From: Terriglobia bacterium
GTDB taxonomy: Bacteria > Acidobacteriota > Terriglobia > 20CM-2-55-15
Assembly (NCBI GenBank): GCA_965198265.1
Contig: CBDAPB010000032.1
Span: 194,557-258,556 of the forward strand
DNA: 64,000 nucleotides
Direction: 5' to 3'
In this document: piece by piece, positions 1 through 64,000 of the stretch
Position numbering within the stretch: position 1 is the first letter of the stretch
How the letters are laid out: each line of letters begins with the position of its first letter
Translations under genes and position numbers: made by a program
The notes under the pieces: model-generated
The model's database searches: none
What the model was told of the DNA's origin: nothing
What the model saw: only the letters and a program-made list of their open reading frames with translations

Positions 1-726
1 ACCCGTGATCAGGCTGAAGTTGTCGGTGCTGGTCGCAGCTATACCGGTCATGTCCTTATGCGGTACGGTGATGTCGAATTTCCATTTGGTTTCGGTGGCA
101 CTTGTCGAGTCCTTGAGGAAGCTGATGGTCGCCAGATGAGGCGCACCCAGCGTATCGTAGAGCTGGAACGTGGTCGAGAACGTGTCGCCGACCGCGGAAC
201 TGCCGTCGAGGTTGAACGCGAGTTCGACCGTTGACGTCGGGCTCGAGTTCCCGGTCGTCGAAGGTATCTTGACGTTCACGGGGGTGCTGTTCTCGTCGAT
301 GAGTCCAGTAGTAGCATTCTTGGGGTAACCCTGGACGAAATGGCCCGTGGCCGTCACCAGGTTGCCGTCCGCGTCGGTGTGGAAATTGCCGCCCCGCGTG
401 TAGAAGGTTCCGGCTCCGTCACTCACGACAAAAAAGCCGGAGCCCTGAATCGCGACATCGGTCGGGTTGTTCGTTGTCTCAACGCCGCCCTGTGTGAAAT
501 TACCACTGATGTTTCCGACGGCGGCCCCGAGGCCGATGTGGCCGCTGCTCGAGGATTTCGCGCTTCCCGCGGCGCTCACCTTCTGGCCCAGAACTTCCAC
601 GAAGGAAATGCTCGTGGCCTTGTAACCGACCGTGTTGATGTTCGCCAGGTTGTTACCCACGACGTTGAGACCCTGTGTGTTGGTCGACAGACCGGATAGC
701 GCTGTCGAAAAGGTGTTGAAACCCAT
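1..726 (-). CDS. flgE: Flagellar hook protein FlgE, 5' part (gene continues beyond window start)
   Basis: Reverse-strand ATG at about 726. The N-terminus MGFNTFSTALSGLSTNTQGLNVVGNNLANINTVGYKA matches the conserved flagellar rod/hook N-terminal motif. The gene is long, as expected for the hook protein, and lies downstream of flgD. Confidence 0.8.
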   Translation of the reverse strand, partial: MGFNTFSTALSGLSTNTQGLNVVGNNLANINTVGYKATSISFVEVLGQKVSAAGSAKSSSSGHIGLGAAVGNISGNFTQGGVETTNNPTDVAIQGSGFFVVSDGAGTFYTRGGNFHTDADGNLVTATGHFVQGYPKNATTGLIDENSTPVNVKIPSTTGNSSPTSTVELAFNLDGSSAVGDTFSTTFQLYDTLGAPHLATISFLKDSTSATETKWKFDITVPHKDMTGIAATSTDNFSLITG

Positions 727-735
727 TAACTCTCC

Positions 736-1107
736 TTATTCGCCAAAAATTTGAGATGGGTCGGGATCATTGGCGTTCCCGCTCTCATCAGGACTGTTCT
801 GGTGCTCCAGGGACTGATGGACATCCTCCATCACACTCCGGATGTTGATCAGCTCTTCCAGGCTGCTGAATTGCGCAAGTTGCGCAACGAACTCGGCACC
901 GTCCATCGGGTTCATGGGATCCTGTCCCTTCATCTGCGCGACCAGCAGCTGCAGGAACTGAGATTTTTGTTCCTGTGCCTTGGTCGTCGTGAGCTGGAGC
1001 TCTTTCGACACGGGAGTAGACGTAACTGATTCAAGCATTCTCTGCCTCCTCGGTCCTCCATAAGGCACGTCCGCTGCCGAATCTTTCTTGCCCACAAACA
1101 ATTGCAT
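736..1107 (-). CDS. flgD: Flagellar hook assembly/capping protein FlgD (short form)
   Basis: Carries the FlgD motif [31 protein letters not shown]. Lies immediately upstream of flgE. The true start may be internal (MLESV...). Confidence 0.8.
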
Positions 1108-1260
1108 TCATTGATGCTTGAACCTTCGACCGAAGTCACTGCTCTTGAAAAATTTCCCCACCCGGCAGTTTTTTCTCATGTCAGAGGGCCCGGGTGCCGA
1201 TACGTTATGGCCCCTGCCGGCTGAGCCCAGCGGGGCCCGTAGCCGTTGTGCCCTTCGGCT

Positions 1261-1289
1261 GTAGTCAGTAGTCAGTAATCAGTTGGGCG
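1261..1289. repeat. Heptamer-repeat element, half copy: (GTAGTCA)2 GTAATCA GTTGGG
   Basis: Tandem 7-mers in the fliK-flgD gap. No partner arm. Confidence 0.8.
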
Positions 1290-1448
1290 CCCGGAATTCC
1301 CGAAGATATCAAGAACTTTCGAGAGCGGTGGAGGCGTTCGCTTAGACAAGGAATGCGCCGCGAGGACGACGGAGGCGTATATGAAATACGTTGAGTACGG
1401 CCGAGCAAGCATGACGCAGGATAAGCGGACGGATCCGCCGCTCCTGCA

Positions 1449-3113
1449 CTACGCGTGGACGTTGACTAGCGAACCCTCGGCCGACGATTCGAAGTGGGTC
1501 GTCAAGGAAGCATCCTCGACTTCACTCATCGTGGACGCCTGCTTTTTGGGGGAATGCGGGTTTCCGCTCTGCGAATGATTCGAGTCGGCGCCCGTGTCGA
1601 AGCGACCGGAGAACAGGACGTCCGACACCGAAACCTGTTCGCGGCTCAGCGATTCGACCAGGTGGTGGACGGAGCCCTCCAGGCCGGAACGAAGGACTGC
1701 GGGCGCATCGAATCGGAGCGAGACCTCACCCTGGTGGTCTCGGATCTGGACACGTACCTCAGCGTCGGAGTCTCCGAGCATCATGGTCACGCGTCGAGCG
1801 GGTTCGAGCGAAAACGTGGTGTCAGCCACCGGTCTGACAGGCTGGGGAGGGGCGACCTGCTGTGGGGCGTTCTGACGTTCGAAGCGGTCACTTTGATTCG
1901 GAACGTCCGCCGACATCTGCACGATCGTGCCGGCGTCCTTCGTCTCTGCAGAGGCGACGGATGGTTGCGCGGCAGCGGAGCGGGCCTGATTGAACTGCCT
2001 CGATGCGATGGCGACTTCCTTCCACACTGGATGGGACGTCACGAGTTGATCGACGGCGGTACGGACGAGAGGCAGCTCTTCGACGGGCAATCGGGGCGCG
2101 GCTTCTGTCGGGCGTGGCGCGTTCGTGCGCGCTTCAAGACGGGCCAGCAGATCCGCTGCCTCGGGGGCTGCCTCGAAATTTACTCTGTACGTGCCCTCGA
2201 CGTCGCGGGGCTGGGTCGCTACCACGACCGGCGTTGAAGAGGGCAGTTCCGAGCGAACGGCTCCTGCAGAAGGCCGTGAGGCGTCCGACACGGCCGATCT
2301 GGTGTTTGGACCACTCGAGGTCGGCTCCGGGCCGGCTGTCTTTGAAGCGGTATCTGGATCCAGGTCGATCGCGAGCTTTCGGACACCGTGCCCTTCCAGG
2401 TCGAGTGCTTCGGTCGAAACGCCAGCCGCTCGAGGGCGCGGGCCCGACACGCTGATGTCCCTAGCTGCAGCGCCGAGCGTCTCATCGTCACCCTGGTTCA
2501 CCGGTGTAGCGTCTTGTGGTCGAACCCTGCCTCGCTGCTCGAGGGGAATGTCGACACCCGGTTCAACGTTCTCGGGTGCGCCGGTCCGGGAAAGGGTGGC
2601 CGTCCGCTCCCCGGATACGACATCCGGCACGGGCCGTTCAACCGGGACTGTATCCCCGTGGGAAACCCTAACGGTCGATTCGACTGGGGCTTTCCCCGTC
2701 GATTCCATCCGCGGCTCAGACCGAGCGTCGTCGCCAAAGCGTTCCAATACCTCGAGAATCTCGGGCACATCAAGAGTTTCTGAATCCGCCAGCTGCTCGA
2801 CCGGCGGCTCGGCCCCTCGCTCGAGCGATTCGCGAATAAAATTAGAAAGATCTATCTCGGGGGGTATTTCGGCGGCTTCAGCAAGGGATGCAATCTCAGC
2901 GGTTTCGGCAAGGACGCCAGAAAGAACCGTTCCACCTTCCGGAGCACCGGCCTCGCCTTCGCCCTCGAGCCCCGCCTGCGTCAGATACGCTTCGAACAAG
3001 GAAGGATCGGAGGCCGCGTCCCCAATCGGGGCGCCGGCAACGGCGGGGTCCCCCTGTGGGGAGATCGGCCCCTGCGGGGAGATCGGCAGGTTTGACTGTG
3101 TCAGGTCTTCCAT
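1449..3113 (-). CDS. fliK: Flagellar hook-length control protein FliK (Pro/Ala/Ser-rich)
   Basis: 554 aa, low-complexity and proline-rich. Sits between fliJ and flgD, as in fla operons. The C-terminal 100 aa or so are more ordered and FliK-like. Assignment rests on position and composition. Confidence 0.65.
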   Translation of the reverse strand: MEDLTQSNLPISPQGPISPQGDPAVAGAPIGDAASDPSLFEAYLTQAGLEGEGEAGAPEGGTVLSGVLAETAEIASLAEAAEIPPEIDLSNFIRESLERGAEPPVEQLADSETLDVPEILEVLERFGDDARSEPRMESTGKAPVESTVRVSHGDTVPVERPVPDVVSGERTATLSRTGAPENVEPGVDIPLEQRGRVRPQDATPVNQGDDETLGAAARDISVSGPRPRAAGVSTEALDLEGHGVRKLAIDLDPDTASKTAGPEPTSSGPNTRSAVSDASRPSAGAVRSELPSSTPVVVATQPRDVEGTYRVNFEAAPEAADLLARLEARTNAPRPTEAAPRLPVEELPLVRTAVDQLVTSHPVWKEVAIASRQFNQARSAAAQPSVASAETKDAGTIVQMSADVPNQSDRFERQNAPQQVAPPQPVRPVADTTFSLEPARRVTMMLGDSDAEVRVQIRDHQGEVSLRFDAPAVLRSGLEGSVHHLVESLSREQVSVSDVLFSGRFDTGADSNHSQSGNPHSPKKQASTMSEVEDASLTTHFESSAEGSLVNVHA

Positions 3114-3128
3114 CTATTCAGCTAAGAG

Positions 3129-3584
3129 TTACGCCCGGCTCTTGCGTACATACCGGACGAGGGAAGTTTCGTCGATCATTTTCTGCATCATTGCAGATTC
3201 TTCCCGCTCCGCTTGTTGCAATTGGCGTTCCCGCAGCTTTTCGACGGTCTTTTTCTCCTTGAGGGCTTCCCTCAGGACTGCCTTGCGTTCTTCAAGCTTA
3301 GTAGTTGCTTTTTCAATATCTTGGCGGATTCGGCAAGAGCGACTTTCGGCCGCTCCGACAAACTTTTCGGTACACTGCAGACCCTCGGCGCTGAGCCCTC
3401 CAGGCTGGGAAAATTCTTCCATCGCCTGGCGGATTTTTCCCGCCTCCTCCGCCAGCCGCCCCTCGAGTCGCCGGATATCCCGCTCGCTCTCCCGGACGCG
3501 GGCTTCGGCCGCATCGACGGCGATCTGCCGCACGGACATGAGGCGGTCAAGGCGATTGAGGCTTTGTTTAGTTTCGGTCTTCAT
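3129..3584 (-). CDS. fliJ: Flagellar export chaperone FliJ (coiled coil)
   Basis: 151 aa, charged coiled coil, between fliI and fliK. Confidence 0.7.
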   Translation of the reverse strand: MKTETKQSLNRLDRLMSVRQIAVDAAEARVRESERDIRRLEGRLAEEAGKIRQAMEEFSQPGGLSAEGLQCTEKFVGAAESRSCRIRQDIEKATTKLEERKAVLREALKEKKTVEKLRERQLQQAEREESAMMQKMIDETSLVRYVRKSRA

Positions 3585-3593
3585 GGCGCAAAA

Positions 3594-3676
3594 GTGGTCA
3601 GTGGTCAGTGGTCAGTGGCCAGCAAATCGCCGCATCAACTTCCGATTCTGACCACTGGCCACTGGTCACTGGCCAC
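3594..3676. repeat. Heptamer-repeat palindromic element: (GTGGTCA)3-GTGGCCAG / 25-nt spacer / (CTGACCA, CTGGCCA) arm
   Basis: Inverted arms of tandem 7-mers that exactly fill the fliJ-fliI junction. The right arm encodes the last 3 codons and stop of fliI. Confidence 0.85.
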
Positions 3677-5003
3677 TATCCAGCGCTGCCAGTTCGACGA
3701 GACTCGAGCGCGTGCCGTCCATGTCGGCTCGCTCCTCGGCTGGCTGCTTCAGAAAACTGTTGATGGAATCGAGGCGGTCGATCGCCGTGTCGACACGCGG
3801 GTTCGAACCCTTCTTGTAGGCGCCGATCTGGATCAGGTCCTCGGCCTTCTTGTGCGTGCCGAGCAGGTCACGGATCTCGGTCGCCGATTTCTGGTGTTGG
3901 GCGTCCACCATCTGCATCATGAGCCGGCTGTTACTGGCGAGAAGGTCAATGCAGGGGTAATGACCTCTCGAAGCCAGTTCGCGGTCCAGCACGATGTGGC
4001 CGTCCAGGATCGCGCGGACCGAATCGGCGATCGGGTCGTTCATGTCGTCGCCTTCGACCAGGATCGTGTAGAAAGCCGTGATGCTACCCTCGTCGAACTT
4101 GCCTGCCCGCTCCAGAAGCCTGGGAAGCAGCGAAAAGACCGACGGCGTGTACCCTTTGGTCGACGGTGGTTCTCCCGCTGCCAATCCCACCTCTCGCTGC
4201 GCCATCGCGAACCGGGTCACCGAATCCATCATCAGCAGCACGTTGTGTCCCCGCCTCTGGAAGTACTCGGCCGCAGCGGTCGCCGCGAACGCGGCGCGTA
4301 TGCGCACCAGCGCCGGCTGGTCCGAGGTCGAGACAAATACGACGGAGCGCTTCAGACCTTCTTCACCGAGGTCGTTCTCGATAAACTCGCGCACCTCCCG
4401 GCCTCGCTCGCCGATCATGGCAATCACGTTCAGGTCGGCGCTAGTGTAACGGGCGATCATGCCCAGCAGCGTACTCTTGCCCACGCCGCTTCCTCCGAAG
4501 ATTCCGACTCTCTGGCCCATGCCACAGGTAAGCAATCCGTCTATGGATCGAATACCGGTCTGAATGGGATCTCGGATGGGGTCTCGAGACAGCGGATTCG
4601 ACGGCTCCGCATACAAAGCCTGCTGGCCCAGACCGGTGGGCAGTGGCCGCTCATCGATTGGACGACCGAGGCCGTCCAAAACCCGGCCCAGTAGCTCGTC
4701 TCCCACACCGATGGTGGCGACGCGGCCTGAAGCGTACACACGGTCACCCTGCTTGACGTTTTCGAGCTTGCCGAGCGGCATCGTGATCACCTTGCCTTCG
4801 TTGAAACCCACGACTTCCAGCGGGACCTTTGTCCCGGCGCTCTCGGCCCAGCAAATGGAGCCCGTCGTCACGTTCGGACCATGGGATTCGATGGAGTTGC
4901 CGACGACCTTATCGATAAGTCCGAATTCGATCAGAGAGTTCAGTTCGGCGAGGCGGGAGTAGCGCTCGGCAAGGTTCAAATCTTTGGCAAACTGGTTCGG
5001 CAT
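3666..5003 (-). CDS. fliI: Flagellum-specific ATP synthase FliI
   Basis: Walker A motif GGSGVGKST. Shares the F1/T3SS ATPase family. Confidence 0.95.
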   Translation of the reverse strand: MPNQFAKDLNLAERYSRLAELNSLIEFGLIDKVVGNSIESHGPNVTTGSICWAESAGTKVPLEVVGFNEGKVITMPLGKLENVKQGDRVYASGRVATIGVGDELLGRVLDGLGRPIDERPLPTGLGQQALYAEPSNPLSRDPIRDPIQTGIRSIDGLLTCGMGQRVGIFGGSGVGKSTLLGMIARYTSADLNVIAMIGERGREVREFIENDLGEEGLKRSVVFVSTSDQPALVRIRAAFAATAAAEYFQRRGHNVLLMMDSVTRFAMAQREVGLAAGEPPSTKGYTPSVFSLLPRLLERAGKFDEGSITAFYTILVEGDDMNDPIADSVRAILDGHIVLDRELASRGHYPCIDLLASNSRLMMQMVDAQHQKSATEIRDLLGTHKKAEDLIQIGAYKKGSNPRVDTAIDRLDSINSFLKQPAEERADMDGTRSSLVELAALDSGQ

Positions 5004-5019
5004 GAGCCCCGGCGGTTCT

Positions 5020-5598
5020 TCAGGATTGTTCCAGCAACACGCGGCCGATGCCGTTGATGCGGCTCATCATCCGCCCGTCCAGGTGCGTCTTGCTCGTGTC
5101 GATGAGGAAGTCACCCCGCTCCAGCGTGGGTTCGGGAACCACACTCACCGCGGGATTGATGTGCTCGATGGTGGCCCGGACGCGCTCCAGGTCGTCCGAA
5201 CTGACCTTCAGCGCAATCTCGTGGTGACCCTCGAGTCGTTTCAGCGCCAGAGTGGCCAGTGCGCTGACGACGTCCGGGTCCGTCGAGACTTCCCGCTCCA
5301 ATATCGTCTTCGCGATCTCCAGCGCTAGCCGGACGGTTTCCAGTTCCATCGACTCGACCAGGGACTTGTGCGCGATCGCGAACTGGACAATACTCTGGTC
5401 GTAGCGCTTGACGACCGTTCCGATCATCTGCTCGCCCATCTGTTTGCCCATGCGTTCGCCTTCGTGGTAGCCCTTCTCGAACGCCTGTTTCTCGACCGTC
5501 ATCACGTGGTCCTGGGGTAGTGCGCCCACACCTCCGGGCGGCGAGCTGATCCTGGGCCTCTTGACGCGTTCGGCGCCGCGGATGATCCTAGAGGACAT
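5020..5598 (-). CDS. fliH: Flagellar assembly protein FliH
   Basis: Lies between fliG and fliI and carries the FliH-like EKGYHEGERMGKQ motif. The ORF track extends to 5688 but that overlaps fliG; the likely start is 5598 (MSSRIIRG) or 5502 (MTVEKQ). Confidence 0.75.
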   Translation of the reverse strand: MSSRIIRGAERVKRPRISSPPGGVGALPQDHVMTVEKQAFEKGYHEGERMGKQMGEQMIGTVVKRYDQSIVQFAIAHKSLVESMELETVRLALEIAKTILEREVSTDPDVVSALATLALKRLEGHHEIALKVSSDDLERVRATIEHINPAVSVVPEPTLERGDFLIDTSKTHLDGRMMSRINGIGRVLLEQS

Positions 5599-6586
5599 AC
5601 TCGTCGGAACCTCCGCCGATGGCGATAACACCCTCGTCCTCGAGCTGTCGGACGATTTCGACGATGCGCTGCTGAGCGGCGTGGACATCGCGCATCTTCA
5701 TCGGTCCCATGATTTCCATCTCTTCCCTCAACATCTCCACCGCACGTTGCGACATGTTCCGGAAGAACTGATTCTGGAGTTCCGGGATGGTGCCCTTGAG
5801 CGCCTGCCCGATCGTTTTCTTGTCGACACGCTGCAGGATTTCCCGCATCGCGGTGTCGTCGAGTGTCGAAATGTCTTCGAAGATGAACATCAACTGCCGG
5901 ATGGAGTTCGCAATCTCCGGTGTCGTCGTATCGATCTGCTCGAGCACGGTCCGGCTCATCCGGCGGTCGAGGCGGTTGAACATTTCCGCCACGGCCCGGA
6001 TGCCGCCGAATCCCTCTCCGTCTCCGTAATTGCCCACCGGTTTGAGCTTTTCCTCCAGTACGGAAGCAACTCCGCCGATCACGTCGGGCGAGATCTCCTC
6101 CATGTTCGCCATCCGGACGGCGACCTCGGCCTGGATGTCCTCAGGCAGCGATTCCAGAAGTTCCGCGGCGGCTCTGGGGCCAAGATGGGCCAGGATCAAA
6201 GCAATCGTCTGCGGGTGTTCGTGCTGGATGAACTGCGCCAGCTGGAGCGGGTTGACTTTGTCGATCGACTGGAAGGCGTTGGTGCTGGCGTAACTGGAAG
6301 AAAGCCTGTCGATGATTCGCTTGGCAGAGCCCGCGCCGAGGGTCTTCAGGATGACCTTTCTGGCGTAGTCCACGCCGCCCTCGGACACGAAGCGGTTCGC
6401 CACGAGCATCTGGTACAGCTCTTCGGCGTTCTCTTCGGCCTGGTCGGCCGAGATCGGACCGACGTTGGAGATTTCCTTCGATAACTGTTCGATCTCGGAC
6501 TCGTTCAGATGGGCCATCACGCCGGAGGCGGTTTCTTCGCCCAGCAGAACGAACATCGATGCGGCTTTGTGTGCGTCTCCACCCAT
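5588..6586 (-). CDS. fliG: Flagellar motor switch protein FliG
   Basis: 332 aa, full-length similarity pattern to FliG (FliG middle and C-terminal domains, EHPQTIALIL). Confidence 0.95.
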   Translation of the reverse strand: MGGDAHKAASMFVLLGEETASGVMAHLNESEIEQLSKEISNVGPISADQAEENAEELYQMLVANRFVSEGGVDYARKVILKTLGAGSAKRIIDRLSSSYASTNAFQSIDKVNPLQLAQFIQHEHPQTIALILAHLGPRAAAELLESLPEDIQAEVAVRMANMEEISPDVIGGVASVLEEKLKPVGNYGDGEGFGGIRAVAEMFNRLDRRMSRTVLEQIDTTTPEIANSIRQLMFIFEDISTLDDTAMREILQRVDKKTIGQALKGTIPELQNQFFRNMSQRAVEMLREEMEIMGPMKMRDVHAAQQRIVEIVRQLEDEGVIAIGGGSDEYVL

Positions 6587-6789
6587 ATCTAACCTGCGCT
6601 CTCTGTCTCAGCCCGGATTATTCGTGCTTGTCGTCGCGAAGCGGTGGAGACGCCGCAGAGACAAGGCGCGCGACCGAGGCCCCCGCAGGCGTATATGACA
6701 ATACGTCGAGGAGGCCGACCGAGCGCAACGCCGTATCTGCGAGTGTATCCGCCGCTGCAGTAGACAATTCATGAATAAATCCGGGCTAA

Positions 6790-8601
6790 CTACTGTTTCT
6801 CTTCGTTCAGCCACACGCGAACCAGGCGTGCGACGGTTTCGGGTTCCCGTTTGGCGTGTTCGACCACGCGCGATCGGATCAGATCCACCTTGTTGGACGT
6901 CGGCAACGGGAGGAACTCGCGTTCGGGCGACCCATCAGTCGCCGCTGACGCAATCGCCGGAACCGTGTTCGGACCCCTGGCCGACGCGATCGACGGGATG
7001 CTGTTCGGGTCGATCCCGGCAGGTGCCGGATTGGCTGGAGCCGGCATACCGACCTGGGCCGGCAGGGCTTGGGCCTGGCCGGGAACCGTCGGTAGCGGGG
7101 CTGAATTCAGTTGTTCTTCAAGCTGCTGGACCGACACCGGTGTCTGGATCGTCGCGCCGAAATCACCGGCGGCGGCCGCCGCCGCGGCCAGCTGCGGACG
7201 CGGTTCCCAGTTGGCAAATATCGTCTTCTGCAGGGGCCGCAGGAACAGCAGGTAGACGAACAGGAACACGATCGGGATGATCAGGTACCGGAGCGCCGTC
7301 AGAATCAAGGGCGCTTGCTGCTCCAGCATCGTGGGCGGGATGACCGGCAACGCTTCATTACCGAACGAGACGTTCTCGACGATTAGCGAATCCCCGCGAT
7401 TGGCGTTGAAGCCGACGGTGGCCGCGACCAGATCGCGGTACTTAGTCATTTCTTGCTGCGGCCAGGGCTCCGACAGGGGCGTCGCGACACCTTCGTCGTC
7501 GACTTCAATCGTCGTCTTGTTGTCGAGGATCACCGCGACCGACATGCTCAGGATTTCCCCGACCGGGTTCACGACATGCCGAACGGATTTGGAAACCTCG
7601 TAGTTAACGACTTCGTTCTCGCTGACGTAGTCCCCTTCGCCGGGCTGCGCCGGCACCGCGGCCGGGTCCGCCTGGCCCTGGGGGCCGGGAATGCCGATGG
7701 CTGGGTTGTCTCCGGGAGTCCGCTCGGTGCGGATCTGCTGGGATCGGATCACGGACGCGTTGGGGTCGTACTGTTCGACAGTTTCTTCGACCTGCTGCCA
7801 GTCCATCACCACCGATACCTGGGGCCGCACTTTCCCGACACCGACCACCGGCTCGAGTATGCGCGTGATCTTTTCGGCCAGTTCGGACTCGATCGTCAGT
7901 CGTGTTTCCAGCTGCCGGCCCGACATCGGGCCGGAATCGTCGTTTTTCGACAGGATCCGTCCCGCGAAATCGATGACGGTCACCTTGGCCGGCTCCAGCC
8001 CTTTGACCGAGCTAGCCACCATGTGAACGATCCCGTTTACGGATGAGTCGGCAAGCGACCGACCACGACTCAGACGCAGGATCACCGATGCCTTGGTCTG
8101 ATTTTCGTCCGACTTGAACAACGATTCGCCGGACAGGACGAGGTGAACCCGCGCGACATCCACCTCCGAGAGTGTCGAGATGCTTCGCGCGAGCTCGCCT
8201 TCCAGGGCCCGCTGGAAGTTCACCTGTTCCTGGAAGTTCGTCAAACCGAAGTTAGTCCGGTCGAAAATCTCAAAACCGATGCGTCCTGACTCGGGCAAGC
8301 CTTCGCTGGCGAGCTGAATCCGAATCTCGGACATCTTGTCCCGGGGGACGCGCACCGTGGCGCCGTCATCGGACAGTCGGTATTCGACCGACATGCCCTG
8401 CAGTCGTTGAACGACAGCCTGGGCATCGGATGGATCCAGCTCGGAATACAAAACCTGGTAGTCCACCCGGTTAACGAAGTACACCAGAGTCCAGAGCAGG
8501 ACGATGACGGATGCCGCGGAACCGATGATCGCGACTTTCTGCGACAGGGTGTAGCTGTTCAACCAATCTTTGAGTTGATCGATGCTAGAAGGTGCAGCCA
8601 T
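6790..8601 (-). CDS. fliF: Flagellar M-ring protein FliF
   Basis: 603 aa, N-terminal transmembrane helix, YscJ/FliF ring domains, C-terminal transmembrane helix plus the FliG-binding tail. Confidence 0.95.
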   Translation of the reverse strand: MAAPSSIDQLKDWLNSYTLSQKVAIIGSAASVIVLLWTLVYFVNRVDYQVLYSELDPSDAQAVVQRLQGMSVEYRLSDDGATVRVPRDKMSEIRIQLASEGLPESGRIGFEIFDRTNFGLTNFQEQVNFQRALEGELARSISTLSEVDVARVHLVLSGESLFKSDENQTKASVILRLSRGRSLADSSVNGIVHMVASSVKGLEPAKVTVIDFAGRILSKNDDSGPMSGRQLETRLTIESELAEKITRILEPVVGVGKVRPQVSVVMDWQQVEETVEQYDPNASVIRSQQIRTERTPGDNPAIGIPGPQGQADPAAVPAQPGEGDYVSENEVVNYEVSKSVRHVVNPVGEILSMSVAVILDNKTTIEVDDEGVATPLSEPWPQQEMTKYRDLVAATVGFNANRGDSLIVENVSFGNEALPVIPPTMLEQQAPLILTALRYLIIPIVFLFVYLLFLRPLQKTIFANWEPRPQLAAAAAAAGDFGATIQTPVSVQQLEEQLNSAPLPTVPGQAQALPAQVGMPAPANPAPAGIDPNSIPSIASARGPNTVPAIASAATDGSPEREFLPLPTSNKVDLIRSRVVEHAKREPETVARLVRVWLNEEKQ

Positions 8602-8661
8602 AGTTCAGTAGGTCAGGATTCGTACGTCGGGTTGTCGTTCCCCGTCGGGGGTTGTCGTTCC

Positions 8662-8952
8662 TTAGACCTGAGCCCTCATGAGCTCCTGGTAGGCCTGAAC
8701 GATCTTGTTTCGAACCTGCATCATCATCTGGAAGGAAAGGTCGGCTTTTTCCAGAGCGATCATCACCGAGTGCAGGTCGGATTCGTTGTTCAAGAACTTC
8801 TGCAGCTGCTCGTTCGACCCCTCTTCCAGTTTGTTCACCTGGTCGACGGCTTCCTTGAGGATGTTGCCGAATTCGCCCTCCGAAGGCTTCTCTTCGAGCG
8901 GGGCGGGCTGAACGAGCTTCTGCAGGTCGTTGTAAAGCTTGAAATCACTCAT
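8662..8952 (-). CDS. fliE: Flagellar hook-basal body complex protein FliE
   Basis: MSDFKLYNDLQKL...QMMMQVRNKIVQAYQELMRAQV. The start overlaps the flgC stop (ATGA). The ORF track's N-terminal extension was rejected. Confidence 0.85.
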   Translation of the reverse strand: MSDFKLYNDLQKLVQPAPLEEKPSEGEFGNILKEAVDQVNKLEEGSNEQLQKFLNNESDLHSVMIALEKADLSFQMMMQVRNKIVQAYQELMRAQV

Positions 8953-9377
8953 CGTCCGAGATCCAGAGTTCGTTGAATCATCGTCTTGAGCACGCTGATC
9001 GCGGAGATGTTGGCCTGATAGCTGCGCGCCGCACCGGCGAGGTTGGCCATTTCCCGCATCGTGCTCACGTTCGGGTACAGGACATACCCTTCTTCGTTGG
9101 CGTCCGGGTGGCCGGGTTCGAAGCTCCGGATGAAATCGGTCGGGTCGTCGACGACCTCCACCACTTCGACTCCCCTGGGAGACCATCCACCTCTGGCGGC
9201 ATCCAGCGTTTGCTCGAACGGTGTCGCTTTGAACACGACGTCCTGGCGGCGGTACGGGCCGCCTTCTTCCGTACGCGTCGTGCGTGCGTTGGCCAGGTTC
9301 GTGGTGGACACTTCGACCCGCTGGCGCTGTGCCGTCATTGCACTCGCGTTGATGTCAATCGCGGTCAGTAGGCTCAT
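8949..9377 (-). CDS. flgC: Flagellar basal-body rod protein FlgC
   Basis: Contains the rod-protein motif LTAIDINASAMTAQRQRVEVSTTNLANARTT and the conserved C-terminus. Confidence 0.95.
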   Translation of the reverse strand: MSLLTAIDINASAMTAQRQRVEVSTTNLANARTTRTEEGGPYRRQDVVFKATPFEQTLDAARGGWSPRGVEVVEVVDDPTDFIRSFEPGHPDANEEGYVLYPNVSTMREMANLAGAARSYQANISAISVLKTMIQRTLDLGR

Positions 9378-9751
9378 CAGGCACCTCCATCGGTGATGCT
9401 GGACCGAAGAGTCCGCATCTTGTTCTGCAGGAACTGCATCAACGTGACGAACTGCAACCCGTTCTTGGTGACCTCGGTCAGTTCCCGGTCCAAGTCGACG
9501 GTGTTCCCGTTCGGCTTGGTCTTCGTGTCGACGTCGAACATCCGAAAGCCGGAGCTCGTTGCAGCATTAGTCATGTGGCGGCCAGCGGTGCCAACCAGGT
9601 TGAGCAACTCCAGCCGTTCTTCGAACGTCACGTCTTGGGCCCTGTACCCGGGCGTGTCGACGTTTGCGATGTTTGCAGACAGCACCTGCTGTCGCTTGGA
9701 AGCGACGGAGAGCTGGCTCTCGATGAAGTTCATGAAGCTACTTTCGATCAT
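9377..9751 (-). CDS. flgB: Flagellar basal-body rod protein FlgB
   Basis: Carries the SANIANVDTPGYRAQDVTFE motif. Confidence 0.9.
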   Translation of the reverse strand: MIESSFMNFIESQLSVASKRQQVLSANIANVDTPGYRAQDVTFEERLELLNLVGTAGRHMTNAATSSGFRMFDVDTKTKPNGNTVDLDRELTEVTKNGLQFVTLMQFLQNKMRTLRSSITDGGA

Positions 9752-11055
9752 GCTGTTGCTTCCTCGAGTCGATATTCTTTCAACTTGTTGCGTAGGGTCC
9801 GTAGCGATATGCCGAGCAGCTTTGCGGCGTGGGTGCGGTTACCGTCGGTCTGGTCCAACGTAGCCAGAATCAGCTTTCGTTCCATCTCACTGACCGAGTA
9901 GCCGGCTTGCAGTTGCAGGCCGTCTCCGGTGTCGACCGCCTGGTCGAACAGATCCGCCGGCATGACCTGCAGGCGACCGCGCAGCGCATAGGATCGATGG
10001 ATCACGTTCTCGAGTTCCCGGACGTTGCCCGGCCAACCAAAACTGGTGAGGACCTTCAGCGATTCGTCGTTGACGCTTGGGTCGGTTGCGCCGCCGTACT
10101 TGTTGGCAAAGTGCGCAGTAAGGATGGCGATGTCGTCTCTTCGCTCCCGCAGAGGCGGGATTCGCAGCGGCACGACGTTCAGCCTGAAGAACAGGTCTTC
10201 CCGGAACTGGCCGCGGCTGATCAACTTCTTCAAGTCCTTGTGCGTGGTTGCAATGACTCTGACGCTGATCGGAACCGGTTTCTTGCCACCCACGCGATCG
10301 ACTTCCTGCTCCTGGAGAACCCGCAAAAGCTTCGCCTGGAGCAGGGGCGCCATCTCGCCAATCTCGTCGAGCAGAATCGTACCCTGTTGCGCAAGTTCAA
10401 ATTTCCCTAGTTTCAGAGCGTTGGCGCCCGTAAAAGCACCTTTCTCGTATCCGAACAGTTCCGATTCCAGCAGGTTGTCGGGAAGAGCGGCACAGTTAAC
10501 CGCGACAAACGGCCCCTTGGATCTGTTGCTGCTCTCGTGAATCCAGCGCGCCAGCAGTTCCTTACCAGTTCCGCTCTCGGCCTGAACCAGGACCGTCGCA
10601 TCCGTCCGGGCGGCCTGGGCGGCATCGGCAAGCAGTTTTTTCATCTGGCGGTTCTCGCTGATGATCTCGGTCCTCTTCGTGGGCGCCGGCCGGGAGTCTT
10701 TCTTTGGAAGCCGCGCCAGCACTCGATCGAGCGCCTCCTGTGAGAACGGTTTCACAAGAAAATCCATCGCGCCGTTCCGCATGGCATCCACCGCGGTCGG
10801 GACGCTTCCGTATGCTGAGAGCAGGATTACGGGGAGGTCGGGACTCGTTCGGCGGACGTGGTCGAGCAGCTCCAGGCCGTCCATCGCCGGCATCCGTAGA
10901 TCGGTGATGATAGCCCTGGGTAACCGGACTTTGAGCTTCTGGACAGCATCGATGCCGTTCGAAGCCGTTTCCACCTCGTACCCGCGGCTGAGGAGAGCAG
11001 CTTCCAACGCCGACAGCATTTGAATGTCATCATCGACAACCATCAACCAACTCAC
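9748..11055 (-). CDS. Sigma54-dependent response regulator (REC + AAA+ sigma54 activator + Fis HTH), FlgR/FlrC-like
   Basis: Has a receiver-domain DD...D start, the GAFTGA loop (EKGAFTGA), ESGTGKE Walker A and a C-terminal HTH. Its stop overlaps the flgB start. A GTG start at 11055 is preceded by AGGAGG. Confidence 0.9.
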   Translation of the reverse strand: MSWLMVVDDDIQMLSALEAALLSRGYEVETASNGIDAVQKLKVRLPRAIITDLRMPAMDGLELLDHVRRTSPDLPVILLSAYGSVPTAVDAMRNGAMDFLVKPFSQEALDRVLARLPKKDSRPAPTKRTEIISENRQMKKLLADAAQAARTDATVLVQAESGTGKELLARWIHESSNRSKGPFVAVNCAALPDNLLESELFGYEKGAFTGANALKLGKFELAQQGTILLDEIGEMAPLLQAKLLRVLQEQEVDRVGGKKPVPISVRVIATTHKDLKKLISRGQFREDLFFRLNVVPLRIPPLRERRDDIAILTAHFANKYGGATDPSVNDESLKVLTSFGWPGNVRELENVIHRSYALRGRLQVMPADLFDQAVDTGDGLQLQAGYSVSEMERKLILATLDQTDGNRTHAAKLLGISLRTLRNKLKEYRLEEATA

Positions 11056-11211
11056 TACAACCTCCTGCTCTTCAAACCGCTGCGCCTCTTGCCGCCGTCG
11101 CGGTTGGCGTCACCCGATGGTGGGGACGATAGTGTTTTCGTTTGACACGAGACGTCCCGGTGCGCGGGGTCCTGAAACAGATCTCGAATCGCGTCCCCCG
11201 ATCGGAGGATT

Positions 11212-11949
11212 TCACCGAAATGCTTCCCAGATGCGCTTCACGATCGGCAGACCCAGCCCGCGACCACTCTTACTGGCTGAGAACATCGGATCGAAAATCT
11301 TTGCCACGATCTCGGGCGGAATCCCCGGACCGTCGTCTTCGACGACGAGCTGGAAGTGGCCTGAAAGGTGCTCCGCCTCGAGTCGAATGGATCCCCCACT
11401 GGGAGTCTCTCGCAGTGCATTCAACACCAGGTTCAACAGCATCCGGTGGAGCAACTCATAGTCTCCGACGCCCCGGCATCCTGCCTCAACGCTTGACGAG
11501 ATTCGAATTCCCTTCTGGTCTGCCAGGGGGCCCAGAAACTCCCGGACGCCCTCGACGAGATCGTCGACCACGATCTCCTCGGGCCTCGGATGGATCGGCT
11601 GTCCGAACTGGAGGATGTTGGTTACGGAATGGTTCAGGAGCTGAACGCCCCGGACGATCTGGTCGGCGTGGGGACCCTTGATCATGGACGCGTAGAGTTC
11701 GATGCTGCCCAGCGGATTCCGAATCTCGTGCGCGAGCTCCATCGCCAGCTCTCCCATCGCGGCCAGGCGTTCCAACCGGATCCGCTGCTCGCGTTCCTCG
11801 TCGAGCTCGGCGGACAGCGTGCGCACCCGATCCTGGAGCTGACTGTAGGACCGCTCCAGGGAGTGCGAAGTCTCTTGAAACTTAGCGATGAGATCTTCGA
11901 GGCCCTTCAGGTGTGCGGAGGAAGAAGCCTTGCTCGGTCGATCCGTCAT
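11212..11949 (-). CDS. Cytoplasmic sensor histidine kinase (HisKA + HATPase_c), FlgS/FlrB-like
   Basis: H-box ELAHEIRNPL; N, G1 and G2 boxes present; no transmembrane helix. Confidence 0.85.
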   Translation of the reverse strand: MTDRPSKASSSAHLKGLEDLIAKFQETSHSLERSYSQLQDRVRTLSAELDEEREQRIRLERLAAMGELAMELAHEIRNPLGSIELYASMIKGPHADQIVRGVQLLNHSVTNILQFGQPIHPRPEEIVVDDLVEGVREFLGPLADQKGIRISSSVEAGCRGVGDYELLHRMLLNLVLNALRETPSGGSIRLEAEHLSGHFQLVVEDDGPGIPPEIVAKIFDPMFSASKSGRGLGLPIVKRIWEAFR

Positions 11950-11960
11950 GCCGGCGAATA

Positions 11961-11978
11961 TTGCAGCTTGCGTGCCAA
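11961..11978 (-). promoter_or_regulatory. Sigma54-type -24/-12 element TGGCAC-N5-CTGCA immediately upstream of the histidine kinase gene
   Basis: The reverse complement of 11961-11978 reads TTGGCACGCAAGCTGCAA with GG-N10-GC spacing. It lies only about 14 nt from the annotated ATG. Confidence 0.5.
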
Positions 11979-12182
11979 GCGGGTGGGCCGCAAGGAACCG
12001 GCGGACATAGATCCGTCACCTTCAAGTAGGCAGATCAGGCGCTTGAGGCAACTTTTTCCTAGCCCTGAAGACTCCCGAAAGGAGTGGCGGAACCACCGGG
12101 AAGCGCTGAAAAAGTCAGCCAGTTGACATAACCCGCCTGCTGGGTGACAGGATGTTGACAGGCCAAAAAGGTGGCTAATGTG

Positions 12183-12740
12183 TCAAATCTTCAACTGTGT
12201 CAACGTTTTGTCGCTCTTGTCAAGAATGGCAATGAGCCTGCTTAAGGAAGTTTCGATCGCATCCAGACGGGATTCGACGGAGCGAGCCTGTTCGGAGAGC
12301 ATGGAAAGCTTTCGGTTGAGCCGCTGGTTTTCAGCCGCGAGAAGCTGGTGTTCGATGATCCGATTGACGACGATCTCGATCTCGACCAACTCGAACGGTT
12401 TGGCCAGATAATCGAAGGCGCCGCAACGAATGGACTCGATTGCGGTTTTCAAGGACGAATAACCAGTCATGACGACAACGTGCACCAGGGGGTTGACTTG
12501 CTTTGCCGCTTTCAACACGGCGAGGCCGTCGACCCCCGGCATCACCAGATCCGTCAGGACAATATCGAACTGCGTACTGCGGGAGGCCAGCAGTTCGACG
12601 GCATCGGCCCCACAACGCGCCGACACGACATTGAACCCCCTGCTCTCAAAGTAGTCGGCGAGGGTTACGCGGAGGTCGGCATCGTCGTCAACGATCAGCA
12701 TCCGGGTCTTTTCCGGTCGGAATTCACTCAATGGGCTCAT
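12183..12740 (-). CDS. Response regulator, receiver domain with C-terminal coiled coil (no DNA-binding domain)
   Basis: Receiver signature LIVDDD...D...K, then about 60 aa of heptad-like coiled coil. Confidence 0.8.
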   Translation of the reverse strand: MSPLSEFRPEKTRMLIVDDDADLRVTLADYFESRGFNVVSARCGADAVELLASRSTQFDIVLTDLVMPGVDGLAVLKAAKQVNPLVHVVVMTGYSSLKTAIESIRCGAFDYLAKPFELVEIEIVVNRIIEHQLLAAENQRLNRKLSMLSEQARSVESRLDAIETSLSRLIAILDKSDKTLTQLKI

Positions 12741-12766
12741 ACGTCTCTTTTCTTCGGCATATTCTG

Positions 12767-12796
12767 TTGCAAACTTTATGACACTGTTCCTATAAT
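12767..12796 (+). promoter_or_regulatory. Sigma70-like promoter (TTGCAA-N18-TATAAT) for the second sigma54 activator gene
   Basis: Consensus hexamers 36 nt upstream of the ATG in a divergent intergenic region. Confidence 0.5.
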
Positions 12797-12831
12797 CGAT
12801 TCAAATTTTTGACGCAGGAGGCGCTATAAAT

Positions 12832-14256
12832 ATGGAAGTATCGAATACTCAGATACTTGTGGTTGATGACGAAGAGGAGCTTCGTCAAGCCATAGTCGAA
12901 ATTTTGACACTGGATGGGTTTGAGGTCGATTCTGCGGGCTCAGCCGAGGAGGCAACCGAAAAACTGGCGCAAGTCCCCTACGACGTACTGATCACCGATC
13001 TCATGCTGCCCGCCAGGAACGGCGTCAAACTCCTCGACGAGACTCTCGCCAAGTATCCCGAGACGATCGGCCTGGTGATCACCGGCCACGCATCCATCGA
13101 AACTGCCGTCCAGGCCATCAAGAAGGGCGCGCACGACTACCTGACCAAACCGTTCAAGCTGATCGAGCTCCCCTTGCGGGTCCGTAAAGGACTGCGTCAA
13201 AGGCAGTTACGTTTCGAAAACCAGTACCTGCGGCGACAGCTGAAGGAAAAGTACGCGTTCGACAATATCGTCGGCACGGGCCGGCCGATGAAAGAGATCT
13301 TCGAGCTGATCGAGGCGGTCGCGGGGTTGAACACCACCGTGCTAATCCAGGGCGAAACCGGCACGGGCAAGGAATTGATCGCCAGGGCCATCCATTTCAA
13401 CAGCCCTCGCCGCGACCAGAAGCTCGTCAGTATCAATTGCGGCGCAATCCCGGAAACTCTTTTAGAATCAGAGCTTTTTGGTCATGTCAAGGGCGCCTTC
13501 ACCGGTGCGATCCAGACGCGCATCGGGCGATTCGAGCAGGCCAACGGAGGCACCCTCTTCCTGGACGAAATCGGGAACATGCCACAGACACTGCAAATCA
13601 AGTTGCTGCGGGTCCTCCAGGAGCGGGAATTCGAGAGGGTCGGTGGCAACTCGACTATCAAGATCGACGTCCGGATCGTCGCGGCCACAAGTGCGGATCT
13701 AGAGGAAATGGTCCGTCAGCGTACATTCCGAGAGGACTTATTCTACCGACTGAACGTGATCCCGGTCGACCTGCCGCCCCTCAGGGAGCGCCGGGAGGAC
13801 ATTCCGCTGATGATTCAGCGCTTCGTCAAGCACTTCACGGAAACCCACGGTTTGGAATCCAAGACTGTCGCCCCGGAAGTCGTCAAGGCCCTGATGTCGT
13901 TCGACTGGCCCGGAAACGTTCGTCAGCTGGAAAACATCGTGGAGAGGATGGTGGCGCTGACCGGGCCCCGCCCGACGATCGTCGCCCTCGATCTGCCCCC
14001 TGAGATACAGAGCCGGTCGGGCGCCAATCTGCCCCCGATGATCGAAATCCCTGACGAAGGGATCAATTTCCAGAGCGTCGTGTCGGGCATGGAGCGCGAG
14101 TTGATCCTCCAGAGTCTGCGAAAAACCGGCGGAAACAAGAAGCTTGCCGCGAAGTTACTGAATCTGAAGCGGACAACGCTGATCGAAAAGATCAAGCGAA
14201 TCGGTCTGGATCAAGGCCCGGCCGAACTTAAGAAGATGCCGGCAGTCGCCGGATAA
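12832..14256 (+). CDS. Sigma54-dependent response regulator (second NtrC-family activator)
   Basis: Receiver domain, ETGTGKE Walker A, GAFTGA, C-terminal Fis-type HTH. AGGAGG ribosome-binding site. Confidence 0.9.
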   Translation: MEVSNTQILVVDDEEELRQAIVEILTLDGFEVDSAGSAEEATEKLAQVPYDVLITDLMLPARNGVKLLDETLAKYPETIGLVITGHASIETAVQAIKKGAHDYLTKPFKLIELPLRVRKGLRQRQLRFENQYLRRQLKEKYAFDNIVGTGRPMKEIFELIEAVAGLNTTVLIQGETGTGKELIARAIHFNSPRRDQKLVSINCGAIPETLLESELFGHVKGAFTGAIQTRIGRFEQANGGTLFLDEIGNMPQTLQIKLLRVLQEREFERVGGNSTIKIDVRIVAATSADLEEMVRQRTFREDLFYRLNVIPVDLPPLRERREDIPLMIQRFVKHFTETHGLESKTVAPEVVKALMSFDWPGNVRQLENIVERMVALTGPRPTIVALDLPPEIQSRSGANLPPMIEIPDEGINFQSVVSGMERELILQSLRKTGGNKKLAAKLLNLKRTTLIEKIKRIGLDQGPAELKKMPAVAG

Positions 14257-14262
14257 AGACTA

Positions 14263-14400
14263 TCCGCGTAAGAAAGCCACGGATTACACAGGTTACACGG
14301 ATAGGACAGAATTAACTGGTCATGCTGTCCGAAAGACCTCTCCTAATCTGCTAAATCCGTGCAATCCGTGGCTGAATTCGTCCGTGCAGTCCGTGACTAA
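14263..14400. repeat. Cluster of short dispersed repeats (CACGGATT / AAATCCGTG / GAATTCGTCCGTGCA units) related to 28690-28750
   Basis: GAATTCGTCCGTGCA and GCTAAATCCGT recur in inverted orientation at 28697-28745. Confidence 0.7.
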
Positions 14401-14433
14401 TCTTCTCATCCCACGCATAACACCTTCGACGCG

Positions 14434-14628
14434 ATGACGAGCAACCGCCCATACCGGCGAGGCCTCTCGACAGAGCGCGCCGTCGAGGAGTTGCGAGAGT
14501 CTTCAGGGAAGCAGTTCGACCCGGAACTAGTCGACGTGGTGATCGACGCGGCACCGGCACTGGAAGAGGCGCGTCGGCGCTCTATCGAGACAACGAACAC
14601 GCTGATGGACTTCCCGAAAGTGGTCTAA
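14434..14628 (+). pseudogene. Remnant of an HD-GYP phosphodiesterase (last 60 codons or so only)
   Basis: [33 protein letters not shown] matches the extreme C-terminus of HD-GYP domains. The conserved frame continues a few codons upstream (TFDA) and is then lost in repeat DNA. Confidence 0.5.
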
Positions 14629-14641
14629 GAGAACGGGAAAA

Positions 14642-15638
14642 CTATTGCGGCGACGCGAGCATTGTGCCGACGTAGTATCCACCCCTGTGGCGGATCGTCG
14701 CTCCCGGATGCTCCAGTTCCACCTCGATCTCCCGCCAACTCGTGTCGACGGGACCGCTCGACGGATAGTAACTGAGCGTGTACTGCTGGTGTAACTCCTC
14801 CAGCAGCACCTCCGCGAGGCTCCGCAGTGCGTAACGACGTCCGGTGAACAGGCGAAACGCCCGGCCCCCTGTGACACCCGTCAACCGCGCCAACATGTAG
14901 TGGTAGATGTGGTACCGGGTCCGTCGACGCACTTCCGGGTCGTCGTCATCGTCATCGATTCCGATCGCGTACACGAGCACCTCGGCACGTTTGAGCATCT
15001 CGTCGATGTCATCGGCTTTGAGCTTGCTCTTGGTGTCGAAACCATCGGTGATCATCAACAGAATCTTCTTGTCGTGCTTCGCGGCGTCCATCATTTCCAG
15101 GCCCAGACCGATCGCATCGAAAGCGGCGGTCTCACCGCGGGAGCGGATGCCCCGCAACGTTTGCTGAATGTGCGGTCCATTGCGAGTGAAGTTCTGAAGC
15201 ACCTTGACGTTGTTGTCAAAGGCGATGATGAACACTTCGTCTTCGTCAGACAGCGCTTGCGCCAGCTCCCGCGCGGTCTGCAACGATTGCTGCAGTTTGT
15301 GACGCATGCTGCCGCTCGTGTCGACCAGAATCCCCATACTGATGGGCACTCTGAGATCGTGCGAGAAGAATGAGATTTCCTGTTCCACCCCGTCTTCAAA
15401 AATCGTGAAATCGGTCTCGGTCAAACCCTCGACGTACTTGCCTTCCTGATCCAGCACAGTCGCGGTCACGTTGACCAGCTCGACCTCAACCGAGAGACGA
15501 AACTGATCCGGCACCCGCTGCGGATTCCCATCCGACGTGCTTTGCTGTGAAACGGGCAGGCTCTGGCCCGTGGCGAAAACACCTGCCCCCAGGAGGCACA
15601 CCAAAGCGCCGACCAAGATCGCGCGATATTGGTTTGTC
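14642..15638 (-). CDS. Secreted or membrane-anchored VWA (von Willebrand factor A) domain protein
   Basis: MIDAS motif DTSGSM. Signal peptide or transmembrane helix after the internal Met (MATMTNQYRAIL...). The ORF track's TTG start at 15700 lies inside a repeat element. Confidence 0.8.
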
Positions 15639-15688
15639 ATGGTTGCCATATTTTTATGCCAGTGCCCGAAAGCGTCAAGGGGAAAATA

Positions 15689-15780
15689 GTAATCAGTCAA
15701 AAGTAGTCAGTGGTCAGTTGAAGAAGGAGCGGAAAGAGGCGGGTCGCGGCTGGCAACTGACTACTGGCTACTGACTATTC
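15689..15780. repeat. Heptamer-repeat palindromic element (GTAATCA/GTAGTCA/GTGGTCA arm; AACTGACTACTGGCTACTGACTA arm)
   Basis: Lies between the VWA gene start and the ferredoxin stop. Confidence 0.85.
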
Positions 15781-15781
15781 T

Positions 15782-16197
15782 TCAGTGACTTTCCCGTGCC
15801 GCGTTACGGTTCCAATCCGGGATGTAAACAACGATATCCACGGACCCGTCGGCGACGGCCTGGCAGCTGAGGCGGCTGTCGGGGGTGAGGCCCGGCGCGT
15901 TGTAGAGCTGGTCTTCTTCGGCGTCGCTCATCTCGGAGAGCGTGTCTCCGCCTTCCTGAACGACGCAATGGCAGGTTGAGCAGGCGCAGACGCCGCCGCA
16001 GGCGTGATCGATCTCGATGCCGTTGGCCAGGGCAACATCCAGGATGCTGCCCGGCAGGCCGGTGTCGCCGAGGGGGAGTTTGTCGGGGTCGACCTCGACC
16101 GTCACGTTCATCGGAAGGAATGTGACGGTGAACTTCTCGGTTGCCAAGTGCACCGAGGCAAGCTCATCAAAGTATGGATTTCGTCCGCCCATTCGAA
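15782..16197 (-). CDS. [2Fe-2S] ferredoxin, adrenodoxin/Fdx type
   Basis: CGGVCACSTCHC...C cysteine pattern with Fdx-like alignment. Start uncertain (16116-16197). Confidence 0.8.
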
Positions 16198-16381
16198 CCT
16201 CGCTCCCTACGACCTCAGTGATGAAATGGTAACACGGGCCCGGGAGTCTTACGGGCCTGCCGAGACGGGTTGAGGCCTGGGGGTAAACCGCACCGGCGGG
16301 GGGGGCGAAGGGGTGTGAATTCCGGCAAAGAGATTGAAAAAGCAATGATTAAGTCAAGGTGTCAGTTTTTTGACTTTCGGG

Positions 16382-16410
16382 CTAAACATCCCAATCTGAG
16401 GGGCCGATAC
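16382..16410 (+). promoter_or_regulatory. Sigma28 (FliA)-like promoter for fliC: CTAAA-N16-GCCGATAC. A second degenerate copy lies at 16422-16453.
   Basis: Matches TAAA-N15-GCCGATAA. Lies about 95 nt upstream of the fliC ATG. Confidence 0.6.
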
Positions 16411-16504
16411 AGAGGGTACAACTAAACACGGATGTTTGGACGGGCTCGGATACCCGTGCTCAAGATCAAGGAGGATCAATTTAACTCTTTCAGGGAGGAT
16501 CCTT

Positions 16505-17332
16505 ATGAGCTTTTCTGTAGTCACCAACCTTTCGTCTATCAACGCACAGGCCACCCTCGACCAGACCCAAGGCGGTCTCCAGAGGACCCTGGCACGGTTG
16601 ACGTCCGGACTGCGCATCAATAGCGCGGCCGATGACGCCGCCGGTCAGGCGGTCGCGAACCGGCACAGACTGGACAACACCGGTCTGACGATCGGTATCC
16701 GCAGTGCGAATGACGCCATCAGCAAGCTGCAGATCGAAGACGGCGCGCTGAATAACATTTCTTCTTTGCTCGACCGTGCCTTGACTCTGGCCAGCCAGTC
16801 GGCCTCGGACACCTTTACCGGTTCCCGGGCGACTCTGGACGCGGAGTTCCAGTCGGTGCTTTCGGAAATCACCCGAAACGCGACGGCTGGCGGACTGGAA
16901 ACGGGCAACGCGAACCTGAACGCCCGTTCGGTCTTCGTCGGTAACACGCAGACGGCGACGTCCGCGACGGTTACATACGTCTCGTTCGCCCTGACCACGG
17001 CAGTCGACACGCAGGGTCTCGGTATCAGCACCCAGAACATCACGAGCCAGGCGAACGCCAACACCGCTATCACCGCCATTCAGACTGCCATCGGTACCCT
17101 CGGGACCGTTCAGGGTCGGGTCGGTGCGGCGATGAACCGGTTGAGTTTTGCCGTCTCGCAGGCTCAGACGATGTCGGTCAGTGTGAAGGCTTCGGAATCC
17201 CGAATCCGCGACGCCAACATCGCGGAAGAAGCGGCACAGTTGACGAAGTTCAACATCCTGACCCAGAGCGGCCTCTCAGCGCTGGCCCAGGCGAACCAGT
17301 CATCGCAGTCGGTTCTGCAGTTACTCCGGTAA
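16505..17332 (+). CDS. fliC: Flagellin (short, about 276 aa)
   Basis: Conserved flagellin N-terminus (LRINSAADDAAGQAVANR) and C-terminus (ANQSSQSVLQLLR). GGGAGGA ribosome-binding site. Confidence 0.9.
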   Translation: MSFSVVTNLSSINAQATLDQTQGGLQRTLARLTSGLRINSAADDAAGQAVANRHRLDNTGLTIGIRSANDAISKLQIEDGALNNISSLLDRALTLASQSASDTFTGSRATLDAEFQSVLSEITRNATAGGLETGNANLNARSVFVGNTQTATSATVTYVSFALTTAVDTQGLGISTQNITSQANANTAITAIQTAIGTLGTVQGRVGAAMNRLSFAVSQAQTMSVSVKASESRIRDANIAEEAAQLTKFNILTQSGLSALAQANQSSQSVLQLLR

Positions 17333-17369
17333 TAGACGGATCGCGTCTTTGATGACGCGCAGAAGAATA

Positions 17370-17404
17370 GGCGGTAGGCCTCACGGCTCTACCGCCCTTT
17401 TTTT
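17370..17404 (+). terminator. Rho-independent terminator of fliC
   Basis: GGCGGTAG...CTACCGCC stem followed by CTTTTTTT. Confidence 0.85.
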
Positions 17405-17421
17405 AGCCCCGAAAAACGCGA

Positions 17422-17694
17422 AGCAGCCAGTGGCAGAAGTCTGATGGTTCGCGCGCACGGGTCTTGCGAGGCGGAGACGAGGCGGGAGGAGGAACTGATG
17501 CGGTTTCATCATGACGACGAGCAACAAAGTATCCGGCCGCAATCCCCGTGCGCCCGAAGGGTTACGGCGGCGTCACACCATCTGCGTTGTTCCCGCGCCT
17601 CAACGATGTACCAGCATCGCCGTCGGCGCGGCGCCTAGCATCTGGCGCAACGCCGCCGTAACGCGAGCCATCAGACTTCTGCCACGGGCTGCTA
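17422..17694 (+). repeat. Stem-bounded conserved element, copy 1: a 32-bp inverted repeat (2 mismatches) enclosing a core of about 210 nt with a Shine-Dalgarno-preceded mini-ORF (MRFHHDDEQQ...)
   Basis: 17422-17453 is reverse-complementary to 17663-17694. The core is about 80% identical to the reverse complement of 59310-59534. GGAGGAGG lies 5 nt before the ATG at 17498. Confidence 0.8.
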
Positions 17695-18204
17695 GCGCAA
17701 CGCCTCGAGCTCACTGAAGATCGTCAGCATCGCCGGCCGCTCTCCCGCACTCATTCCGACAAACTGCCATCGGATCTTGCCTTCCCTATCGATGATGAAT
17801 GCGGACGGCCGCGCGATTCCTTCCTGCGGATGGAGGACATCGTAGGCGCGGATATGGTTTCGGTAGGAGTCCGACAGCACGGGGTACGTCAACTTGAGTT
17901 CCCGAACGGTCTGTCGGGCGGTTTCCTGCGGGTCTGCGCTGAGCGCGATCAACTCCGCGTCGAGTTCCTTGATCTTGTCGTAGTTCGCTTGCAGCTCACC
18001 GAGCTGCTCTTGACAGAACGGTCAAGTGTGCATCCGGTAGAAGATTACCAGAACGTTCTTCTCACCCTTGAAATACTCCAGGTTGACCGACGTACCCTGT
18101 ACGGCCATGCCCGTGATGCCCGGCGCCTCGCGTTCCTGGGCGGCCGCCGGCAACGCGGCAGCCAGGGCGAGGACGAGCACCATTGTGATTCGTAAGATTT
18201 TCAT
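17692..18204 (-). CDS. Secreted thioredoxin-fold (TlpA/redoxin/AhpC-TSA family) selenoprotein; in-frame UGA (Sec) at 18022-18024; redox motif U-P-F-C
   Basis: The ORF track splits this into 18022-18204 (signal peptide ... VLVIFYRMHT) and 17692-17952. These join in frame through a TGA, giving HT-U-PFCQEQLGELQANYDKIKELDAELIALSADP..., where U occupies the first position of the CxxC motif. A SECIS-like hairpin follows the UGA. Confidence 0.75.
17991..18007 (-). promoter_or_regulatory. bSECIS-like stem-loop (GCAGCUC-GGU-GAGCUGC) 14 nt downstream of the UGA
   Basis: A 7-bp stem (or a 6-bp stem with CGGUG loop) containing G-U in the apical loop, about 23 nt from the UGA. Confidence 0.55.
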
Positions 18205-18232
18205 GACTATTCGGCGGTCGAACCAACCGTCA

Positions 18233-18919
18233 TTAGGAGTCGGTCGATCCCCCCACGCCTCCTCCTGTGCTTGAAATCATCGGTACAAATCGTACCGGAA
18301 CCGTGTCTTTGATGTCTATCGCTTCATCACTCTGCTTGGTGACAAGTTGGAGGATCTGGCCGTGTAAGGTGTCGCCCACAGGTATCACCATCCGGCCACC
18401 GGCTCGCAGTTGAGCGACGAGCTTCGGTGGAATCGAGTCAGCTCCGGCTGTGACTACGATGCAATCGAACGGTGCGGCCGCCGGCCATCCGGCGTAACCG
18501 TCGCCGATCCTGAAGTCAATGTTCGTGAAGCCGAGTTTTTCGAGGTTCAGGCGAGCCCCTCGAGCCAGTTCTTCACGAATCTCCACCGTGAACGTCATCC
18601 GCGCGAGCTTTGCGAGCACGGCCGTCTGGTAACCGGATCCGGTTCCGACTTCGAGTACCCGGTCTTCGGCCCCGACTCGTAGCATCTCGCTCATCAGGCC
18701 GACGATGTAGGGCTGGGAAATGGTCTGGCCGTCCTCGATCTGCAAGGGAGTGTCCTCGTAGGCGCTGGTCAGCGAAGACGACGGGACGAACTCATGTCTT
18801 GGTACCCGGCGCATCGCGTCGAGTACGCGCTCGTCCCGAACCCCCCGCGCGCGGATCTGCTCGCCGACCATCCGGCAGCGCGCGGATTCCCACTGATCCT
18901 TGCCGCGTGCGCAATCCAT
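18233..18919 (-). CDS. pcm: Protein-L-isoaspartate O-methyltransferase
   Basis: SAM-binding motif VLEVGTGSGYQTAVLA and PIMT family pattern. Confidence 0.9.
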   Translation of the reverse strand: MDCARGKDQWESARCRMVGEQIRARGVRDERVLDAMRRVPRHEFVPSSSLTSAYEDTPLQIEDGQTISQPYIVGLMSEMLRVGAEDRVLEVGTGSGYQTAVLAKLARMTFTVEIREELARGARLNLEKLGFTNIDFRIGDGYAGWPAAAPFDCIVVTAGADSIPPKLVAQLRAGGRMVIPVGDTLHGQILQLVTKQSDEAIDIKDTVPVRFVPMISSTGGGVGGSTDS

Positions 18920-19729
18920 TCAGGGCTCGATCCCGACCAGGGAGATCATCCGGCCCGCCCGGTCTCCATCCCTGCGGTACGAATAGAAGAGGTCAGCCCG
19001 ACACTTCGTGCACAATGAGGAAACGATCACGCGGCTGTGATCAACGCCCGCTGCAATTAACTGAAGCCGGTTGGCTTCGGCCAAGTTCAGGTGGGGCTTC
19101 GTCCACTCCTCACGCCGCTCGAATACGGCCGGGTGGGCAAACCAGTCGTAAACTTCCTCGCCCACTTCCATACAACAGACTCCGATGTGCGGACCCACGA
19201 CGGCCCAGATGTCGCCCGGATCGAGTCCCGATTCTATGACCATACGATCGACGGTGCGACGCGCAACACCCTCGGAGGTGCCACGCCAACCGGCGTGGAC
19301 GGCCGCAACCGCGCGAGAACCCGAATCGGCGATCAGAATCGGCGCGCAGTCGGCTGTTGCGACACCCAGTGCCATTCCCGAAAGCGACGTGAAGGCCGCG
19401 TCTCCCTCGGGCCTCTCGTTCACCGACATGTTGTCATTCACCGCATGAACGATGTTGGAGTGGATTTGCTTCGGCCTGAAAGACGGCCATCCGGGAACTC
19501 CGATCGCGGCCATGAACCGTTCCCGGTTCTCCTCGATATCGGGTCGATCCGGCCCCGTCGCAAAATCGTCGTTCTCCCCCCTGCGCGTCGAGAACGCATG
19601 GACGATCCTGGGAATCCCGGTCAACTGAGGGGCCGTCAGAAAAGTCACCTGCGAGTTACGCTGTACCTGTAACATATTCCGTCCCGCATTAACGAACGGC
19701 CTCCGGCTGTCAGCGATCAGTTTGAGCAC
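18920..19729 (-). CDS. pgeF: Peptidoglycan editing factor PgeF (YfiH/DUF152, laccase-domain purine nucleoside phosphorylase)
   Basis: HAGWRG motif, conserved His and Cys. The true start may be the internal Met at about 19675. Confidence 0.85.
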   Translation of the reverse strand: MLKLIADSRRPFVNAGRNMLQVQRNSQVTFLTAPQLTGIPRIVHAFSTRRGENDDFATGPDRPDIEENRERFMAAIGVPGWPSFRPKQIHSNIVHAVNDNMSVNERPEGDAAFTSLSGMALGVATADCAPILIADSGSRAVAAVHAGWRGTSEGVARRTVDRMVIESGLDPGDIWAVVGPHIGVCCMEVGEEVYDWFAHPAVFERREEWTKPHLNLAEANRLQLIAAGVDHSRVIVSSLCTKCRADLFYSYRRDGDRAGRMISLVGIEP

Positions 19730-19738
19730 GCGTCCCCT

Positions 19739-19774
19739 AACTGACTACTGACTACCGACTACTGACTACTATCC
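19739..19774. repeat. Heptamer-repeat element, half copy: (TGACTAC)5
   Basis: In the divergent pgeF/acpS promoter region, ending 2 nt before the acpS ATG. Confidence 0.8.
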
Positions 19775-19775
19775 T

Positions 19776-20153
19776 ATGATCATCGGAATCGGAATCGACG
19801 TCATTCAGAATGAGCGGATCGCAAAGTCGATCGAGCGGTTCGGAGATCGGTTCCTGAATCGAATCTTCACAGAAGGTGAGACCGCATACTGCAAAGGATG
19901 CGCTCGTCCCGAAATCCACTACGCGGCCCGTTGGGCGGCAAAAGAGGCGGCGTTCAAAGCGCTCGGAACTGGCTGGGCCGCCGGCGTTCGATGGAAGGAC
20001 GTCGACGTGCATCGACTCCCTTCAGGTCAGCCTGAACTCCACCTTTACGGCGAAGCATTGAACCGGGCCACGGCGCTGGGCGCCGGCCGGTTTTTCGTGT
20101 CGCTGACACACGATCATACGGTTTCGGCCGCAGTCGTCATCCTGGAAACCTGA
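19776..20153 (+). CDS. acpS: Holo-[acyl-carrier-protein] synthase
   Basis: GIGIDVIQNERIAK start and AcpS family pattern. Confidence 0.9.
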   Translation: MIIGIGIDVIQNERIAKSIERFGDRFLNRIFTEGETAYCKGCARPEIHYAARWAAKEAAFKALGTGWAAGVRWKDVDVHRLPSGQPELHLYGEALNRATALGAGRFFVSLTHDHTVSAAVVILET

Positions 20154-21460
20154 TCATCGACGGCAAGCCCCGCTCCCTCGAGCGCCGATACGGGGAGAGT
20201 GTGCCATCGGTTCGGCGCCAGTTCCTCAGGAACGCGAATCTTGATGAAGTTGTCGGTCATGCCGGCGCGCTGCCCGTCGACGGCTTTCTCATCGAGGATC
20301 AGCACGGCCAGATCGCGGCCGATGAACCTCTGTCTGAACCGCTCGTTCTTGCGGGCTGCCAAGTTGCGCAAGAGTCGGCCCCTATGCCGGGACACATGGT
20401 CCGGGACAGGGTTCGGCATCTCCGATGCGACGGTTCCGGGGCGCGATGAATAAGGGAAAACATGCAGATAGGTCAGCGGCGACGCGTCGATCAACCGGTA
20501 GGTCTCCATGAAATCGTCGTCGCTCTCGCCCGGGAATCCGACCATGACGTCGGCACCGATCGCGGCGTCGGGCGCACGTTCGCGAATCCGGCACACCAGG
20601 TCGGAGTAATACTCCGGGCTATAGGGTCGGCGCATCGCTCGAAGAATCCGGGCGGACCCGCTCTGCAGCGGCACATGGAGGTGACGGGCCACCCGGCTGT
20701 GGGCGGCCACCAGATCGATCAATCCAGGCGTGACTTCCAGAGGCTCGATGGAGCTCAACCGCAATCGCTCGAGCCGGGGCACCTCATCCAGTACGCTTCG
20801 GACCAGTTCCTCAAAACAAGGCGCGCCACTCAGGTCGCGACCATATGAACCAAGGTGAATCCCGGACAGAACCACCTCACGGTAGCCACGTTCCACGAGC
20901 TCCCGGACCTGTGACAGCAGCGCTGCGGGGGACAGGCTCCGGCTGCGGCCGCGAACCGACGGAATGATGCAGAAAGAACAGTTCGAATCACAACCGTCCT
21001 GTACTTTCACAGTCGCCCTGGTACGTCCGCGCGAACCCTGGTGCGGTGTGCGCGTCAGTTCCTTCTCCTGGAAGATGTCGCTACAGAAGACTTCCGCACG
21101 GCCCTCTCCGGAGGGATCTTCGAGAACGTCAATGGCAAGCTCACCGACCATCGACTTGTGGGAGTTGCCGACAACGTAGCTTACGTTCGGCATCGTGGCG
21201 AGTTCTTCCGGACAGCGCTGGGCGTAGCAACCCGTAACGATAATTCGGGTTTCGGGACTGCGGCGAGCGACACGGCGGATCAAGCGACGAACCTCACGGT
21301 CGGCTTCCTCGGTGACCGTACACGAATTGACGATCAGGACGTCCGCTCCGAAAGCGGTCTTGGAGGAAGAGAGCTCCCCAGCCCTCAGCTCCTCGTGAAC
21401 GGCGGCCCCTTCGGATTGAGCGGCGCGGCAGCCGAAATTGGCGACATGAAACTTCTTCAT
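20114..21460 (-). CDS. Radical-SAM methylthiotransferase (MiaB/RimO/MtaB family, MtaB-like)
   Basis: UPF0004 domain with 3 Cys, radical-SAM CDSNCSFC, TRAM-like C-terminus. Confidence 0.85.
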   Translation of the reverse strand: MKKFHVANFGCRAAQSEGAAVHEELRAGELSSSKTAFGADVLIVNSCTVTEEADREVRRLIRRVARRSPETRIIVTGCYAQRCPEELATMPNVSYVVGNSHKSMVGELAIDVLEDPSGEGRAEVFCSDIFQEKELTRTPHQGSRGRTRATVKVQDGCDSNCSFCIIPSVRGRSRSLSPAALLSQVRELVERGYREVVLSGIHLGSYGRDLSGAPCFEELVRSVLDEVPRLERLRLSSIEPLEVTPGLIDLVAAHSRVARHLHVPLQSGSARILRAMRRPYSPEYYSDLVCRIRERAPDAAIGADVMVGFPGESDDDFMETYRLIDASPLTYLHVFPYSSRPGTVASEMPNPVPDHVSRHRGRLLRNLAARKNERFRQRFIGRDLAVLILDEKAVDGQRAGMTDNFIKIRVPEELAPNRWHTLPVSALEGAGLAVDDQVSRMTTAAETV

Positions 21461-21966
21461 CAGCCTGATTGCAGTCGTTCCTGGGCACGCCGGTTCTTTT
21501 CGGCGACGCCCTCAGCCAGTTTCTTCTTGTGCTCCACCATGCCGGCAGCCAGCGCCTCATCGGCGGTGGCTAGGATCTGTACGGCAAACAGCGCCGCGTT
21601 GGTGGCGCCTGACTTGCCGACGGCCATCGTGGCGACCGGAACCCCCGGCGGCATCTGGACTGTCGATAGCAGCGAATCGAATCCCTTCAGGGGGGAACTG
21701 TCGATCGGGACCCCGATGACCGGCAAGGTGGTCTCCGCCGCGATGACCCCGGCCAGGTGGGCCGCCGACCCAGCCCCGGCGATGATCACCTTCAGCCCAC
21801 GCTCTCTCGCCGTCCGCGCGAATTCTCCGGTACGGGCGGGAGATCGGTGGGCGCTGGATACTTCGACCTCGCAGCCGACTCCGAACTGCTCCAGGACCTT
21901 CACTGCTTCGCGCATGACGGGAAGGTCCGAATCGCTTCCCATGATGACTCCTACCGATGGTTTCAT
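21460..21966 (-). CDS. purE: N5-carboxyaminoimidazole ribonucleotide mutase
   Basis: [11 protein letters not shown] and GAGSAAHL motifs. Confidence 0.9.
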
Positions 21967-23229
21967 GTGGCTTTCCTGAGTCCTTTCTGTCCGATATCTC
22001 GGCGATAGTCTTTGCCTTCAAAGTCTATCATTTCTGCGACAAAATAAGCCTTTTCAAGGGCTTCCGACAAGGTGGCTCCGATCGCGGTCACGTTCAGGAT
22101 GCGGCCGCCGGCCGTATAGACCCGACCGTCCTCCCATCGCGTTCCGGCATGGTAGACGGTGACGTCGGAGACCCGGCGCGCCTCCGCCAGGCCGGAAATC
22201 TCTTTTCCGGACTCGACCTTGCCCGGGTAGGAGTCCGCCACCAGAACGACAGTAGCCGCGGCGCCGTCCTTCCAATCGAGATCGATGTCGTTCAGGCGGT
22301 GATCCAACATCGCCTGGAACACGTCCACCAGGTCGGTCCGGAGTCGCGGCAGCATGACCTGGGTTTCCGGATCCCCGAAGCGAACGTTGTATTCCACCAG
22401 CTTCGGCCCCTCGTCGGTCAGCATCAGCCCGGCGTAGAGAATACCGAAGTAGCTACCGATCGCTAACAGTGTGGGACGAATGATCCGCTCCACGACATCC
22501 TGCCGCTCCTGCCCGGTCAGCAGCGAGTCCAGGGAATAGGCCCCCATGCCGCCGGTATTGGGACCCTGGTCTCCTGCAAAGCGCGGCTTATGGTCCTGCG
22601 AAGCAACCATGGGTTTGAAATCGGTCCCGTCGACGAACACGTGAAAGGAAGCTTCTTCACCGGCCATGAACTCCTCGATAACGACCCGGGAACCGGCCGC
22701 ACCGAGCGTGCCCGTTTCCATGAGATCGTGGATCGCCCGGCGGGCCTCATCTCGATCCGACGCCACGACCACCCCCTTGCCCGCCGCGAGACCGTCCGCC
22801 TTCACAACGATGGGATAGCTGCCCTCCTCCAGCACCGCATACGCCTCTTCGGCGGTGTCGCATTCCGTGTACGCAGCGGTGGGGATCCCGTTTTCGGAGC
22901 ACAGACGTTTCGTGTGGCTCTTGCTGGACTCGAGCCGCGCCAACTCTGCGGTGGGACCGATGATGGGAAGCTGCCTCTCGCGGAACCGGTCGACGATCCC
23001 CAGGCTGAGAGGCACTTCCGGGCCGACGACGGTGAGCTCGACGCCGTTGTTCTCGGCAAAACCGGACAACGCCTCGACATCTCCCCCGGGTATCGACACG
23101 ACCTCGGCCTGGTCGCGAATGCCCCCATTCCCGGGGGCGGCGTAGATCTTCGAGGCTTTACGGCTCCGGGACAGGGAGTCGACGATGGCGTGCTCCCGGC
23201 CGCCCGACCCGATGACGAGAATCTTCACT
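21963..23229 (-). CDS. purD: Phosphoribosylamine--glycine ligase
   Basis: [14 protein letters not shown] start (GTG), ATP-grasp domain. The ORF track's N-terminal extension to 23411 was rejected. Confidence 0.9.
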
Positions 23230-23575
23230 TCTCTTCCGGTGTCTTCAGGGGCGCCAACGTTTCGTTCAGGGCCCCGGACCGGTAGCCCTCCACGTCGAGC
23301 GTCACGAAACGAAAACCGATCGCTAGCCAACGCTGAGGGGCCGACGGCCGGTCGCTGGGCAAGCCGACTTCGTCGAGGCCGGGCACCAACAGCCATGCGG
23401 AAAAAGGCCATTGTAAGCCAACCCTGGCGCCGGAGCGATCACCGAATCGGTAACGCCACGTCAGATCGTCTCAAACCTATTGTCAAATAAGGGTTTGGGT
23501 CGGGAAAAGCCTTGACAAAGACACGGTCGTCGCTAAGAATTTTCCTAATCAAGTGGAGGAATAAGAAGAATCGAA

Positions 23576-24102
23576 TGCAAGCTACGCTGTTGCTCAATGC
23601 ATCCTACGAACCGCTGCGCATCATCTCGTGGAAGCGAGCGCTGACCCTACTGTTCGCGGGCAAGGTGGAGGTCATCGACGAGTACGACCGCGAGGTCCAC
23701 AGTGTCACGTTTGCGATCAAGCTCCCGTCCATTTGCCGGCTGATCAAGTACGCCCGGGTCAAGAATCGGCACCGCGTCAAGTTCTCCCGCGCGAACATCT
23801 ACGCGAGGGACGACTACAAGTGCCAGTATTGCGGCAAGAAATCCCCGACCGAAGACCTGACTTTCGATCACGTGACCCCGGTCGCGCGGGGCGGCAAGAA
23901 GAAGTGGAACAACATCGTGACCGCATGCTTCAGGTGCAACCACCGGAAGGGAGGCCGCACGCCCGAACAGGCCGGCATGGAACTCATCCGGCCGCCCACC
24001 GAACCTCGATGGCTCCCGGCCTACCACATCACGTTCAGGATCAAGTCACCTCCCGATAGCTGGCGAGACTATCTGTACTGGACCGTCGAGCTGGACGCCT
24101 GA
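23576..24102 (+). CDS. HNH endonuclease family protein (McrA/COG1403-like, stand-alone)
   Basis: CQYCG...DHVTPVARGG...N...CFRCNHRKG HNH motif. GGAGGA ribosome-binding site before the ATG at 23576. Confidence 0.8.
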
Positions 24103-24172
24103 AGCCCCACGGCAGAGATCTGATAACATTCCCCTCCCGAATTCGACGGACCGGTCACAAGGGAGATAGGAC

Positions 24173-24619
24173 GTGGGATTACAGGAGAGAATCCAGGCAG
24201 ACCTCGCATCGGCGATGAAAGCCAGGGAAGCGCTGAAACTGGGCGTCCTGCGGATGGTCAAGACCGCCGTGACGCACAAGGAAATCGAGAAGCGCGAAAC
24301 ATTGACCGACGGCGAGGTGCTGGCTGTTCTGAACACCCTCGTGAAGCAACGTAGAGATTCTGCAGCACAGTTCCGCAAGGGTGGCCGCATCGAATTGGCA
24401 GAGAAGGAAGAAAGTGAGATCGAGGTGATCGAAGCGTATCTGCCGCCGCCCGCAACCGACGAAGAGATTCAGCAGGCGATCGAGGGTGCGATTTCCGAAA
24501 CCGGGGCCGAGGGGCCGAAAGACATGGGCAGGGTGATGAAGGCAACCATGGCTTTGCTCTCGGGAAAGACCGTCGACGGGGGCAGGGTCAGCGGCCTCGT
24601 ACGAGCAAAGCTTCAATGA
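24173..24619 (+). CDS. GatB/YqeY domain protein
   Basis: YqeY family pattern, about 148 aa. Confidence 0.8.
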   Translation: MGLQERIQADLASAMKAREALKLGVLRMVKTAVTHKEIEKRETLTDGEVLAVLNTLVKQRRDSAAQFRKGGRIELAEKEESEIEVIEAYLPPPATDEEIQQAIEGAISETGAEGPKDMGRVMKATMALLSGKTVDGGRVSGLVRAKLQ

Positions 24620-25416
24620 ACGCAGACTTGCGGGAGCTCGGGCAGGGCCGTCCGGACGTTGGCGTCGGTGAACTGGTCGTATTCGATTCGACGGCAGTCG
24701 CGAACCGAGCCGACCCAGCCCCGATCGGCAAGAGTCAGGTCAGGGAGTGGGTCGAGAGCCTCACTTTCACGATCATTTTCGTCCTAATCTTCACAAGCTT
24801 CGTCGCCCAGGCGACGCAAGTCCCGACCGAATCGATGAAACCCACAATCATGGTCGGTGATCACTTCTTCCTCGACAAGTTGGCTTTCGGCGCAAACTAC
24901 CCGGATTTCATGCGCTCGTATCTGCCGCGGCGCAGCCTCGAACGCGGCGATATCGTCGCGTTCCGTTCTCCGACGCAGGGAGACATCCCTTTCGTCAAAC
25001 GCCTGATCGCGCTGCCCGGCGACACCGTCGAAATCCGCGACAAGAACGTCTTGGTCAACGCCGAACAACTCGACGAGCCTTACAAAATCCACGTCGATTA
25101 TTCTATCTATCGTGCGGACCCGTGGACCCCGAGCGAACTCCAGGCCCGCGATAACTACGGACCGGTCACACTGCCGGAAAATTCATACTTCGTGATGGGC
25201 GACAATCGGGACAACAGCAACGACAGTCGGTACTGGGGCTTCATCCGGCGCGGGGACATCATGGGCAAGCCCCTGTTCATCTACTGGTCCTACCGGAGCG
25301 ATCCGTATGTGCCTGGACGCCGCTCCTGGAGGGAGCGCGTCGAGGCCTATCTCTCGATAGCCGCGCACTTTTTCTCCCGGACACGTTGGTTCCGTATGGG
25401 GATGATCATCGATTAG
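24616..25416 (+). CDS. lepB: Signal peptidase I
   Basis: Catalytic SMKPT (Ser), transmembrane helix, GDNRDNSNDSRYWGFI box E. Confidence 0.85.
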   Translation: MNADLRELGQGRPDVGVGELVVFDSTAVANRADPAPIGKSQVREWVESLTFTIIFVLIFTSFVAQATQVPTESMKPTIMVGDHFFLDKLAFGANYPDFMRSYLPRRSLERGDIVAFRSPTQGDIPFVKRLIALPGDTVEIRDKNVLVNAEQLDEPYKIHVDYSIYRADPWTPSELQARDNYGPVTLPENSYFVMGDNRDNSNDSRYWGFIRRGDIMGKPLFIYWSYRSDPYVPGRRSWRERVEAYLSIAAHFFSRTRWFRMGMIID

Positions 25417-25427
25417 GAGGCGCTACG

Positions 25428-25799
25428 ATGGAAGAAGCAGAACGACGCTCGACGCACTACCGTTGGGACGAAATCGAACTCGAAACGCTCAGCCCGGCGA
25501 TATCCAGGAAACTCGTGACGGGCGACCGCGTGATGCTGGCACACGTCATCCTGAAGGCGGGAAGCGTCGTTCCAGCACACAGCCATGAGAACGAACAAGT
25601 GACCTATGTTCTCGAAGGGGCACTCAAGTTCGACATCGAGGGACGCGAGATCGTCGTCCGTGAAGGTGAAGTCCTGCACATCCCGTCCAACGTCGTTCAT
25701 GCGGCTGAAGCGCTCGAAGATACGCTGGACCTCGACGTGTTCTCGCCGATACGGCAGGACTGGTTGGACAAGACCGACGACTACCTCAGACAAACCTAG
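25428..25799 (+). CDS. Cupin domain protein
   Basis: Two-His cupin motifs (PAHSHENEQVTYVLEG ... HIPSNVVHAAEA). Start uncertain. Confidence 0.6.
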   Translation: MEEAERRSTHYRWDEIELETLSPAISRKLVTGDRVMLAHVILKAGSVVPAHSHENEQVTYVLEGALKFDIEGREIVVREGEVLHIPSNVVHAAEALEDTLDLDVFSPIRQDWLDKTDDYLRQT

Positions 25800-25823
25800 C
25801 TTAGCCAGCTAAAAGGACGGTCT

Positions 25824-26615
25824 ATGGATTTAGGACTTCAGAACAAAGCAGCTCTTGTGGCAGCCGCCAGCAAGGGCCTGGGCCGGGCCGTGGCCGAAGA
25901 ACTCGCCCGCGAAGGCGCGCGGGTTGCCATCTGCTCCAGGAACGAAGCCCTTATCTTGCAAGTGGCGGGCGAAATTGCCGGCGAAACCGGCAGCGAGGTC
26001 TTTGGGCTGAAGGCCGACGTTTCCCGGACCGAAGACGTCGAGAAGCTGGTTTCCGGGGTTGCTGGCCGCTTCGGTACGATCGACATCCTCGTCACCAACG
26101 CAGGCGGCCCGCCGCCGGGGACCTTCGACACGCTCGAGAACTCGGCGTGGGCAGCCGCCTTCCATCTGAACCTTTTGAGTGTTGTGAACCTCTGCCGGGC
26201 AGCCATACCCTACATGAAGGTGAATCGGTGGGGGCGAATCATCAACATTACCTCGATCTCGGTCAAGCAACCGGTGGACGGATTGCTGCTATCGAACAGC
26301 CTGAGGGCCGGTGTCGTCGGGCTAGCGAAGACTCTCTCAAAGGAACTCGGACCAGACAATATTCTAGTCAACAATGTATGTCCGGGATTCACCATGACCG
26401 ACCGGGTGGAACAACTCGCAAACGCCACGGCGGAACGCACGGGCGTGTCGAGAGACGACGTAGTCCGAAACTGGGAGTCCACGATCCCGCTGGGCCGCAT
26501 CGGCAGTACCGCAGAGTTCGCGGCTCTTGTCGCCTTCCTGGCTTCGGAGCGGGCCAGCTATATTACAGGCACGACGATTCCCATCGATGGAGGCGCGGTT
26601 CAGGGATTGATGTAG
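25824..26615 (+). CDS. SDR family oxidoreductase
   Basis: NAD(P)-binding fold (G-rich AAASKGLGRA), YxxxK-type active site, NAG motif. Confidence 0.85.
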   Translation: MDLGLQNKAALVAAASKGLGRAVAEELAREGARVAICSRNEALILQVAGEIAGETGSEVFGLKADVSRTEDVEKLVSGVAGRFGTIDILVTNAGGPPPGTFDTLENSAWAAAFHLNLLSVVNLCRAAIPYMKVNRWGRIINITSISVKQPVDGLLLSNSLRAGVVGLAKTLSKELGPDNILVNNVCPGFTMTDRVEQLANATAERTGVSRDDVVRNWESTIPLGRIGSTAEFAALVAFLASERASYITGTTIPIDGGAVQGLM

Positions 26616-26784
26616 TTGAGTAGTCAGTAGCCAGTAGTCGGTAGTCAGTTGGCGGACGCTCAGCAGCCATTGTGGCCCGAACCGCCACGACAAGCAAAAC
26701 CGACAGGTGACAAGCCAGTCAGTGAAACGCGGAAACGTAACTGACTACCGACTACTGACTACTGACTACTGACTACTGACTACT
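26613..26784. repeat. Heptamer-repeat palindromic element with an 85-nt core (arms (GTAGTCA)n / (TGACTAC)7)
   Basis: Fills the entire SDR-HDAC-like intergenic space. Its core is related to the 35241-35374 copy. Confidence 0.9.
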
Positions 26785-27722
26785 TGTTCTCCCATGAAAA
26801 TCGTTTACTCCCCGATTACTTCCTCAACTTCGGAGACGCCCATGTCTTTCCGATCGAGAAGTATCGTCTCGTCTACGAGGAGATTCGAGCGTTTGTCGAT
26901 GACGACGACTTTGTAACCCCCAATCCCGCGACCGACGAAGACATCCTCACCGTCCATGACTTCAACTACCTGCAGAAGCTGAAGACGGGCATGATGTCCG
27001 AGGGCGAGCTCAGGGTCGCAGAGGTCCCGTTTTCACCCGCACTCGTGGACGCTTTCTGGCTCGCCACGGGCGGCACGCTTCTCGCTGGAGAGCTTGCTTG
27101 CGAGGAGGGGCGCGCTATGAACCTGACCGGAGGGTTTCACCATGCCTTTCCCGACCACGCGGAAGGATTCTGTCTGGTCAATGACGTTGCCGTTGCCATC
27201 CGGGTGCTCCAAAAGAAGCGGAGCATCGAGACGGCCATGACCATCGATTGCGACGTCCATCACGGCAACGGCACGGCGTTCATATTCGAACAGGACCCCC
27301 GCGTGACGACGATCTCACTGCATCAGGCTGACAACTACCCGGCCGTCAAGCCACCGAGCGACATCGACGTCCCGCTTCGCGATGGCTGCACCGACCAGGA
27401 GTACGCTCGGGAATTGGAGCGTGCGCTCGCAACCGGATTCGACGATGCCTCCCCGGACCTGGTCTTCTACCTGGCCGGCGCCGATCCCTACCGCCAGGAC
27501 ATGCTCGGGGGGCTGGGCCTGACTATCGACGGGCTGGCGAATCGTGATCGCATGGTTCTGGAAGCGTGCGCAGATCAAGGTGTCGCCTGCGCCGTCGTCC
27601 TCGCGGGCGGCTATGCCCAGAATACAAACGACACGGTCACCATCCACGTCAACACTGTCCGCGTCGCCCGGGAGACCGCGTTACCGTCGACAAACCCTAC
27701 CGGAACGGGTTCCTTGAAATGA
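26784..27722 (+). CDS. Histone deacetylase-family (arginase/deacetylase superfamily) protein, AcuC/HDAC-like
   Basis: GGFHHA, DxDxHHGNG and GGY motifs. The N-terminus is ambiguous (TTG start per ORF track; an ATG MKIVYSP lies in the +1 frame). Confidence 0.85.
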   Translation: MFSHENRLLPDYFLNFGDAHVFPIEKYRLVYEEIRAFVDDDDFVTPNPATDEDILTVHDFNYLQKLKTGMMSEGELRVAEVPFSPALVDAFWLATGGTLLAGELACEEGRAMNLTGGFHHAFPDHAEGFCLVNDVAVAIRVLQKKRSIETAMTIDCDVHHGNGTAFIFEQDPRVTTISLHQADNYPAVKPPSDIDVPLRDGCTDQEYARELERALATGFDDASPDLVFYLAGADPYRQDMLGGLGLTIDGLANRDRMVLEACADQGVACAVVLAGGYAQNTNDTVTIHVNTVRVARETALPSTNPTGTGSLK

Positions 27723-27816
27723 ATGGCCGCGAGTGCCAGCCCTCCGAAATGGCGTTACAATCGCCTTCTTGGAGGATCAGCTCTTGACCGACGTCGCTCA
27801 CGGACTCTCCAGCACC

Positions 27817-28689
27817 ATGCAGATCCGAAAGGCCGTCTTCCCGGCCGCCGGGCTCGGTACCCGTTTTCTTCCCGCGACGAAAGCTCAGCCCAAAGAAATG
27901 ATGCCGCTCGTCGACAAACCGCTAATCCAGTACGTGGTCGAGGAGGCGGTGGCGTCGGGAATCCGCAACATTACGATCGTGACCGGCCGAGGCAAGAACG
28001 CGATCGAGGATCACTTCGATGTGTCCTTCGAGTTGGAACGCATCCTCGAAGAACGAGGCAAGACCGCGGAGCTGGCCGAGATGGACCAGATCTCGAACAT
28101 GGTCAACGTCTCGTACGTTCGGCAGAAAGAAGCGCTGGGACTCGGGCACGCGATCATGATGGCTCGGGAGTCGGTCGGGGCAGAGCCCTTCGCAGTGCTG
28201 CTTGGCGACGACATCATCGACTCAGAGACACCCTGCCTGAAGCAGATGACGGATTTGTTCGACAAGCTTCAGTCGTCGATGATCGCAACCTGCCGAGTGC
28301 CCACCGATGAAGTCTCACATTACGGGATCATCCAGGGATACCCGTTGGACGGTTACGCAGGTCGTGTCTTCCGAATCCAGGACGTCGTCGAGAAACCCGA
28401 AGCCGCCGAGGCGCCTTCCGACCTGGCCATCATCGGCCGTTATCTCCTGACCCCCGAAATCTTTCATGCTCTCGAGCGCACCGATGCCGGCCGCGGCGGC
28501 GAAATTCAACTGACCGACGCGATTCGCCTGTTGCTGGAGCAGCAACCCGTCTACGCCTATATGTTCGAGGGCACCCGCTACGATGCCGGTGACAAACTCG
28601 GTTTCCTCAAAGCCACCGTCGAATTCGCGCTCAAACGCAACGACCTGGGCTCGGATTTCCGCGAGTATCTGCGCTCCTTGAACCCGTAA
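27817..28689 (+). CDS. galU: UTP--glucose-1-phosphate uridylyltransferase
   Basis: AVFPAAGLGTRFLPATKAQPKEMMPLVDKPLIQY signature. The start was taken at the internal MQIRK. Confidence 0.9.
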   Translation: MQIRKAVFPAAGLGTRFLPATKAQPKEMMPLVDKPLIQYVVEEAVASGIRNITIVTGRGKNAIEDHFDVSFELERILEERGKTAELAEMDQISNMVNVSYVRQKEALGLGHAIMMARESVGAEPFAVLLGDDIIDSETPCLKQMTDLFDKLQSSMIATCRVPTDEVSHYGIIQGYPLDGYAGRVFRIQDVVEKPEAAEAPSDLAIIGRYLLTPEIFHALERTDAGRGGEIQLTDAIRLLLEQQPVYAYMFEGTRYDAGDKLGFLKATVEFALKRNDLGSDFREYLRSLNP

Positions 28690-28750
28690 GCCCTGGATTG
28701 CACGGACGAATTCGGCTACGGATTTAGCGGATTTAGCGGATTACGAGACG
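28690..28750. repeat. Second copy of the CACGGA / GGATTTAGC repeat cluster (GGATTTAGC x2 tandem)
   Basis: Shares 14-19-nt blocks with 14340-14385 in reverse complement. Confidence 0.7.
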
Positions 28751-28761
28751 CCAAAGAGGAA

Positions 28762-28787
28762 GCCCCGGTTCTTGGTAGAACCGGGGC
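28762..28787 (+). terminator. Hairpin after galU (GCCCCGGTTC-loop-GAACCGGGGC), weak or no T-tract
   Basis: Perfect 10-bp stem 70 nt after the galU stop. Confidence 0.45.
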
Positions 28788-29025
28788 CATGTATTCAAGT
28801 GAGGATATCAATAAGAGAATAGCTACGCTATGTAAGCAGGACCGCTCTTAGGAACGAACAGTGGCTATTGTTGATTGGGCATTATGGTAGGTTTTTGTTG
28901 ATTCCTTTCGGTACTCGTCAAAACTGAGATTCAATCTCTAGTCCTTTAGGCGTATACCAAGCTAGCTATTGTAGCGAGCCAACCGGTCGAGTCAAGCTTA
29001 AAACCGGCCAAAGTGATTTCTCGCG

Positions 29026-29817
29026 ATGTCAAAAGGCACCCTCTACGTCGTCGGGACACCGATCGGCAACCTCGCTGATTTGTCTCATCGAGCCGCGTCA
29101 CTCCTGGCGAAGGTGGATCTCGTTGCCTGTGAGGACACGCGGCGGTCCGTCAAGCTGCTCAATCACTACGGAATCCGCCGGCCGCTGGAAAGCTATCACG
29201 AGTTCAATGAAGTGGAAAAGGCCGAAGAGCTTGCTGCACGCATCGCCTCGGGCACCGACGTCGCGCTGATATCCGATGCGGGCACACCAACAGTGGCGGA
29301 CCCCGGATACCGCCTGATTCGGCTGTGCCGCGCGCGTGAAGTCCAGATCGTACCCGTGCCGGGACCGTCGGCCAGCGTGGCCGCACTATCGGTCTCAGGC
29401 CTGCCGAGTGATGTCTTCTCTTTCGGGGGCTTTCTACCGGCGCGGCAGAGCCATCGCCGCCGCAAGCTCGCTTCGTACGAATCCGTTCCAACCACGTTGA
29501 TCTTCTTCGAAACACCGCGCCGCATTCGGTCCGCCCTGGAAGACATGCTGGAGGTACTCGGGGACCGGGAGATCTTCGTGGGCCGGGAGTTGACCAAGAT
29601 TCATGAGGAGCATCTGTCCGGACACATCTCGGAGATTCTGCCCCGGATCGTCGAAAAAGGGGAATTCGTGATCGTGGTCGCGGGTAACCGGGATTCGAAG
29701 TCCGAGCGTATCGACGTGTCCGGCCTGACACGCAAGCAGCTGCTCAAGTTGTTGTCCACGCAAACCGGAATAAGCAAGAAGCAGCTCTACGACATCCTCT
29801 TCAAGAAGGAAGACTAG
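29026..29817 (+). CDS. rsmI: 16S rRNA (cytidine1402-2'-O)-methyltransferase
   Basis: TLYVVGTPIGNLADLS...ACEDTR tetrapyrrole-methylase fold. Confidence 0.9.
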   Translation: MSKGTLYVVGTPIGNLADLSHRAASLLAKVDLVACEDTRRSVKLLNHYGIRRPLESYHEFNEVEKAEELAARIASGTDVALISDAGTPTVADPGYRLIRLCRAREVQIVPVPGPSASVAALSVSGLPSDVFSFGGFLPARQSHRRRKLASYESVPTTLIFFETPRRIRSALEDMLEVLGDREIFVGRELTKIHEEHLSGHISEILPRIVEKGEFVIVVAGNRDSKSERIDVSGLTRKQLLKLLSTQTGISKKQLYDILFKKED

Positions 29818-29834
29818 GGGGGTCCCCAAAAGCT

Positions 29835-29989
29835 CCCCTCCTTGGATATAAGGAGGGGTGGATGCGCCGCCAGGCGCAGACGGGGTGGTTGGATCAACTG
29901 GGTGGATGCCTCCCAAACACACACGGAGTCGTTTTCTTGATCAACACCACCCCGGCGCTTCGCGCCACCCCTCCTCATCTGAGGAGGGG
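29835..29989. repeat. Pair of related hairpins, CCCCTCCT-loop-AGGAGGGG (29835-29858 and 29968-29989), between convergent rsmI and blaI-like genes
   Basis: Two 8-bp-stem hairpins with nearly identical stems. Likely bidirectional terminators. Confidence 0.6.
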
Positions 29990-30030
29990 AGTCTGATGTG
30001 TCGAATCCCCAATTCACCAGAAATGCTCTA

Positions 30031-30390
30031 CTACAGCAGGGTGTCGTCGAGGGGTGGAGCGTCCTTCGAGGGGGGAGGGGGCGCGACGGGTTCCCTTCCG
30101 GACAGGTAGGATCGAAGACTTGCCCGGGAGCCCCCGAAAAAACCGTCCAGGAGCACTCCGACTGCTTCCCGACGCGCCTGCGCCTCGGTTACGACGGGTC
30201 GGTACACGTGTGCTCTCGACTTCTTGCGCCGCTGCACCAGATCCTTCTTGAACAGCCGATCCATTACGGTCATGACCGTCGTGTAAGCCAGCCCTCTGTC
30301 AGGTACAAGGTCGTCCTGAACCTGGCGGACGGTGGCCTCCCCCCGCCGCCACAGGGACTTCATGATTGCCAGTTCCAGCGGCGTGAGCAT
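30031..30390 (-). CDS. BlaI/MecI/CopY family transcriptional repressor (no adjacent BlaR1)
   Basis: LTPLELAIMKSLWRRGEATVRQV winged helix plus C-terminal dimerisation region. Confidence 0.85.
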   Translation of the reverse strand: MLTPLELAIMKSLWRRGEATVRQVQDDLVPDRGLAYTTVMTVMDRLFKKDLVQRRKKSRAHVYRPVVTEAQARREAVGVLLDGFFGGSRASLRSYLSGREPVAPPPPSKDAPPLDDTLL

Positions 30391-30391
30391 C

Positions 30392-30661
30392 TCAGCCCTC
30401 CGCCACCTTGCGGATGTTCTCCAGAACTTCGATCATTTCGCGGGATTCTACCTTACCGGGTGCTCGATCGGGCAGAGATCGGATCTTGAACTTCAACTGT
30501 CGGTTCGTCAGATCGAGCGTGACAATGTCGTCGATGCGGAGTTGGTGACCTGCCCGGGCGAGGCGACCGTTGACCTGGACGCGGCCGGCATCGCAGGTGG
30601 CTTTTGCCATCGGCCGCCGGGGGATGACGCGGCACCACTTCAAAAACAGGTCCAGTCGCAC
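30392..30661 (-). CDS. S4-domain RNA-binding protein (Hsp15/HslR-like)
   Basis: MRLDLFLKWCRV...GRVQVNGRLARAGHQLRIDDIV S4 fold. Its stop overlaps the blaI-like start. Confidence 0.7.
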   Translation of the reverse strand: MRLDLFLKWCRVIPRRPMAKATCDAGRVQVNGRLARAGHQLRIDDIVTLDLTNRQLKFKIRSLPDRAPGKVESREMIEVLENIRKVAEG

Positions 30662-30686
30662 TTATCCAGGAAGCGTGAGGGCGTGA

Positions 30687-31700
30687 CTAGTTCTGGCTGG
30701 AGCCGGCCCCACCCGAATCGCTGTAACCTTCACGAATCTCGATGAATCCCGCGAGTCGCAACCGCGTCAGGTAATCACGAACGCGGAGCGTGACCCGGTC
30801 GGACCAGAGGCGGTCCCGAATGTCGTTACGCGCCAGTTCGAACTCCAAGATGCCTCCGTCGTGCCGATCCGGGACCTTCAGGATGACCAGGGCGTCTGAC
30901 AATTGGATGACCTCGCTGACTTCGTTGCGACCGAGGTCGGCAGCGGCTGCTTCGTAGTCTTCACTGAGCTGGCCCTTCTCGAAAAACCCGAGGTCTCCAA
31001 AATTCGATGCGGTGCCGGACTCGGAAACCTCGTTGGCAACCTCTCCGAAATCATCTCCGCTCCCCACGCGAAGGAGGGTTTCGTCGGCCTTTTCCCTGAT
31101 CGCCTCCAGCTCCTCGGGCGTCTTGCCTGCGGTCAGGAACACGATTTCTTGGAGACGGATGCCCGCGGGCCGATTGAAATCGGCCTTGCGTTCCTCGTAG
31201 TAGTTCTGGAGATCTTCGGTCGTGATAATAATCTTCGGGTAGACTTCGCGCTGCAGAACCTGGCCGGTGAGGTACTGCATCGCGATGTTCTCCTTGAAGG
31301 TCTCGATATTCTGGCCTTGTTGGAGGATTGCGGACTCGAGCGACTCGAGGCTGTCGAACTGGTACTCCTGCCGAAGGCGTTCCATGGTCTTGATCACCTC
31401 CAGGTCGGCGGTCATATCCAGGTCCTTCGCCTTCTGGAGCAGCAGGTGGTTATCGATCATGGTGCGAAGCAGGTCCTTCCTGCTTTCTTCGACGGCTCGT
31501 TCCAGCTGCAAACCCTGCAACTGCTGGGACAGCTCCGCCTCCATCGACTGCTCTGTCTCCTCGTATTCGGAGCGCAGGATGATATCGGCGTTCACCCTGG
31601 CGATGATTTCGTCAAGGGTCTTCTGGGCGACGGCCGATCCGGCCCAGAGACCGATCCCGACAATGGACAGTACCAATACTCGACGCATGCGCTTCCTCAC
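30687..31700 (-). CDS. Periplasmic chaperone / parvulin-type peptidyl-prolyl isomerase (SurA/PpiD-like)
   Basis: Signal peptide, SurA N-terminal-like helical region, PpiC-type rotamase region. Family-level call. Confidence 0.75.
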   Translation of the reverse strand: MRKRMRRVLVLSIVGIGLWAGSAVAQKTLDEIIARVNADIILRSEYEETEQSMEAELSQQLQGLQLERAVEESRKDLLRTMIDNHLLLQKAKDLDMTADLEVIKTMERLRQEYQFDSLESLESAILQQGQNIETFKENIAMQYLTGQVLQREVYPKIIITTEDLQNYYEERKADFNRPAGIRLQEIVFLTAGKTPEELEAIREKADETLLRVGSGDDFGEVANEVSESGTASNFGDLGFFEKGQLSEDYEAAAADLGRNEVSEVIQLSDALVILKVPDRHDGGILEFELARNDIRDRLWSDRVTLRVRDYLTRLRLAGFIEIREGYSDSGGAGSSQN

Positions 31701-31757
31701 TCGCCCAAGCAGGCACTGGCTGCAGTGGGCAGATAGATTCTTCTCAAAAAGGATATA

Positions 31758-34700
31758 TCAAGACAGTTCCAGCAGCACGTCTTGAATGGTCTCGAAGAGT
31801 TCCCGCCGGGATCCGGCTGCCTTGATCCGAAGCGTCGCCGGCGGCGCGAACATGACTCTCCGACCCTCCTCCACGAGTTGGACGATCCGATCCGGGCTAA
31901 CGCGAGCTTTTTCGTGAAAAACGACGTCGACAAAGTCCCGCTTCCTGTCGATCGAGTGGATACCCAGGCTGCGGCCGAAGACCCGCAGCCGGGCGTATTC
32001 GAGAATGTTCTGAACCTGGACGGGTAGTTCGCCGAACCGGTCCTCGAGGTCGCGGTATTGCTCATCGATCTCTTCCACGGTTCGCGCCGACGCGACGCTC
32101 TTGTAGATCCGCAGCCGCAGGGCTTCGTCGGACACGAAGCTGGTCGGGAGCCTTAAATCCGCTTGGAGATTGATGGAAGTATCGACGTCCGGCGGCGCTT
32201 CTCCGGTGCGCAGCTCCTCCATGGTTCGCTCGAGCATCTGGCAGTAGAGGTCGAAACCGATCGCCTCGATGTGGCCATGTTGCTGGCCGCCAAGCAGGTT
32301 CCCCGCACCCCGAAGCTCCAGATCCAGCGCGGCGACACGAAAACCGGCGCCCAGTTCGCTGAACTCCCGGATGGCGGCCAGCCGGCGGCGCGCGATCGGA
32401 GTCAATGTCTTGTCGGAAGGAATCAACAGGTAGGCAAACGCTCGGCGGTTCGAGCGGCCGACCCTGCCGCGCAGCTGATAGAGCTGCGCCAGGCCGTACC
32501 GATCGGCCCGGTTGACCAACATCGTGTTGGCGGCAGCAATGTCGAGGCCGTTCTCGATGATGGTCGTGCTGACGAGAACGTCGAACTCATGGTGCATGAA
32601 CCGCAACATGATCCGCTCCAGTTCCTTCTCCGCCATCTGCCCGTGGCCCACACCGACCCGGGCCTTGGGACAGATGCGCTGGACGAAGCTGGCCATCGAG
32701 TAGATCGATTGGACGCGGTTGTGAACAAAATAGACCTGGCCTCCGCGGTCCAGTTCGAAGTCGATCGCGTTCTGGATCACGGTCGTGTTGAACTTCACCA
32801 CTGCCGTGTTGATCGCCAGGCGATCCCGCGGCGGAGTTTCGATCACGGACATGTCACGAAGACCGGTCAGGGCCATGTGCAGCGTTCGGGGAATCGGCGT
32901 CGCTGTCATCGTCACGACGTCGACCTGTTTTTTCAACTGCTTGAGCCGTTCTTTGTGGGTCACTCCGAACCGCTGCTCTTCGTCGACGATCAGCAGGCCG
33001 AGATCCTGGAAATCCACATCCTTCGACAGCAAGCGGTGAGTTCCCACCACGACGTCCACCTTGCCCGATTCGATGTCCCGAATGACCTGCTTCTGTTGTT
33101 TAGGGGGGACAAATCGGCTCAGCATGGCAACGGTCACCGGAAAGGCGGCGAATCGCTCTTTGAGGGTCTCGAAGTGCTGGAAGCAGAGAACCGTGGTCGG
33201 GGCCAGCATCGCGACCTGTTTGTTGTCGGAGACTGCCTTGAACACGGCACGCATGCCGACTTCCGTCTTACCGTATCCCACGTCGCCGCAGATGAGGCGA
33301 TCCATAGGCACCTGCGCCTCCATGTCTCTCTTGATGTCAACGATCGCGGCCAGCTGATCGGGCGTCTCCTCGTACTGGAACGCTTCTTCGAACTCCTGCT
33401 GCCATTCATTGTCCGGAGAAAAGGAATGTCCCAGCGCAACCTTGCGTTCCGCGTAGAGCCGCAGCAGTTCGTGCGCCATGTCCCGGATGGCTCGCTTGAC
33501 GCGCGCCTTGCGCGCCACCCAGGTCGTCCCTCCGAGCTTGTCCAGCTTGGGTTTGGCGCCCTCGGCCGCAGAGTACTTCTGCACAAGATCCAACCGCTCC
33601 AGCGGCACGTAGAGCCGGTCCCCCTCGTGGTAGCTGAGGGCCATGCATTCCCGATCGTGAATCGTCGTGATGCCTCCGTACAAACCGATTCCATGGTCCA
33701 CGTGGACGACGTACTGACCTTCCTTCAGGTCCTGGAGGTCCGACATGAAGCTTGCGGTCTTCTTACGCCGTCGGGGCGCCGCAAAATGCTCGGTCTCGTC
33801 GAGGATGTCGGTTTCGGCAAAAACCTCGAGGCCCACCTCCCGAAGACGGAAACCAGCCGACAGCCGTCCGATAGCAACAACCGGCGTGTTGTCTTCTTCT
33901 TGCGGTTTGATCGGCTGTTCGCCGAACTCGGTCCGGAAAGGGAGCTCGTACTCGTGAAGGATGTCCCGTAGGCGTTCCGCCATTCCCAGGGTGCTGCCAA
34001 GCAGGACCACCTGGGTCCCCGCCTCAAAGGACTGCCGGATGGTTTCCACCATCTCGCGAATCCGCCCGTGAAACCGCCTTGCCGGCTGTCCCACGATAAG
34101 GAATTCGGAACCGTCAGAAGCAAGCTCTTCCAGGTTCAGGGACGAATGAAACTCGATCAATTCCGCCAGATCGGATGGCGGCATGAACAGGTTTTCAGGC
34201 GCCAGAGCGATGCCGCCGGCCGTCCTGGTCTGGGAGTATCTTTGTTCGAGGACCCCGAAGAACTTCTCGTAGGATTCTTCGAGAAGCTCCGGCTCATCCA
34301 GGACAAACACTGCGCCTTCCGAGTAGTCCGTAAGGGCGGCTTTCAGCGGGTACGACTCTGGAATGAGGAATGACGAGCCCGGAAAGGGCTCGCCGTCGTC
34401 TGCGAAGACGAGCTTATCGCGAAGGTCGCTCTGGTACGTGTCGTCGACCCAACGCCGGCGTGCCGCCGAAGCCCAATTGCGGTACATTTCGCGCGTCACG
34501 AAATGCTCCTGCATCGGCAGGATGTCGATTCGGCGGATTGGGCTCCGCGATCGCTGGTCGTCGAGGTCGAACTCTCGAATCGAATCGACGGTATCCCCAA
34601 AGAATTCGATCCGCACCGGATCGGCCATCAACGGCGAGAAGACGTCCACGATTCCTCCCCGCTGTGAGAACTCCCCGACCGAGCCAACCGGCTCCTGCCT

Positions 34701-35231
34701 GAGGTAGCCGGCCGTCGCCAGGTGCTCCAGCATCAGCTCCTGGGACACCTCGTCGCCGACCTTGATCTGCAAGCCATAGGAGTCGAAACTGGCGGGACGC
34801 TCGAGACGGCCCCCCAGCGCACGCACGGAGGTGATGACGACATCAGCGGTGCCCACACGAAGCCGCCAGAGCGTCTTCGCTCTCGCCTGCTGGGTGTCGG
34901 CGTGGGGGGTCAGACCAGAATAGGGATCGGTTTCCCAGGCGGGGAAGCCGCAGACGGCGTCCGACGGACGATTGTTCAACTCGCCGTGGAAGTACCCGAC
35001 ATCGACCGTCAGGCTCTCAGTGGCAGCGTCGTTCGCGGTGAGAAGGATGATCGGACGTTTGAAGGCGTTCCAGAGAGCCGCGACCATCAGGGCGCGAGAC
35101 GATCCGCTGAGCCCCGAGACGACGACCCGGCGCTCCCGCTTCAGAGTCTCGGACGCAATCTGCCGAATATCGGTGACGTCGAGGATGCCCGACAGAAGCT
35201 TCTGTAATCGGGTCTGTACGAGTTCGGGCAT
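31758..35231 (-). CDS. mfd: Transcription-repair coupling factor
   Basis: 1157 aa, UvrB-like N-terminus, RNA-polymerase-interacting domain, DEEQ helicase motifs, TRCF C-terminus. Confidence 0.97.
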   Translation of the reverse strand: MPELVQTRLQKLLSGILDVTDIRQIASETLKRERRVVVSGLSGSSRALMVAALWNAFKRPIILLTANDAATESLTVDVGYFHGELNNRPSDAVCGFPAWETDPYSGLTPHADTQQARAKTLWRLRVGTADVVITSVRALGGRLERPASFDSYGLQIKVGDEVSQELMLEHLATAGYLRQEPVGSVGEFSQRGGIVDVFSPLMADPVRIEFFGDTVDSIREFDLDDQRSRSPIRRIDILPMQEHFVTREMYRNWASAARRRWVDDTYQSDLRDKLVFADDGEPFPGSSFLIPESYPLKAALTDYSEGAVFVLDEPELLEESYEKFFGVLEQRYSQTRTAGGIALAPENLFMPPSDLAELIEFHSSLNLEELASDGSEFLIVGQPARRFHGRIREMVETIRQSFEAGTQVVLLGSTLGMAERLRDILHEYELPFRTEFGEQPIKPQEEDNTPVVAIGRLSAGFRLREVGLEVFAETDILDETEHFAAPRRRKKTASFMSDLQDLKEGQYVVHVDHGIGLYGGITTIHDRECMALSYHEGDRLYVPLERLDLVQKYSAAEGAKPKLDKLGGTTWVARKARVKRAIRDMAHELLRLYAERKVALGHSFSPDNEWQQEFEEAFQYEETPDQLAAIVDIKRDMEAQVPMDRLICGDVGYGKTEVGMRAVFKAVSDNKQVAMLAPTTVLCFQHFETLKERFAAFPVTVAMLSRFVPPKQQKQVIRDIESGKVDVVVGTHRLLSKDVDFQDLGLLIVDEEQRFGVTHKERLKQLKKQVDVVTMTATPIPRTLHMALTGLRDMSVIETPPRDRLAINTAVVKFNTTVIQNAIDFELDRGGQVYFVHNRVQSIYSMASFVQRICPKARVGVGHGQMAEKELERIMLRFMHHEFDVLVSTTIIENGLDIAAANTMLVNRADRYGLAQLYQLRGRVGRSNRRAFAYLLIPSDKTLTPIARRRLAAIREFSELGAGFRVAALDLELRGAGNLLGGQQHGHIEAIGFDLYCQMLERTMEELRTGEAPPDVDTSINLQADLRLPTSFVSDEALRLRIYKSVASARTVEEIDEQYRDLEDRFGELPVQVQNILEYARLRVFGRSLGIHSIDRKRDFVDVVFHEKARVSPDRIVQLVEEGRRVMFAPPATLRIKAAGSRRELFETIQDVLLELS

Positions 35232-35240
35232 GGGGGTGAA

Positions 35241-35374
35241 GAAGTAGTCAGTAGTCAGTAGTCAGTAGTCAGTTGCCGGAACGCTCAGCGGCAACTGTGG
35301 CCCGAACGAGTGACGAGTCAACCAATGACAAGCTGAACCCCAACTGACTACTGATTACTGACTACTGACTACTG
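35241..35374. repeat. Heptamer-repeat palindromic element with a 63-nt core (arms (GTAGTCA)4 / (TGACTAC)4)
   Basis: Lies between the mfd start and the hldE-like stop. Its core shares ACGCTCAGC.GC.A.TGTGGCCCGAAC with the 26613 copy. Confidence 0.9.
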
Positions 35375-35866
35375 CGGGTTGTCTCCCGCAAGGCGGGAGA
35401 CAACCCGCTCTATTATTCCCGAAGTGGACTGGCCTTCTACCAGTTCCAGCGCAACAACCTTGCCGCCCCATCCCTCCACCTCGGGCTGACCCACAATCCC
35501 TTCATCCAGCCAATCGGCGCCCTTCACGAGCACGTCGGGACGGATTTCGAGAATTGTCGCGAGCGGTGTGTCTTCCTCGAAAATATACACAAAATCAACC
35601 ATTTCGAGCGCGGCGAGGATCTCTTCGCGCTCCCGCTCGTCGAAGATGGGGCGTTTGTCGCCCTTCAGACGACTGACCGATTCGTCGCCGTTGATCGCGA
35701 CGATCAGCACATCGCCTAGCGCTCTGGCTCGCCGGAACAGGTCGATGTGGCCGGCATGCAGAAGGTCGAAGCAGCCGTTCGTCAGGACGACGCGCTTGCC
35801 CTCGGCCTGCAACCGGCGAACACGCTGCACAAGGATGTCAATTGTCTCGGTTTTGGACGTGGACAT
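35369..35866 (-). CDS. D-glycero-beta-D-manno-heptose 1-phosphate adenylyltransferase-like cytidylyltransferase (RfaE domain II / HldE C-terminus)
   Basis: VLTNGCFDLLHAGH motif. The C-terminal 11 codons are encoded by a perfect hairpin (35376-35406). Confidence 0.85.
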   Translation of the reverse strand: MSTSKTETIDILVQRVRRLQAEGKRVVLTNGCFDLLHAGHIDLFRRARALGDVLIVAINGDESVSRLKGDKRPIFDEREREEILAALEMVDFVYIFEEDTPLATILEIRPDVLVKGADWLDEGIVGQPEVEGWGGKVVALELVEGQSTSGIIERVVSRLAGDNPQ

Positions 35867-35981
35867 TAGGCTGATTTCGACCCCGCTGTATGCCCTTTCG
35901 AGCGATGCTCACACTGTCGCTTGTAGCGGCCGGCGGCGGGCTAGTTCATGAAACGAGGTGGTTTAGTATAGCATCGAGGCT

Positions 35982-37382
35982 GTGCACCCCCGGAATGCCC
36001 CGAACCATCGCATGCTCGCCCTCAGCCTGGCCTGCCTCGCCGTTTTCCTCTTTGCCTGGCTCCAGTACCAACGGGCAAGCCCGGGCGCGGAAACTGGGAT
36101 TCTTCCAATCAACCCGGCCACCCCTTATATTCGATTCTCGCCCGATTCGTCGCCGGCCGCCACGGTGATCCTGGTTCACGGGCTCAACAGCAACAAGGAG
36201 TTCATGCAGAGCTTTGGCATGGCGCTCGCCGAGTCCGGCTTCCAGGTCTATGCCTTCGACCTTCCGGGCCATGGTGACTCAGGTGAGCCATTCACCTTCG
36301 AGCTCAGCTCTCTTGCCGTCGAGCGTGTCATCGACCACATTGGCGGCAAACCCCTGCTGGTAGGGCATTCGCTAGGCGGTGCGCTGCTTATTGATCTGGC
36401 GCCAACCCGCGCCCTGGAAACGATGGTGTTGCTCTCTCCAGCACCGGTGGCGGTCGAGGCCCTGGAAGTGGGCCGCATCCTTGTCGTCACCGGCGATCTC
36501 GACGCTCCCCGCATCAACGAGTTCGTGCCGCGACTCATGGACGCGGCTGGAACAGCAGGCGTGTGGTGGAAATTCCCCTACGCCGCCCATTCATCCGCGT
36601 TGTTCGATCCTTCCAAGATGGGCATGATTGTTGGCTGGATGGGAGGGGCCGACGATTCGATCCGGGCCGTCGGGCGGTACGTCTGGCTTGCGGTGATGGC
36701 CGCAGCAGGCTTGATCGCCGCGGCGGCCCTCGTTCCGAAACCGTTGTCCCCGCCGGCGGGGATTGTCAGCGTCGATCCGCGGTGGATGGTCGTGTCGTAC
36801 GTGGCTGCCGCCGCGGGAGCACTGATCGTCCTACGTTTCATCGTCCCGTTGGCCTGGATGGGCATTTTCGCGGCAGACTACCTGATGAGCTTCGTGCTCC
36901 TGACGGGCTTATTCCTGTGGCGGGGCCGCAGGTTTCGCATCAGCCGGCGGGGCATTGTCGTCAGCTTGATTGCTGTCGCCTACGTGATCGTCGTCTTCGT
37001 ACTCGGCATCGGGGAGCGACTCTTCCACGTGGTCCCGTCCGGGGAGCAGTGGTTTCGGATCCCGATCCTCGCTGCGGTCAGCTTCCCTGTCTTCCTGTCC
37101 GACGAGCAGTCCCTGCGCGGGGGCCTTTACGGCTGGCGTCGTGTTGCAACTTTTTTCCTGACCCGCCTCATCCTGTGGGCCGCGATCCTGACCGGCGTTC
37201 TGCTGCTCAACGAGTCCAGTTCTTTTCTCGTCCTGATCACGCACTTCATCGTCGTTTTCTGGCTGGTACTGTGGTGGATGGCGGGCTTCGTTCATCGCGC
37301 GACTACGGAACCAGCGGCGGCGGCCCTATTCGCCGCGCTCGTGCAGGGCTGGGCGTTTAGCGCCTTGTTTGTTACGATCTGA
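35982..37382 (+). CDS. Fusion protein: N-terminal alpha/beta-hydrolase (GHSLGG) plus C-terminal polytopic membrane domain
   Basis: Transmembrane helix at the N-terminus, hydrolase fold with nucleophile elbow, then about 8 predicted transmembrane helices. The start may be 36012. Confidence 0.7.
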   Translation: MHPRNAPNHRMLALSLACLAVFLFAWLQYQRASPGAETGILPINPATPYIRFSPDSSPAATVILVHGLNSNKEFMQSFGMALAESGFQVYAFDLPGHGDSGEPFTFELSSLAVERVIDHIGGKPLLVGHSLGGALLIDLAPTRALETMVLLSPAPVAVEALEVGRILVVTGDLDAPRINEFVPRLMDAAGTAGVWWKFPYAAHSSALFDPSKMGMIVGWMGGADDSIRAVGRYVWLAVMAAAGLIAAAALVPKPLSPPAGIVSVDPRWMVVSYVAAAAGALIVLRFIVPLAWMGIFAADYLMSFVLLTGLFLWRGRRFRISRRGIVVSLIAVAYVIVVFVLGIGERLFHVVPSGEQWFRIPILAAVSFPVFLSDEQSLRGGLYGWRRVATFFLTRLILWAAILTGVLLLNESSSFLVLITHFIVVFWLVLWWMAGFVHRATTEPAAAALFAALVQGWAFSALFVTI

Positions 37383-37397
37383 ACCTGCTGAAAGAAT

Positions 37398-38771
37398 GTG
37401 GCGGAGGATGTCTTGCGCATGATTCGTTTCGCTTACGGACTGTCCCTGCTGTCGTTTGCGACGGCCGCACCCCTCGGAGCCCAGACGCTGGACACCCCGT
37501 CGATGCCGGCCCCGCTCACCTACGAGGAACACCGACTCGAAAACGGACTGACGGTGGTCACCCACGAGGACCGGTCCACTCCAGTCGTCAACCTGCAGCT
37601 CTGGTACCACGTCGGCTCGAAGAACGAAAGGGAAGGACGAACAGGGTTCGCCCATCTCTTTGAGCACCTGATGTTCAAGGGCTCCGCCAACGTCGCTCCG
37701 GAACAGCACGCCGAGTTCATCACCGGGGTCGGAGGAATCTCGAATGCGTACACGACAGATGACGCTACCGTGTACTGGGAGACGGTCCCGTCCAACTACC
37801 TCGAGAGGATCCTCTGGCTCGAAGCGGACCGGATGCAGACGCTCGACGTTTCGGAAGACAACTTCACCTCCGAGCGCGAGGTCGTCAAAGAAGAACGGCG
37901 TGTGCGTGTAGAGAGCCCGCCCTACGGGGACCTCTTCGAGATGCTGTACGCCGCCGCCTTCGACGAGCACCCGTACCGACATCTGCCGATCGGCAGCATG
38001 GAAGACCTGAGCGCAGCGACGATCGAAGACGTGCTGGACTTCTACGAGTTGTACTACAGGCCGGGCAACGCGTACCTTGTGCTTGCCGGGGACTTCGAAA
38101 CCGCGCAGGCCATGGAATGGGTCGAACAGTATTTCGGATCGATACCCGCAGGCGAGAGTGAGGTCCCACGGGTGACCCTCCGCGAGCCGGAACATCACGA
38201 AGAGCGGCGCATCGAGCGGCGCAAAGCGGTCCCGTTGCCGGCGTACGTCGCGGGATACTACATTCCGCACGATGGGCACCCGGATTCCTATCCCTTGACG
38301 CTGGCATCGAGCATCCTGTCGGAAGGCCGCAGTTCCCGGGTTTACCAGTCGCTCGTGTATGAGAAGCAGCTTGCCCTGCAGGCCAGCGCGTACTCGAGTG
38401 TCCGGGAGCATCCGAACCTGTTCATGGCGATCCTGATCATGAACCGAGGCGCCTCACTCGAAGAAGGAGAAGCTGCCCTGGACGCAGAATTCCAGAGGAT
38501 GATGACCGAGCCGGTCACCGATGACGAACTCGAGAAAGCCAAGAATCAGATCCGGTCGTCCTACATCATGGGCCGCCAGACGGTCCGGAACAAGGCAGAC
38601 GCGCTGGCTCATGCCGCCGTCATCCATCAGGACACAGCGACCGCCGTGGACGAGTTCGAGCTGTTCATGAAAGTCACCAAAGAAGACATCATGCGCGTCA
38701 TCGGGAAGTATCTGGACCCGGCCAACCGCACGGTGGTCACGGTGCTCCCGCCGACACCGGGTCGGCAATAG
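37398..38771 (+). CDS. M16 family zinc peptidase (active subunit, HxxEH)
   Basis: HLFEHLMFKGS inverzincin motif and signal peptide. Confidence 0.9.
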   Translation: MAEDVLRMIRFAYGLSLLSFATAAPLGAQTLDTPSMPAPLTYEEHRLENGLTVVTHEDRSTPVVNLQLWYHVGSKNEREGRTGFAHLFEHLMFKGSANVAPEQHAEFITGVGGISNAYTTDDATVYWETVPSNYLERILWLEADRMQTLDVSEDNFTSEREVVKEERRVRVESPPYGDLFEMLYAAAFDEHPYRHLPIGSMEDLSAATIEDVLDFYELYYRPGNAYLVLAGDFETAQAMEWVEQYFGSIPAGESEVPRVTLREPEHHEERRIERRKAVPLPAYVAGYYIPHDGHPDSYPLTLASSILSEGRSSRVYQSLVYEKQLALQASAYSSVREHPNLFMAILIMNRGASLEEGEAALDAEFQRMMTEPVTDDELEKAKNQIRSSYIMGRQTVRNKADALAHAAVIHQDTATAVDEFELFMKVTKEDIMRVIGKYLDPANRTVVTVLPPTPGRQ

Positions 38772-38786
38772 AAGGAACGAACAAAC

Positions 38787-40235
38787 ATGCGAAGCCTGAC
38801 GATCTTGACATCCGCGCTGGCCTTGCTGCTGGCGGGGGCGTCGGAAATTTCCGCCCAGAGGCAGAACCCGCCCGACGCCCAACCGCTGGCGAAGGTGGAG
38901 TTCCCACCATACGAAGAACGGCTCCTCGACAACGGGCTTCGCGTCTTTGCCCTCGAACACGACGAGCAACCGCTCCTGTCGGTTCAGCTCGTGATCGGAG
39001 GAGGCGGTGTCAACGACCCGGCGGATCTGCCGGGTCTGGCGACGTTCACCACGGCTCTTCTCGATACCGGAACCACGACTAGGTCGGCGCAGGAAATCGC
39101 GGAATCGGTCGACATGGCAGGAGGCGATTTGTCGACGCGGGCGGCGCGGGAAGCCATCATCGTCTCCGCCTCCGTGTTGAAAGACAGTACGGATCTGGCT
39201 TTCGAACTGATGACCGACATCGTGATGAACCCCGCCTTTGCTCCCGGGGAGATCGAGCGCCTCAGACAACAGTCGGGATCGGGACTGGTCGCCAATCTGC
39301 AGGATCCGGATTTCATCGCCGACGCGGCGTTCATCGTCGCGCTCTACGGGACGCACCCGTACGCCCATCCCGCCGACGGCACGATGGATTCAATCGGGCG
39401 CATCCAACGGGAAGATATCGTCCGCTTCCATGAAACCTACTTCGCTCCCAACACGTCCGCGCTGGCGATCGCTGGAGACGTGACACCAGAAGAGGCCTTC
39501 GCGCTCGCCGAGGAGTGGTTCGGGGAGTGGGCGCGGAAGGAGGTCCCCACTCCGGATGTGACCAAACTGGATGAATTCGAAGGCCCCAAGATCGTCGTGA
39601 TCGACAACCCCGACAGCGTCCAGACCGAGATCCGGATCGGACAAGTGACGGTTGCGCGCAAGGATCCGGACTATTTTCCAGTGCTGATCGGGTCTTATGT
39701 GCTGGGTGGAGCGTCCGGGCGGCTGATGGAATCGCTGCGCGTCGAGCGCGGTCTCACCTACGGCGCATACGAAACCATCATCCCGCGCAAGGGCCCCGGC
39801 GGCCTCTACGCGTTGACTGAAACCCGGACCGAGGCGACCGGAGAAGCCGTCCGGCTCATCCTCGATGAAATCGAACGACTGCGGCAGGAGCGGGTTCCCG
39901 AGGACGAGCTGGAAAAAGTCAAAGCGTTCGTGATCGGAAGCTTCCCTCTGACCATCGAAACGCCTGCGGACCTGGCCACGCGGCTCGCAAACATCAGCGT
40001 ATTCGACCTAGGCGACGACTACCTGGCGACCTACCGCGACAAGCTTGCGGCGATCACCTCCGAAGACATCGCTCGCGTGGCGCGGGAGCGGATCACCTCC
40101 GAAGACATCGTCATTCTGCTCGTCGGGAACGCCGAGACGTTCCTCGAAGAGATCGAAGAGTTGGGTGCGGTCCAGGTGATACCGATGCCGATGCTCGACC
40201 TCGGTGTACCGTCGCTGACGAAATCCGACCAGTAG
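38787..40235 (+). CDS. M16 family peptidase, non-catalytic partner subunit
   Basis: M16 fold without HxxEH, signal peptide, paired with the upstream gene. Confidence 0.85.
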   Translation: MRSLTILTSALALLLAGASEISAQRQNPPDAQPLAKVEFPPYEERLLDNGLRVFALEHDEQPLLSVQLVIGGGGVNDPADLPGLATFTTALLDTGTTTRSAQEIAESVDMAGGDLSTRAAREAIIVSASVLKDSTDLAFELMTDIVMNPAFAPGEIERLRQQSGSGLVANLQDPDFIADAAFIVALYGTHPYAHPADGTMDSIGRIQREDIVRFHETYFAPNTSALAIAGDVTPEEAFALAEEWFGEWARKEVPTPDVTKLDEFEGPKIVVIDNPDSVQTEIRIGQVTVARKDPDYFPVLIGSYVLGGASGRLMESLRVERGLTYGAYETIIPRKGPGGLYALTETRTEATGEAVRLILDEIERLRQERVPEDELEKVKAFVIGSFPLTIETPADLATRLANISVFDLGDDYLATYRDKLAAITSEDIARVARERITSEDIVILLVGNAETFLEEIEELGAVQVIPMPMLDLGVPSLTKSDQ

Positions 40236-40287
40236 GAAGCGCGACGGTCTCGAAGTCCAAGGCCGCCAGTCCGCCGGAGAACCGCAC

Positions 40288-41181
40288 GTGAACATCAAAG
40301 ACATTCGCCATGTAGGATTGCTATCCCCGCACGTCAGTCCCCACTCGGAGTTTTACCTGCAAGTCTGGGGACTCGAATCGGCTGGAGAAGACCGGCACGC
40401 ACGCTACTTTCGGGGGGCATCCGCCGAGAACCACCTTCTCAGCCTGCATCCGGGCGATCGTCGTGGACTCCACCACCTGGCTTTCAGCGTCGATGGACAC
40501 GACGAGGTGGATGCTGCTGCCGCCGAGCTGGAACGACAGGGAATCGTCCTCGTGTCGGGGCCCGAAGAGCTGGATGAAGTCGGGGGCGGGTATGGAGTGC
40601 GATTTCTGGATCCGGAGAACCGATGCGTCGAGCTCTCGACCGATGTGGCCGAACACCAGAACGGTTGGCGACCCCAGCGCGTCGAGCCGCGCCGGTTGTG
40701 TCACGTTGTCCTGAACACGGCGCAGTTCGAAGAGATCGTAGACTTCTACACCGACGTCCTGGGTTTCCGCGTGTCGGACTGGAGTGAGAACCAGATGGCA
40801 TTCCTCAGGTGCAGTCCGAAGCATCACGTGGTTTCATTCAACCGGGCCGACCATGCATCGGTCAATCACGTCGCGTACATGATGGCGGACGTGGACGGTG
40901 TGATGAGGGGGCTTGCCAAGCTTCGCACTCACGGACAGGAACCCGACTGGGGCCCTGGACGTCATGGCCCCGGCAATAATATTTTCTGTTACTACAAGGA
41001 TCCCGTGGGTTACGTCTCCGAGTACACGAGTGACATGGACTACATCGAGGACGAAGCCACCCACGAACCCTCCGTGTGGGAGCGGGTCCCGGATCAGATG
41101 GATCGATGGGGCACCGCGGGGCCACCCAGCGCCGATATCCGGAAGGCGATGGCGGGGGACCCTGATCCCGGGTGGGTATAG
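40288..41181 (+). CDS. VOC-family extradiol ring-cleavage dioxygenase (catechol 2,3-dioxygenase-like, two glyoxalase modules)
   Basis: Two VOC repeats, each with HLAF / HVAY His motifs. Confidence 0.8.
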   Translation: MNIKDIRHVGLLSPHVSPHSEFYLQVWGLESAGEDRHARYFRGASAENHLLSLHPGDRRGLHHLAFSVDGHDEVDAAAAELERQGIVLVSGPEELDEVGGGYGVRFLDPENRCVELSTDVAEHQNGWRPQRVEPRRLCHVVLNTAQFEEIVDFYTDVLGFRVSDWSENQMAFLRCSPKHHVVSFNRADHASVNHVAYMMADVDGVMRGLAKLRTHGQEPDWGPGRHGPGNNIFCYYKDPVGYVSEYTSDMDYIEDEATHEPSVWERVPDQMDRWGTAGPPSADIRKAMAGDPDPGWV

Positions 41182-41367
41182 CCTGGGAGGCTGGCCTCCC
41201 AGGGTCAATCTTCAATCTCGAATCTCGAATCGCCAACTGTCCAATGCGGAATCTCAGATAGAAAAATCTGCAATGCAATTCGCTCAAGCCGCGGCCGCGT
41301 CATCGCAGATTGACTATCGGAAGTTCCGCAATGGAAATTTGAGATTGTAGACTTCAGATTTTTTCGA

Positions 41368-41910
41368 TTGCCCATCCCGAGCCTTAATAGAATAAAGCTA
41401 CTAACGAGGAAAGACATGGAAGAGGGAACCAGGATAGAGGACATCGACAACTGGATTGCGAAGCTCGGAAACCGTGATTTCGACTGGGACGCCCTGGGGT
41501 TTCAAGCCGAAGTGCATCCCAAGTACCGGAGGGCCCAGATCCGGTACCTCGGAGGAGGAGGTACCGGGAAACACGACGACCCCAACGTCGTCAAGGCCCA
41601 GCATTTCACGCTGAGCACGATGCTGTTGCCACCCGGGAGCGAAGGGCCGCTCCACCTGCACAGCGATGTCGAGGAGGTCTTCTTCGTCCTGGAGGGGAAG
41701 GTCACGTGCACATGGGCGGAGGACGGCAGAGAAGTCGAGCGCACCCTGGGACCGCGCGACATGATCTGCACGCCAGCGGGCGTCTATCGCGGTATCCGTA
41801 ACGACGGGGACACCGATGTCTTGATGCTCGTGATGCTGGGCACCGGGCGGCCACAGCTGCCGACCTACCCCGAAGGCAGCCCGCTGATCGAGGCCCGGAA
41901 GAATAAATAG
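41368..41910 (+). CDS. Cupin domain protein
   Basis: GPLHLHSDVEEVFFVLEG cupin motif. The start may be the internal Met at 41416. Confidence 0.6.
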   Translation: MPIPSLNRIKLLTRKDMEEGTRIEDIDNWIAKLGNRDFDWDALGFQAEVHPKYRRAQIRYLGGGGTGKHDDPNVVKAQHFTLSTMLLPPGSEGPLHLHSDVEEVFFVLEGKVTCTWAEDGREVERTLGPRDMICTPAGVYRGIRNDGDTDVLMLVMLGTGRPQLPTYPEGSPLIEARKNK

Positions 41911-41931
41911 ACGATTCTGAGGTTAATCCGG

Positions 41932-42687
41932 TTGGGCAGGCACGAAGGGAAACACATCATCGTCACCGGCGCGGGTCGCGGCCTCGGCCTTGCCTATGCC
42001 AAACGCCTCGCCTCAGAGGGTGCCGTTGTCGGCATCGCCGAGATCGATCCGGATCGAGGCGAAGCTGCTCTGGCGGCTCTCCGCGGTGCCGGTGCCCGGG
42101 CCGATTTCTGCCGGACCGACATCTCCTCGGAATCGTCCACCGCAGAAATGGCATCTCATTTCATCGGGGCTTGGGGTCGGATCGACGGGCTCGTCACGAA
42201 CGCAGCGCTCGCGGACTCGGTCGGAGGATCGCTCTTCGACGAATTGACCGTCGAGGAATGGGACCGAATCATGGCGGTGAACGTACGCGGCACATGGCTC
42301 ACTTGCCGGGCGGTCGCCCCATTGATGAAGGAACGCAAACAGGGCAGCATCGTGACCGTCGGTTCCGACACTGCGCTTTGGGGGAGTCCAAGGTTGCTGC
42401 ACTACGTCACGAGCAAGGGCGCAATCGTCGCCTTCACACGCGCGATGGCCCGAGAGCTCGGCGACGCCGGCGTACGCATCAATTGTGTCGCGCCGGGCCT
42501 CGTTCGCAACGAAGCAACTGCGGGGGTTCCCGAGGTCAAGCACGAATGGAATGTACGGGAGCGCTCGATCCCCAGGGAGTCCTCCGAAGACGATATCGTC
42601 GGTACCGTCTCGTTCCTCCTGTCCGACGACGCCGCGTTCATCACGGGCCAGCTGATCGTCGTCGACGGGGGACTGGTCTTCCACTGA
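41932..42687 (+). CDS. SDR family oxidoreductase
   Basis: TGAGRGLG Rossmann motif, Y...K active site, NAA motif. Confidence 0.85.
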   Translation: MGRHEGKHIIVTGAGRGLGLAYAKRLASEGAVVGIAEIDPDRGEAALAALRGAGARADFCRTDISSESSTAEMASHFIGAWGRIDGLVTNAALADSVGGSLFDELTVEEWDRIMAVNVRGTWLTCRAVAPLMKERKQGSIVTVGSDTALWGSPRLLHYVTSKGAIVAFTRAMARELGDAGVRINCVAPGLVRNEATAGVPEVKHEWNVRERSIPRESSEDDIVGTVSFLLSDDAAFITGQLIVVDGGLVFH

Positions 42688-42717
42688 GCGCCGTGATAAA
42701 AAAAACCGTCGGCGGAG

Positions 42718-43769
42718 TGATGGCAGAACCCACACAATTCGGTTTCGACGTCGAACTTCGAGACGGGATAACAGACCTCTGGTACCCGATCTGCAAATCC
42801 GGCGACGTCGGGAAGAAACCGCTCGGAGTGTCCCGCCTTGGACACGACGTCGTTGTCTGGCGCCCCTCTTCCGGCAAGATCCATGTGCAGGATGACACAT
42901 GCCTGCATCGGGGTGCCCGGCTCAGCAAAGGAGACATCTCCGGTGAGATCCTGAGTTGTGGCTACCACGGCTGGAGTTACGACGGTGCCGGTCGCTGCGT
43001 TCAAATCCCGACGAGCCGCAACGCGAATGAATCCCTGGCTCCACGGCTACAACTTCAGACGTACGACAGCCAGGAACGCGCCGGCCTCGTGTGGGCTTAC
43101 TTTGCCGAGGATCATGCGGCACCTGTTCCGGCTCTCGTGATCCCGGAGGAGCTGGAAGCCCCCGGATGGAGCGGGTTCATCTGCGAAGTGGTCTGGGACG
43201 TGAACTGGATCCTAATCCTCGAGAATCTGGCTGACCCGATGCACGGTCCCTTTCTTCATGGAAAGTCGTTCACCCTGCGCCGGGGTGCGCTCGCCGACGA
43301 CATGCGCGTCATCAGCAACGATGACGGATTCAAGGTCGAACGGACCGGCCAGAAGGGGGTGAACTTCGATTGGGCGGAATTCTATTGGTCGGGAACTCTC
43401 TGGGTCCGCCTCGACATCCCTCTGCCGTGGGGCCCGAAGGGCACCCTGCGCATCATTGGAATGGTCACCCCGATCGATGGACAGTCCTCTCTGGTCTACT
43501 TCCTTCGGTACCGCCGGCTATCCGGCCTGAAGAAGGCCTACTGGCGGCTCATGTACCGATACTTCTGGGAGCGACAGCACGCGTGGGTCATCGACCAGGA
43601 CCGCGTCATCCTCAAATCGCAGCGGGGCGCTCGATCGCGCGGCGCCGAACATCTGGCCAATTCCGACCGCGGCGTCAACGAGCTCCGACGCTTCCTGCGT
43701 GACTGCGTGGCCGCTCGAGGGGCGTCCGGCAACGGAAATGCCATCAACGATGCGGGAGCACGGCAGTAG
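42718..43769 (+). CDS. Rieske [2Fe-2S] non-heme iron oxygenase, alpha-subunit-like
   Basis: CLHRGARL...CGYHGWSY Rieske motif. The ORF track's 5' extension was rejected because it overlaps the SDR gene. Confidence 0.85.
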
Positions 43770-44563
43770 TGGCATCGGTTGCGCTGGAACGACACACCCT
43801 CACGTATGAGATCGCGGGAGAGGGGCCGGCGCTGGTGCTGCTCCACGGTATCGGGTCCAACCGCCTTTCATGGAAGCGTCAGCTGGCGGGTTTGTCCGCG
43901 GACTTCACGGTCCTCGCGTGGGATGCGCCGGGGTACGGGCTATCCTCGGATGCGGTTTCCGAAATTCCGAACATCGAAGAATACGCCGGCTGTGTCGCCG
44001 CATGGCTCGTCGAGCTGAAGCTGGGCCCCGTACATCTGCTGGGACATTCGCTGGGCGGGATCATCGCCCAGGAAACCTACAAGACCCACCCGGACGTCGT
44101 CAGGACGTTGATACTGGCGGACACGTCCCGCGGCGGCGGCGCGGAAGAAGCGCCGCTCCGGAAGGAAAAACTCGCCAAGAGATTGGAGATGATCGAAAAG
44201 CTCGGTCCGGAAGGGCTGGCGGCGGAACGAACCCCGGAGCTGCTTTCGACCGACGTTCCGGACGAGATCCTGGAAGAAGCCGTCTCGATAATGGCTCAGG
44301 TCCGTCCTTCTGGGTACCGCTTCGCGGCGGGCGCGCTCGCGGAGGCCGACGAACGCGACATTCTCCGCAAGATCTCAGTTCCCACGCTGCTCGTCTGGGC
44401 GGCCAACGATCGCGTGATTCCGCGCTCTGAAGTGGAGGCGATGCGGAAACTGTTGCCGGACGCGCGTTTCGAGGTCATCCCCGACGCCGGACATCTTTGC
44501 TACCAGGAAAACCCGGTGGTCTTCAACGCATTGGTGCGCGATTTCTGTCTCTCGCACTCTTGA
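43769..44563 (+). CDS. Alpha/beta hydrolase (meta-cleavage-product hydrolase / enol-lactonase-like)
   Basis: GHSLGG nucleophile elbow and catalytic-triad spacing. Confidence 0.85.
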   Translation: MASVALERHTLTYEIAGEGPALVLLHGIGSNRLSWKRQLAGLSADFTVLAWDAPGYGLSSDAVSEIPNIEEYAGCVAAWLVELKLGPVHLLGHSLGGIIAQETYKTHPDVVRTLILADTSRGGGAEEAPLRKEKLAKRLEMIEKLGPEGLAAERTPELLSTDVPDEILEEAVSIMAQVRPSGYRFAAGALAEADERDILRKISVPTLLVWAANDRVIPRSEVEAMRKLLPDARFEVIPDAGHLCYQENPVVFNALVRDFCLSHS

Positions 44564-44575
44564 GCACTCCCGACG

Positions 44576-46243
44576 ATGTCTCGACACACCGTAAGCGACG
44601 CGATCATTTCGGACCTGGCGGCCCTCGGTGTGGACGCCGTCTTCGGCATCACCAGCATCCATAACCTGCCCATCTACGATGCGCTGCATCGCCACGGGGG
44701 CTTCAGGGTCGTGACCGCCAGGAGCGAGGGCGGTGCCGTCAACATGGCCGACGCATACGCACGAGTTTCCGGCAGGCTGGGTGTCGTGCTCACAAGCACG
44801 GGCACCGGAGCCGGGAACGGTGCGGGAGCCCTCATCGAAGCCGCCACGGCCGGATCGCCACTCCTCCACATCACCGGACAAGTGGATTCGGTCTTCATCG
44901 AATCGGGCCGGGGCTACATTCATGAGTTCGAAGGCCAGTTGCCGATGCTCAAAGCCCTGAGCAAACAGGCGTTCCGCGTCCGGCGGGCGCCCCAGGCTCT
45001 CACCATCGTTCGAACGGCGATTTCGCGGGCGCTCGATCCGCCCTCTGGGCCCGTCAGCGTGGAGATTCCCATCGATTTCCAGGCCCAAACCGTCGAACGT
45101 TCCAAACTGGTGTGGTCTCGGCGCCCGCAGCGCGTCCCGGACCCGGAGCAAGTGCAGGCCGTGGTCGAGAAGCTGGTCATAGCCAGGCGACCCCTCATGT
45201 GGGCAGGCGGCGGGGTCATCCGGGCCGACGCGGCGCCTTCGCTGCGGGAGTTGGCCGAGTCTCTCGACGCGGGAGTCATCACGAGCCAGGCCGGACGTGG
45301 CGCGATCCCCGAGGACCATCCGCTATGTATCGGTCACTTTGCGACTTATCCGGAAGTGATAGAGCTGCTGGCGTCATCCGATCTCCTGCTCAGCGTCGGG
45401 GTCCGGTTCAGGGGAAACGAAACATCGAACTGGACGATGACGGTCCCGGCCGAACACATCGGAATCGACGTCGATGCCGCCGCGATCAACCGCAACTTCC
45501 CGCACTCTGAGAGCCTCGTCGGCGATGCTGCAATCCTCCTGCCGGCACTCGTCAAAGCCCTTGGCCGCAGGAGGGCGGCAGCGAAGCCCGATTTTCACGA
45601 AGAGGTGGAATCGGTTCGAACCGCAGTGCGGCAACGGCTGCGCGACACCCTCGGGCCCTGGGAGACGCTGCTGGATGCGGTCCGTGAAGGCTTACCCGAG
45701 GAGGCGATCGTCGTCCGGGACATCACGATTCCGAACACAACCTGGGGCAACCGGCTGATCGAGATCCTCCGGCCGCGAACCTCGGTGCACGCTTCGGGAG
45801 GGGGTATCGGGCAGGGCCTATCGATGGCGACCGGCGCACAGATCGCGGCACCCGACAGTCCGGTGGTCCTCTTCTGCGGAGATGGGGGCTTCCTTCTCAA
45901 GGTCGGGGATCTCGCAACTGTCCGGGAGGAACGCCTGCCGGTCGTGATCGTCCTCTACGATGATTCCGGTTACGGCGTCATCCGCAACATCCAGGACCAG
46001 TACCTCGATGGGCGGAAGATCGGGGCGGATCTATGGACTCCAGACTTCGTCCAGCTCGGAAAGGCCTTCGGCATACAGACCCACAGGGTCGAAAGCGCGG
46101 ACGCGTTGGGGGCCCGGCTGGGCGAGGCGATCGCTGCCCGGGAAGCGCGATTGATCGTGGTCGACTCCGACGCCATCGGGCCGATGGCGAAACCTTTCAG
46201 CGGCCCCCCGGGCGCAGGCCGGCTGCTGCAACCTCACGACTAA
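44576..46243 (+). CDS. Thiamine diphosphate-dependent enzyme (acetolactate synthase / benzoylformate decarboxylase family)
   Basis: TPP N-terminal, middle and C-terminal domains; GDGG motif. Confidence 0.85.
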   Translation: MSRHTVSDAIISDLAALGVDAVFGITSIHNLPIYDALHRHGGFRVVTARSEGGAVNMADAYARVSGRLGVVLTSTGTGAGNGAGALIEAATAGSPLLHITGQVDSVFIESGRGYIHEFEGQLPMLKALSKQAFRVRRAPQALTIVRTAISRALDPPSGPVSVEIPIDFQAQTVERSKLVWSRRPQRVPDPEQVQAVVEKLVIARRPLMWAGGGVIRADAAPSLRELAESLDAGVITSQAGRGAIPEDHPLCIGHFATYPEVIELLASSDLLLSVGVRFRGNETSNWTMTVPAEHIGIDVDAAAINRNFPHSESLVGDAAILLPALVKALGRRRAAAKPDFHEEVESVRTAVRQRLRDTLGPWETLLDAVREGLPEEAIVVRDITIPNTTWGNRLIEILRPRTSVHASGGGIGQGLSMATGAQIAAPDSPVVLFCGDGGFLLKVGDLATVREERLPVVIVLYDDSGYGVIRNIQDQYLDGRKIGADLWTPDFVQLGKAFGIQTHRVESADALGARLGEAIAAREARLIVVDSDAIGPMAKPFSGPPGAGRLLQPHD

Positions 46244-46248
46244 ATACG

Positions 46249-47682
46249 ATGACACCGACATCCGGCAAGGTACTGATCGACGGTGACTGGATCGACGTCG
46301 CCCAGACGAGGCCGGTCATCAACCCCGCGCGGAATACCGAGACCGTCGGAGAGGTCGGGCTCTGCGGAAACGACGAGGTGGATCGTGCCCTGGAAGCCGC
46401 GGCCTCCGCCTTCGACAAGTGGTCGCGATTCAGTCCCGCCGATCGAGCGGAAAGGCTGACGTCTGCCGCCGCGGCCCTTGATGAGTCGCTGCCCGATCTC
46501 ACCCCTCTGTTCGCCCGAGAGAACGGGAAGCCGCTCGCCGAAGCCGAGCGGGATATCCGGCGATCGATCGAGATGATGGAAATTGTCGCTCGGGACCTTC
46601 CGGTCTGGAGCGCGCCAGCGTTGATCGATTCCGGGCAGCCGGTTTGGATGCGGAAGCGGCCGCGCGGCGTGACGGCGGTCATCTCGCCATGGAACTCGCC
46701 GGTCCTGCTCAGCTTTCGGCGCTTCGTGCCTGCGGTGGGCGGTGGAAACACTGTTGTCGTCAAACCGGCCAGCTATTGCCCGCTGACGGTCATGGAATGT
46801 TTCCGGATCATCCAAGCGCAGTTTCCGGCAGGCGTCCTGAACCTGGTCACCGGAGCGGGCGGCATGGTTGGAGAAGGCCTCGTCCGGGACGCTCGCGTTG
46901 CGACCGTCGCATTCACCGGTGGCACGGAAACCGGCCGGCGGATCATCGAAGCCACCGCACCAACGGTCAAGAAACTGTTCCTGGAACTCGGCGGGAACGA
47001 TCCGGCGGTCGTTCTCGAAGATGCCGTCTTGGATGAATCCGCCATCGAACGGATGACGCGTGCGATCCTGCGGGCCACCGGCCAGGTCTGCGTGGCCATC
47101 AAACGAATCTACGTTCAAGAGTCGCGTGAAGAGGAACTGCTCGAAAAGCTCATGGCGTCGTTCGAGCGGACCGTCGTCGGCGATCCACTTCAGAGTGAAA
47201 CGACGATGGGACCGCTCAACAACAAACCCCAGTTCGATTTCGTCAGCGGCCTGATCGAAGAAGCGCGCGCAACCGGGAGCGATGTCCGCAGTCTCGGAAG
47301 GAAACTCGACCCCAATTCCTGGAGGGATGGCTACTTCATGTTGCCGGCCATCGTCGCCGACGCCGGCCACGCTGACACCCTGGTCGGTTGTGAACAGTTC
47401 GGACCGGTGATCCCCCTCGTCTCATTCAATGACGAGGACCAGGCGGTGGAGTGGTCGAACGACACACCGTACGGCCTACGGGCTTCGGTGTGGACCTCGG
47501 ACCGGACCCGCGCGGAAAACCTCGCCGACCGAATCCGCGCCGGGGCTGTCTTTCACAACAACCACGGCATTTTCCAGGATCTTCACGTGGAGTTTCCCGG
47601 CCTCAAGCAGAGCGGGCTCAGCCGGGAGTCGCGCTCGATGGGATTGGATCACTATACGGATTCGTATGGGTTCGCGGATTGA
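46249..47682 (+). CDS. Aldehyde dehydrogenase family protein
   Basis: Catalytic Cys and Glu context, FTGGTETG motif. Start taken at MTPTSGK. Confidence 0.9.
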   Translation: MTPTSGKVLIDGDWIDVAQTRPVINPARNTETVGEVGLCGNDEVDRALEAAASAFDKWSRFSPADRAERLTSAAAALDESLPDLTPLFARENGKPLAEAERDIRRSIEMMEIVARDLPVWSAPALIDSGQPVWMRKRPRGVTAVISPWNSPVLLSFRRFVPAVGGGNTVVVKPASYCPLTVMECFRIIQAQFPAGVLNLVTGAGGMVGEGLVRDARVATVAFTGGTETGRRIIEATAPTVKKLFLELGGNDPAVVLEDAVLDESAIERMTRAILRATGQVCVAIKRIYVQESREEELLEKLMASFERTVVGDPLQSETTMGPLNNKPQFDFVSGLIEEARATGSDVRSLGRKLDPNSWRDGYFMLPAIVADAGHADTLVGCEQFGPVIPLVSFNDEDQAVEWSNDTPYGLRASVWTSDRTRAENLADRIRAGAVFHNNHGIFQDLHVEFPGLKQSGLSRESRSMGLDHYTDSYGFAD

Positions 47683-47710
47683 TGGGGGAGTCGTCAGTTC
47701 GGGAAAAGAG

Positions 47711-47783
47711 ACGAGTAACAAGTGACGGGTGACGAGCAAGAGCGGGGTTTCGACTTGTCACTTGTCACTCTTCACTCGTCACC
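47711..47783. repeat. Heptamer-repeat palindromic element, GTGAC-type 7-mers
   Basis: GTAACAA GTGACGG GTGACGA ... CTTGTCA CTTGTCA CTCTTCA CTCGTCA, between the ALDH and MFS genes. Confidence 0.75.
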
Positions 47784-47815
47784 AGAGCGAAACGGTGATA
47801 GAAGAAAGCCCCTGA

Positions 47816-49081
47816 ATGAGCCAATCCGCCACAATTCCGGAGCATCCAGCCCAACCATGGTGGCGTGAAATCTCGTCGCCTCAACGAAAGGCCCTGATCG
47901 CGGCGACGCTTGGGTGGGTTCTGGACAGTATGGACGTCCTTCTCTATGCGATCGTCCTGGGCCACCTCATTGAGTACTTCGGGATGTCGTTCGCGATGGG
48001 CGGGTTCCTCAACTCCCTGACGCTGATGTCGTCGGCGATCGGAGGTGTCGCCTTCGGGCTCATCGCCGACCGGCTGGGCCGTGTCCGGGCGATGATGATG
48101 AGCATCCTCGTCTACTCGATCTTCACTGCGGCCTGCGGCTTCTCGCAGACCATCACCCAGTTGGCGATCTTCCGTATCCTCCTGGGCCTCGGTGTGGGTG
48201 GGGAATGGAGCACCGGCGCTGCGCTGATCTCGGAAACGTGGCCGGCCCGGCATCGGGGCAAGGCGTTTGGAATCATGCAGAGCGGCTTCGCCGTCGGATA
48301 CGCATTGGCTGCACTTGCCGCGGCCATTGTCTTGCCGTTATGGGGTTGGCGTGCCGTTTTTTTTGTGGGCGTCCTACCCGCTCTGTTTACGCTCTGGATA
48401 CGCCGGAACGTCGAGGAGCCGGCTGAATGGCTGGAGACCCGTCAGGAAATCGCCGCGGCGAAGCGTGACGCACCCTCGCTGGGACAGCTCCTCAAGCCGG
48501 GCATCCGGCGTTGGGTTGTCGTGTCGTCGATGGTAAGCATCTGCGCAATGTTTGCCAGTTGGGGTCTGTTTCTGTGGATTCCTCCACTACTCTCGCTGTC
48601 GACCGAGCAGGGAGGTGCGGGGCTGGGCAACTTTCAGTTCAACATGTTTCTGCTGGTCATGCACACGGGCAGCTTTGCAGGCTACCTGACCTTCGGCGCA
48701 CTCGCCGACCGCTTCAGTAGGAAGAAGATCTACATCAGCTACGTGTTTCTTGCCGCCATCCTAGTCCCGATCTACAGCGCGACACGCGATCCGATGGCCC
48801 TGCTCTTCATCGGGCCACTAATCGGCTTCTTCGGCGCTGGGCATTTTGCCGGGTTTGGCATCATCACCGGCGAGTTGTTTCCGACTCACATCCGGGCAAC
48901 CGCACAGGGATTCACCTACAACATCGGCCGGGGTGTCAGTGCGCTGGCGCCATTCACAATCGGTAAGCTCGTAGACATGTATGGGTTCACCGCCGCTTTT
49001 CAGGCGACGGCCGTGATGTACCTGCTGACGGGAATCTGTCTTTTCATGTTCCCGGAAACCCGGGGAAGGAACACCGATTGA
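47816..49081 (+). CDS. MFS transporter
   Basis: 12 transmembrane helices and MFS loop motifs. Confidence 0.9.
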   Translation: MSQSATIPEHPAQPWWREISSPQRKALIAATLGWVLDSMDVLLYAIVLGHLIEYFGMSFAMGGFLNSLTLMSSAIGGVAFGLIADRLGRVRAMMMSILVYSIFTAACGFSQTITQLAIFRILLGLGVGGEWSTGAALISETWPARHRGKAFGIMQSGFAVGYALAALAAAIVLPLWGWRAVFFVGVLPALFTLWIRRNVEEPAEWLETRQEIAAAKRDAPSLGQLLKPGIRRWVVVSSMVSICAMFASWGLFLWIPPLLSLSTEQGGAGLGNFQFNMFLLVMHTGSFAGYLTFGALADRFSRKKIYISYVFLAAILVPIYSATRDPMALLFIGPLIGFFGAGHFAGFGIITGELFPTHIRATAQGFTYNIGRGVSALAPFTIGKLVDMYGFTAAFQATAVMYLLTGICLFMFPETRGRNTD

Positions 49082-49148
49082 GACCGTCTTGCACCGTTGA
49101 CGGTCTCAGGGAGAGCGCCCATCGAGGTCATGCCTGAACCGGACACAG

Positions 49149-49652
49149 GTGCGCACAAGCCCGTTCCCGATCCGCCCGTGCCGGACCCGTACTCGACAAT
49201 CAGTCTGGGGAGCATTGTTCGTACTCGTGCTCGTTGCGCCGGTAACCGAAGAATTCCTGTTTCGTGGCCTGATTCTTCAGGGTTTCCTGGCGCGTTACTC
49301 GGCAACCAAAGCCGTGTTCTGGTCGGCTCTTCTCTTTGCCCTATTCCATCTGAACCCCTGGCAGTTTGCCGGCGCCCTCGTGCTCGGCCTTCTATTCGGA
49401 TGGGTCGTGGTGCAGACGGGCACTCTCGTCCCGGGCGTGATCGGACACGCAGTGGCCAACGGTTGGCCCCTCGTCCTCGGCGTGCTCGACATCGAGATCC
49501 AAGGTTTCAACAGGATGGGGGAATCGGTGGAGTTCCAGCCGTGGTGGATGAATCTGACCGGATTCTTACTCGTGCTCTTCGGCCTCTTTCTCCTGAAAGG
49601 TACCCTGCGCGCGGAACGAGCGGGCGCTGCAAGCCCGACGGCCAGCCTCTGA
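49149..49652 (+). CDS. CPBP family intramembrane glutamic endopeptidase (CAAX protease-like), short form
   Basis: EEFLFRG, FALFHL and HAVANG motifs. Start uncertain. Confidence 0.6.
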   Translation: MRTSPFPIRPCRTRTRQSVWGALFVLVLVAPVTEEFLFRGLILQGFLARYSATKAVFWSALLFALFHLNPWQFAGALVLGLLFGWVVVQTGTLVPGVIGHAVANGWPLVLGVLDIEIQGFNRMGESVEFQPWWMNLTGFLLVLFGLFLLKGTLRAERAGAASPTASL

Positions 49653-49837
49653 TACAATCGGGCACTTGAACCAGCGTCTCGATGAGGCGTAGCCCGTTAT
49701 GCCTGCCAAAACGAGAATTTTGTACCGGTACCTGCATAACGGGCCAGGCGCCTACGGCGCCGCCGCGAGGAAGCGGCGCGCGGCTGGCGACGCCGCGCAA
49801 GCGAACGAGCCGGGGTCCGGGGCAGAGCCCCGGCTAG

Positions 49838-50332
49838 TTAGAAGAGGGGTGGAGCGCACCGCCGGACCGACGCGCGGTCTCGCGCCTGGTCGAAGATCTC
49901 CGATACAGGCTGGTTCCGCGCCGGATCGATGACGTCGGGCGCAATCTCGGCCAGGGGCTCGAGAACGAAGCGGCGGGCGGTGTAGCGTGGATGGGGAATC
50001 GTTACCGCCTCGCTTTGAATAACGCGGTCACCGAAGAGGATGATGTCGATGTCCAGCGTCCGGGGACCGTTGGTTTCCTGACGGGTTCGCTTTCGAGATT
50101 TCTCGATGTCCAGGCAAACACCCAGAAGCGCTTCAAGATCGAGCTCGGTTACCGCTTCCACGACCGTGTTAAGGAACCAGGGTTGGGCGTGCATTTCCTT
50201 GGGTTCAGTGGAGTATATCGACGCACCCCGGACGAGACGCACCCCGCGGCGGGGAAGCTCGTCGATTGCAGCGCGCAGGTGGGCCTGACGGTCTCCGAGG
50301 TTCGAACCGAGGGCGAGAAAACAGCGCGTCAT
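49838..50332 (-). CDS. folK: 2-amino-4-hydroxy-6-hydroxymethyldihydropteridine diphosphokinase
   Basis: ALGSNLGDR start and HPPK family pattern. Confidence 0.85.
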   Translation of the reverse strand: MTRCFLALGSNLGDRQAHLRAAIDELPRRGVRLVRGASIYSTEPKEMHAQPWFLNTVVEAVTELDLEALLGVCLDIEKSRKRTRQETNGPRTLDIDIILFGDRVIQSEAVTIPHPRYTARRFVLEPLAEIAPDVIDPARNQPVSEIFDQARDRASVRRCAPPLF

Positions 50333-50383
50333 GATCGTATTAAAGCACGCCGGACACAATCTCCATTTGAGGTATATCCCGCT

Positions 50384-51196
50384 ATGAGGAAAATCAGCTT
50401 CATCCTAAGCCTTGTCGCCCTGCTGGCAGCCTGTCAGTCGCCGCCACCGCCAGAGCCGGCGGCGGCCCCGTCCGGCATTCTCGAGGGCATTGCCGACGGA
50501 AGCACGCGGGTCGTGGACATGACGCACGCGCTGAATTCGGCCAACCCGTACTGGCCCGGAGAGGGCTATGCGCCGTTCGCCTACGAAGTTTTCGAAACGA
50601 TCGAAGAGAACGGCGCCCTGGCGGCGCGCTTTATGATGGCCGAGCACACCGGCACGCACCTGGACGCGCCGAACCATTTCGTGGAGGGCCAGGCCTCGAT
50701 TGACAGTATTCCGCTTCAGCAACTGATCGTCTCCGCTGTCGTCATCGACGCTCGCGCTGCCGTGGCAGAAAACCCGGACTACCTGCTCACGACCGAAGAC
50801 GTCCTGAACTGGGAAAGCGCCAACGGACGGATCGAACCGAATACCTTCGTTTTCATGTATACGGGCTGGGACGAGCGCTGGACGGATTACGACAGCTACA
50901 AGAACGCCGACGAAAACGGAACCCTGCACTTCCCGGGTTTCTCGCCTGAGGCGGCAGAACTGCTCGTCGAGCGCGACGTGGCAGGACTCGGTATCGACAC
51001 GCTCAGCGTCGACTACGGCCTGTCGGAAGGCTTCGACGTCCACCACGTCACCAACGCACGGGACAAGTATCACCTGGAGAACGTGGCCAACCTCGGCGAG
51101 CTCCCGCCGACGGGCACTCATCTCATCGTTGCGCCGATCAAGATCGACAACGGTACCGGCGGCCCGACGCGAATCTATGCGCTCCTGGGGAATTGA
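50384..51196 (+). CDS. Cyclase family lipoprotein (kynurenine formamidase-like fold)
   Basis: Lipobox LLAAC, HxGTHxDxPxH motif. Confidence 0.85.
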   Translation: MRKISFILSLVALLAACQSPPPPEPAAAPSGILEGIADGSTRVVDMTHALNSANPYWPGEGYAPFAYEVFETIEENGALAARFMMAEHTGTHLDAPNHFVEGQASIDSIPLQQLIVSAVVIDARAAVAENPDYLLTTEDVLNWESANGRIEPNTFVFMYTGWDERWTDYDSYKNADENGTLHFPGFSPEAAELLVERDVAGLGIDTLSVDYGLSEGFDVHHVTNARDKYHLENVANLGELPPTGTHLIVAPIKIDNGTGGPTRIYALLGN

Positions 51197-52868
51197 TGGG
51201 CCGCGCCTCCTGATCTTGTTGGCCGCGGCGATCGGGTTTCCCGGCGCAGGAGCAGCCGCCGACCTCCGTCTCGCATACGACATCGGCATCGAGCCCGGCT
51301 CGCGGGAGATCCCGGTCTCGGTGAGGGTCGAGGGCATCGAGGCCGATTCTCTCCGGATTCGACTGACCGCGGACTACGGGGGGATCGCGGACTACTACAC
51401 CACGGTGGGTGATCTTCGGGTCGACGGGGAACCTTTGGAGCCGCCTGGTTCCTGGGTGGTCCTCGTCCCGACGGCCGGCAAAGATTCCCTCACGATCTCC
51501 TACCGGCTCCATCTCTCGGGCTTTGATCGATCGCGGGGCCGCACGCTGCCGATGATCGATGCCACTCATGCGTTCATCCCCGGCGCGTCGACACTGATCT
51601 ATCCGGACCAGGCCCCCGTCGACGAGGTACGCGTCCGCTTCACACGGCCCGAAGATTGGGGTCTGGCTACGAGTTGGGGCGTCGGCGACACGGAATACCG
51701 GTTTAACGGGTCGGACCTGGACGAACTGATCTATTCCTTCTCTGTGGCCGGCGACTACCGGTTCGAGACCACCCGGTTTGACGATGTCGAAATCCATACC
51801 GCTTTCCGCGGCGACGGCGTGAGCGACGATGACGATGTTCGCCGCTTTCTTTTGAGGGTCCTCGACACTCACCGGGACACTTTCGGGATGATCCCGTTCC
51901 GACGGCTCCTGGTGGTGGGGAACTTCTTCTACGAAAACGGCGTGACATCCGGCAACGCGTTCCACAACAGCATCAACCTCGTGATGCCTCGCGATCGGAG
52001 GCTCTCGGACCACGTCGCTTTCCGAAACCTGATCGCTCACGAATCGTTCCACTTGTGGAGCGGTGGTGACGGGCTGCTGGGATACAGGGATTATGACGTG
52101 CTCTGGGTCAGTGAGGGGGTCACCGATTACTACGCTCAAAAGAACCTGCTGCGCGCCGGGCTCATCTCGGAAGAAGAAATGCTCGCCGAACTCGCCGGCA
52201 AGTATCGACGCCTGAATGCGAGCTTCCTGCGCGGAACTTCACTGCGGGAAGCCGGAAACCGCTACTTCGAGGACTCGCGAGCCCGCAACCTCGTCTACAC
52301 CAAGGGCGCGCTGGCTGGCTTCCTGATCGACACCTACCTGGGCTCGAAAGGCGAAACCCAACTGGACGACGTCATGCGCAACCTGGCCCGGAACCGCAAC
52401 AATGCCGAGCGGGGCGAGTTGTATGGTTACGCGGACGTCCTCGAAGCCTTGAACGATGTCGGCGGCGCCGAACTCGTCACCCTGCTCCAGCGGTTCTCCG
52501 GCGAAGGCTACCGTGGAACTCTGGAGGGCGCGATGGCCGACGCAGGATACCGGATCGAACGAATCGCGGAGGAAGGCTATTCGCTGGGCATCTTCGACGC
52601 GGGGGATCCCGGAGGTCAGGCCGCGGTTCGGGCCCTAGATCGGGAGGGACCGGCGTGGGTTGCCGGGGTCCGGGAGAATGATGTCGTCGTCGAACTCGCT
52701 GGTATCCCCATCCCGGATCGGGGCAGGCTCGAGGAAGAACTACGCCGCATATCAAACGGAAACGGCGACGATGTTCGGCTCATCGTTCGGCGCGGCACCG
52801 AACAGATCGAGTTCCTGCTGCGGCCGGAGGGTTTCTACAGGTACCGGTTCACCCGATCCGTTCAGTAG
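51177..52868 (+). CDS. M61 family (glycyl aminopeptidase-like) metallopeptidase with C-terminal PDZ domain
   Basis: HESFHLW HExxH motif. PDZ-like C-terminal region. Signal peptide after the internal Met. Confidence 0.8.
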   Translation: MRSWGIDGPRLLILLAAAIGFPGAGAAADLRLAYDIGIEPGSREIPVSVRVEGIEADSLRIRLTADYGGIADYYTTVGDLRVDGEPLEPPGSWVVLVPTAGKDSLTISYRLHLSGFDRSRGRTLPMIDATHAFIPGASTLIYPDQAPVDEVRVRFTRPEDWGLATSWGVGDTEYRFNGSDLDELIYSFSVAGDYRFETTRFDDVEIHTAFRGDGVSDDDDVRRFLLRVLDTHRDTFGMIPFRRLLVVGNFFYENGVTSGNAFHNSINLVMPRDRRLSDHVAFRNLIAHESFHLWSGGDGLLGYRDYDVLWVSEGVTDYYAQKNLLRAGLISEEEMLAELAGKYRRLNASFLRGTSLREAGNRYFEDSRARNLVYTKGALAGFLIDTYLGSKGETQLDDVMRNLARNRNNAERGELYGYADVLEALNDVGGAELVTLLQRFSGEGYRGTLEGAMADAGYRIERIAEEGYSLGIFDAGDPGGQAAVRALDREGPAWVAGVRENDVVVELAGIPIPDRGRLEEELRRISNGNGDDVRLIVRRGTEQIEFLLRPEGFYRYRFTRSVQ

Positions 52869-52906
52869 AGGGAACACGCCGGCCCAAAACGAGGATCATC
52901 TCCGAA

Positions 52907-53464
52907 ATGAAGACAACCCTGACAACGACTCCCCTGAAGGATCTGGTTGTTATCGATATCGACTACTTCGAAGACGAACGGGGCTTTTTCATCGAGTCGT
53001 GGCATCAGCGAGATTTCGCCGCCGCCGGTCTGGATCTGACGTTCGTCCAGGAGGGCCATTCCCGCTCCGGGAAGGGCGTGCTGCGAGGCCTGCACTACCA
53101 GGACACGACCGCACCCATGGCCAAGCTTCTCCGCTGCACTGTCGGCCGGATATTCGACGTTGCCGTGGATCTTCGGATGAGCTCGCCCACTTTCGGAAAA
53201 TGGCTCGGCGTCGAGCTGAGTGCGGAAAACAAGCGGCAGATCTACGTCCCCGTCGGGTTCGCGCACGGCTTCGCGACCCTGTCCGACGTGGCCGAGGTTC
53301 AGTACAAGCAGACCGGGTTCTACACTCCTCCGTCGGAGGGAGGGATCCGATGGAACGACCCCGATGTCGGGGTGGACTGGCCGATCAAGGACCCGACCCT
53401 CTCCGAACGCGACCGGACCAGCCAGAGCCTGGCCGAATACCGGACGAGCCCCGCGTTTCCCTGA
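52907..53464 (+). CDS. rfbC: dTDP-4-dehydrorhamnose 3,5-epimerase
   Basis: RmlC cupin motifs (RGLHYQ, catalytic His and Tyr context). Confidence 0.9.
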   Translation: MKTTLTTTPLKDLVVIDIDYFEDERGFFIESWHQRDFAAAGLDLTFVQEGHSRSGKGVLRGLHYQDTTAPMAKLLRCTVGRIFDVAVDLRMSSPTFGKWLGVELSAENKRQIYVPVGFAHGFATLSDVAEVQYKQTGFYTPPSEGGIRWNDPDVGVDWPIKDPTLSERDRTSQSLAEYRTSPAFP

Positions 53465-53465
53465 G

Positions 53466-53575
53466 CTGCTGACGATTGGCTGTTAGCGATTGGCTAACTG
53501 CGTTAAGCCCTCAGTGTTCAGCTATCAGCTCCGATAGCCAAGAGCTAAAAGCCGAAAGCCAACAGCTGAACCCTT
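53466..53575. repeat. Heptamer-repeat element, TCAGCT/AGCTGA-type 7-mers, plus GATTGGCT direct repeats
   Basis: AGCCAAG AGCTAAA AGCCGAA AGCCAAC AGCTGAA array, opposed by TTCAGCT ATCAGCT and GATTGGCT x2. After the rmlC stop. Confidence 0.7.
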
Positions 53576-53624
53576 CGGGTGATATAGTGCCGAAACCCAA
53601 CCCACAGCCTGGAGGTTCGCTTCC

Positions 53625-55343
53625 ATGACCGACCGCGCATTTTTGCCGCTGGTTCTGTGTGTCGCAGCGCTGGGGCTGTCGTTCGCCTGCACCCCGACAC
53701 CCAATGGCCCACCGCCGGATCTCATCGCCTACAACGGACACATCGTGACTCTCGACCCCCAGGCCACCGAGGCCGAAGCCGTCGCTGTGGCAGACGGACG
53801 CGTGGTCGCCGTCGGGCCCGACGCCCGAATTCGCGCCCTTGCCGGTCCGGGGACCGAAGAGATCGATCTGGCCGGGCGCACAATGGTACCCGGCCTGGCG
53901 GATAATCATTTCCACGGGTTGGGCGGTGGAAGCGGGGTCGACCTGTCTCGCGCCCGGAACCTTCAGGATGTCCATGACGCGATCGCGGCGCGGGCCGCCC
54001 AGACCCCGGCCGGAGGGATCATCCGCACGAACAGCGACTGGCACGAGGGGCAGCTCGTCGAACAGCGACTCCCCTACCGGGACGACCTGGATCGGGCCGC
54101 GCCCGACCATGCGGTCGTCGTCGTCCGTGGCGGACACGAATACGTCCTGAACACCGCTGCGCTGGCACGCTGGGACATCACCGCGGCGACCCCCGAGCCC
54201 GAAGGCGGGGTGATCGGGCGGTATGACGACGGCAGACTGAATGGCGAGCTCGTCGACCGCGCAAAAAGCTTGGCGCGGCTGCCCCGCGGCAGCGAGGAAC
54301 GGCCGGACTACGAAGAGCGACTCATGGCGCTCGCCGCGGGGCTTCGAACTCTGAATGAAGCGGGTCTGACCAGCGTACGGTACGGGAGTGGTTCCCCCGA
54401 CAGGTACCGAATGCTCGTGGACCTGAAGGAGCGCGGGCTTTTGACCATCCGCGCCAGCGTCCTTTTCCGACTGGGCGGATCAACCGACCCCGCCACGCTC
54501 GGCGAGACCTTTTCGGAGTGGGGAATCGGACCGGACGACGGCGACGAATGGGTGCGCGTCGCCGGCATTAAACTGGGCGTCGACGGTGGCTTCGAGGGCG
54601 GCTGGATGCGAGAGCCGTACGAAGAACCCTGGGGAAAAGACGGGACGTTCACTGGCCTGCAGATTTTCCCGACGGAGCCCTACATCGCACTCGTTCGGGC
54701 ATTGAACACCAAGGGCTGGCGCGTCGCGACCCACGCCGTAGGCGATGCCGCGATGGATCTCGTCCTGGACGCATACGAAGCGGCTCATGCGGACTCCCCA
54801 ATCACGGGCAAGCGATGGGCTATCGAACACGCGTTCGTTGCCGGAGAGGACCAGTTTCCCCGGATGAGGGCGCTCGGGCTGCACGTTTCCGCACAAAACC
54901 ACCTCTACGTCGCCGCTCCGAGCCTCCGCAAGTATTGGGGCCGGGACCGGGCCGACCGCGTCACGCCAGTCCGGGCCTATGTGGACGCCGGCCTGGACGT
55001 CTCGCTGGGCACCGATTCGCCCGTTATTCCATACCAGCCGATGTGGGTCCTGTATCACTTCATCACGCGGGACACGATCAGCGCCGGAGTCGCCGGTCCC
55101 GAGCAGAAGGTCGGACGCGAAGAAGCCCTGCGCCTGATGTCGCTCGGCAACGCGCGTTTGACTTTCCAGGAAGACATCAAGGGATCGATCGAAGAGGGGA
55201 AGCTCGCCGACATGATCGTGCTTTCGGACGACATTCTCACCTGTGCCGAGGAGCAAATCGAAGACATTCGAGTCCTGATGACGATCGTCGGAGGGGAGGT
55301 GGTTTACCGGGACGCCGACCTTACCACTCAAGCTGCAAACTAG
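53625..55343 (+). CDS. Amidohydrolase family (amidohydrolase 3) lipoprotein
   Basis: Lipobox, HFHGLGG metal-binding motif and TIM-barrel amidohydrolase pattern. Confidence 0.85.
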   Translation: MTDRAFLPLVLCVAALGLSFACTPTPNGPPPDLIAYNGHIVTLDPQATEAEAVAVADGRVVAVGPDARIRALAGPGTEEIDLAGRTMVPGLADNHFHGLGGGSGVDLSRARNLQDVHDAIAARAAQTPAGGIIRTNSDWHEGQLVEQRLPYRDDLDRAAPDHAVVVVRGGHEYVLNTAALARWDITAATPEPEGGVIGRYDDGRLNGELVDRAKSLARLPRGSEERPDYEERLMALAAGLRTLNEAGLTSVRYGSGSPDRYRMLVDLKERGLLTIRASVLFRLGGSTDPATLGETFSEWGIGPDDGDEWVRVAGIKLGVDGGFEGGWMREPYEEPWGKDGTFTGLQIFPTEPYIALVRALNTKGWRVATHAVGDAAMDLVLDAYEAAHADSPITGKRWAIEHAFVAGEDQFPRMRALGLHVSAQNHLYVAAPSLRKYWGRDRADRVTPVRAYVDAGLDVSLGTDSPVIPYQPMWVLYHFITRDTISAGVAGPEQKVGREEALRLMSLGNARLTFQEDIKGSIEEGKLADMIVLSDDILTCAEEQIEDIRVLMTIVGGEVVYRDADLTTQAAN

Positions 55344-55445
55344 TCGCTACTCGCGACGGAAAAACCGGGCTTCTCCCGAACCGCCAACATGGTATTCTTC
55401 GGCGCGCCCGTCGGCGCTGATGCTACAAACCAAGGAGTCCAAGAT

Positions 55446-56333
55446 ATGGAACGAAAAAAAGCCAGCGACTTCGACCAGGAACTTCTTAACCTTTTCGACC
55501 GCTATATCCATGGTGGGATCACCCGGCGCCAGTTCTTCGACGGCGCGGCGAAGTTCGCCGTGGGCGGTGTGACCGCTGCAGCCCTCGTGGAGAGCCTCCT
55601 CCCCCGCTACGCCGAAGCCCAGCAGGTCGCGCCGGACGACTCGCGGCTGAATGCAGAGTACGTCGAGTACGAATCCCCGCAGGGCGGCGGGACCATCAAG
55701 GGCCTCCTGGCACGTCCGGCCAGCGCCAGCGGCAGGCTGCCGGGAATCGTCGTCATCCACGAGAACCGGGGCCTCAACCCCCACATCGAAGACGTGACGA
55801 GGCGCGCTGCGCTTGCCGGGTTCATCGCGTTCGGACCGGATGCACTGACCCCGCTGGGCGGTTATCCGGGTAACGACGACGACGGAAGGACGATGCAGCG
55901 GCAGCGTGACGGCGCCGAGATGCTCGAGGATTTTGTCGCTGCCGCCGCCTTCCTGAAATCACATCCCGAATGCACGGGTACGATCGGCGCCGTTGGTTTC
56001 TGCTTCGGCGGCAGCATGACCAACAGGCTCGCCGTACGAATCCCGGACCTGGCGGCCGCGGTGCCATTCTACGGGGGACAGCCATCGGCCGAAGACGTGC
56101 GGAAGATCAACGCGCCACTCCTGCTCCACTACGCGGAGATGGATCAGCGGATCAACGCGGGCTGGCCGGCGTATGAGGAAGCCCTGAAGGCCAACCACAA
56201 GACGTACACCGCACACATGTACCCGGCGACGAATCACGGCTTCCACAACGACACGACACCCCGGTTCGACGAAGAGGCGGCCAAGCTGGCCTGGGAGCGG
56301 ACAATCGCCTTCTTCAACGAGCACCTGCGGTAG
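55446..56333 (+). CDS. Dienelactone hydrolase family protein with Tat signal
   Basis: RRQFFDG twin-arginine motif, DLH fold (GFCFGG nucleophile). AAGGAG ribosome-binding site. Confidence 0.85.
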
Positions 56334-56360
56334 GCGCGTGATCCTCCGGATCAAGCGAGC

Positions 56361-56452
56361 GATCAGCGGTCAGCCTTCAGCTACTTCCGAAACGGGACGA
56401 TAGTCCCATCCGATTGAGCTGACAGCTGATAGCTTACGGCTGATAGCTGATC
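56361..56452. repeat. Heptamer-repeat palindromic element, (NNTCAGC)3 arm / (GCTGANN)5 arm
   Basis: GATCAGC GGTCAGC CTTCAGC ... GCTGACA GCTGATA GCTTACG GCTGATA GCTGATC. Ends at the mltG stop codon. Confidence 0.8.
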
Positions 56453-56453
56453 C

Positions 56454-57470
56454 CTACTGGCGATCGCTTCGACGGTAGGCGGCTACGGCCCGGTTGTGCT
56501 CGGCCAATGTCTTGGAGAAGGTATGTCGGCCGTCGTCGGTGCGGACAAAGAACAGGAAGTCACTCTCGGCAGGTGAGATCGCGGCCAGGAGCGAGCCGTA
56601 GCCGGGATTAGCGATCGGTCCCGGCGGAAGCTTGGGATACCTGTAGGTGTTGTAGGGCGAGTCGAAATCCAGGTCGACCCGCAGGAGACGGCCGCGATAG
56701 CTCCCGTCCAGGCGGAGCGCGTAGATCACGGTGGGATCGCACTCCAACAGCATGCCCCTCCGCAACCGATTGTGAAAAACCGATGAAATCAGCTCGCGTT
56801 CGTCCGCCACCGCTGCTTCGCTCTCGATGAGGGAAGCCATGATCAACGCGTCTCTCAGATTCAGCGGCCAATCACGCCGGTTCACAGCATCCTCGAGCTG
56901 ACGTACGGCGCTGTCGAAACCCCGCAACATCGCATCGACAGCCTCGGCTGCGGTCACACCGCGCCGGAATGAGTAGGTCTCGGGAAACAGGTAGCCTTCG
57001 ACCGAAACGGCGTCAGCGTCGAACTCCTGGACAGCAGGCAGCGCAGCTTTCGCCGCCTCGAGGAACCCATCGCTGGAGCCCAATTGGGCCGCCTCCCACA
57101 GGTTCGCAATCTCGACCAGAATCAGACCTTCCGGCACGGTGAACGTGTGGAGTCGGATCTCTCCACGGGCCAGCTTTCCGAAGACGCCCTCGACGTTCAA
57201 CGGCTCGTCAAAGAGATACTCCCCCGCCTGCAGCTTTCCGCGATAGGGACTGAAGTACAGGTAGGCCAGCGAAGCATACCGGTGTTGGAGGACACCTCTG
57301 GCGAGGAGCAGTTCGACGATTTCTTCGGACCCGAATCCGGCAGGGATATCCACGACAGTCTCCCCGGAATACCCGCGGTATTGCTGCTCGACGAGAGACC
57401 ATCCGTAGCCGAGCGAGCCCGCGGCGGTCACGGCGAGTAGAGTCACCAGGAGCAGGAGAACTCTTTTCAT
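56454..57470 (-). CDS. mltG: Endolytic murein transglycosylase
   Basis: YceG family, N-terminal transmembrane helix. Confidence 0.9.
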   Translation of the reverse strand: MKRVLLLLVTLLAVTAAGSLGYGWSLVEQQYRGYSGETVVDIPAGFGSEEIVELLLARGVLQHRYASLAYLYFSPYRGKLQAGEYLFDEPLNVEGVFGKLARGEIRLHTFTVPEGLILVEIANLWEAAQLGSSDGFLEAAKAALPAVQEFDADAVSVEGYLFPETYSFRRGVTAAEAVDAMLRGFDSAVRQLEDAVNRRDWPLNLRDALIMASLIESEAAVADERELISSVFHNRLRRGMLLECDPTVIYALRLDGSYRGRLLRVDLDFDSPYNTYRYPKLPPGPIANPGYGSLLAAISPAESDFLFFVRTDDGRHTFSKTLAEHNRAVAAYRRSDRQ

Positions 57471-57886
57471 GAGTGCGTTCCCAGGTAATCCTCGAGAATC
57501 AGCACAGCGGACACCTCGTCGACGTGCTTCCGGCGTTCTCTCCAGTCCAGTCCGAGTTCTTCAAGATGTTGTTCGGCGGCAAAACTCGTCAACCGTTCGT
57601 CCCACAGTGCCACCGGGGTCGGGAGAATTCTCTTCAGGCACTCGGCAAAAGCTTCGGTCTTCTCGCTCTGCGAAGAGACCGTGCCGTCCATGTGCAACGG
57701 GTGCCCGACAACGATCTGGCCGACTTCGTTCTCGGTGGCAAGGCGCCGGATGTGCTCGATATCCGCCTCGACCCTCGTGCGGGTCAGCGTGGGACGCCCC
57801 TGAACGGTCATTCCGAGCGGGTCGGTAATCGCTATACCGATTTTCCTGTCTCCCACGTCTAACGCCATGATGCGTGTCGTTTCCAC
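57467..57886 (-). CDS. ruvX: Putative pre-16S rRNA nuclease / Holliday junction resolvase-like YqgF
   Basis: ALDVGDRKIGIAITD motif. Overlaps the mltG start. Confidence 0.9.
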   Translation of the reverse strand: METTRIMALDVGDRKIGIAITDPLGMTVQGRPTLTRTRVEADIEHIRRLATENEVGQIVVGHPLHMDGTVSSQSEKTEAFAECLKRILPTPVALWDERLTSFAAEQHLEELGLDWRERRKHVDEVSAVLILEDYLGTHS

Positions 57887-57967
57887 GCCCTATGATAACC
57901 CGCGCGCCGCATAAAAAAGGGACTCGTGGGCGGAACCGCTCAAGCTATAATCATTGGATAGCGCGTC

Positions 57968-59182
57968 ATGTGGAGGTTTCAGTTGAACTCGAAGACCAAG
58001 TACACGATCTTGCTGATTTCGTCTGTCGTGGTCGTCTACGCCATCATCGGCGGGATGATGGGTCGCGCCAGCGCCCAGAACGGTTCGTATCAGCAACTGT
58101 CCATATTCATGGAAGTGATCAACCGCATCCAAAACGACTACGTCGACGATACCAGCCTGACGGATGCGTTCGCGGGCGCTATCCGCGGCATGGTCGAACG
58201 GGTCGACCCCTATGGCGGCTATCTCTCTCCGGAGTCGGTCAGCTTTTATGAAGATTTTGATCCCCGAACAGGCGCGGGCATCGGCGTCACCCTGGCCAAG
58301 AAGTTCGACTACCCGATGATCGTCTCGGCGGTTCCAGGTGGACCTGCCGCGCGGGCGGGTTTCGGCACGGGAGACACGATCGAGGCCATCGGGGGCGAGT
58401 CGCTACGCGAGCGTAATCTCGTGGAAGTCCATCAATTGCTGGCGGGCCCGGCCGGCAGCGAAGTCGAGATGGCTATCATCCGCCGACGCCGTCCGGCGCC
58501 CGAAATAGTGACCCTGACCCGGGCCGTCGTCGAGGCCCCGGCCGTCGAAACCCGGCTTCTGGACCAGAAGGTCGGTTACCTCAAGGTTCCGATACTGGCA
58601 CCGGGCAAAGCGCTGGAGGCCAAGAGGAAACTGGAATCTCTGATCGAACAGGACGCAGCACATATCGTCCTGGACTTGAGAAACGCCGCGGGCGGGACGC
58701 CGCCGGAGGCTTTCGAGCTCGCAAACCTCTTTGTGGAATCTGGCACGCTGGGCTATCTCGACGGCCAGACTGTCGAGCGCGAAACCTTTACGGCCAAGGC
58801 TGGTAACGCGATATCCGCGCTGCCGCTCGTAGTCCTGATAAACCAGGGGACGGCGGATGCGGCGGAGATGGCGGCAGCGGCGATCGCAGAAAACGACCGC
58901 GGAGAGCTCGTCGGGCTGAGAACCTTCGGCATGGGGTCCGTCCAACGGCTTCTGCCGCTCGATGACGGCTGGGCGCTTCTGTTGTCGGTCGCCAACTATT
59001 ACACGCCGAACGGCCGAGAAATCCAGAAGGAGGGCATCGAACCGACAATCGAGGTCGCCGAGGCGGCGGCCCTCGATCCGCTGGCAAGCCCGACCGAAAC
59101 CAGTTCTGAGACCGACCGTCAGCTGGATCGGGCTATCGAGATTCTCCTGAGTCCCGCCGATGCCGCCGACAAGGCGGCCTGA
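57968..59182 (+). CDS. S41 family C-terminal processing peptidase with PDZ domain
   Basis: Transmembrane helix or signal, PDZ, S41 catalytic region. Confidence 0.9.
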   Translation: MWRFQLNSKTKYTILLISSVVVVYAIIGGMMGRASAQNGSYQQLSIFMEVINRIQNDYVDDTSLTDAFAGAIRGMVERVDPYGGYLSPESVSFYEDFDPRTGAGIGVTLAKKFDYPMIVSAVPGGPAARAGFGTGDTIEAIGGESLRERNLVEVHQLLAGPAGSEVEMAIIRRRRPAPEIVTLTRAVVEAPAVETRLLDQKVGYLKVPILAPGKALEAKRKLESLIEQDAAHIVLDLRNAAGGTPPEAFELANLFVESGTLGYLDGQTVERETFTAKAGNAISALPLVVLINQGTADAAEMAAAAIAENDRGELVGLRTFGMGSVQRLLPLDDGWALLLSVANYYTPNGREIQKEGIEPTIEVAEAAALDPLASPTETSSETDRQLDRAIEILLSPADAADKAA

Positions 59183-59279
59183 GACCAACCCAGCTTATAT
59201 GTCGCCCGGCCCCGCTGAAATCGAGGTCCGCGAGTTCCTGACGGCTCATTGCTGCCGGATCGTGGGCTTCCACACCACA

Positions 59280-59564
59280 CTAGTGGCCTGTAACGGAGAT
59301 ATCGGTACCAGCGTTGCGGTGGAACGGCACCGGATTCTAGGAGCCGACGACGAGGTAATGCTCCTACATTGCGAGGAGGAGCGACAACGAAGACGGTGCC
59401 GTTCCGCCGCAACCCTCCGGGCCGATGGGGGTTGCCGTCGATCTCTTTGTCGTTCGTCGTCATGATGAAACCGCATCAATCGCGGCGAAGTCCTCCTCTC
59501 TCCTCGACCTCGACTGGCAAGACCCATCGGCGATGGTGCCGATATCTCCGTTACAGGCCACTAG
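59280..59564 (-). repeat. Stem-bounded conserved element, copy 2 (opposite orientation): a 30-bp inverted repeat (1 mismatch) enclosing the homologous core; the right arm ends 1 nt before the ABC-F ATG
   Basis: 59280-59309 is reverse-complementary to 59535-59564. The mini-ORF MRFHHDDERQ... lies on the minus strand from 59476. Confidence 0.8.
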
Positions 59565-59565
59565 C

Positions 59566-61437
59566 ATGCTCGTTCGGTTCCAAGACGTTTCAAAATCCTT
59601 CGGCGCTTTCGACGTTCTCCGTGAGATCTCCTTCCAGATTCAGCCGGGCCAGAAGGTCGGGCTGATCGGCGCAAACGGAGCGGGCAAGACCACCCTGCTC
59701 TCGCTCATTACTGGTCCGGAGGAGCCGGATTCCGGTCGGGTGACTCGCGCTTCCGACCTGCGGGCTGGAAAGCTGGACCAGGTTCCGGACTTCCACGAAC
59801 GCACCAGCGTCCTGGACTCGGCGCTCGAATCCTTTGTCCGACTGCGCGCCGTCGAAAGCCAGCTCGGCGAAATGGAGACTTCCATCGCCGATAGGCCGGA
59901 TCCCGATCTACTCGAGCGGTACTCGCAGCTGCAACATGAGTTCGAATTCCAGGGAGGTTACAGCTACCGGGCACGGACGGAAGCGGCGCTCCAGGGAGTT
60001 GGATTCCGCCGCGAGCAGTTCGTCCAACCGGCCAACTCGCTGTCCGGAGGCGAGAAGAACCGGCTGGCACTGGCCCGTCTGTTGCTCTCCGACGTCGATC
60101 TGTTTTTACTCGACGAACCGACCAATCACCTGGACATCCGATCGATCGAATGGCTGGAACACTACCTGCGGGAAACAGACCGTGCGCTGCTCATGGTTTC
60201 GCACGATCGTTTCTTCCTGGACCGGATCGTGTCGCGCATCCTGGACCTGCGGCAGGGTCGCATCGACGAATACGCCGGAAACTATTCCGCCTACCTGCGT
60301 CAGCACGCCGAACGTATGGAGCTCCAACGGAAGGAGTGGCGGCGACAGCAGGAATGGATCGCCCGCACCGAGGACTACATCCGGCGCAACATCGCAGGGC
60401 AGAAAACGCGCCAGGCCCAATCACGCAGGAACGCGTTGGCTCGGATCCAGCGGATCGAACGACCCATGGGAGCATCCGACCAGGTGAAGTTTCGATTTCA
60501 GTCGCCGGCACGGATCGGCCGTTATGTGATCACGGCACGGGGGCTCTCGGTAGGCTACCCAGACAGAACGATCCTGGAGGAACTGGACGTCGACGTGGAG
60601 CGAGGGGAACGATGGGCCCTGGTCGGCCCCAACGGTTCAGGCAAAACAACGTTGCTGAAGTCTCTCGTCGGCGGGGTGCCGCCGCTGGCCGGCGAGCTCT
60701 CCTGGGATGAACGCCTCGAGATCGGCTATTACGATCAACAGATGGAAGATCTGAACGGGTCCGAGTCCGTCGTGGGAGAACTACGCGCTATGGATTCCGA
60801 GCCCACCGACGGGGAACTGCGCTCGTTCCTGGCGCAATTCCTCTTCCAGGGCGACGAAGTCTTCAAGAGAATCTCGGACCTGAGCGGCGGGGAGAAGTCG
60901 CGCCTGTCGCTTGCAAAGATCATATACGCGGGTCCGACGCTGCTGGCGTTGGACGAGCCCACGAACCACCTGGACATCGCCTCACGCGAAGCGCTGGAGA
61001 TCGCCCTGGACCAATACCCCGGAACCATGCTGTTCGTGACCCACGACCGCTACCTGGTGCAGAAGATCGCGAGTCACATCATCTACCTCGACGGGGAGAG
61101 AGCGGAGTCGTTCGATCGTTTCGACGCTTTCGAAGCATGGCTGGCCTCTTCGATCGCCTCGAAGCCGGAAAAGAAAGAACCGCCGGCGAACCAACAACCC
61201 GGGAAGGAAGTTCCAGGACTCAGCAAGAATCGACGGGAGCGATTGATGCGGGAGATCCATGAACTCGAGGGGCAGATCGCAGCCGCGGAAGGAAAGATCA
61301 CGGAAATCGAAGGCCTTTTTCAGAAGCCGTCTCCCGAAACCGATTGGGACAAGACGAACCGACGCTATGCGGACCTGAAACAGGAGGTCGAGCAGCTCTA
61401 CGAGGAGCTGAACAACCGGCTGGCGATTATCGGGTAG
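59566..61437 (+). CDS. ABC-F family ATPase (two ABC domains with inter-domain linker; EttA/Uup-like)
   Basis: Two Walker A motifs (GANGAGKTT, GPNGSGKTT), two LSGGE signatures, C-terminal coiled coil. Start at MLVRFQDV. Confidence 0.9.
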   Translation: MLVRFQDVSKSFGAFDVLREISFQIQPGQKVGLIGANGAGKTTLLSLITGPEEPDSGRVTRASDLRAGKLDQVPDFHERTSVLDSALESFVRLRAVESQLGEMETSIADRPDPDLLERYSQLQHEFEFQGGYSYRARTEAALQGVGFRREQFVQPANSLSGGEKNRLALARLLLSDVDLFLLDEPTNHLDIRSIEWLEHYLRETDRALLMVSHDRFFLDRIVSRILDLRQGRIDEYAGNYSAYLRQHAERMELQRKEWRRQQEWIARTEDYIRRNIAGQKTRQAQSRRNALARIQRIERPMGASDQVKFRFQSPARIGRYVITARGLSVGYPDRTILEELDVDVERGERWALVGPNGSGKTTLLKSLVGGVPPLAGELSWDERLEIGYYDQQMEDLNGSESVVGELRAMDSEPTDGELRSFLAQFLFQGDEVFKRISDLSGGEKSRLSLAKIIYAGPTLLALDEPTNHLDIASREALEIALDQYPGTMLFVTHDRYLVQKIASHIIYLDGERAESFDRFDAFEAWLASSIASKPEKKEPPANQQPGKEVPGLSKNRRERLMREIHELEGQIAAAEGKITEIEGLFQKPSPETDWDKTNRRYADLKQEVEQLYEELNNRLAIIG

Positions 61438-61524
61438 TTCGCGATAGAAGCGCCCGCTCGGGTCGAGCCGTGGATTCGGCATTGTGGCCCGTGACATAAT
61501 CGTCCGTTAAGGAGAAAGAGTTTC

Positions 61525-61944
61525 ATGAGAGCCTTCCGCCCGGTAACCCTCTGTATCCTGGCCATTGGAATCGCGGGGCTCGCATCCGCTCAAGACGATA
61601 AGATCGCCGTCGCCGAGGAGGCTGCCCTCGCGTGGCTGGCGACGGTCGACGAAGGGAACTACGGTGGGAGTTGGGACGAGGCCGCGAGATTCTTCAAGGG
61701 GCAGGTATCCCGATCGCGATGGCAGGATGGAGCGCGAGCCGCGCGGGGCCCTCAGGGAGCGCTGGATTCCCGCAATGTTCGCTCGAGCCAGTACGAAACC
61801 GAACTGCCCGGCGCCCCCGAGGGCGAATACGTCGTGGTCCAATACGACAGCTCGTTCGCCAACAACCGCTCCGCCATCGAGACGATCAGTCTGGTGCTGG
61901 ACGGGGATCGCGGGTGGCGGGTCACCGGATACTTAGTACGGTAG
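61525..61944 (+). CDS. Secreted DUF4019-like protein
   Basis: Signal peptide. Family assignment tentative. Confidence 0.55.
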   Translation: MRAFRPVTLCILAIGIAGLASAQDDKIAVAEEAALAWLATVDEGNYGGSWDEAARFFKGQVSRSRWQDGARAARGPQGALDSRNVRSSQYETELPGAPEGEYVVVQYDSSFANNRSAIETISLVLDGDRGWRVTGYLVR

Positions 61945-61994
61945 AAAATAGACGCGGCTTCGAGTCTCCGAAGAGGTCTCGGTGCCGGCGGGCG

Positions 61995-62057
61995 TAGGTG
62001 CGCTCTATGAGCGCACATCGTTTCGGCTCGAAGAATGTGCGGTCATAGACCGCACCT
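61995..62057. repeat. REP/BIME-like double palindrome (two inverted copies of GTAGGTGCGCTCTATGAGCGCACAT) abutting the IS left end
   Basis: Hairpin 1 (61995-62021) and hairpin 2 (62034-62057) are reverse complements of each other with compensatory changes. Confidence 0.7.
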
Positions 62058-62107
62058 ACACCACCCTGGAGATCCGCATCAGAAAAACCCCCTCGAGAAA
62101 ATGCGGA

Positions 62108-63652
62108 CTAGGAGTCTGCGCGGCAGAAGGACCGGAATTGGGCGGATAGAGATCGAAGATAGGACATGTCACGAACATATCGAACCTATATCCCAGAACA
62201 GAGCCTGCTGCTGCCGCCGTCGCTGAGAGATTGGTTGGCCGAAGATCACCTGTCGTACTTCATATCGGACACGGTGGACGCCATGGATTTGAGCGCGTTT
62301 GAGCAGCGGTATGGAACGGACGGACCGGGCAATCAAGCGTACGATCCGCGGATGATGGTGAAGGTGTTGATCTACGGGTACGCGACCGGGGTGTTCTCGT
62401 CGCGGAAGATCGCGGCGAAGTTGACCGACGACGTGGCGTTCCGGATGTTGGGAGCGGAGAACTTTCCGGCGCACCGTACGATCTCGGATTTTCGCAAACT
62501 GCATCTTGAGGAGTTCGGGAACCTGTTTGTGCAAGTGGTGATGATGGCGCGGGAAGCGGGACTGGTGAAGATGGGAACCGTGGCGGTGGACGGAACCAAG
62601 ATGCGGGCGAATGCGAGCAAACGCAAAGCGATGAGCTATGAACGGATGAAGAAGCAGGAGACCGAATTGGGCGAACAGATTCGGGATCTGTTGAACCGGG
62701 CTACGGCGACCGATGAGGAAGAAGACCAGCGATACGGCAAGGACCGGCGCGGAGACGAACTGCCCGATGGGTTGTCGACCCGCAAAAAGCGATTGGCCAC
62801 GATCCAGGCAGCAATGAAACGGCTCGAAGAACGTCAGATGGCTGCGGACCAGGAAGCGGGACGGGAACCGGGAGACGACAAACCCGGATGCGGAAAGAAG
62901 CCATTCAAACGCCCCATGGGCGAGCCCAAACCGACGGCCCAGGACAACTTCACAGATCCGGAAAGCCGGATCATGAAAACCTCCACTGAAGGGTTCCAGC
63001 AATGCTACAACGCGCAGGCGGTGGTGGATTCCGAGGCCCGGATCATCGTAGCGACAACGGTGAGTTCCAATGCGTCCGACGCGGGACAGTTGGAACCGAC
63101 CCTGGATGCGTTGAACAACAACCTGGGAGAGCATCCCGAACGTGTACTGGCCGATGCGGGATATCGATCCGAGTCGAATCTAGGGATGTTGGAACAACGT
63201 CAGATTGACGGGTATGTTGCCATGGGTCGCGAGAAGAATCTGGCCGATGTTCCACTCCCACCCAAAGACACTGCTGTTGGCCGGATGATGAGAAAGATGA
63301 AAACCAAGCGTGGGCGCGACCGCTACCGGGCCAGAAAGCACATTGGCGAGCCGCCCTTCGGGTGGATCAAGTCGGTGCTCGGATTCCGACAGTTCAGTCT
63401 ACGCGGTTTGGACAAAGTGACCGGTGAGTGGAACCTGCTCACTCTGGCGGTGAACTTACGGCGGATGAACGGGATGATCGAATGGGCATAATCCGGAAAA
63501 CCGGAACCCAGCAGACCCGATACACGGCCAATTACTGGTATCCGTACAGCTCTGAACTCCTCGTATCGGAAGAATCGATGGGTTCTCCTCCGAAGACCCT
63601 CTCAAATCCCAATAAATTCGAGTTCTTCGCGCTCTGCCGCGCAGACTCCTAG
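62108..63652 (+). mobile_element. IS1182-family insertion sequence (about 1.55 kb) with 20-bp terminal inverted repeats CTAGGAGTCTGCGCGGCAGA
   Basis: The left inverted repeat at 62108-62127 is perfectly reverse-complementary to 63633-63652. Contains a single DDE transposase. GC content is lower than the host. Confidence 0.85.
62166..63491 (+). CDS. IS1182-family DDE transposase
   Basis: 441 aa, N-terminal InsH-like domain, DDE region (DGTKMRAN...DAGY). Confidence 0.9.
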   Translation: MSRTYRTYIPEQSLLLPPSLRDWLAEDHLSYFISDTVDAMDLSAFEQRYGTDGPGNQAYDPRMMVKVLIYGYATGVFSSRKIAAKLTDDVAFRMLGAENFPAHRTISDFRKLHLEEFGNLFVQVVMMAREAGLVKMGTVAVDGTKMRANASKRKAMSYERMKKQETELGEQIRDLLNRATATDEEEDQRYGKDRRGDELPDGLSTRKKRLATIQAAMKRLEERQMAADQEAGREPGDDKPGCGKKPFKRPMGEPKPTAQDNFTDPESRIMKTSTEGFQQCYNAQAVVDSEARIIVATTVSSNASDAGQLEPTLDALNNNLGEHPERVLADAGYRSESNLGMLEQRQIDGYVAMGREKNLADVPLPPKDTAVGRMMRKMKTKRGRDRYRARKHIGEPPFGWIKSVLGFRQFSLRGLDKVTGEWNLLTLAVNLRRMNGMIEWA

Positions 63653-63987
63653 CTGCTGATGTAACTCTCCAGTTGCGAGATCTGGAACTGCTGGTCGGCG
63701 ATGATGTCACGCACGAGGTCGTTGATCGAAATCATCCCTAACAGTTCTTCGCCGTCGAGGACCGGCAGGTGCCGGCAGCGCCGGTCGGTCATCACTGCCA
63801 TACATTCCTTGATGGTCTGTTTGGGCTGCGCGTAGATCACGGGGCTGGACATGATGTCGGCAACCGGCGTGTCGCGCGAGGACTTGCCTTCGAGGATAAC
63901 CTTACGGGCGTAATCCCGTTCCGACAGCATGCCAACAGGGCGACCGTCTTTCACGACCAACACGGCCCCGATTTCCTTCTCAGCCAT
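63649..63987 (-). CDS. CBS-domain pair protein (N-terminus may lie beyond window end)
   Basis: Two CBS motifs. The stop codon lies inside the IS right terminal repeat. Confidence 0.75.
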   Translation of the reverse strand: MAEKEIGAVLVVKDGRPVGMLSERDYARKVILEGKSSRDTPVADIMSSPVIYAQPKQTIKECMAVMTDRRCRHLPVLDGEELLGMISINDLVRDIIADQQFQISQLESYISS

Positions 63988-64000
63988 CAGCTTGAGGGCG

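Follow-up and report, generated by a model that had tools for sequence, protein, structure and literature searches.

Hairpin elements with paired heptanucleotide arrays in the gene-gene gaps of an acidobacterium

Between the genes of a soil-type acidobacterium (Acidobacteriota, 60% G+C), tandem repeats of seven bases face complementary repeats across a spacer. In the window, i.e. the whole stretch of 64 kb that was analyzed, ten gene-gene gaps were found to hold such hairpin-forming elements, each comprising an arm of 7-base units, a spacer and an arm of complementary units. The original prediction of at least nine copies is thereby exceeded by one element at 41205-41370. Tandem Repeats Finder (TRF) showed period-7 arrays at 1261, 3593/3648, 15756, 19740, 26619/26740, 35243/35343, 47753 and 56417, and a lag scan determined 7 strict period-7 runs compared to 0-1 for each other period from 4 to 12. 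In 200 first-order Markov simulations the mean was 0.015 strict runs with a maximum of 1, which confirms the periodicity within the window. A looser scan additionally picked up 47707, 53531, 56416 and the extra element at 41199-41243. Inverted arms were verified at 3593-3682, 15685-15788, 26619-26785 and 35243-35374, and among the inverted pairs of sampled loci, which had been picked for period-7 arrays, 58 showed a period of 7 compared to 1, 1 and 0 with periods of 6, 8 and 9.

In element 1, the 5' arm (1261-1283, GTAGTCA GTAGTCA GTAATCA GT; TRF and sequence) is clear, and the degenerate 3' arm (1445-1470, CTGCACTAC...GTTGACTAGC), separated by a spacer of about 160 nt, pairs with 1263-1275 in the fold and, according to the gene call, overlaps the stop codon (1449) of a 554-aa flagellar-cluster gene. 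Element 2 comprises (GTGGTCA)x4 at 3593-3622 (TRF, inverted-arm match), 8 nt off the minus-strand start codon of fliJ (3584), and TGACCAC/TGGCCAC units at 3648-3682 (TRF, inverted-arm match, fold z = -8.8), which enclose the minus-strand stop codon of fliI (3666-3668). Element 3 separates two minus-strand genes, Fer2 and VWA, and shows an arm at 15685-15720 (GTAATCA..GTAGTCA GTGGTCA GTTG; inverted-arm match, fold) and a complementary arm at 15750-15788 (CAAC TGACTAC TGGCTAC TGACTAT; TRF, inverted-arm match) that adjoins the Fer2 stop codon at 15782. The 5' arm of element 4 (19705-19724, GGCTGTCA GCGATCA GTTTG; sequence, fold) is degenerate, and its clear 3' arm (19739-19770, (TGACTAC)x4; TRF, sequence) lies 5 nt upstream of the acpS ATG (19776). 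Element 5 begins 4 nt past the SDR stop codon with its 5' arm (26619-26650, GTAGTCA GTAGCCA GTAGTCG GTAGTCA GTT; TRF, inverted-arm match), continues with a loop termed the A-core (26651-26738, GGCGGACGCTCAGCAGCCATTGTGGCCCGAAC...GTGACAAGC; loop comparison) and ends with a 3' arm of (TGACTAC)x6.4 (26739-26785; TRF, fold z = -8.8) 8 nt ahead of the deacetylase ATG (26794). Likewise, element 6 comprises (GTAGTCA)x4.4 at 35243-35275 (TRF, inverted-arm match), 11 nt off the minus-strand start codon of mfd (35231), an A-core loop at 35276-35340 (loop comparison) and (TGACTAC)x4.6 at 35341-35374 (TRF, inverted-arm match, fold z of about -10), the latter containing the stop codon of the CTP_transf_like gene (35369-35371, minus strand).

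The remaining elements are built from other units. Element 7, which had been missed by the original prediction, shows CAATCTT CAATCTC GAATCTC GAATCGC at 41205-41233 (period scans) and GAGATTG TAGACTT CAGATTT..CGATTG at 41335-41370 (fold, comparison with relatives). Element 8 is of the GTGACRR type, with GACGAGT AACAAGT GACGGGT GACGAGC at 47710-47737 (scan, fold) and CTTGTCA CTTGTCA CTCTTCA CTCGTCA at 47752-47783 (TRF, fold). The first arm of element 9 (53465-53508, 7-nt period NNTTRGC; scan, fold) starts immediately past the stop codon of a dTDP-sugar epimerase gene (53462-53464), and its complementary arm at 53533-53570 follows GCYAANN (GCCAAGA GCTAAAA GCCGAAA GCCAACA GCTGAA; scan, fold). Element 10 lies between convergent genes, with the DLH stop codon at 56333; it comprises GATCAGC GGTCAGC CTTCAGC at 56361-56381 (fold, Pfam context), a loop core at 56382-56415 (TACTTCCGAAACGGGACGATAGTCCCATCCGATT; cross-genome match) and GCTGACA GCTGATA GCTTACG GCTGATA GCTGATC at 56416-56452 (TRF, scan, fold), ending 2 nt short of the minus-strand stop codon of YceG (56454). 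Altogether, at least six unrelated units (GTAGTCA, GTGGTCA, GTGACRR, NNTCAGC, NNTTRGC and GAATCTC) occur in one 64-kb window. The predicted arm-spacer-arm architecture was thus recovered at all nine loci, with the restriction that the right arm at 1261 and the left arm at 19739 are degenerate.

The flanking genes are real according to ENA gene calls and Pfam. Eight elements lie between co-directional genes (including fliI-fliJ in the flagellar operon), one between divergent (19739) and one between convergent genes (56361), as had been described. The statement that the elements reach exactly from stop to start codon was correct for 3594, 26613, 35241 and the start-codon side of 19739, and too strict for the remaining elements, in which one side lies 25-50 nt from the gene (about 220 nt at 1261).

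The strand polarity of the elements is constant: on either strand, the leading array is G-rich and C-poor and adjoins the stop codon upstream of it. It is followed by the G-poor array, which often lies 5-11 nt ahead of the next start codon and there replaces the Shine-Dalgarno (SD) sequence. In a sample that covered genomes from many phyla as well as viral contigs and metagenomes, (GTAGTCA)n preceded (TGACTAC)n in 46 pairs (29 + 9 + 8) compared to 0 in reversed order. More G than C was found in the 5' arm of 55 of 60 period-7 inverted pairs, and for pairs with unrelated units the ratio was 9 to 1; element 7 is an exception to the rule. Long ORFs ended at the array start in 64 of 171 cases when reading into GTAGTCA arrays compared to 28 of 171 for the complement, and ORF starts within 25 nt after TGACTAC arrays amounted to 33 of 171 compared to 16 of 171 in the other direction. 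An SD-like motif preceded none of the five genes called directly after a TGACTAC-type arm, compared to 39 of all 71 called genes.

A comparison of the window with a 99.8%-identical contig showed 11 differences over 20 kb, of which three fall into arrays: three additional units of that contig in element 4 (+21 nt), two units fewer in its 3' arm of element 5 (-14 nt) and one SNP. Arrays therefore gain and lose whole 7-nt units. Since the copy-number differences rest on low-coverage ('6x') long-read assemblies that also contain homopolymer indels, part of them could be assembly error. In relatives, orthologous junctions showed a loop in reversed orientation, arms of other 7-mers, another element or none (gaps of 0-14 nt). 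While the window has element-filled gaps of 137 nt between CTP_transf and mfd and of 178 nt between SDR and deacetylase, the outgroups L174-L177 showed an overlap (TAATG) and a gap of 14 nt, respectively. The glyoxalase/cupin gap increases from 8 nt in L122 over 27 nt in L178 and 91 nt in L120, where the complementary arm alone is retained, to 234 nt in the window with the full element 7. At the mfd site, the element of L178 is built from the GTGACRR unit of element 8. At the SDR site, the window has GTAGTCA arms compared to GTAGGCC-type arms (GTAGGCC/GTTGCCC) in L178 and L120; the two arms of an element change in concert, and this single orthologous junction shows that the period is kept although the unit varies, as originally proposed. 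Junctions drop the element or change the unit type among relatives of 87-92% DNA identity, and the comparison suggested earlier thus revealed presence/absence differences. From this hypervariability we conclude that elements of about 70-230 nt were inserted at stop/start junctions that are tight (0-14 nt) in relatives, and that they change further through slippage in 7-nt steps and, probably, copying from one arm to the other.

The loops of elements 5 and 6 are homologous to each other and to their counterparts in L120 and L178. The element of L120/L121 that is orthologous to element 6 carries its loop in the opposite orientation (flipped score 41, same-orientation score 15), and at the SDR site the loop of L120 runs opposite to those of the window and L178, with a blastn match on the reverse strand. 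A loop can thus invert between its arms. Given the tree ((window, L120), L178) obtained from the identity levels, the SDR-site flip is placed in the L120 lineage, since the orientation in L178 agrees with the window. Opposite orientations at both orthologous sites compared between the window and L120, and the placement of one flip by L178, are what invertible switches would show, in which the arms serve as recombination sites and the loop toggles a promoter or RNA signal for phase variation. We consider this highly improbable, as the loops span 13-130 nt, with about 160 nt reached by the degenerate element 1, and are short for recombinase-mediated inversion, no invertase gene lies nearby and a scan that covered elements 4-6 yielded no sigma-70-like promoter in their loops. 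Moreover, both orientations relative to the downstream gene occur within each genome (window, L120), and assemblies of near-identical strains have the same orientation (window = L001, L120 = L121). Loop sharing extends beyond orthologous sites: the loop core of element 10 matches an L123 element at a non-orthologous site with 95% identity, whereas the genes of L123 are only about 70% identical. Elements 1, 3 and 4 combine GTAGTCA arms with unrelated spacers, and a loop is common to some elements only, a partial sharing unlike a classical MITE family.

The RNA folds of the tested elements resulted in long hairpins with z = -2.5 to -10.4 compared to dinucleotide shuffles. For the nine elements compared, no strand-specific RNA signal was found, since the antisense fold was equally or more stable than the sense fold in six of nine, and a consensus terminator scan of the 19-38 kb stretch did not call elements 4-6; both observations speak against a role as RNA punctuation. 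The missing strand specificity would fit a pure mutational by-product, i.e. functionless, immobile neutral junk of fast turnover, for which polymerase slippage in 7-nt steps would expand intergenic palindromes or short repeats and quasi-palindrome correction would match the arms. Indels in exact multiples of 7 and the very rapid turnover at orthologous sites point in the same direction, as does a perfect 16-bp hairpin beside element 6, which is an inverted duplication of the neighboring coding sequence, so that fold-back copying occurs at this place. Furthermore, in many prokaryotes no other class of long SSR is as frequent as the heptamers (Mrazek 2007, cited through later work). Still, neutrality predicts both polarities instead of 46:0 and a general G-rich-first rule. 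Slippage cannot turn a 14-nt gap into a 170-nt element whose loop has homologs elsewhere in the genome, nor does it account for the near-identical loop at a non-orthologous site of a distant genome or for inverted pairs that are nearly all of period 7 at the period-7-chosen loci. This explanation is accordingly regarded as doubtful.

Contrary to the implied claim of an unrecognized family, the elements are a further example of a known, fast-changing kind of bacterial repeat and no new class, because Xanthomonas and Geobacter already show paired inverted heptamer arrays, alike in layout and gene context, which favors a REP/MITE-type reading. In Xanthomonas, GGGAATC arrays of 2-26 units (four being the commonest) form 70-75 convergent inverted pairs per genome with the G-rich array first; about 90% are intergenic, near the upstream ORF and mainly between co-directional, rarely divergent genes, and their length differs between related species, with no function assigned (Rehm et al. 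2015, PMC4692102). Tandem 7-mers, convergent inversion, G-rich-first order, intergenic position and variable length are thus shared. However, the G-rich Xanthomonas unit forms G-quadruplexes, which GTAGTCA and the other units of the window cannot, and a single unit type prevails in any one Xanthomonas genome compared to at least six in the window; homologous loops, loop flips and insertion into coupled junctions are unreported there (PMC4692102). For Geobacter metallireducens, the description lists eight opposite-strand pairs of 'class 3 global regulator binding sites' at variable distance, each with five tandem MTYCTGA heptanucleotides, e.g. between the co-directional proB and proA, read without test as sites of IHF/HU-type proteins (Aklujkar et al. 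2009, PMC2700814). As far as this description goes, the few copies share the paired layout, and their consensus is close to the CTACTGA unit of the window elements. TAACTGA repeats, scattered over Beggiatoaceae, cyanobacteria and Bacteroidetes, comprise 2-6 copies few nt upstream of SD-less start codons and show 7-nt-step indels between strains (MacGregor 2015, PMC4679880). They share ACTGA, the 7-nt unit, the SD-less position and the indels with the CTACTGA unit, but are described as direct repeats only (one inverted among 169 sets), whereas the window elements regularly have an inverted partner arm and a hairpin.

The resemblance to cyanobacterial STRR noted at the outset was also supported. 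These short tandemly repeated repetitive heptamers reportedly form direct arrays in heterocystous cyanobacteria (Mazel et al. 1990) and are dispersed and intergenic, and STRR2 (TTGGTCA) is one base off the GTGGTCA unit of element 2; their definition is not known to include the palindromic arm-loop-arm found here in an acidobacterium of 60% G+C. REP/REPIN/BIME elements combine two inverted arms, a hairpin and a spacer less conserved than the arms, with each arm carrying GTAG at its outer 5' terminus, and occur in many intergenic copies, mostly past stop codons and within operons, with presumed effects on mRNA stability (PMC3337134, PMC3116915, PMC3733652). The window elements resemble them in inverted arms, variable spacer, hairpin, intergenic or post-stop placement and GTAG at the outer arm end, although GTAG is missing from most unit types and REP arms are single imperfect palindromes of 20-40 nt instead of tandem 7-mers. 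REPINs are linked to a single-copy RAYT transposase gene flanked by REPs (same sources), whereas none was seen for the window elements. An Rfam family, target-site duplications and a link to a mobilizing enzyme were likewise not found for them. The sole Y1 transposase nearby, in a sister strain, was rejected as mobilizer, since it belongs to an IS200-like insertion of the ordinary kind, which ends in hairpins of its own and lacks heptamers.

A period kept despite drift of the unit, a constant orientation to stop and start codons and an arm in place of the SD region would also be expected from binding sites with a 7-nt register. The binder could be an RNA protein of about 7-nt single-strand footprint (cold-shock domain or S1-type OB fold) that coats the arms, opens or closes the hairpin in this way and thereby controls both termination and translation of the next gene, or a DNA-binding 'global regulator' of IHF/HU or ribbon-helix-helix type. 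Cold-shock domains have a 7-nt footprint, and the ribbon-helix-helix protein omega of pSM19035 binds 7-bp heptads. S1/Csp/CsrA were proposed for TAACTGA arrays (PMC4679880), the Geobacter description annotates its paired arrays as regulator sites (PMC2700814), and the metagenomic loci L165-L172 mix CTACTGA and CAACTGA in one array, L168 also TAACTGA. One specific binder is nevertheless insufficient because of the at least six unrelated units, and a conserved regulatory site would not be lost or swapped at 87-92% DNA identity. Furthermore, the adjacent genes (flagella, mfd, acpS, metabolism) share no function, and none of the ten elements in the window adjoins a gene for a candidate binding protein. 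Such a role therefore appears rather unlikely.

The explanation we favor, with about even confidence, is that the elements are dispersed non-coding palindromes of the REP/REPIN/MITE type with heptanucleotide microsatellite stems, which once transcribed would act as REP-like mRNA punctuation. Arrays would grow and shrink by replication slippage with a favored step of 7 nt, a preference proposed by Mrazek as cited in PMC4679880 and PMC4692102, while template switching within the element or arm-arm recombination may keep the arms complementary and flip the loops. The polarity could represent a survival filter, as operons would tolerate only insertions that place a structured, C-poor RNA past the stop codon and a G-poor leader ahead of the next start codon and, for example, offer Rho no landing site. 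The transcribed stems of 20-45 bp would then punctuate polycistronic mRNA like REP hairpins, by 3'-end protection or partial termination, and the stem foot would keep the preceding stop codon close to the following start codon, so that the number of units may serve as a heritable tuning knob.

Tandem Repeats Finder detected period-7 arrays at eight of the nine loci at which the original prediction had placed heptamer-armed elements. The array at 53466 escaped the program because its unit (NNTTRGC / GCYAANN) is too degenerate, and a looser lag-7 scan recovered it along with 47707 and 56416. The same scan yielded a tenth element at 41199-41243, which was absent from the original list, so that the predicted number of at least nine copies was raised to ten loci with tandem 7-nt units dispersed over 64 kb (elements 1 to 10, at 1261, 3593, 15685, 19705, 26619, 35243, 41205, 47710, 53465 and 56361). 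With a strict criterion of 13 out of 14 matches at the lag, the window contained seven runs of period 7, one of period 9 and none of periods 4-6, 8 and 10-12. Compared to a mean of 0.015 strict period-7 runs expected from 200 first-order Markov simulations of the window, the seven observed runs show that heptamer periodicity is enriched in the window. The inverted-repeat finder paired the arms at 3593-3682, 15685-15788, 26619-26785 and 35243-35374; together with the folds, two clear arms were obtained for eight of the ten elements, the right arm being degenerate in element 1 and the left arm in element 4. All eight elements submitted to folding gave long hairpins with z values of -2.5 to -10.4, and the arms of elements 1 and 7 likewise pair in the folds. 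The heptamer-armed elements of the window, which has a G+C content of approximately 60%, are genuine and striking, and the acidobacterial lineage is rich in them; the named Mfd homologues at about 65-67% identity carry only the labels Terriglobia or Acidobacteria, from which the host was taken to be a flagellated acidobacterium without cultured representative.

Neither an intrinsic (Rho-independent) terminator nor any Rfam RNA family describes these elements. Their loops of 13-130 nt are too long compared to the 3-8 nt of an intrinsic terminator, a terminator consensus scan of 19-38 kb called none of the elements in that stretch, and the tails following arms of the GTAGTCA type are T-rich only in part (TTCTTCAC, TTGTTCTC, TTTTGCGC). 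No Rfam match at gathering score was obtained in the window, the single match at E<=1 being a chance miRNA-precursor at element 8. With regard to selection on a sense-strand RNA, no bias compared to the antisense strand was found in folding energy or G-U pairs, and the window contained no detectable tRNA or tmRNA genes. Long intergenic palindromes without 7-nt periodicity were also observed at 17448-17662, 29830-29995, 59310-59416 and 61991-62062, the one around 29.9 kb reading CCCCTCCTTGGATATAAGGAGGGG ... CCCCTCCTCATCTGAGGAGGGG. A second, non-heptameric palindromic family, AGCCACGGATT...AATCCGTGCAATCCGTGGCT, occupies several intergenic sites, namely 14275-14398 of the window, 15236-15282 and 16434-16493 of the relative L120 and 16540-16645 of the relative L178. 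On some of the non-heptameric palindromes, small ORFs were placed by gene callers.

A comparison with the near-identical ENA contig ERZ25072076 ctg245375 (99.8-99.9% identity) showed that the two are distinct sequences, the ENA contig carrying two insertion sequences that are missing from the window. Database look-ups of three window proteins (those encoded at 46033-47682 and 59425-61437, and Mfd) gave no record. Over approximately 20 kb compared, 11 differences were determined, three of them inside the heptamer arrays, whose share of this DNA is below 2%. In the sister contig, the right arm of element 4 is longer by 21 nt, i.e. three extra units, and the right arm of element 5 is shorter by 14 nt, i.e. 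two fewer units, while element 6 differs by one SNP. The arrays thus vary in 7-nt steps, although a part of these array differences is possibly assembly error, since both assemblies are low-coverage long-read assemblies with homopolymer indels. Growth and shrinkage of the arrays would be driven by slippage. That the elements are nothing but a function-less mutational by-product is regarded as a rather doubtful reading.

Single-base G/C homopolymer indels between the window and the ENA contig were found at 29229, 30339 and 34673, the last one splitting mfd of the ENA contig into genes of 963 aa and 200 aa. Errors in the long-read assembly of the '6x' contig are their probable cause, and small differences between these assemblies therefore need caution. 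One of the two insertion sequences of the sister contig is a 627-nt IS200/IS605-type insertion (window 10494; 7481-8107 of L119, the locus taken from the sister contig), which has terminal hairpins of its own and a Y1_Tnp gene of 144 aa and interrupts a sigma-54-dependent response-regulator gene; in the window, this gene is uninterrupted (9748-11055, minus strand). The presence or absence of this insertion is a polymorphism at the strain level, located in the flagellar regulatory cluster. The other one, located next to the flagellin gene (window 16412-16422; L119 229-1551), is a 1323-nt IS4-like insertion that encodes a DDE_Tnp_1 of 389 aa and that the window likewise lacks. Its two sides both align with the 11 bases 16412-16422, which is consistent with a target duplication.

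The behavior of the elements in relatives was followed at syntenic loci fetched via Mfd homologues, comprising L120/L121 (92.5% DNA identity), L178 (about 87%), L122 and L123 (about 70%), L173 (83% Mfd amino-acid identity) and L174-L177 (79%). Presence/absence polymorphism at orthologous junctions, which the original prediction had named as a check, was clearly observable at the sites of elements 5, 6 and 7. At the SDR/deacetylase junction (element 5, 26619-26785), the gap is 14 nt in L174, and elements of approximately 150-170 nt with homologous loops are found in the window, L120 and L178. At the CTP_transf/mfd junction (element 6, 35243-35374), the stop and start codons overlap in L174-L177 (TAATG), and 54 nt with an apparent short GTGAC-type remnant separate the genes in L173. 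L178 carries a different element at this site, composed of four GTGACRA units, a 26-nt loop and four TYGTCAC units, its units being of the type found in element 8 of the window. Both the window and L120 have GTAGTCA arms and the same loop family, the loops being oppositely oriented. The glyoxalase/cupin junction (element 7, 41205) measures 8 nt in L122, 27 nt in L178, 91 nt with one arm only in L120 and 234 nt with the full element in the window. Since the junctions are tight or overlapping in relatives, the elements are insertions into formerly tightly coupled junctions. Their turnover is much faster than that of the flanking genes. L122 and L123 showed unrelated palindromes at the mfd junction in place of a heptamer element. 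Between the TP_methylase and NTP_transferase genes, L121 contains a 4.4-kb insertion (16431-20836), absent from the near-identical L120. This insertion contains small ORFs, a serine recombinase gene (Resolvase/Recombinase/Zn_ribbon_recom) and a weak fragment of RVT_1, and it resembles a mobile element that has integrated.

Not only the presence, but also the composition of the elements changes between relatives. At the SDR/deacetylase junction, the arms of L178 and L120 consist of GTAGGCC/GTTGCCC and their complements, and those of the window consist of GTAGTCA. Compared to the window and L178 alike, the loop of L120 has the inverse orientation, and blastn independently gave a reverse-strand match for this loop inside collinear flanks. 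Placed on the tree ((window, L120), L178), these differences amount to a single flip of the loop on the L120 branch; on the window branch, all units of both arms were replaced in concert. The loop at the mfd junction is flipped between the window and L120 as well, with an alignment score of 41 for the flipped orientation compared to 15. Template switching or recombination between the arms may keep them complementary and flip the loop. An invertible switch is, in our estimation, extremely improbable as an account of the elements.

Elements 5 and 6 have loops homologous to each other and to those of their counterparts in relatives, and the loop of element 10 has a homologue in L123; the loops of elements 1, 3 and 4 are unrelated. 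The loop of element 10 (56361) is 95% identical over 39 nt to that of an element at the mfd/surA junction of L123, a non-orthologous junction in a genome whose genes are only about 70% identical to those of the window. Accordingly, some of the loops, at least, consist of dispersed or constrained sequence; the core of the element-10 loop gave no match in the metagenome scan. The 2.9-kb block 53465-56452 is bounded on both sides by heptamer-armed elements, and its amidohydrolase (53625-55343) and dienelactone hydrolase (55389-56333) genes are absent from L123, where about 220 nt separate YceG from the dTDP-sugar epimerase, its immediate convergent neighbor. Since this YceG-epimerase gap of L123 contains no element, elements 9 and 10 were ruled out as halves of a split ancestral element.

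Next to element 6, a perfect 16-bp hairpin was observed at 35374-35408 (plus strand, GCGGGTTGTCTCCCGC-AAG-GCGGGAGACAACCCGC), which is also found in L120 and is absent from L173 and L174. One of its arms encodes the conserved C-terminal ERVVSR of the CTP_transf_like gene and the other one is an inverted duplication, by which the ORF is extended by AGDNPQ and ends at a TAG in the first heptamer. Judged from the sequence, the hairpin looks like a fold-back (template-switch) event. Since it is an inverted copy of the last conserved codons of the neighboring gene, fold-back copying appears to occur at this site.

A scan for (GTAGTCA)3 with one genome per species gave at least 117 loci. Among the matches listed, the hosts included cyanobacteria, Acidobacteriota, Chloroflexota, Planctomycetota, Bacteroidota, Firmicutes, Latescibacterota and others, with frequent occurrence in Microcoleus and Tychonema. 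Pairs were counted as (GTAGTCA)n followed by (TGACTAC)n within 250 nt or the reverse order. The first order was determined 29 times in the window and the 117 matches listed, nine times in 41 viral contigs and eight times in metagenomic loci. The reverse order did not occur in the former two sets and is not applicable to the metagenomic loci, for which the arm-loop-arm pattern selected the order; the sum is thus 46 pairs compared to 0, including the 29 among the matches listed and the eight selected by pattern. The metagenomic loci comprise 44-68% G+C and arrays of CTACTGA mixed with CAACTGA, and the metagenomic locus L168 additionally contains TAACTGA, the unit of MacGregor. A unit-agnostic survey of all fetched DNA, a sample chosen for period-7 arrays, gave 58 inverted array pairs of period 7 and 1, 1 and 0 of periods 6, 8 and 9. 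G exceeded C in the 5' arm of 55 of 60 pairs, and for units unrelated to GTAGTCA the ratio was 9 to 1 (p = 0.02). The polarity is fixed, with element 7 as an exception to the G-rich-first orientation. No sequence motif common to all unit types was found: G-Y-N-N-T-C-A fits GTAGTCA, GTGGTCA, GCGATCA and GCGGTCA, but fails for GTGACRR, GAATCTC and many units of other genomes. The only rule that generalizes across unit types is a G-rich, C-poor 5' arm. Proteins that bind the arrays and read their register are a fairly unlikely explanation of the elements.

Several of the IMG/VR viral contigs (L125, L159/L162) carry two or three heptamer-armed hairpins each with loops of 10-67 nt, and a normal SD and start codon lie downstream of them in L125 and at one element of L159. 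Such phage-borne copies may mirror repeats of their hosts. In the loci L088, L056 and L047, which have widely spaced arms, the enclosed genes are ordinary and none is a transposase; one of them presumably encodes a HIT-family protein, as indicated by an HxHxHxx motif in its translation. In L056, a Tepidisphaeraceae contig, a 129-aa minus-strand ORF (291-727) lies exactly between (GTAGTCA)3 and (TGACTAC)2 arrays about 400 nt apart, and we take it to resemble a four-helix-bundle protein of the 23S rRNA intervening-sequence type.

The flanking genes, which are supported by ENA gene calls on the near-identical contig and by Pfam, are co-directional at eight elements (including fliI-fliJ), divergent at element 4 (19705, Cu-oxidase_4 / acpS) and convergent at element 10 (56361, DLH / YceG). 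At least six elements have a stop codon 0-5 nt from an arm. The polarity is related to the stop and start codons of genes. Of 171 cases each, the beginning of the GTAGTCA array coincides with the end of a long ORF in 64, compared to 28 for the complementary reading, and an ORF starts within 25 nt after the TGACTAC array in 33, compared to 16 in the other direction. In the window lineage, none of the five genes called directly after a TGACTAC-type arm (acpS, fliJ, the L120 deacetylase, and mfd in two lineages) has an SD-like motif, compared to 39 of 71 genes with one in the background. The window deacetylase, whose ATG at 26794 was chosen by hand, also has no SD-like motif. A pyrimidine tail before the ATG is common to several genes after such arms (ACTTCTTCACCCCC, ACTTGTTCTCCC), and a similar one precedes a non-orthologous gene of L122 (ACTTCTTCTGCCC). 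The polarity would reflect those insertions that an operon tolerates, and the transcribed hairpins may act like REPs on the mRNA and bring stop and start codons together.

The original prediction did not recognize this family, yet its layout has been described at least twice. Xanthomonas genomes contain 70-75 convergent inverted pairs of GGGAATC repeats each, mostly intergenic, beside the upstream ORF and variable in length, for which no function was found (PMC4692102). In Geobacter metallireducens, arrays of five MTYCTGA units form eight pairs with one array on each strand, such as the pair at proB/proA, which the authors annotated as sites of an unknown global regulator (PMC2700814). In all points tested, the window elements agree with these paired heptameric arrays: 7-nt units at many loci form convergent arrays on opposite strands, G-rich first except for element 7, in intergenic positions mostly between co-directional genes and beside the upstream ORF, with lengths that vary between strains. 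The GGGAATC array also comes first in Xanthomonas, i.e. the same polarity rule applies as for the GTAGTCA pairs. Unpaired forms are the TAACTGA direct repeats before SD-less start codons (PMC4679880) and the heptamer repeats near Nostoc start codons (bioRxiv 10.1101/2022.06.06.494920). The predicted resemblance to STRR repeats holds insofar as dispersed tandem heptanucleotides are present, whereas STRRs comprise three canonical units in cyanobacterial hosts and the window host is an acidobacterium with different units. The window elements are a further example of a known, unexplained kind of repeat; cross-phylum polarity, concerted arm replacement, loop flips and insertion into coupled junctions go beyond the published descriptions consulted.

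The closest well-studied analogue are REPINs, two inverted REPs around a spacer (PMC3337134). However, a REP arm is a conserved imperfect palindrome of 20-40 nt with a GTAG or CGTC tag, whereas the window arms are tandem 7-mers without internal palindrome, in which GTAG is confined to GTAGTCA and GTAGGCC units. REPINs are also tied to a cognate RAYT (Y1 transposase) gene with REPs on either side. The window contains no Y1 gene, and the sole Y1_Tnp of the sister contig belongs to the IS200-like insertion, which ends in hairpins of its own and is free of heptamers, so that on present data it is rejected as mobilizer. The elements also differ from MITEs with IS-matching terminal repeats and target-site duplications, since no direct duplications flank elements 2, 5 and 6 or their relatives and the examined ends of the two sister-strain IS copies contain no heptamer arrays.

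To the combination of slippage, copying from arm to arm, a polarity set by operon tolerance and REP-like action on the mRNA we assign about an even chance. Quite improbable is the view that the hairpins are the product or substrate of a dedicated 7-nt-register machine shared across phyla and phages, rather than passive slippage products. In one version, the arms may be binding registers for an OB-fold RNA chaperone of the cold-shock or S1 type, which engages about 7 nt per domain; its level would decide on hairpin closure and hence on the coupling of upstream stop and downstream start codon, and the unit number would give heritable tuning. In the other one, an iterative templated polymerase may add the same repeat to both 3' ends of a chromosomal break; this alone would yield inverted arms in G-rich-first order around filler, each arm with its own copy number. 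Both versions fit the strict polarity, and either one, if true, would make the long-noted heptamer SSR excess in bacteria mechanistically explicable. Among the long simple-sequence repeats of many bacteria, heptanucleotide arrays are the most common class, and we know of no reason given for this. Explanations not thought of take the very small remaining share.

Gene callers mis-handle the elements, as ORFs run into the arms and the repeat supplies stop codons, and annotation pipelines should mask them. Altogether, this set of loci provides unusually clean comparative evidence on paired heptamer arrays, and their comparative behavior makes the open question of these repeats testable. If the hairpins set the relative expression of neighboring cistrons, each genome would have hundreds of housekeeping genes with a mutable expression dial; otherwise, the hairpins would constitute a widespread selfish or mutational structure.

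Follow-up and report, generated by a model that had tools for sequence, protein, structure and literature searches.

Tandem arrays of seven-nucleotide units, among them the STRRs and related families, have been known in bacteria for decades, and to our knowledge neither their function nor their origin is agreed upon. The cyanobacterial STRRs, also treated as heptanucleotide long simple-sequence repeats (LSSR), were reportedly described by Mazel in 1990 and by Mrazek in 2007, and the STRR-containing nif intergenic regions of Anabaena are said to have been called 'variable but structured' in a description of 1995. The STRR2 unit TTGGTCA is one position away from the GTGGTCA unit treated here, and STRR1 and STRR3 share the CAGT core. 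Among palindromic repeats, the REP sequences of Escherichia coli are said to stabilise intercistronic regions of operons such as malE-malF (a finding attributed to Newbury, 1987), and Liang, Rudd and Deutscher reportedly observed in 2015 that REPs close to stop codons stall ribosomes.

In Nostoc, arrays of GAC(C/T)AAT lie within 30 nt of start codons (bioRxiv 10.1101/2022.06.06.494920). Direct TAACTGA repeats occur in marine Beggiatoaceae, Cyanobacteria and Bacteroidetes (MacGregor 2015, PMC4679880); these arrays abut start codons, 14 sets overlap the end of the upstream ORF with all frames carrying stops, and Shine-Dalgarno motifs are rare next to them; a post-transcriptional role was proposed, unproven. 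[quoted passage not shown] In Haemophilus influenzae, the (ATCTTTC)n hairpin of the hmw 5'-UTR is processed by RNase III and controls expression post-transcriptionally (PMC12721329).

Here we report a heptamer-array hairpin between the flagellar genes fliI and fliJ of a soil acidobacterium, together with its relatives in the same genome, in related fliI loci and in public metagenomes. The element lies in the window, the stretch of 64 kb of DNA that was analysed, which the best matches of FliI and a genome scan place in an uncultured lineage of Terriglobia (Acidobacteriota).

Results

All coordinates are window positions on the plus strand; fliI and fliJ are coded on the minus strand. The flagellar export ATPase gene fliI (3666..5003, 445 aa; PF00006, ATP-synt_ab, and PF18269, T3SS_ATPase_C) is separated by a gap of 81 nt (3585-3665) from fliJ (3129..3584, 151 aa; PF02050 on the identical gene in locus L084). 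On the plus strand, 3594-3621 reads GTGGTCA GTGGTCA GTGGTCA GTGGCCA, and 3649-3676 reads TGACCAC TGGCCAC TGGTCAC TGGCCAC. An inverted-repeat search delimits the arms at 3593-3622 and 3648-3677 (30 nt each, 83% complementary, 25 nt apart), and TRF gives a period of 7 and 4.3 copies for both (95% and 86% matches). The whole hairpin element comprises 85 bases and consists of two inverted arrays of four GTGGYCA heptamers each; with at least three head-to-tail copies of 7 nt in an intergenic position it is a heptanucleotide tandem repeat. In mRNA sense (minus strand), the 5' arm (3648..3677) reads AGTGGCC AGTGACC AGTGGCC AGTGGTC AG, and the 3' arm (3593..3622) reads CTGGCCA CTGACCA CTGACCA CTGACCA CT and ends 8-9 nt upstream of the fliJ ATG. 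The spacer or loop between them, AATCGGAAGTTGATGCGGCGATTTG (3623..3647, minus strand), is 25 nt long (25-27 nt by the arm boundaries chosen), and a linker of 8 nt, UUUGCGCC (3585..3592, minus strand), leads from the 3' arm to the fliJ start. Together with U3593 the linker supplies four consecutive U behind the stem, a feature of the sense strand alone. There is no Shine-Dalgarno motif in the linker before the fliJ ATG, which is no distinguishing mark, the motif being present in just 11 of the 25 genes of the locus.

A first-pass annotation of this DNA had stated that the element exactly fills an 81-nt gap between the two genes. The length of the gap is correct and the exact fill nearly so: the element occupies 73 of the 81 nt, runs 12 nt into fliI and leaves 8 nt before fliJ. 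The same annotation read the last codons of FliI and its stop from the arm, and this is confirmed at 3666-3677 (AGT GGC CAG TGA): the gene ends GAT AGT GGC CAG TGA (D-S-G-Q-stop), and both the Ser-Gly-Gln codons AGT GGC CAG (3669-3677) and the stop codon (3666-3668) lie inside the 5' arm, where TGA arises from the single variant unit GTGACCA. The arrays are not due to chance; allowing at most one mismatch, the two-unit pattern GTGGYCAGTGGYCA is found 7 times in the window, where 0.06 occurrences are expected. The element is not an assembly artefact either, because it recurs unchanged in L084, an independent contig that was obtained from a different ENA sample and matches the window at 99.93% identity over 14.4 kb.

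The proposal of an inverted heptamer hairpin at this junction is upheld by the two four-unit arrays and by the predicted RNA fold of the sense strand (-55.8 kcal/mol, z -5.5; none of 200 shuffles as good). In this fold the nucleotides from -40 to -3, counted from the fliJ AUG, are paired, GCGC at 3586-3589 is joined with GCGC at 3683-3686, and the stem has several C.A mismatches. Single arms folded alone reach 0 to -6.5 kcal/mol, those of the main family 0, so that the hairpin needs both arms. The antisense RNA is predicted to fold at -61.6 kcal/mol (z -7.3), and neither here nor in relatives is the mRNA-strand fold better than the antisense one (5 of 10 each way, no trend), which argues against selection specifically on mRNA structure. 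A search of the whole window with Rfam 15 gave no covariance-model match at gathering score.

The flagellar cluster of L084 has the order flgB/C-like, fliE, fliF, fliG, fliH, fliI, fliJ, a 554-aa ORF, flgD, flgE, fliL and export genes; the 554-aa ORF has no Pfam match in the L084 gene calls. The genes are tightly spaced, with an overlap of 11 nt between fliG and fliH, a gap of 16 nt between fliH and fliI and one of 15 nt after fliJ, and fliI and fliJ are very likely co-transcribed. Unrelated repeats are present in gaps of the operon besides that between fliI and fliJ, for example an inverted-repeat element of 170 nt between fliF and fliG. A single array, (GTAGTCA)3 (1261..1283), lies between the 554-aa ORF and flgD. 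Relatives have other heptamers at the matching site, and their fliK-flgD gap holds shorter or variant GT-anchored heptamers (GTGGTCA/GTGGCCA in L083, ACCGACT in L001).

Besides the fliI–fliJ element, the window contains at least five further inverted heptamer-array hairpins. GTAGTCA is the commoner unit in this genome, the fliI–fliJ element being built of GTGGYCA. Three copies bridge co-directional gene pairs, identified by Pfam searches of the neighbours, and in each the upstream stop lies inside the arm or within 5 nt of it. The copy at 15683..15780, with mixed GTAGTCA/GTGGTCA units, follows a Fer2-domain gene and precedes a VWA gene, each on the minus strand; the upstream stop is 5 nt outside one arm, and about 33-40 nt separate the other arm from the VWA ATG. 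The copy at 26613..26784, (GTAGTCA)n ... (TGACTAC)n with a spacer of about 90 nt, leads from a short-chain dehydrogenase (SDR) gene to a deacetylase-family gene of uncertain start position (both plus strand), and the TAG stop of the upstream gene falls inside the first, degenerate unit. The third, (GTAGTCA)n...(TGACTAC)n at 35243..35374, separates a cytidylyltransferase-like gene from mfd (both minus strand), with the TAG stop of the former within one arm and the mfd ATG 12 nt past the other. The copies at 26613 and 35243 share a spacer core in alignment and are the sole pair with a common internal core. At 19740..19770, (ACTGACT)4 between divergent genes ends 5 nt before the acpS ATG and has a weak or degenerate inverted partner. 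Two copies use other heptamers with the polarity of the main family: GTRACRR ... YYGTYAC at 47700..47790, with the GT...AC polarity of the fliI–fliJ element, and TCAGCNN ... AGCTGAN at 56360..56452, between convergent genes. The motif TGTGGCCCGAA, common to two window copies and to L003, occurs only at chance level. The fliI–fliJ site had been singled out as the clearest example of such an element within an operon; this is fair as regards the certainty of the operon, but three other copies in the window likewise bridge co-directional genes from stop to start.

The same architecture recurs in public metagenomes. When these were scanned for three GTRGYCA units, at least 120 loci were obtained with a G + C content of 0.37-0.76, a range from which their hosts are probably diverse. 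Among the matches listed, an inverted partner lies within 250 nt downstream of 44 of 116 (GTRGYCA)n arrays and upstream of 1 of 118, which rules out an array of direct repeats only; the polarity, again among the matches listed, is 5'-(GTRGYCA)n ... (TGRCYAC)n-3' on both strands. The inverted arrangement accounts for 38% of the metagenome arrays listed and for most arrays in the window. Within an element, the two arms tend to be of the same unit type: their agreement is 0.844, exchanging arms among elements lowers it to 0.615 +/- 0.055, and none of 300 permutations attains the observed value. Positional covariation within arms was not detected (0.868 observed, 0.904 permuted).

The positions of gene ends were evaluated for 36 two-armed elements by recording ORFs of at least 150 codons that end between -12 and +21 of a 5' arm. 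Among the matches listed, an ORF ends in or next to the 5' arm in 23 of the 36 elements, where random placement yields 2.4 on average and at most 8; in 6 of the 36 listed, ORFs end at the arm on both strands, the genes being convergent; and in 7 of the 36 listed, a long ORF also starts at most 40 nt after the other arm, compared with 0.44 at random. The class occurs in tandem, convergent and divergent gene contexts. From the counts of gene ends and of stop-to-start bridging, the fliI/fliJ arrangement is therefore typical of the class, and the element is one copy of a common intergenic repeat class and not a device specific to fliI. The 8 nt after the 3' arm are mildly enriched in T and pyrimidines, at least four T being found in 22% of the class and in 8% of the background. 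Arrays of the (ACTGRYY)n type are followed within 40 nt by a start codon (ORF of at least 60 codons) in 42% of cases, clustered at 6-13 nt, as against 26% when the array is of the opposite type and 30% at randomly chosen positions. At fliI–fliJ the ACTGA/CAGT core has this forward orientation: (CTGACCA)n stops 8-9 nt short of the fliJ ATG, and the opposite arm overlaps the end of fliI.

Among 84 fliI loci, CAGT-core arrays of at least three units occur only in the window and in L084. As the first-pass annotation had surmised, FliI tails vary wherever the junction element varies (DSGQ, EGQGPSGQ, GPEGPQ, E). After LAAL, the protein ends with DSGQ in the window and L084 (FliI identity 100%), EGQGPSGQ in L081 and L082 (93% and 92%), E in L083 (91%), EEPARQKGS in L002 (82%) and RSD in L004 (81%); L003 (82%) has no tail and ends ...AAL, and L001 (94%) carries GPEGPQ after LAAV. 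Over the homologues, 0-11 unrelated residues are added after LAAL. Homology to the solved FliI of Salmonella stops at residue 433 of 445, and the last 12 residues are outside the conserved core. Since the tail is variable and outside the ATPase core, the repeat-encoded SGQ is most likely a neutral appendage, and the comparison of homologues suggests a dispensable tail that was rewritten by the repeat and is most likely without functional consequence. The FliJ start M-K-T-E-T-K-Q is conserved in the closest relatives, and FliJ aligns from residue 1 in L001, L081-L083 and L002/L003, and only from residue 4 in L004 and L009.

In L001, L081 and L082, fliI terminates at the TAG within CCAGTAGGCCGT, and this sequence forms the first unit of inverted GTAGGCC/GTTRTCC arrays; these have a 14-mer period and bracket the same gap, with the stop within CCAGTAG. 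The sequence GTAGGCCGTT occurs 15 times in these three loci and not once in the 64-kb window. The window and L081/L082 align at the junction in C-C-A-G-T-R-R, in the loop and in the last 3' unit (ACTGACCACT versus ACGGACAACT); the alignment, short and of low complexity, is only suggestive of one ancestral element whose arms were turned over together. The gap between fliI and fliJ measures 81 to 630 nt in eight relatives whose gaps were folded, and about 45 nt, estimated by eye, in L009. Six of the eight are strongly structured relative to shuffles (z -4 to -12.6). The gap of L083, 191 nt long, is weakly structured (z -0.5), so that a hairpin is not obligatory at this junction. The fliI–fliJ region is highly variable yet structured.

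Discussion

The open-access literature searched contained no paper describing such inverted heptamer arrays or these sequences, and comparison with the known families places the element between several of them. It shares with the STRR/LSSR repeats tandem intergenic units of 7 nt, often no more than about 30 nt from a start codon, and several unit types per genome, and it departs from them, which are described as direct arrays, in its inverted arrays, fixed polarity and hairpin of about 30 bp. The host is an acidobacterium and the site lies inside a flagellar operon, unlike the cyanobacterial STRRs. The Nostoc unit GACCAAT is one position apart from GACCACT of the fliI–fliJ element (bioRxiv 10.1101/2022.06.06.494920). 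In the TAACTGA genome, 169 direct sets contrast with one inverted set, whereas here inversion is the rule and the units differ (PMC4679880).

The layout resembles that of GTAG-REP dimers, BIMEs and REPINs, which are likewise high-copy intergenic palindromes with GT[AG]G at the unit start, and whose inverted pairs have variable spacers (20-100 nt in REPs) and lie mainly between co-directional and convergent genes (PMC3733652). The fliI–fliJ class, too, is made up of high-copy intergenic inverted pairs with variable spacers, mostly next to co-directional or convergent genes. It is not a REP family, however: a REP unit is itself a stem-loop of 20-40 nt, whereas a single arm here is a heptamer array that does not fold (0 to -6.5 kcal/mol). 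GTGG or GTAG opens every heptamer, and at its extremities the element reads GTGG...CCAC, but the motif recurs every 7 nt and is not a single unpaired tag. A tblastn search with the IS200-like TnpA of L084 (Y1, distant from RAYTs) found nothing in the 64-kb window or in the at least 120 array-bearing loci, and the IS200-like insertion of L084 has ordinary subterminal hairpins and no heptamer arrays. MITE-like terminal inverted repeats are present in the fliI–fliJ element. Membership in the MITEs is rejected, as no target-site duplication was found at the flanks GCGCAAAA and TATCCAGC and no internal sequence is shared among copies (except the pair at 26613 and 35243); the 25-nt spacer and the other spacers had no relatives in 204 loci, the fliI–fliJ loop being shared by L084 alone. 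A mobile origin is unproven, with no spacer homologue, target-site duplication or transposase found in the window and the loci searched.

The closest experimental parallel is the hmw hairpin of H. influenzae, a long mRNA structure ahead of a start codon in which one arm is a transcribed heptamer array; it differs in its partner arm, a non-repeat G-rich tract, in an array of at least 11 units, in phase variability and in its position in a 5'-UTR (PMC12721329), where the fliI–fliJ element occupies an intercistronic gap. With the intercistronic REPs of E. coli the element has in common a hairpin repeat near the upstream stop, of a kind that can make the expression of flanking cistrons unequal. 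It belongs to another sequence family, has the stop codon inside the stem and, unlike those REPs, is known from sequence alone.

We consider it fairly probable that the element is a persistent, fast-evolving repeat with STRR-like units and a REP-dimer-like layout, non-adaptive in origin, whose effects in cis are tolerated or mildly exploited. Its origin would lie in repeat dynamics, for example slippage or mobility. An element has probably been present at the fliI–fliJ junction since before the split of the sister lineages, which share the CCAGT-R-R stop context; the arms would later have been turned over to different heptamers, with both arms of each element staying matched. In the mRNA, the arms are predicted to pair into a stem of about 30 bp that starts 9 nt before the fliI stop and, if the outer GCGC helix is included, extends to within 2 nt of the fliJ AUG, and such a stem would hide the initiation region of fliJ. 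A terminating ribosome unwinds about 11-13 nt ahead of its P site by the ribosomal helicase activity. Because the fliI stop occupies nt 10-12 of the 5' arm, a ribosome that finishes fliI there could melt the basal stem, opening its lower two-thirds, and free the fliJ start. This geometry suggests that translation of fliJ may be coupled to, and lower than, that of fliI; it also makes the long duplex a candidate RNase III site and 3'-exonuclease barrier, and the fliI-proximal and the fliJ-distal transcript segments could then differ in lifetime. Weak attenuation is conceivable as well, given the four U after the stem (sense only) and the mild T/pyrimidine bias of the class. The first-pass annotation suggested that, on account of the hairpin, mRNA stability or translation could differ between fliI and the genes that follow it, a suggestion that is plausible and has precedents.

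A purpose-built regulatory hairpin, selected to set the FliI:FliJ ratio or the mRNA stability of fliF-fliI versus fliJ-flgE, would explain why a hairpin is found at the junction in most relatives despite its changed sequence, and a stop in the 5' arm with an AUG just past the 3' arm is the ideal geometry for ribosome-dependent unmasking; the export apparatus has a stoichiometry of FliI6:FliJ1, which fits a reduced output of fliJ. We nevertheless hold this explanation to be unlikely, as the same architecture recurs at unrelated gene pairs and at convergent and divergent genes, the sequence of the element is not conserved in relatives, the quality of the fold has no sense-strand bias, and the gap of L083 has little structure; unrelated repeats in other gaps of the operon look like a general colonisation of permissive gaps. 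A leaky intrinsic terminator that lowers read-through from fliI into fliJ and beyond is quite improbable. The UUUU after the stem in the sense direction only, the T enrichment of the class after the 3' arm (at least four T in 22% versus 8%) and the several elements between convergent genes (6 of 36 among the matches listed) speak for attenuation, but just three unpaired U follow the stem, one of the four being paired, and most members of the class have no U tract. An efficient terminator in a tight flagellar operon would moreover deprive fliJ of transcription, no separate promoter being obvious for that gene, and a consensus terminator scan of the minus strand finds none at the site, within limits (stem of at most 20 pairs, loop of 3-8) that exclude this hairpin.

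The arrays might also be platforms for a heptamer-recognising RNA- or DNA-binding protein, in which case the ACTGAnn-type array beside the start codon would serve as an operator or to enhance translation, and the opposite arm would be its anti-sequence. The 44:1 polarity (among the matches listed) always puts (ACTGRYY)n next to the downstream start, this array type is associated with start codons (42%, against 26% for the opposite type and 30% at random), and TAACTGA in Beggiatoaceae and GAC(C/T)AAT in Nostoc likewise lie forward near start codons (PMC4679880; bioRxiv 10.1101/2022.06.06.494920). The enrichment at start codons is modest, however, no candidate protein was identified, units that differ between sister lineages would call for a co-evolving binder, and any element with terminal inverted repeats is expected to be polar too; we regard this explanation as very doubtful. 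That gain and loss of units in a phase-variable contingency locus switch the expression of fliI/fliJ is extremely improbable: heptamer arrays are prone to slippage and have a precedent in the hmw 5'-UTR (PMC12721329), but the array extends no more than 9 nt upstream of the fliI stop, and changes in unit number would therefore alter just the tail, the arrays are short (4 units), and two independent strains have the same unit numbers here and at 1261-1283, a comparison that is weakly informative at 99.93% identity.

The tolerated repeat of non-adaptive origin remains the explanation that we prefer. It would be a far bolder and highly speculative step to regard all GT-anchored heptamer-array hairpins, including STRRs and TAACTGA repeats, as one cross-phylum system in which a dedicated factor matches the arms and fixes their polarity, and which is kept as ribosome-opened intercistronic couplers at orthologous junctions despite the turnover of units.

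Three features stand out: the 44:1 polarity among the matches listed, the turnover of the two arms in step with each other at an orthologous junction, and the strong tendency to be placed exactly between a stop and the next start. This study adds polar inverted heptamer arrays in an acidobacterial lineage to the known bacterial repeats, arrays that bridge a stop to the next start far above chance and rewrite protein C-termini, and a hairpin that is kept at one orthologous junction while its unit sequence is replaced. If the hairpin gates fliJ translation or mRNA processing, such arrays would offer operons a general and evolvable means of adjusting the ratios of their genes; if they are not regulatory, they would provide a clean case of selfish or slippage-born repeats remodelling gene ends, which matters for the annotation of C-termini in metagenome-assembled genomes.

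The same two intergenic gaps of the flagellar cluster that carry heptamer repeats in the window, fliI-fliJ and fliK-flgD, are filled in the sister lineages by arrays of GTAGGCC/GTTRTCC heptamers (14-mers), an abundant family of their own (L001, 7341-7545; L081, 5347-5420; L082, 5347-5444 and 7624-7823). Copies of the sequence GTAGGCCGTT number 15 across these three loci, which span about 32 kb, versus 0 in the window. The fliF-fliG gap of the window (6587-6789, 203 nt) holds an inverted-repeat element unlike the heptamer hairpins, with the termini AGCCCGGATTTATTC ... GAATAATCCGGGCT; no second copy of its terminus was found elsewhere in the window, and in the sister loci L083 and L082 the gap measures just 25-55 nt. 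In the fliK-flgD gap, the 3' part of about 170 nt upstream of flgD (window about 1040-1215, minus strand) is strongly conserved among four lineages (columns 310-470 of the gap alignment) and includes ACATGAGAAAAAACTGCCGGGTGGGGA.ATTTTTCAAGAGCA..., whereas the 5' half is filled with repeats and lacks such strong conservation. This conserved part possibly serves flgD-flgE as a promoter or as a 5'-UTR element.

Over 14.4 kb, the window and the independent contig L084 are 99.93% identical, and their sole structural difference is a 627-bp IS200/IS605-like insertion in L084 (3882-4509), which encodes a Y1_Tnp protein of 144 aa and has subterminal hairpins, with no heptamer arrays in its 627 bp. The insertion site corresponds to window position about 10494/10495, directly 3' of TTAAC, and the insertion splits a sigma-54 activator gene that is intact in the window (9748..11055, minus strand). 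The right end of the element (4500-4509) reads GGTAGCTGAT; its likeness to the (AGCTGAT/AGCTGAC)n arrays at window 56417-56451 may be coincidental.

A perfect 16-bp GC-rich hairpin at window 35375-35410, GCGGGTTGTCTCCCGC AAG GCGGGAGACAACCCGC, immediately adjoins a heptamer element. A cytidylyltransferase-like ORF (35369..35866, minus strand) runs through this hairpin to its first stop, a TAG within the heptamer arm, and its C-terminal ~40 residues may therefore be encoded by the repeat. Short perfect tandem repeats are present at window 28719-28742 (CGGATTTAG, 2.7 copies) and 41214-31 (AATCTCG, 2.6 copies).

Two copies of the heptamer hairpin have a common internal core (window 26650-26740 and 35274-35342), GGA(A)CGCTCAGCNGCNANTGTGGCCCGAAC ... 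GTGACRAG, in opposite orientations relative to the flanking genes. Because this core is conserved in both copies, the sequences suggest that entire elements are duplicated or mobile. Some elements from public metagenomes (L095, 4679-4877; L126, 154-383; L109, 909-1010) display unit gradients, from outer GTGGCCA/GTGGTCA inward to GTGACGA, GGGGTCA or GTGGTCG, which are mirrored between both arms. These mirrored gradients look like the product of in-situ unit turnover rather than of fixed-sequence insertion.

Follow-up and report, generated by a model that had tools for sequence, protein, structure and literature searches.

An in-frame TGA in a Terriglobia redoxin gene points to an exported Prx-like selenoprotein

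The Prx-like selenoprotein family and the redoxin locus

The selenoproteins termed "Prx-like thiol:disulfide oxidoreductase" belong to pfam00578, carry a UxxC or UxxU motif, and have been known since the mid-2000s (Kryukov & Gladyshev; Zhang et al.). The family is represented by WP_010940744.1 and received the name "Prx-like 1" in the GOS survey. In the literature, it is classed as a thiol:disulfide oxidoreductase with a substrate that is not known.

We analyzed a 64-kb stretch of DNA from a Terriglobia genome (hereafter, the window). The minus-strand frame running from 18204 to 17692 translates as a single 170-codon gene with exactly one internal stop, MKILRITMVLVLALAAALPAAAQEREAP...VLVIFYRMHT*PFCQEQLGELQANYDKIKELDAELIALSADP...ELEALR*. 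The internal stop is a TGA at codon 61 within the motif FYRMHT-U-PFC, and the peptide spanning this residue reads ...FYRMHT-U-PFCQEQLGELQANYDK. Among the in-frame TGA candidates sought in the window, it was the sole one. The open reading frame listing gives two fragments instead, one at 18022-18204 (60 residues, from ATG) and one at 17692-17952 (86 residues, from TTG). An earlier note on this DNA had claimed that the two are one gene across the TGA, and the frame, the orthologues and the substitution pattern described below all agree with that claim. We consider it very probable that the region (Table 1) is one gene for an exported Prx-like redox selenoprotein with a mature form of approximately 148 residues and a predicted active site of Sec61-Pro-Phe-Cys64.

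Table 1. Features of the putative selenoprotein gene and its neighbors in the window
Feature	Position	Strand	Remarks
Predicted selenoprotein CDS	17692..18204	-	ATG 18204-18202, Sec-UGA codon 61, stop TAG 17694-17692
Putative Sec UGA (U61)	18022..18024	-	opens the U-P-F-C redox motif; N-terminal end of helix 1
Cys64 codon TGT	18013..18015	-	resolving partner in UxxC; pairs with the peroxidatic Cys of peroxiredoxins
SECIS-type hairpin	17991..18007	-	7-bp stem GCAGCUC/GAGCUGC, loop GGU, within codons for (E)QLGELQ
Predicted Sec-type signal peptide, residues 1-22	18139..18204	-	MKILR / ITMVLVLALAAAL / PAAA, predicted cleavage before QE
pcm, protein-L-isoaspartate O-methyltransferase (PF01135 PCMT)	18233..18919	-	upstream, co-oriented, conserved neighbor
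Cu-oxidase_4 (PgeF/YfiH-like) gene	18920..19729	-	upstream, co-oriented, conserved neighbor; TGA stop abuts the pcm ATG
Flagellin gene	16436-17332	+	next gene; convergent, tail to tail with the redoxin

The redoxin shares with the Prx-like family an AhpC-TSA domain and a UxxC motif with Sec in the first position (U61-P-F-C64), as well as numerous homologues in the Cys form and a bSECIS hairpin immediately downstream. The founding member from Geobacter metallireducens aligns Sec on Sec, FYRGAW-U-PYC with FYRMHT-U-PFC (E = 4e-13, 25% identity over 157 columns), and the founding member from Desulfotalea psychrophila has Sec in the same column (E = 1e-11). The relationship to these founding members nevertheless appears distant. 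Deltaproteobacterial members have an N-terminal extension of ~60 residues, whereas the Terriglobia clade has a putative signal peptide, and they carry an insertion of ~23 residues before the F-[IV]-ID strand that the shorter domain of the Terriglobia clade lacks. R-G-x-W precedes Sec in the family, but R-M-H-T precedes it in the redoxin. The redoxin clade also stands apart in coming from Terriglobia (Acidobacteriota) and in residing in a conserved pgeF-pcm-X-fdx neighborhood. Every intact orthologue that we found is a Sec form. As judged from its sequence, the redoxin is a putatively secreted short-form addition to the known Prx-like UxxC selenoprotein family, and neither a new family nor a new mechanism.

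Fold and putative function

With U read as C, the redoxin matches the Pfam AhpC-TSA family over residues 25-146, spanning both halves of the split frame (E = 2.3e-30, 105.5 bits against a cutoff of 26), as well as Pfam Redoxin (E = 2.2e-19). The AlphaFold model has pLDDT values of 78-96 for residues 47-170 and a low pLDDT in the signal-peptide region, and it places residue 61 directly before the helix formed by residues 62-73. The predicted structure has the peroxiredoxin fold. Its nearest PDB structures by fold are AhpE, Bcp4/Bcp and PrxA, with TM scores of 0.70-0.78 and r.m.s.d. values of 1.6-2.3 Å. AhpE from M. tuberculosis superimposes on the model with an r.m.s.d. of 1.6 Å and is also detected by sequence (E of about 1e-13); in this alignment, FFPLAFTGIC pairs with FYRMHTUPFC, so that the AhpE Cys falls on C64 and the AhpE Thr on U61.

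The redoxin thus has the same fold as the peroxiredoxins proper (AhpE, Bcp/PrxQ, AhpC), with C64 at the position of the peroxidatic Cys. However, Prx and PrxU (TxxU) proteins bear their reactive Cys or Sec at the C64 position following PxxxT, whereas the redoxin has Sec in place of the Thr and Arg in place of the Pro. Of the canonical Prx motif PxxxT/SxxC(U), only the Cys position is retained (RMHT-U-PF-C). The corresponding NCBIfam models score far under their cutoffs: PrxU at 26.3 bits (cutoff 270), AhpC at 48.6 (272), Bcp at 40 (140) and PrxQ at 25.4 (260).

A TlpA/ResA-like AhpC-TSA fold had been proposed in the earlier note; the assignment to the AhpC/TSA family holds, but the likeness to TlpA/ResA does not extend to identity. 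The periplasmic TlpA/ResA/StoA/CcmG oxidoreductases, a group that takes in the "thiol:disulfide interchange protein" and WAxxUGC selenoproteins, have a thioredoxin fold, are exported and bear their CxxC or UxxC dithiol where helix 1 begins, as predicted for the redoxin, and similarity to ResA is detectable (4nmu, E = 6e-10). Nonetheless, the scores of the redoxin are 50.4 bits for ResA (cutoff 170), 42.6 for StoA (210) and 17 for WAxxUGC (300), the W-C/U-x-P-C context of that group is replaced by FYRxxx-U, and the fold neighbors are peroxiredoxins. We therefore rejected a TlpA/ResA-type identity. By sequence and in the predicted structure, the redoxin lies nearer to the peroxiredoxins proper than to TlpA/ResA. 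Its scores stay under the cutoff for every curated NCBIfam model. The best model describes SelL-related redox proteins (SelL_rel_redox, NF040769; E = 7e-18), which are likewise of the Prx-like CxxC/UxxU type, but the match covers residues 30-123 only, and the redoxin is not a member by the NCBI criterion because it scores 64.8 bits against a curated cutoff of 120.

The N-terminus resembles a signal peptide, in line with what had been claimed for it; in the orthologues, too, a basic n-region and a hydrophobic core are followed by A-x-A ahead of Q[DE]R. The protein is presumably periplasmic. If so, the Sec pathway would export the pre-protein and the signal peptide would be removed; in the periplasm, the U61 selenolate at the N-terminus of helix 1 would attack a substrate disulfide (or hydroperoxide), and the resulting U61-C64 selenenylsulfide would be re-reduced by a periplasmic thiol relay.

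Selenocysteine is an excellent peroxide-reactive nucleophile. The redoxin might be a hydroperoxide-reducing peroxidase whose peroxidatic residue is C64 or U61, instead of a thiol:disulfide oxidoreductase. We regard this function as possible but rather doubtful. The closest structures by both sequence and fold are peroxiredoxins (AhpE, then Bcp4 and 2-Cys Prx), C64 aligns with their peroxidatic Cys, and R132 (IARP) is at most one residue away from the catalytic Arg position of Prx. Yet R132 varies in the wider family (IAKP, IATP, LATP), and the substitutions of Arg for Pro and of Sec for the catalytic Thr abolish the PxxxTxxC signature. The active site is instead a thioredoxin-type UxxC/CxxC dithiol. 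Together with the low scores of all four peroxiredoxin models and the place of the family in the literature, these features favor a thiol:disulfide oxidoreductase.

The downstream hairpin and decoding of the UGA

The earlier note had pointed out the hairpin GCAGCUC-GGU-GAGCUGC with bacterial SECIS geometry. The hairpin begins 14 nt past the UGA as described, and its loop begins at 21 nt. The bacterial SECIS model calls for a loop of 3-9 nt with G in the first two loop positions, a stem of 4-16 bp, a UGA-to-loop distance of 16-37 nt and a minimum free energy of -7.5 kcal/mol or lower (PMC13188914, Fig. 2). With its 3-nt loop, 7-bp stem, 21-nt spacing and -10.1 kcal/mol, the hairpin fits this model. 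Hairpins of at least 7 bp obeying the same loop and spacing rules follow 8% of all 1,813 TGA triplets in the window, and 3% are as stable as -10.1 kcal/mol; the 71-nt fold after the UGA has a z-score of -0.6. On its own the hairpin is only mildly unusual, and therefore its significance rests on conservation across homologues. Searches of Rfam, over the whole window at the gathering threshold and over 17600-18300 at E <= 10, returned no relevant or matching family. A GC-rich inverted repeat occurs at 17618-17655, where the only Rfam matches fall, by chance.

The hairpin overlaps the codons for QLGELQ, a conserved peptide for which the common codons are self-complementary. The synonymous sites of the stem are nearly frozen (0.14 for Leu, 0.0 for Glu), whereas the third base of the loop Gly codon is free (0.69). 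In an alignment of 24 sequences, which includes three homologues (L135, L142 and L149) chosen after their hairpins had been seen and omits one with a hairpin in a different register (L026), 97% of the cells are paired, three of the seven pairs show changes on both sides, and none of 500 shuffles reached the covariation score. The significance arises only after adding distant homologues, as the 14 close orthologues alone are not significant (124 of 500 shuffles). One compensatory change, from CUC/GAG to AUC/GAU, converts Leu-Glu to Ile-Asp and thus preserves the pairing at the expense of two residues.

An unbiased scan of a metagenome sample with a degenerate DNA pattern for FYRGxW[U/C]xxC yielded 103 homologues, with TGA at the Sec column in 53 and a Cys codon (TGY) in 50. 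The median energy of the best hairpin is -7.5 kcal/mol for the TGA forms vs. -0.7 kcal/mol for the Cys forms (Mann-Whitney p = 3.5e-11), and hairpins of -7.5 kcal/mol or lower are found in 28 of the 53 and three of the 50, respectively. The hairpin is not strictly limited to Sec forms, because a Cys-form homologue with TGT at the site (L029, 33% identical) has exactly the same 17-nt hairpin. A second role for the stem-loop, e.g., in translational pausing before export, is conceivable but very unlikely.

On the selenoprotein reading, SelB carrying Sec-tRNA(Sec) would bind the hairpin 14-30 nt downstream of the ribosome-bound UGA, and selenocysteine would be inserted without termination. A Pfam survey of the 44 open reading frames in the window, as well as the fetched loci, gave no selA, selB or selD, and ARAGORN, run over the window and 18 loci, detected no tRNA genes, tRNA-Sec included. 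A tblastn search of 0.88 Mb of fetched DNA with E. coli SelA and SelB gave one weak match, a 378-residue SelA-like PLP paralogue and not SelA. Searching for homologues of E. coli SelA retrieved enterobacterial clusters only. SelA from Solibacter usitatus, a member of the class Terriglobia that possesses SelA, SelB and two Sec-containing FdhA proteins (PMC1794560, supplement), retrieved 120 soil acidobacterial SelA clusters with at least 72% identity, none of them assigned to redoxin-bearing contigs. Bona fide SelA is abundant in soil Bryobacteraceae/Acidobacteriia. The source genome presumably encodes selABCD.

Elsewhere in the window, UGA serves as an ordinary stop and terminates the Cu-oxidase_4, Mfd and hydrolase genes. 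It is a normal stop in the source genome, because the Cu-oxidase_4 gene ends in TGA directly before the pcm ATG. Genetic code 4/25 was rejected as an explanation, as neighboring genes end in TGA. The UGA might still be read as Cys, Ser or Trp, through a selC* tRNA(Cys) acting via SelB, an acidobacterial allo-tRNA opal suppressor, or near-cognate read-through, although we find this very unlikely. Allo-tRNAs with 8/4 or 9/3 structures occur in Acidobacteria and are possible nonsense suppressors, and selC* tRNA(Cys) species mimic tRNA-Sec in other phyla (Mukai et al., PMC5389517); the hairpin retained in the Cys-form homologue also fits decoding of this kind. However, selC* has not been reported in Acidobacteria (PMC5389517), whereas Sec-decoding genes and Sec-containing FdhA occur in Terriglobia. 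A Sec/Cys pair at a redox CxxC combined with a bSECIS-type hairpin is the standard signature of a true selenoprotein (PMC13188914), and the redoxin aligns Sec on Sec with recognized selenoproteins. For a Cys product, moreover, a TGY codon would suffice at no recoding cost. Slimmer still is the chance that the Terriglobia UGA and hairpin are decoded not, or not only, as Sec, with an allo-tRNA or a selC*-type tRNA(Cys) giving conditional read-through of the predicted exported redoxin.

Conservation of the TGA, annotation and gene neighborhood

TGA occupies the same codon in all 13 intact orthologues, which come from Terriglobia, Solibacteraceae and Acidobacteria MAGs and share 56-92% identity; two further gene copies (L018 and L019) are disrupted. 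Orthologues are carried, among others, by the complete chromosomes OZ252023.1 and OZ253536.1. The orthologues are colinear with the redoxin over its full length, and protein conservation extends to either side of the TGA, with C64 invariant. Substitution rates at the three codon positions follow a coding-type pattern on either side of the TGA, at 0.16/0.09/0.40 before it and 0.15/0.10/0.40 after it, and the downstream frame is conserved across the 13 orthologues. No start codon becomes available until 10-37 codons past the TGA, inside the conserved domain, and the start-less stretch, which contains the Cys of UxxC, ranks with the most conserved codons.

Among the best 148 representatives in a library of 1.8 billion proteins, 80 are N-truncated calls beginning just past the TGA site and 66 are full length. 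The full-length homologues mostly have Cys at the Sec column, within FYRG[DH]W-C-P[FY]-C. All eight distant truncated gene copies, inspected on seven loci, have TGA at the site. The earlier note had anticipated Cys or Sec homologues at this column and placed the TGA at the first Cys of a CxxC motif, and both expectations are borne out, with TGA in the 13 orthologues and Cys in most of the 66. Homologues do not all end at this column, where the Cys forms carry a Cys codon.

In public collections, the gene of the window appears only as an unnamed 86-residue fragment and the orthologues as "peroxiredoxin family protein" entries of 100-109 residues, as had been foreseen for gene callers that split or truncate such genes. 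That the TGA is a genuine stop, leaving a pseudogene or two small genes (a 60-residue secreted peptide and a truncated redoxin fragment), is scarcely credible: gene callers do output fragments only, UGA normally terminates genes in this genome and two copies are disrupted, but orthologues with as little as 56% identity retain the TGA, as do dozens of distant homologues, purifying selection is identical on both sides and extends through the start-less codons, Cys stands in for the TGA in homologues, and neither fragment alone could make a thioredoxin fold.

The single-gene selenoprotein reading corrects the annotation of a gene that no curated NCBIfam model would rescue. The 53 vs. 50 metagenomic forms suggest that Sec and Cys are encoded with similar frequency in the wider FYRGxW[U/C]xxC group of environmental, largely soil, metagenomes, and truncated "redoxin" calls therefore probably reflect a systematic loss in annotation. 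The predicted selenoprotein would imply selenocysteine use in this soil Terriglobia lineage, as well as export of a Sec-containing redox protein encoded beside the protein-repair gene pcm.

The neighborhood pgeF-pcm-[redoxin]-ferredoxin is conserved in Terriglobia, with PF01135 PCMT followed by the split redoxin and then Fer2. The gap between pcm and the redoxin is 28 nt in the window, and the two genes overlap by 4 nt in two of the other loci (L002 and L004); they probably share a transcription unit. The earlier note had placed the gene right after fliC. Flagellin does come next, but as a convergent gene that is not co-transcribed, and this adjacency is variable, whereas the conserved neighbors are the pgeF-like gene, pcm and ferredoxin.

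A single reading frame across the TGA codon

The minus-strand frame of the redoxin gene is interrupted solely by the TGA at codon 61 and translates as MKILRITMVLVLALAAALPAAAQEREAPGITGMAVQGTSVNLEYFKGEKNVLVIFYRMHT-*-PFCQEQLGELQANYDKIKELDAELIALSADPQ...FIIDREGKIRWQFVGMSAGERPAMLTIFSELEALR-stop. The earlier note had read the two open reading frames as one gene, and every coordinate it gave was correct when re-read from the window sequence. When the TGA is read as Cys, residues 25-153 of the joined protein match the Pfam families AhpC-TSA (E = 2.3e-30) and Redoxin (E = 2.2e-19), a span that includes the TGA.

Coordinates of the split redoxin gene, other window features and homologous loci
Feature	Sequence	Position	Strand	Remark
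Redoxin frame	window	18204-17692	-	
In-frame TGA	window	18022-18024	-	codon 61
N-terminal ORF	window	18022-18204	-	60 aa; mechanical ORF list
C-terminal ORF	window	17692-17952	-	86 aa, TTG start; mechanical ORF list
Hairpin GCAGCUC-GGU-GAGCUGC	window	18007-17991	-	begins 14 nt past UGA
Inverted repeat	window	17618-17655		37-74 nt past redoxin stop
Flagellar cluster (flgE-like, fliI, fliG, fliF, fliE), then sigma-54 response regulators	window	1-9400		
HNH endonuclease ORF	window	23491-24099		stand-alone
DDE transposase (DDE_Tnp_1/DUF772)	window	62163-63491		near window's end
170-aa W-containing call	L001	234-746		JGI Ga0620836_102644
Disrupted orthologue	L018	~1095-2398		JAQBVV010000123.1, Acidobacteria MAG
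Interrupted copy	L019	~3205 onward		CBDFLL010000005.1, Vicinamibacterales MAG
Sec form with N-terminal fusion	L020	2074-3312		
Tandem Sec-containing paralogues	L028	538-837 and 970-1806		
Cys form with hairpin	L029	301-774		ENA ERZ25039545 contig_38679
SelA-like enzyme	L081	886-2019	-	soil contig

Among 5.8 billion proteins searched, 14 relatives were found, one of 170 residues with a tryptophan at the critical position and nearly all others of about 100 residues, starting just past the site. The DNA under the 170-residue call (protein record P0001) has TGA in the Sec column; genetic code 4 had evidently been applied to this 1.1-kb contig by the gene finder, which called TGA as Trp, and the P0001 call is a mis-annotation of the same gene of another kind than truncation. 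Genetic code 4 or 25 is excluded for the window, because UGA is an ordinary stop there, terminating the Cu-oxidase_4, Mfd and hydrolase genes at the expected places. Only the C-terminal fragment of the window gene is found in NCBI and ENA, where it is listed without a name on a 751,980-bp contig, and the N-terminal ORF (18025-18204) is uncalled in public collections. Gene callers thus split or truncate such genes as foreseen, the relatives being called at about 100 residues.

Scanning one genome per GTDB species, we found 15 loci (the closest 92% identical), all from Terriglobia, Solibacteraceae, Acidobacteria or Vicinamibacterales MAGs. The TGA occupies the identical codon in 13/13 intact copies, with the protein conserved on either side; the remaining two copies are disrupted. 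Among 14 distinct sequences, mean pairwise differences at codon positions 1/2/3 were 0.16/0.09/0.40 over the 36 codons 5' of the TGA and 0.15/0.10/0.40 over the 24 codons 3' of it, which is the pattern of purifying selection on a single protein frame. Homologues do not all stop at the TGA, and the downstream frame evolves at the same coding-type rates as the upstream one. Since the earliest ATG, GTG or TTG past the TGA lies 10-37 codons downstream, within the conserved domain, the C-terminal half can be made solely by translation through the UGA.

One orthologue (L018) is split by an IS630-like element of ~1.3 kb that contains HTH and DDE ORFs. Its insertion point falls precisely within the SECIS hairpin, at a CTAG arising from a CTA-GGT codon variant, and the TA is duplicated. 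Another copy (L019) diverges at the same CTAG, and its locus holds residues 1-68 only.

The Sec/Cys pair and the downstream hairpin

Using the C-terminal 109 residues as a query against 1.8 billion cluster representatives, we examined the top 148 matches, of which 80 were N-truncated calls beginning immediately past the UxxC site and 66 were full length, mostly FYRG[DH]W-C-P[FY]-C with Cys in the TGA column. The DNA of seven truncated calls (32-54% identical) has an in-frame TGA at the site in 7/7 cases and the N-terminal half in the same frame (FYRGQT-U-GPC, FYRMHS-U-VHC, FYRGFF-U-GFC, FYRGFW-U-IYC, FYRGDW-U-TVC, FYLGDW-U-IYC and FYRTGG-U-GLC); an eighth distant copy, a tandem paralogue, reads FYRGGW-U-PFC. 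We also scanned JGI and ENA metagenomes with the degenerate DNA pattern F-Y-R-G-x-W-[TGA/TGC/TGT]-x-x-C, leaving the downstream sequence unconstrained. Among the pattern matches listed, an arbitrary and not random sample, 103 were confirmed homologues (L030-L149), 53 with TGA and 50 with TGC/TGT. The TGA thus sits at the first-Cys column of CxxC, as the earlier note had placed it: Cys homologues align there in most of the 66 full-length proteins and in 50 of the 103 matches listed, and the joined protein with U replaced by C finds homologues bearing Sec or Cys at this column. The Sec share of the FYRGxW[U/C]xxC matches listed (53/103) is far above the ~8% of 'Prx-like 1' in ocean data, where Global Ocean Sampling gave 225 Sec and 2,740 Cys sequences (PMC2398784). 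In one locus (L028), the second of two tandem Sec-containing paralogues is fused to a CarboxypepD_reg domain, and in L020 a Sec form is fused in frame to an N-terminal region of ~300 residues without a Pfam match.

[quoted passage not shown] The window hairpin passes these rules (loop GGU, 7-bp stem, 21 nt spacing, -10.1 kcal/mol). Taken alone, it is weak evidence; 8% of the TGA triplets in the window precede a comparable hairpin of at least 7 bp and 3% an equally stable one. It is the synonymous-site, covariation and Sec/Cys-contrast data that make the SECIS reading convincing.

At stem codons with an invariant amino acid, synonymous diversity was 0.14 for Leu CTC and 0.0 for Glu GAG, against 0.26-0.66 for Leu and 0.36-0.54 for Glu codons outside the stem; the loop's Gly codon varies freely at its third base (0.69). 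Covariation was not significant among close orthologues only. Across 24 sequences including distant homologues (three added after their hairpins had been seen; L026, whose hairpin is in another register, left out), 97% of cells are paired and both sides change in 3/7 pairs (G-C/G-U/A-U; C-G to A-U; G-C to C-G), a score reached by 0/500 shuffles. Shifting the 3' arm by 1-3 columns lowers pairing to 14-55%, and the C-G to A-U swap turns Leu-Glu into Ile-Asp with pairing retained. Among the metagenome matches listed, medians for the best rule-compliant hairpin were -7.5 kcal/mol and 6 bp in 53 TGA forms versus -0.7 kcal/mol and 4 bp in 50 Cys forms (Mann-Whitney p = 3.5e-11), and hairpins <= -7.5 kcal/mol occurred in 28/53 versus 3/50 (Fisher p = 1e-7). 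The SECIS-like hairpin of the earlier note is accordingly confirmed in position, rule-compliant, conserved and covarying.

In a ~33% identical Cys form with TGT (L029, CRYCRKQLGELQ), the 17-nt hairpin GCAGCUCGGUGAGCUGC recurs unchanged and at the same offset. A recent Sec-to-Cys switch may have left this hairpin behind as a fossil SECIS, or it may be a codon coincidence, because CAG-CTC and GAG-CTG, common QL and EL codons, are reverse complements.

Family, fold and predicted export of the redoxin

The literature defines the 'Prx-like thiol:disulfide oxidoreductase' family by pfam00578 together with UxxC/UxxU, gives it as 'predicted with high confidence' and describes its function only as redox (PMC9312934, PMC13188914). 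The 'Prx-like 1' group of the Global Ocean Sampling data is this same family (PMC2398784). Eight members were reported in a 2006 genome survey, whose supplement holds the founding sequences, that of Geobacter metallireducens reading ...VITFYRGAW-U-PYCSLQL... (PMC1794560). The whole domain of the window protein aligned with this member (25% identity, E = 4e-13), Sec on Sec, and that of Desulfotalea psychrophila aligned at E = 1e-11. By pfam00578, UxxC and the Sec-on-Sec alignment, the predicted window protein has the defining features of the family. Unlike the Terriglobia protein, the founding members come from elsewhere, carry an N-terminal extension of ~60 residues, where the window protein has a predicted signal peptide, and an insertion of ~23 residues that it lacks, and read RGxW instead of RMHT before Sec. 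The window gene encodes a short-form, probably secreted member of this selenoprotein family, which has been known for two decades.

The best solved sequence relative is the 1-Cys peroxiredoxin AhpE from M. tuberculosis (E about 1e-13), ResA-type oxidoreductases matching more weakly (around 6e-10). In the AhpE alignment, C64 corresponds to the peroxidatic Cys and U61 to the Thr of PxxxTxxC, whose Pro is replaced by Arg. An AlphaFold model from the orthologue alignment, with residues 47-170 confidently predicted (pLDDT 78-96), places residue 61 immediately N-terminal of helix 62-73; the start of helix 1 is where thioredoxin-fold proteins classically carry CxxC. The nearest PDB structures by Foldseek, at TM 0.70-0.78, are the peroxiredoxins Bcp4, AhpE (rmsd 1.6 Å) and 2-Cys Prx. 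No curated NCBIfam model reached its cutoff (SelL-related 64.8/120, ResA 50/170, AhpC 49/272, PrxU 26/270, WAxxUGC 17/300). Of the proposed TlpA/ResA-like redoxin, the redoxin fold holds by Pfam, and the TlpA/ResA likeness gives way to peroxiredoxin neighbours. Assignment to SelL-related proteins or ResA/TlpA is rejected by these scores, and a canonical peroxiredoxin by the AhpC and PrxU scores and the altered PxxxTxxC motif.

The predicted signal peptide, read from the sequence, consists of MKILR as basic n-region, a hydrophobic core and PAAA ahead of QE. The same arrangement recurs in the orthologues, and signal peptides, a lipobox or a membrane anchor occur in distant homologues, suggesting that the redoxin is exported.

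Predicted selenocysteine decoding and genomic context

No selA, selB, selC or selD was found within the 64-kb window or any fetched locus. SelA searches with E. coli and Solibacter queries matched only close relatives of the queries, the latter revealing abundant bona fide SelA in soil Bryobacteraceae/Acidobacteriia. These SelA lend indirect support to Sec machinery in the source genome, as do the SelA, SelB and two Sec-containing formate dehydrogenases of Solibacter usitatus, another member of Terriglobia (PMC1794560), and the presence of a Solibacteraceae MAG among the carriers of the orthologue. A 378-aa SelA-like PLP enzyme is encoded ~4 kb from a Sec-form Prx-like gene (L081); its partial PF03841 match (50 bits) without the N-terminal SelA domain suggests a SelA paralogue and not a selenocysteine synthase.

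Decoding of the UGA as another residue, e.g., by allo-tRNA suppressors such as those reported from Acidobacteria (PMC5389517), is unlikely. The TGA, the Sec/Cys pair and hairpin conservation bear out the main interpretation of the earlier note, and we conclude with high confidence that the locus is a genuine selenoprotein gene that has been mis-annotated and that carries a conserved SECIS hairpin. The result corrects the annotation, provides evidence for selenocysteine use in soil Terriglobia and points to widespread truncation of the Prx-like family in public gene calls.

The neighborhood reads ACPS (+), PgeF-like Cu-oxidase_4 (-), PCMT (-), redoxin (-), convergent flagellin (+) and Fer2 ferredoxin (-). 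The order PgeF-like, PCMT, split redoxin and Fer2 is conserved in further Terriglobia genomes, where the PCMT stop and redoxin start overlap by 4 nt (28-nt gap in the window); the redoxin is likely co-transcribed with pcm, judging from this arrangement. The adjacency to fliC, described as odd, is real and carries no functional weight, because the flagellin position varies among these neighborhoods. Between the convergent redoxin and flagellin genes lies a GC-rich inverted repeat, CGGCGUUGCGCC...GGCGCCGCGCCG, with no T-run and only chance-level Rfam matches, which might be a bidirectional terminator. Besides the flagellar cluster, the window elsewhere contains sigma-54 regulators, housekeeping and aromatic-catabolism genes.
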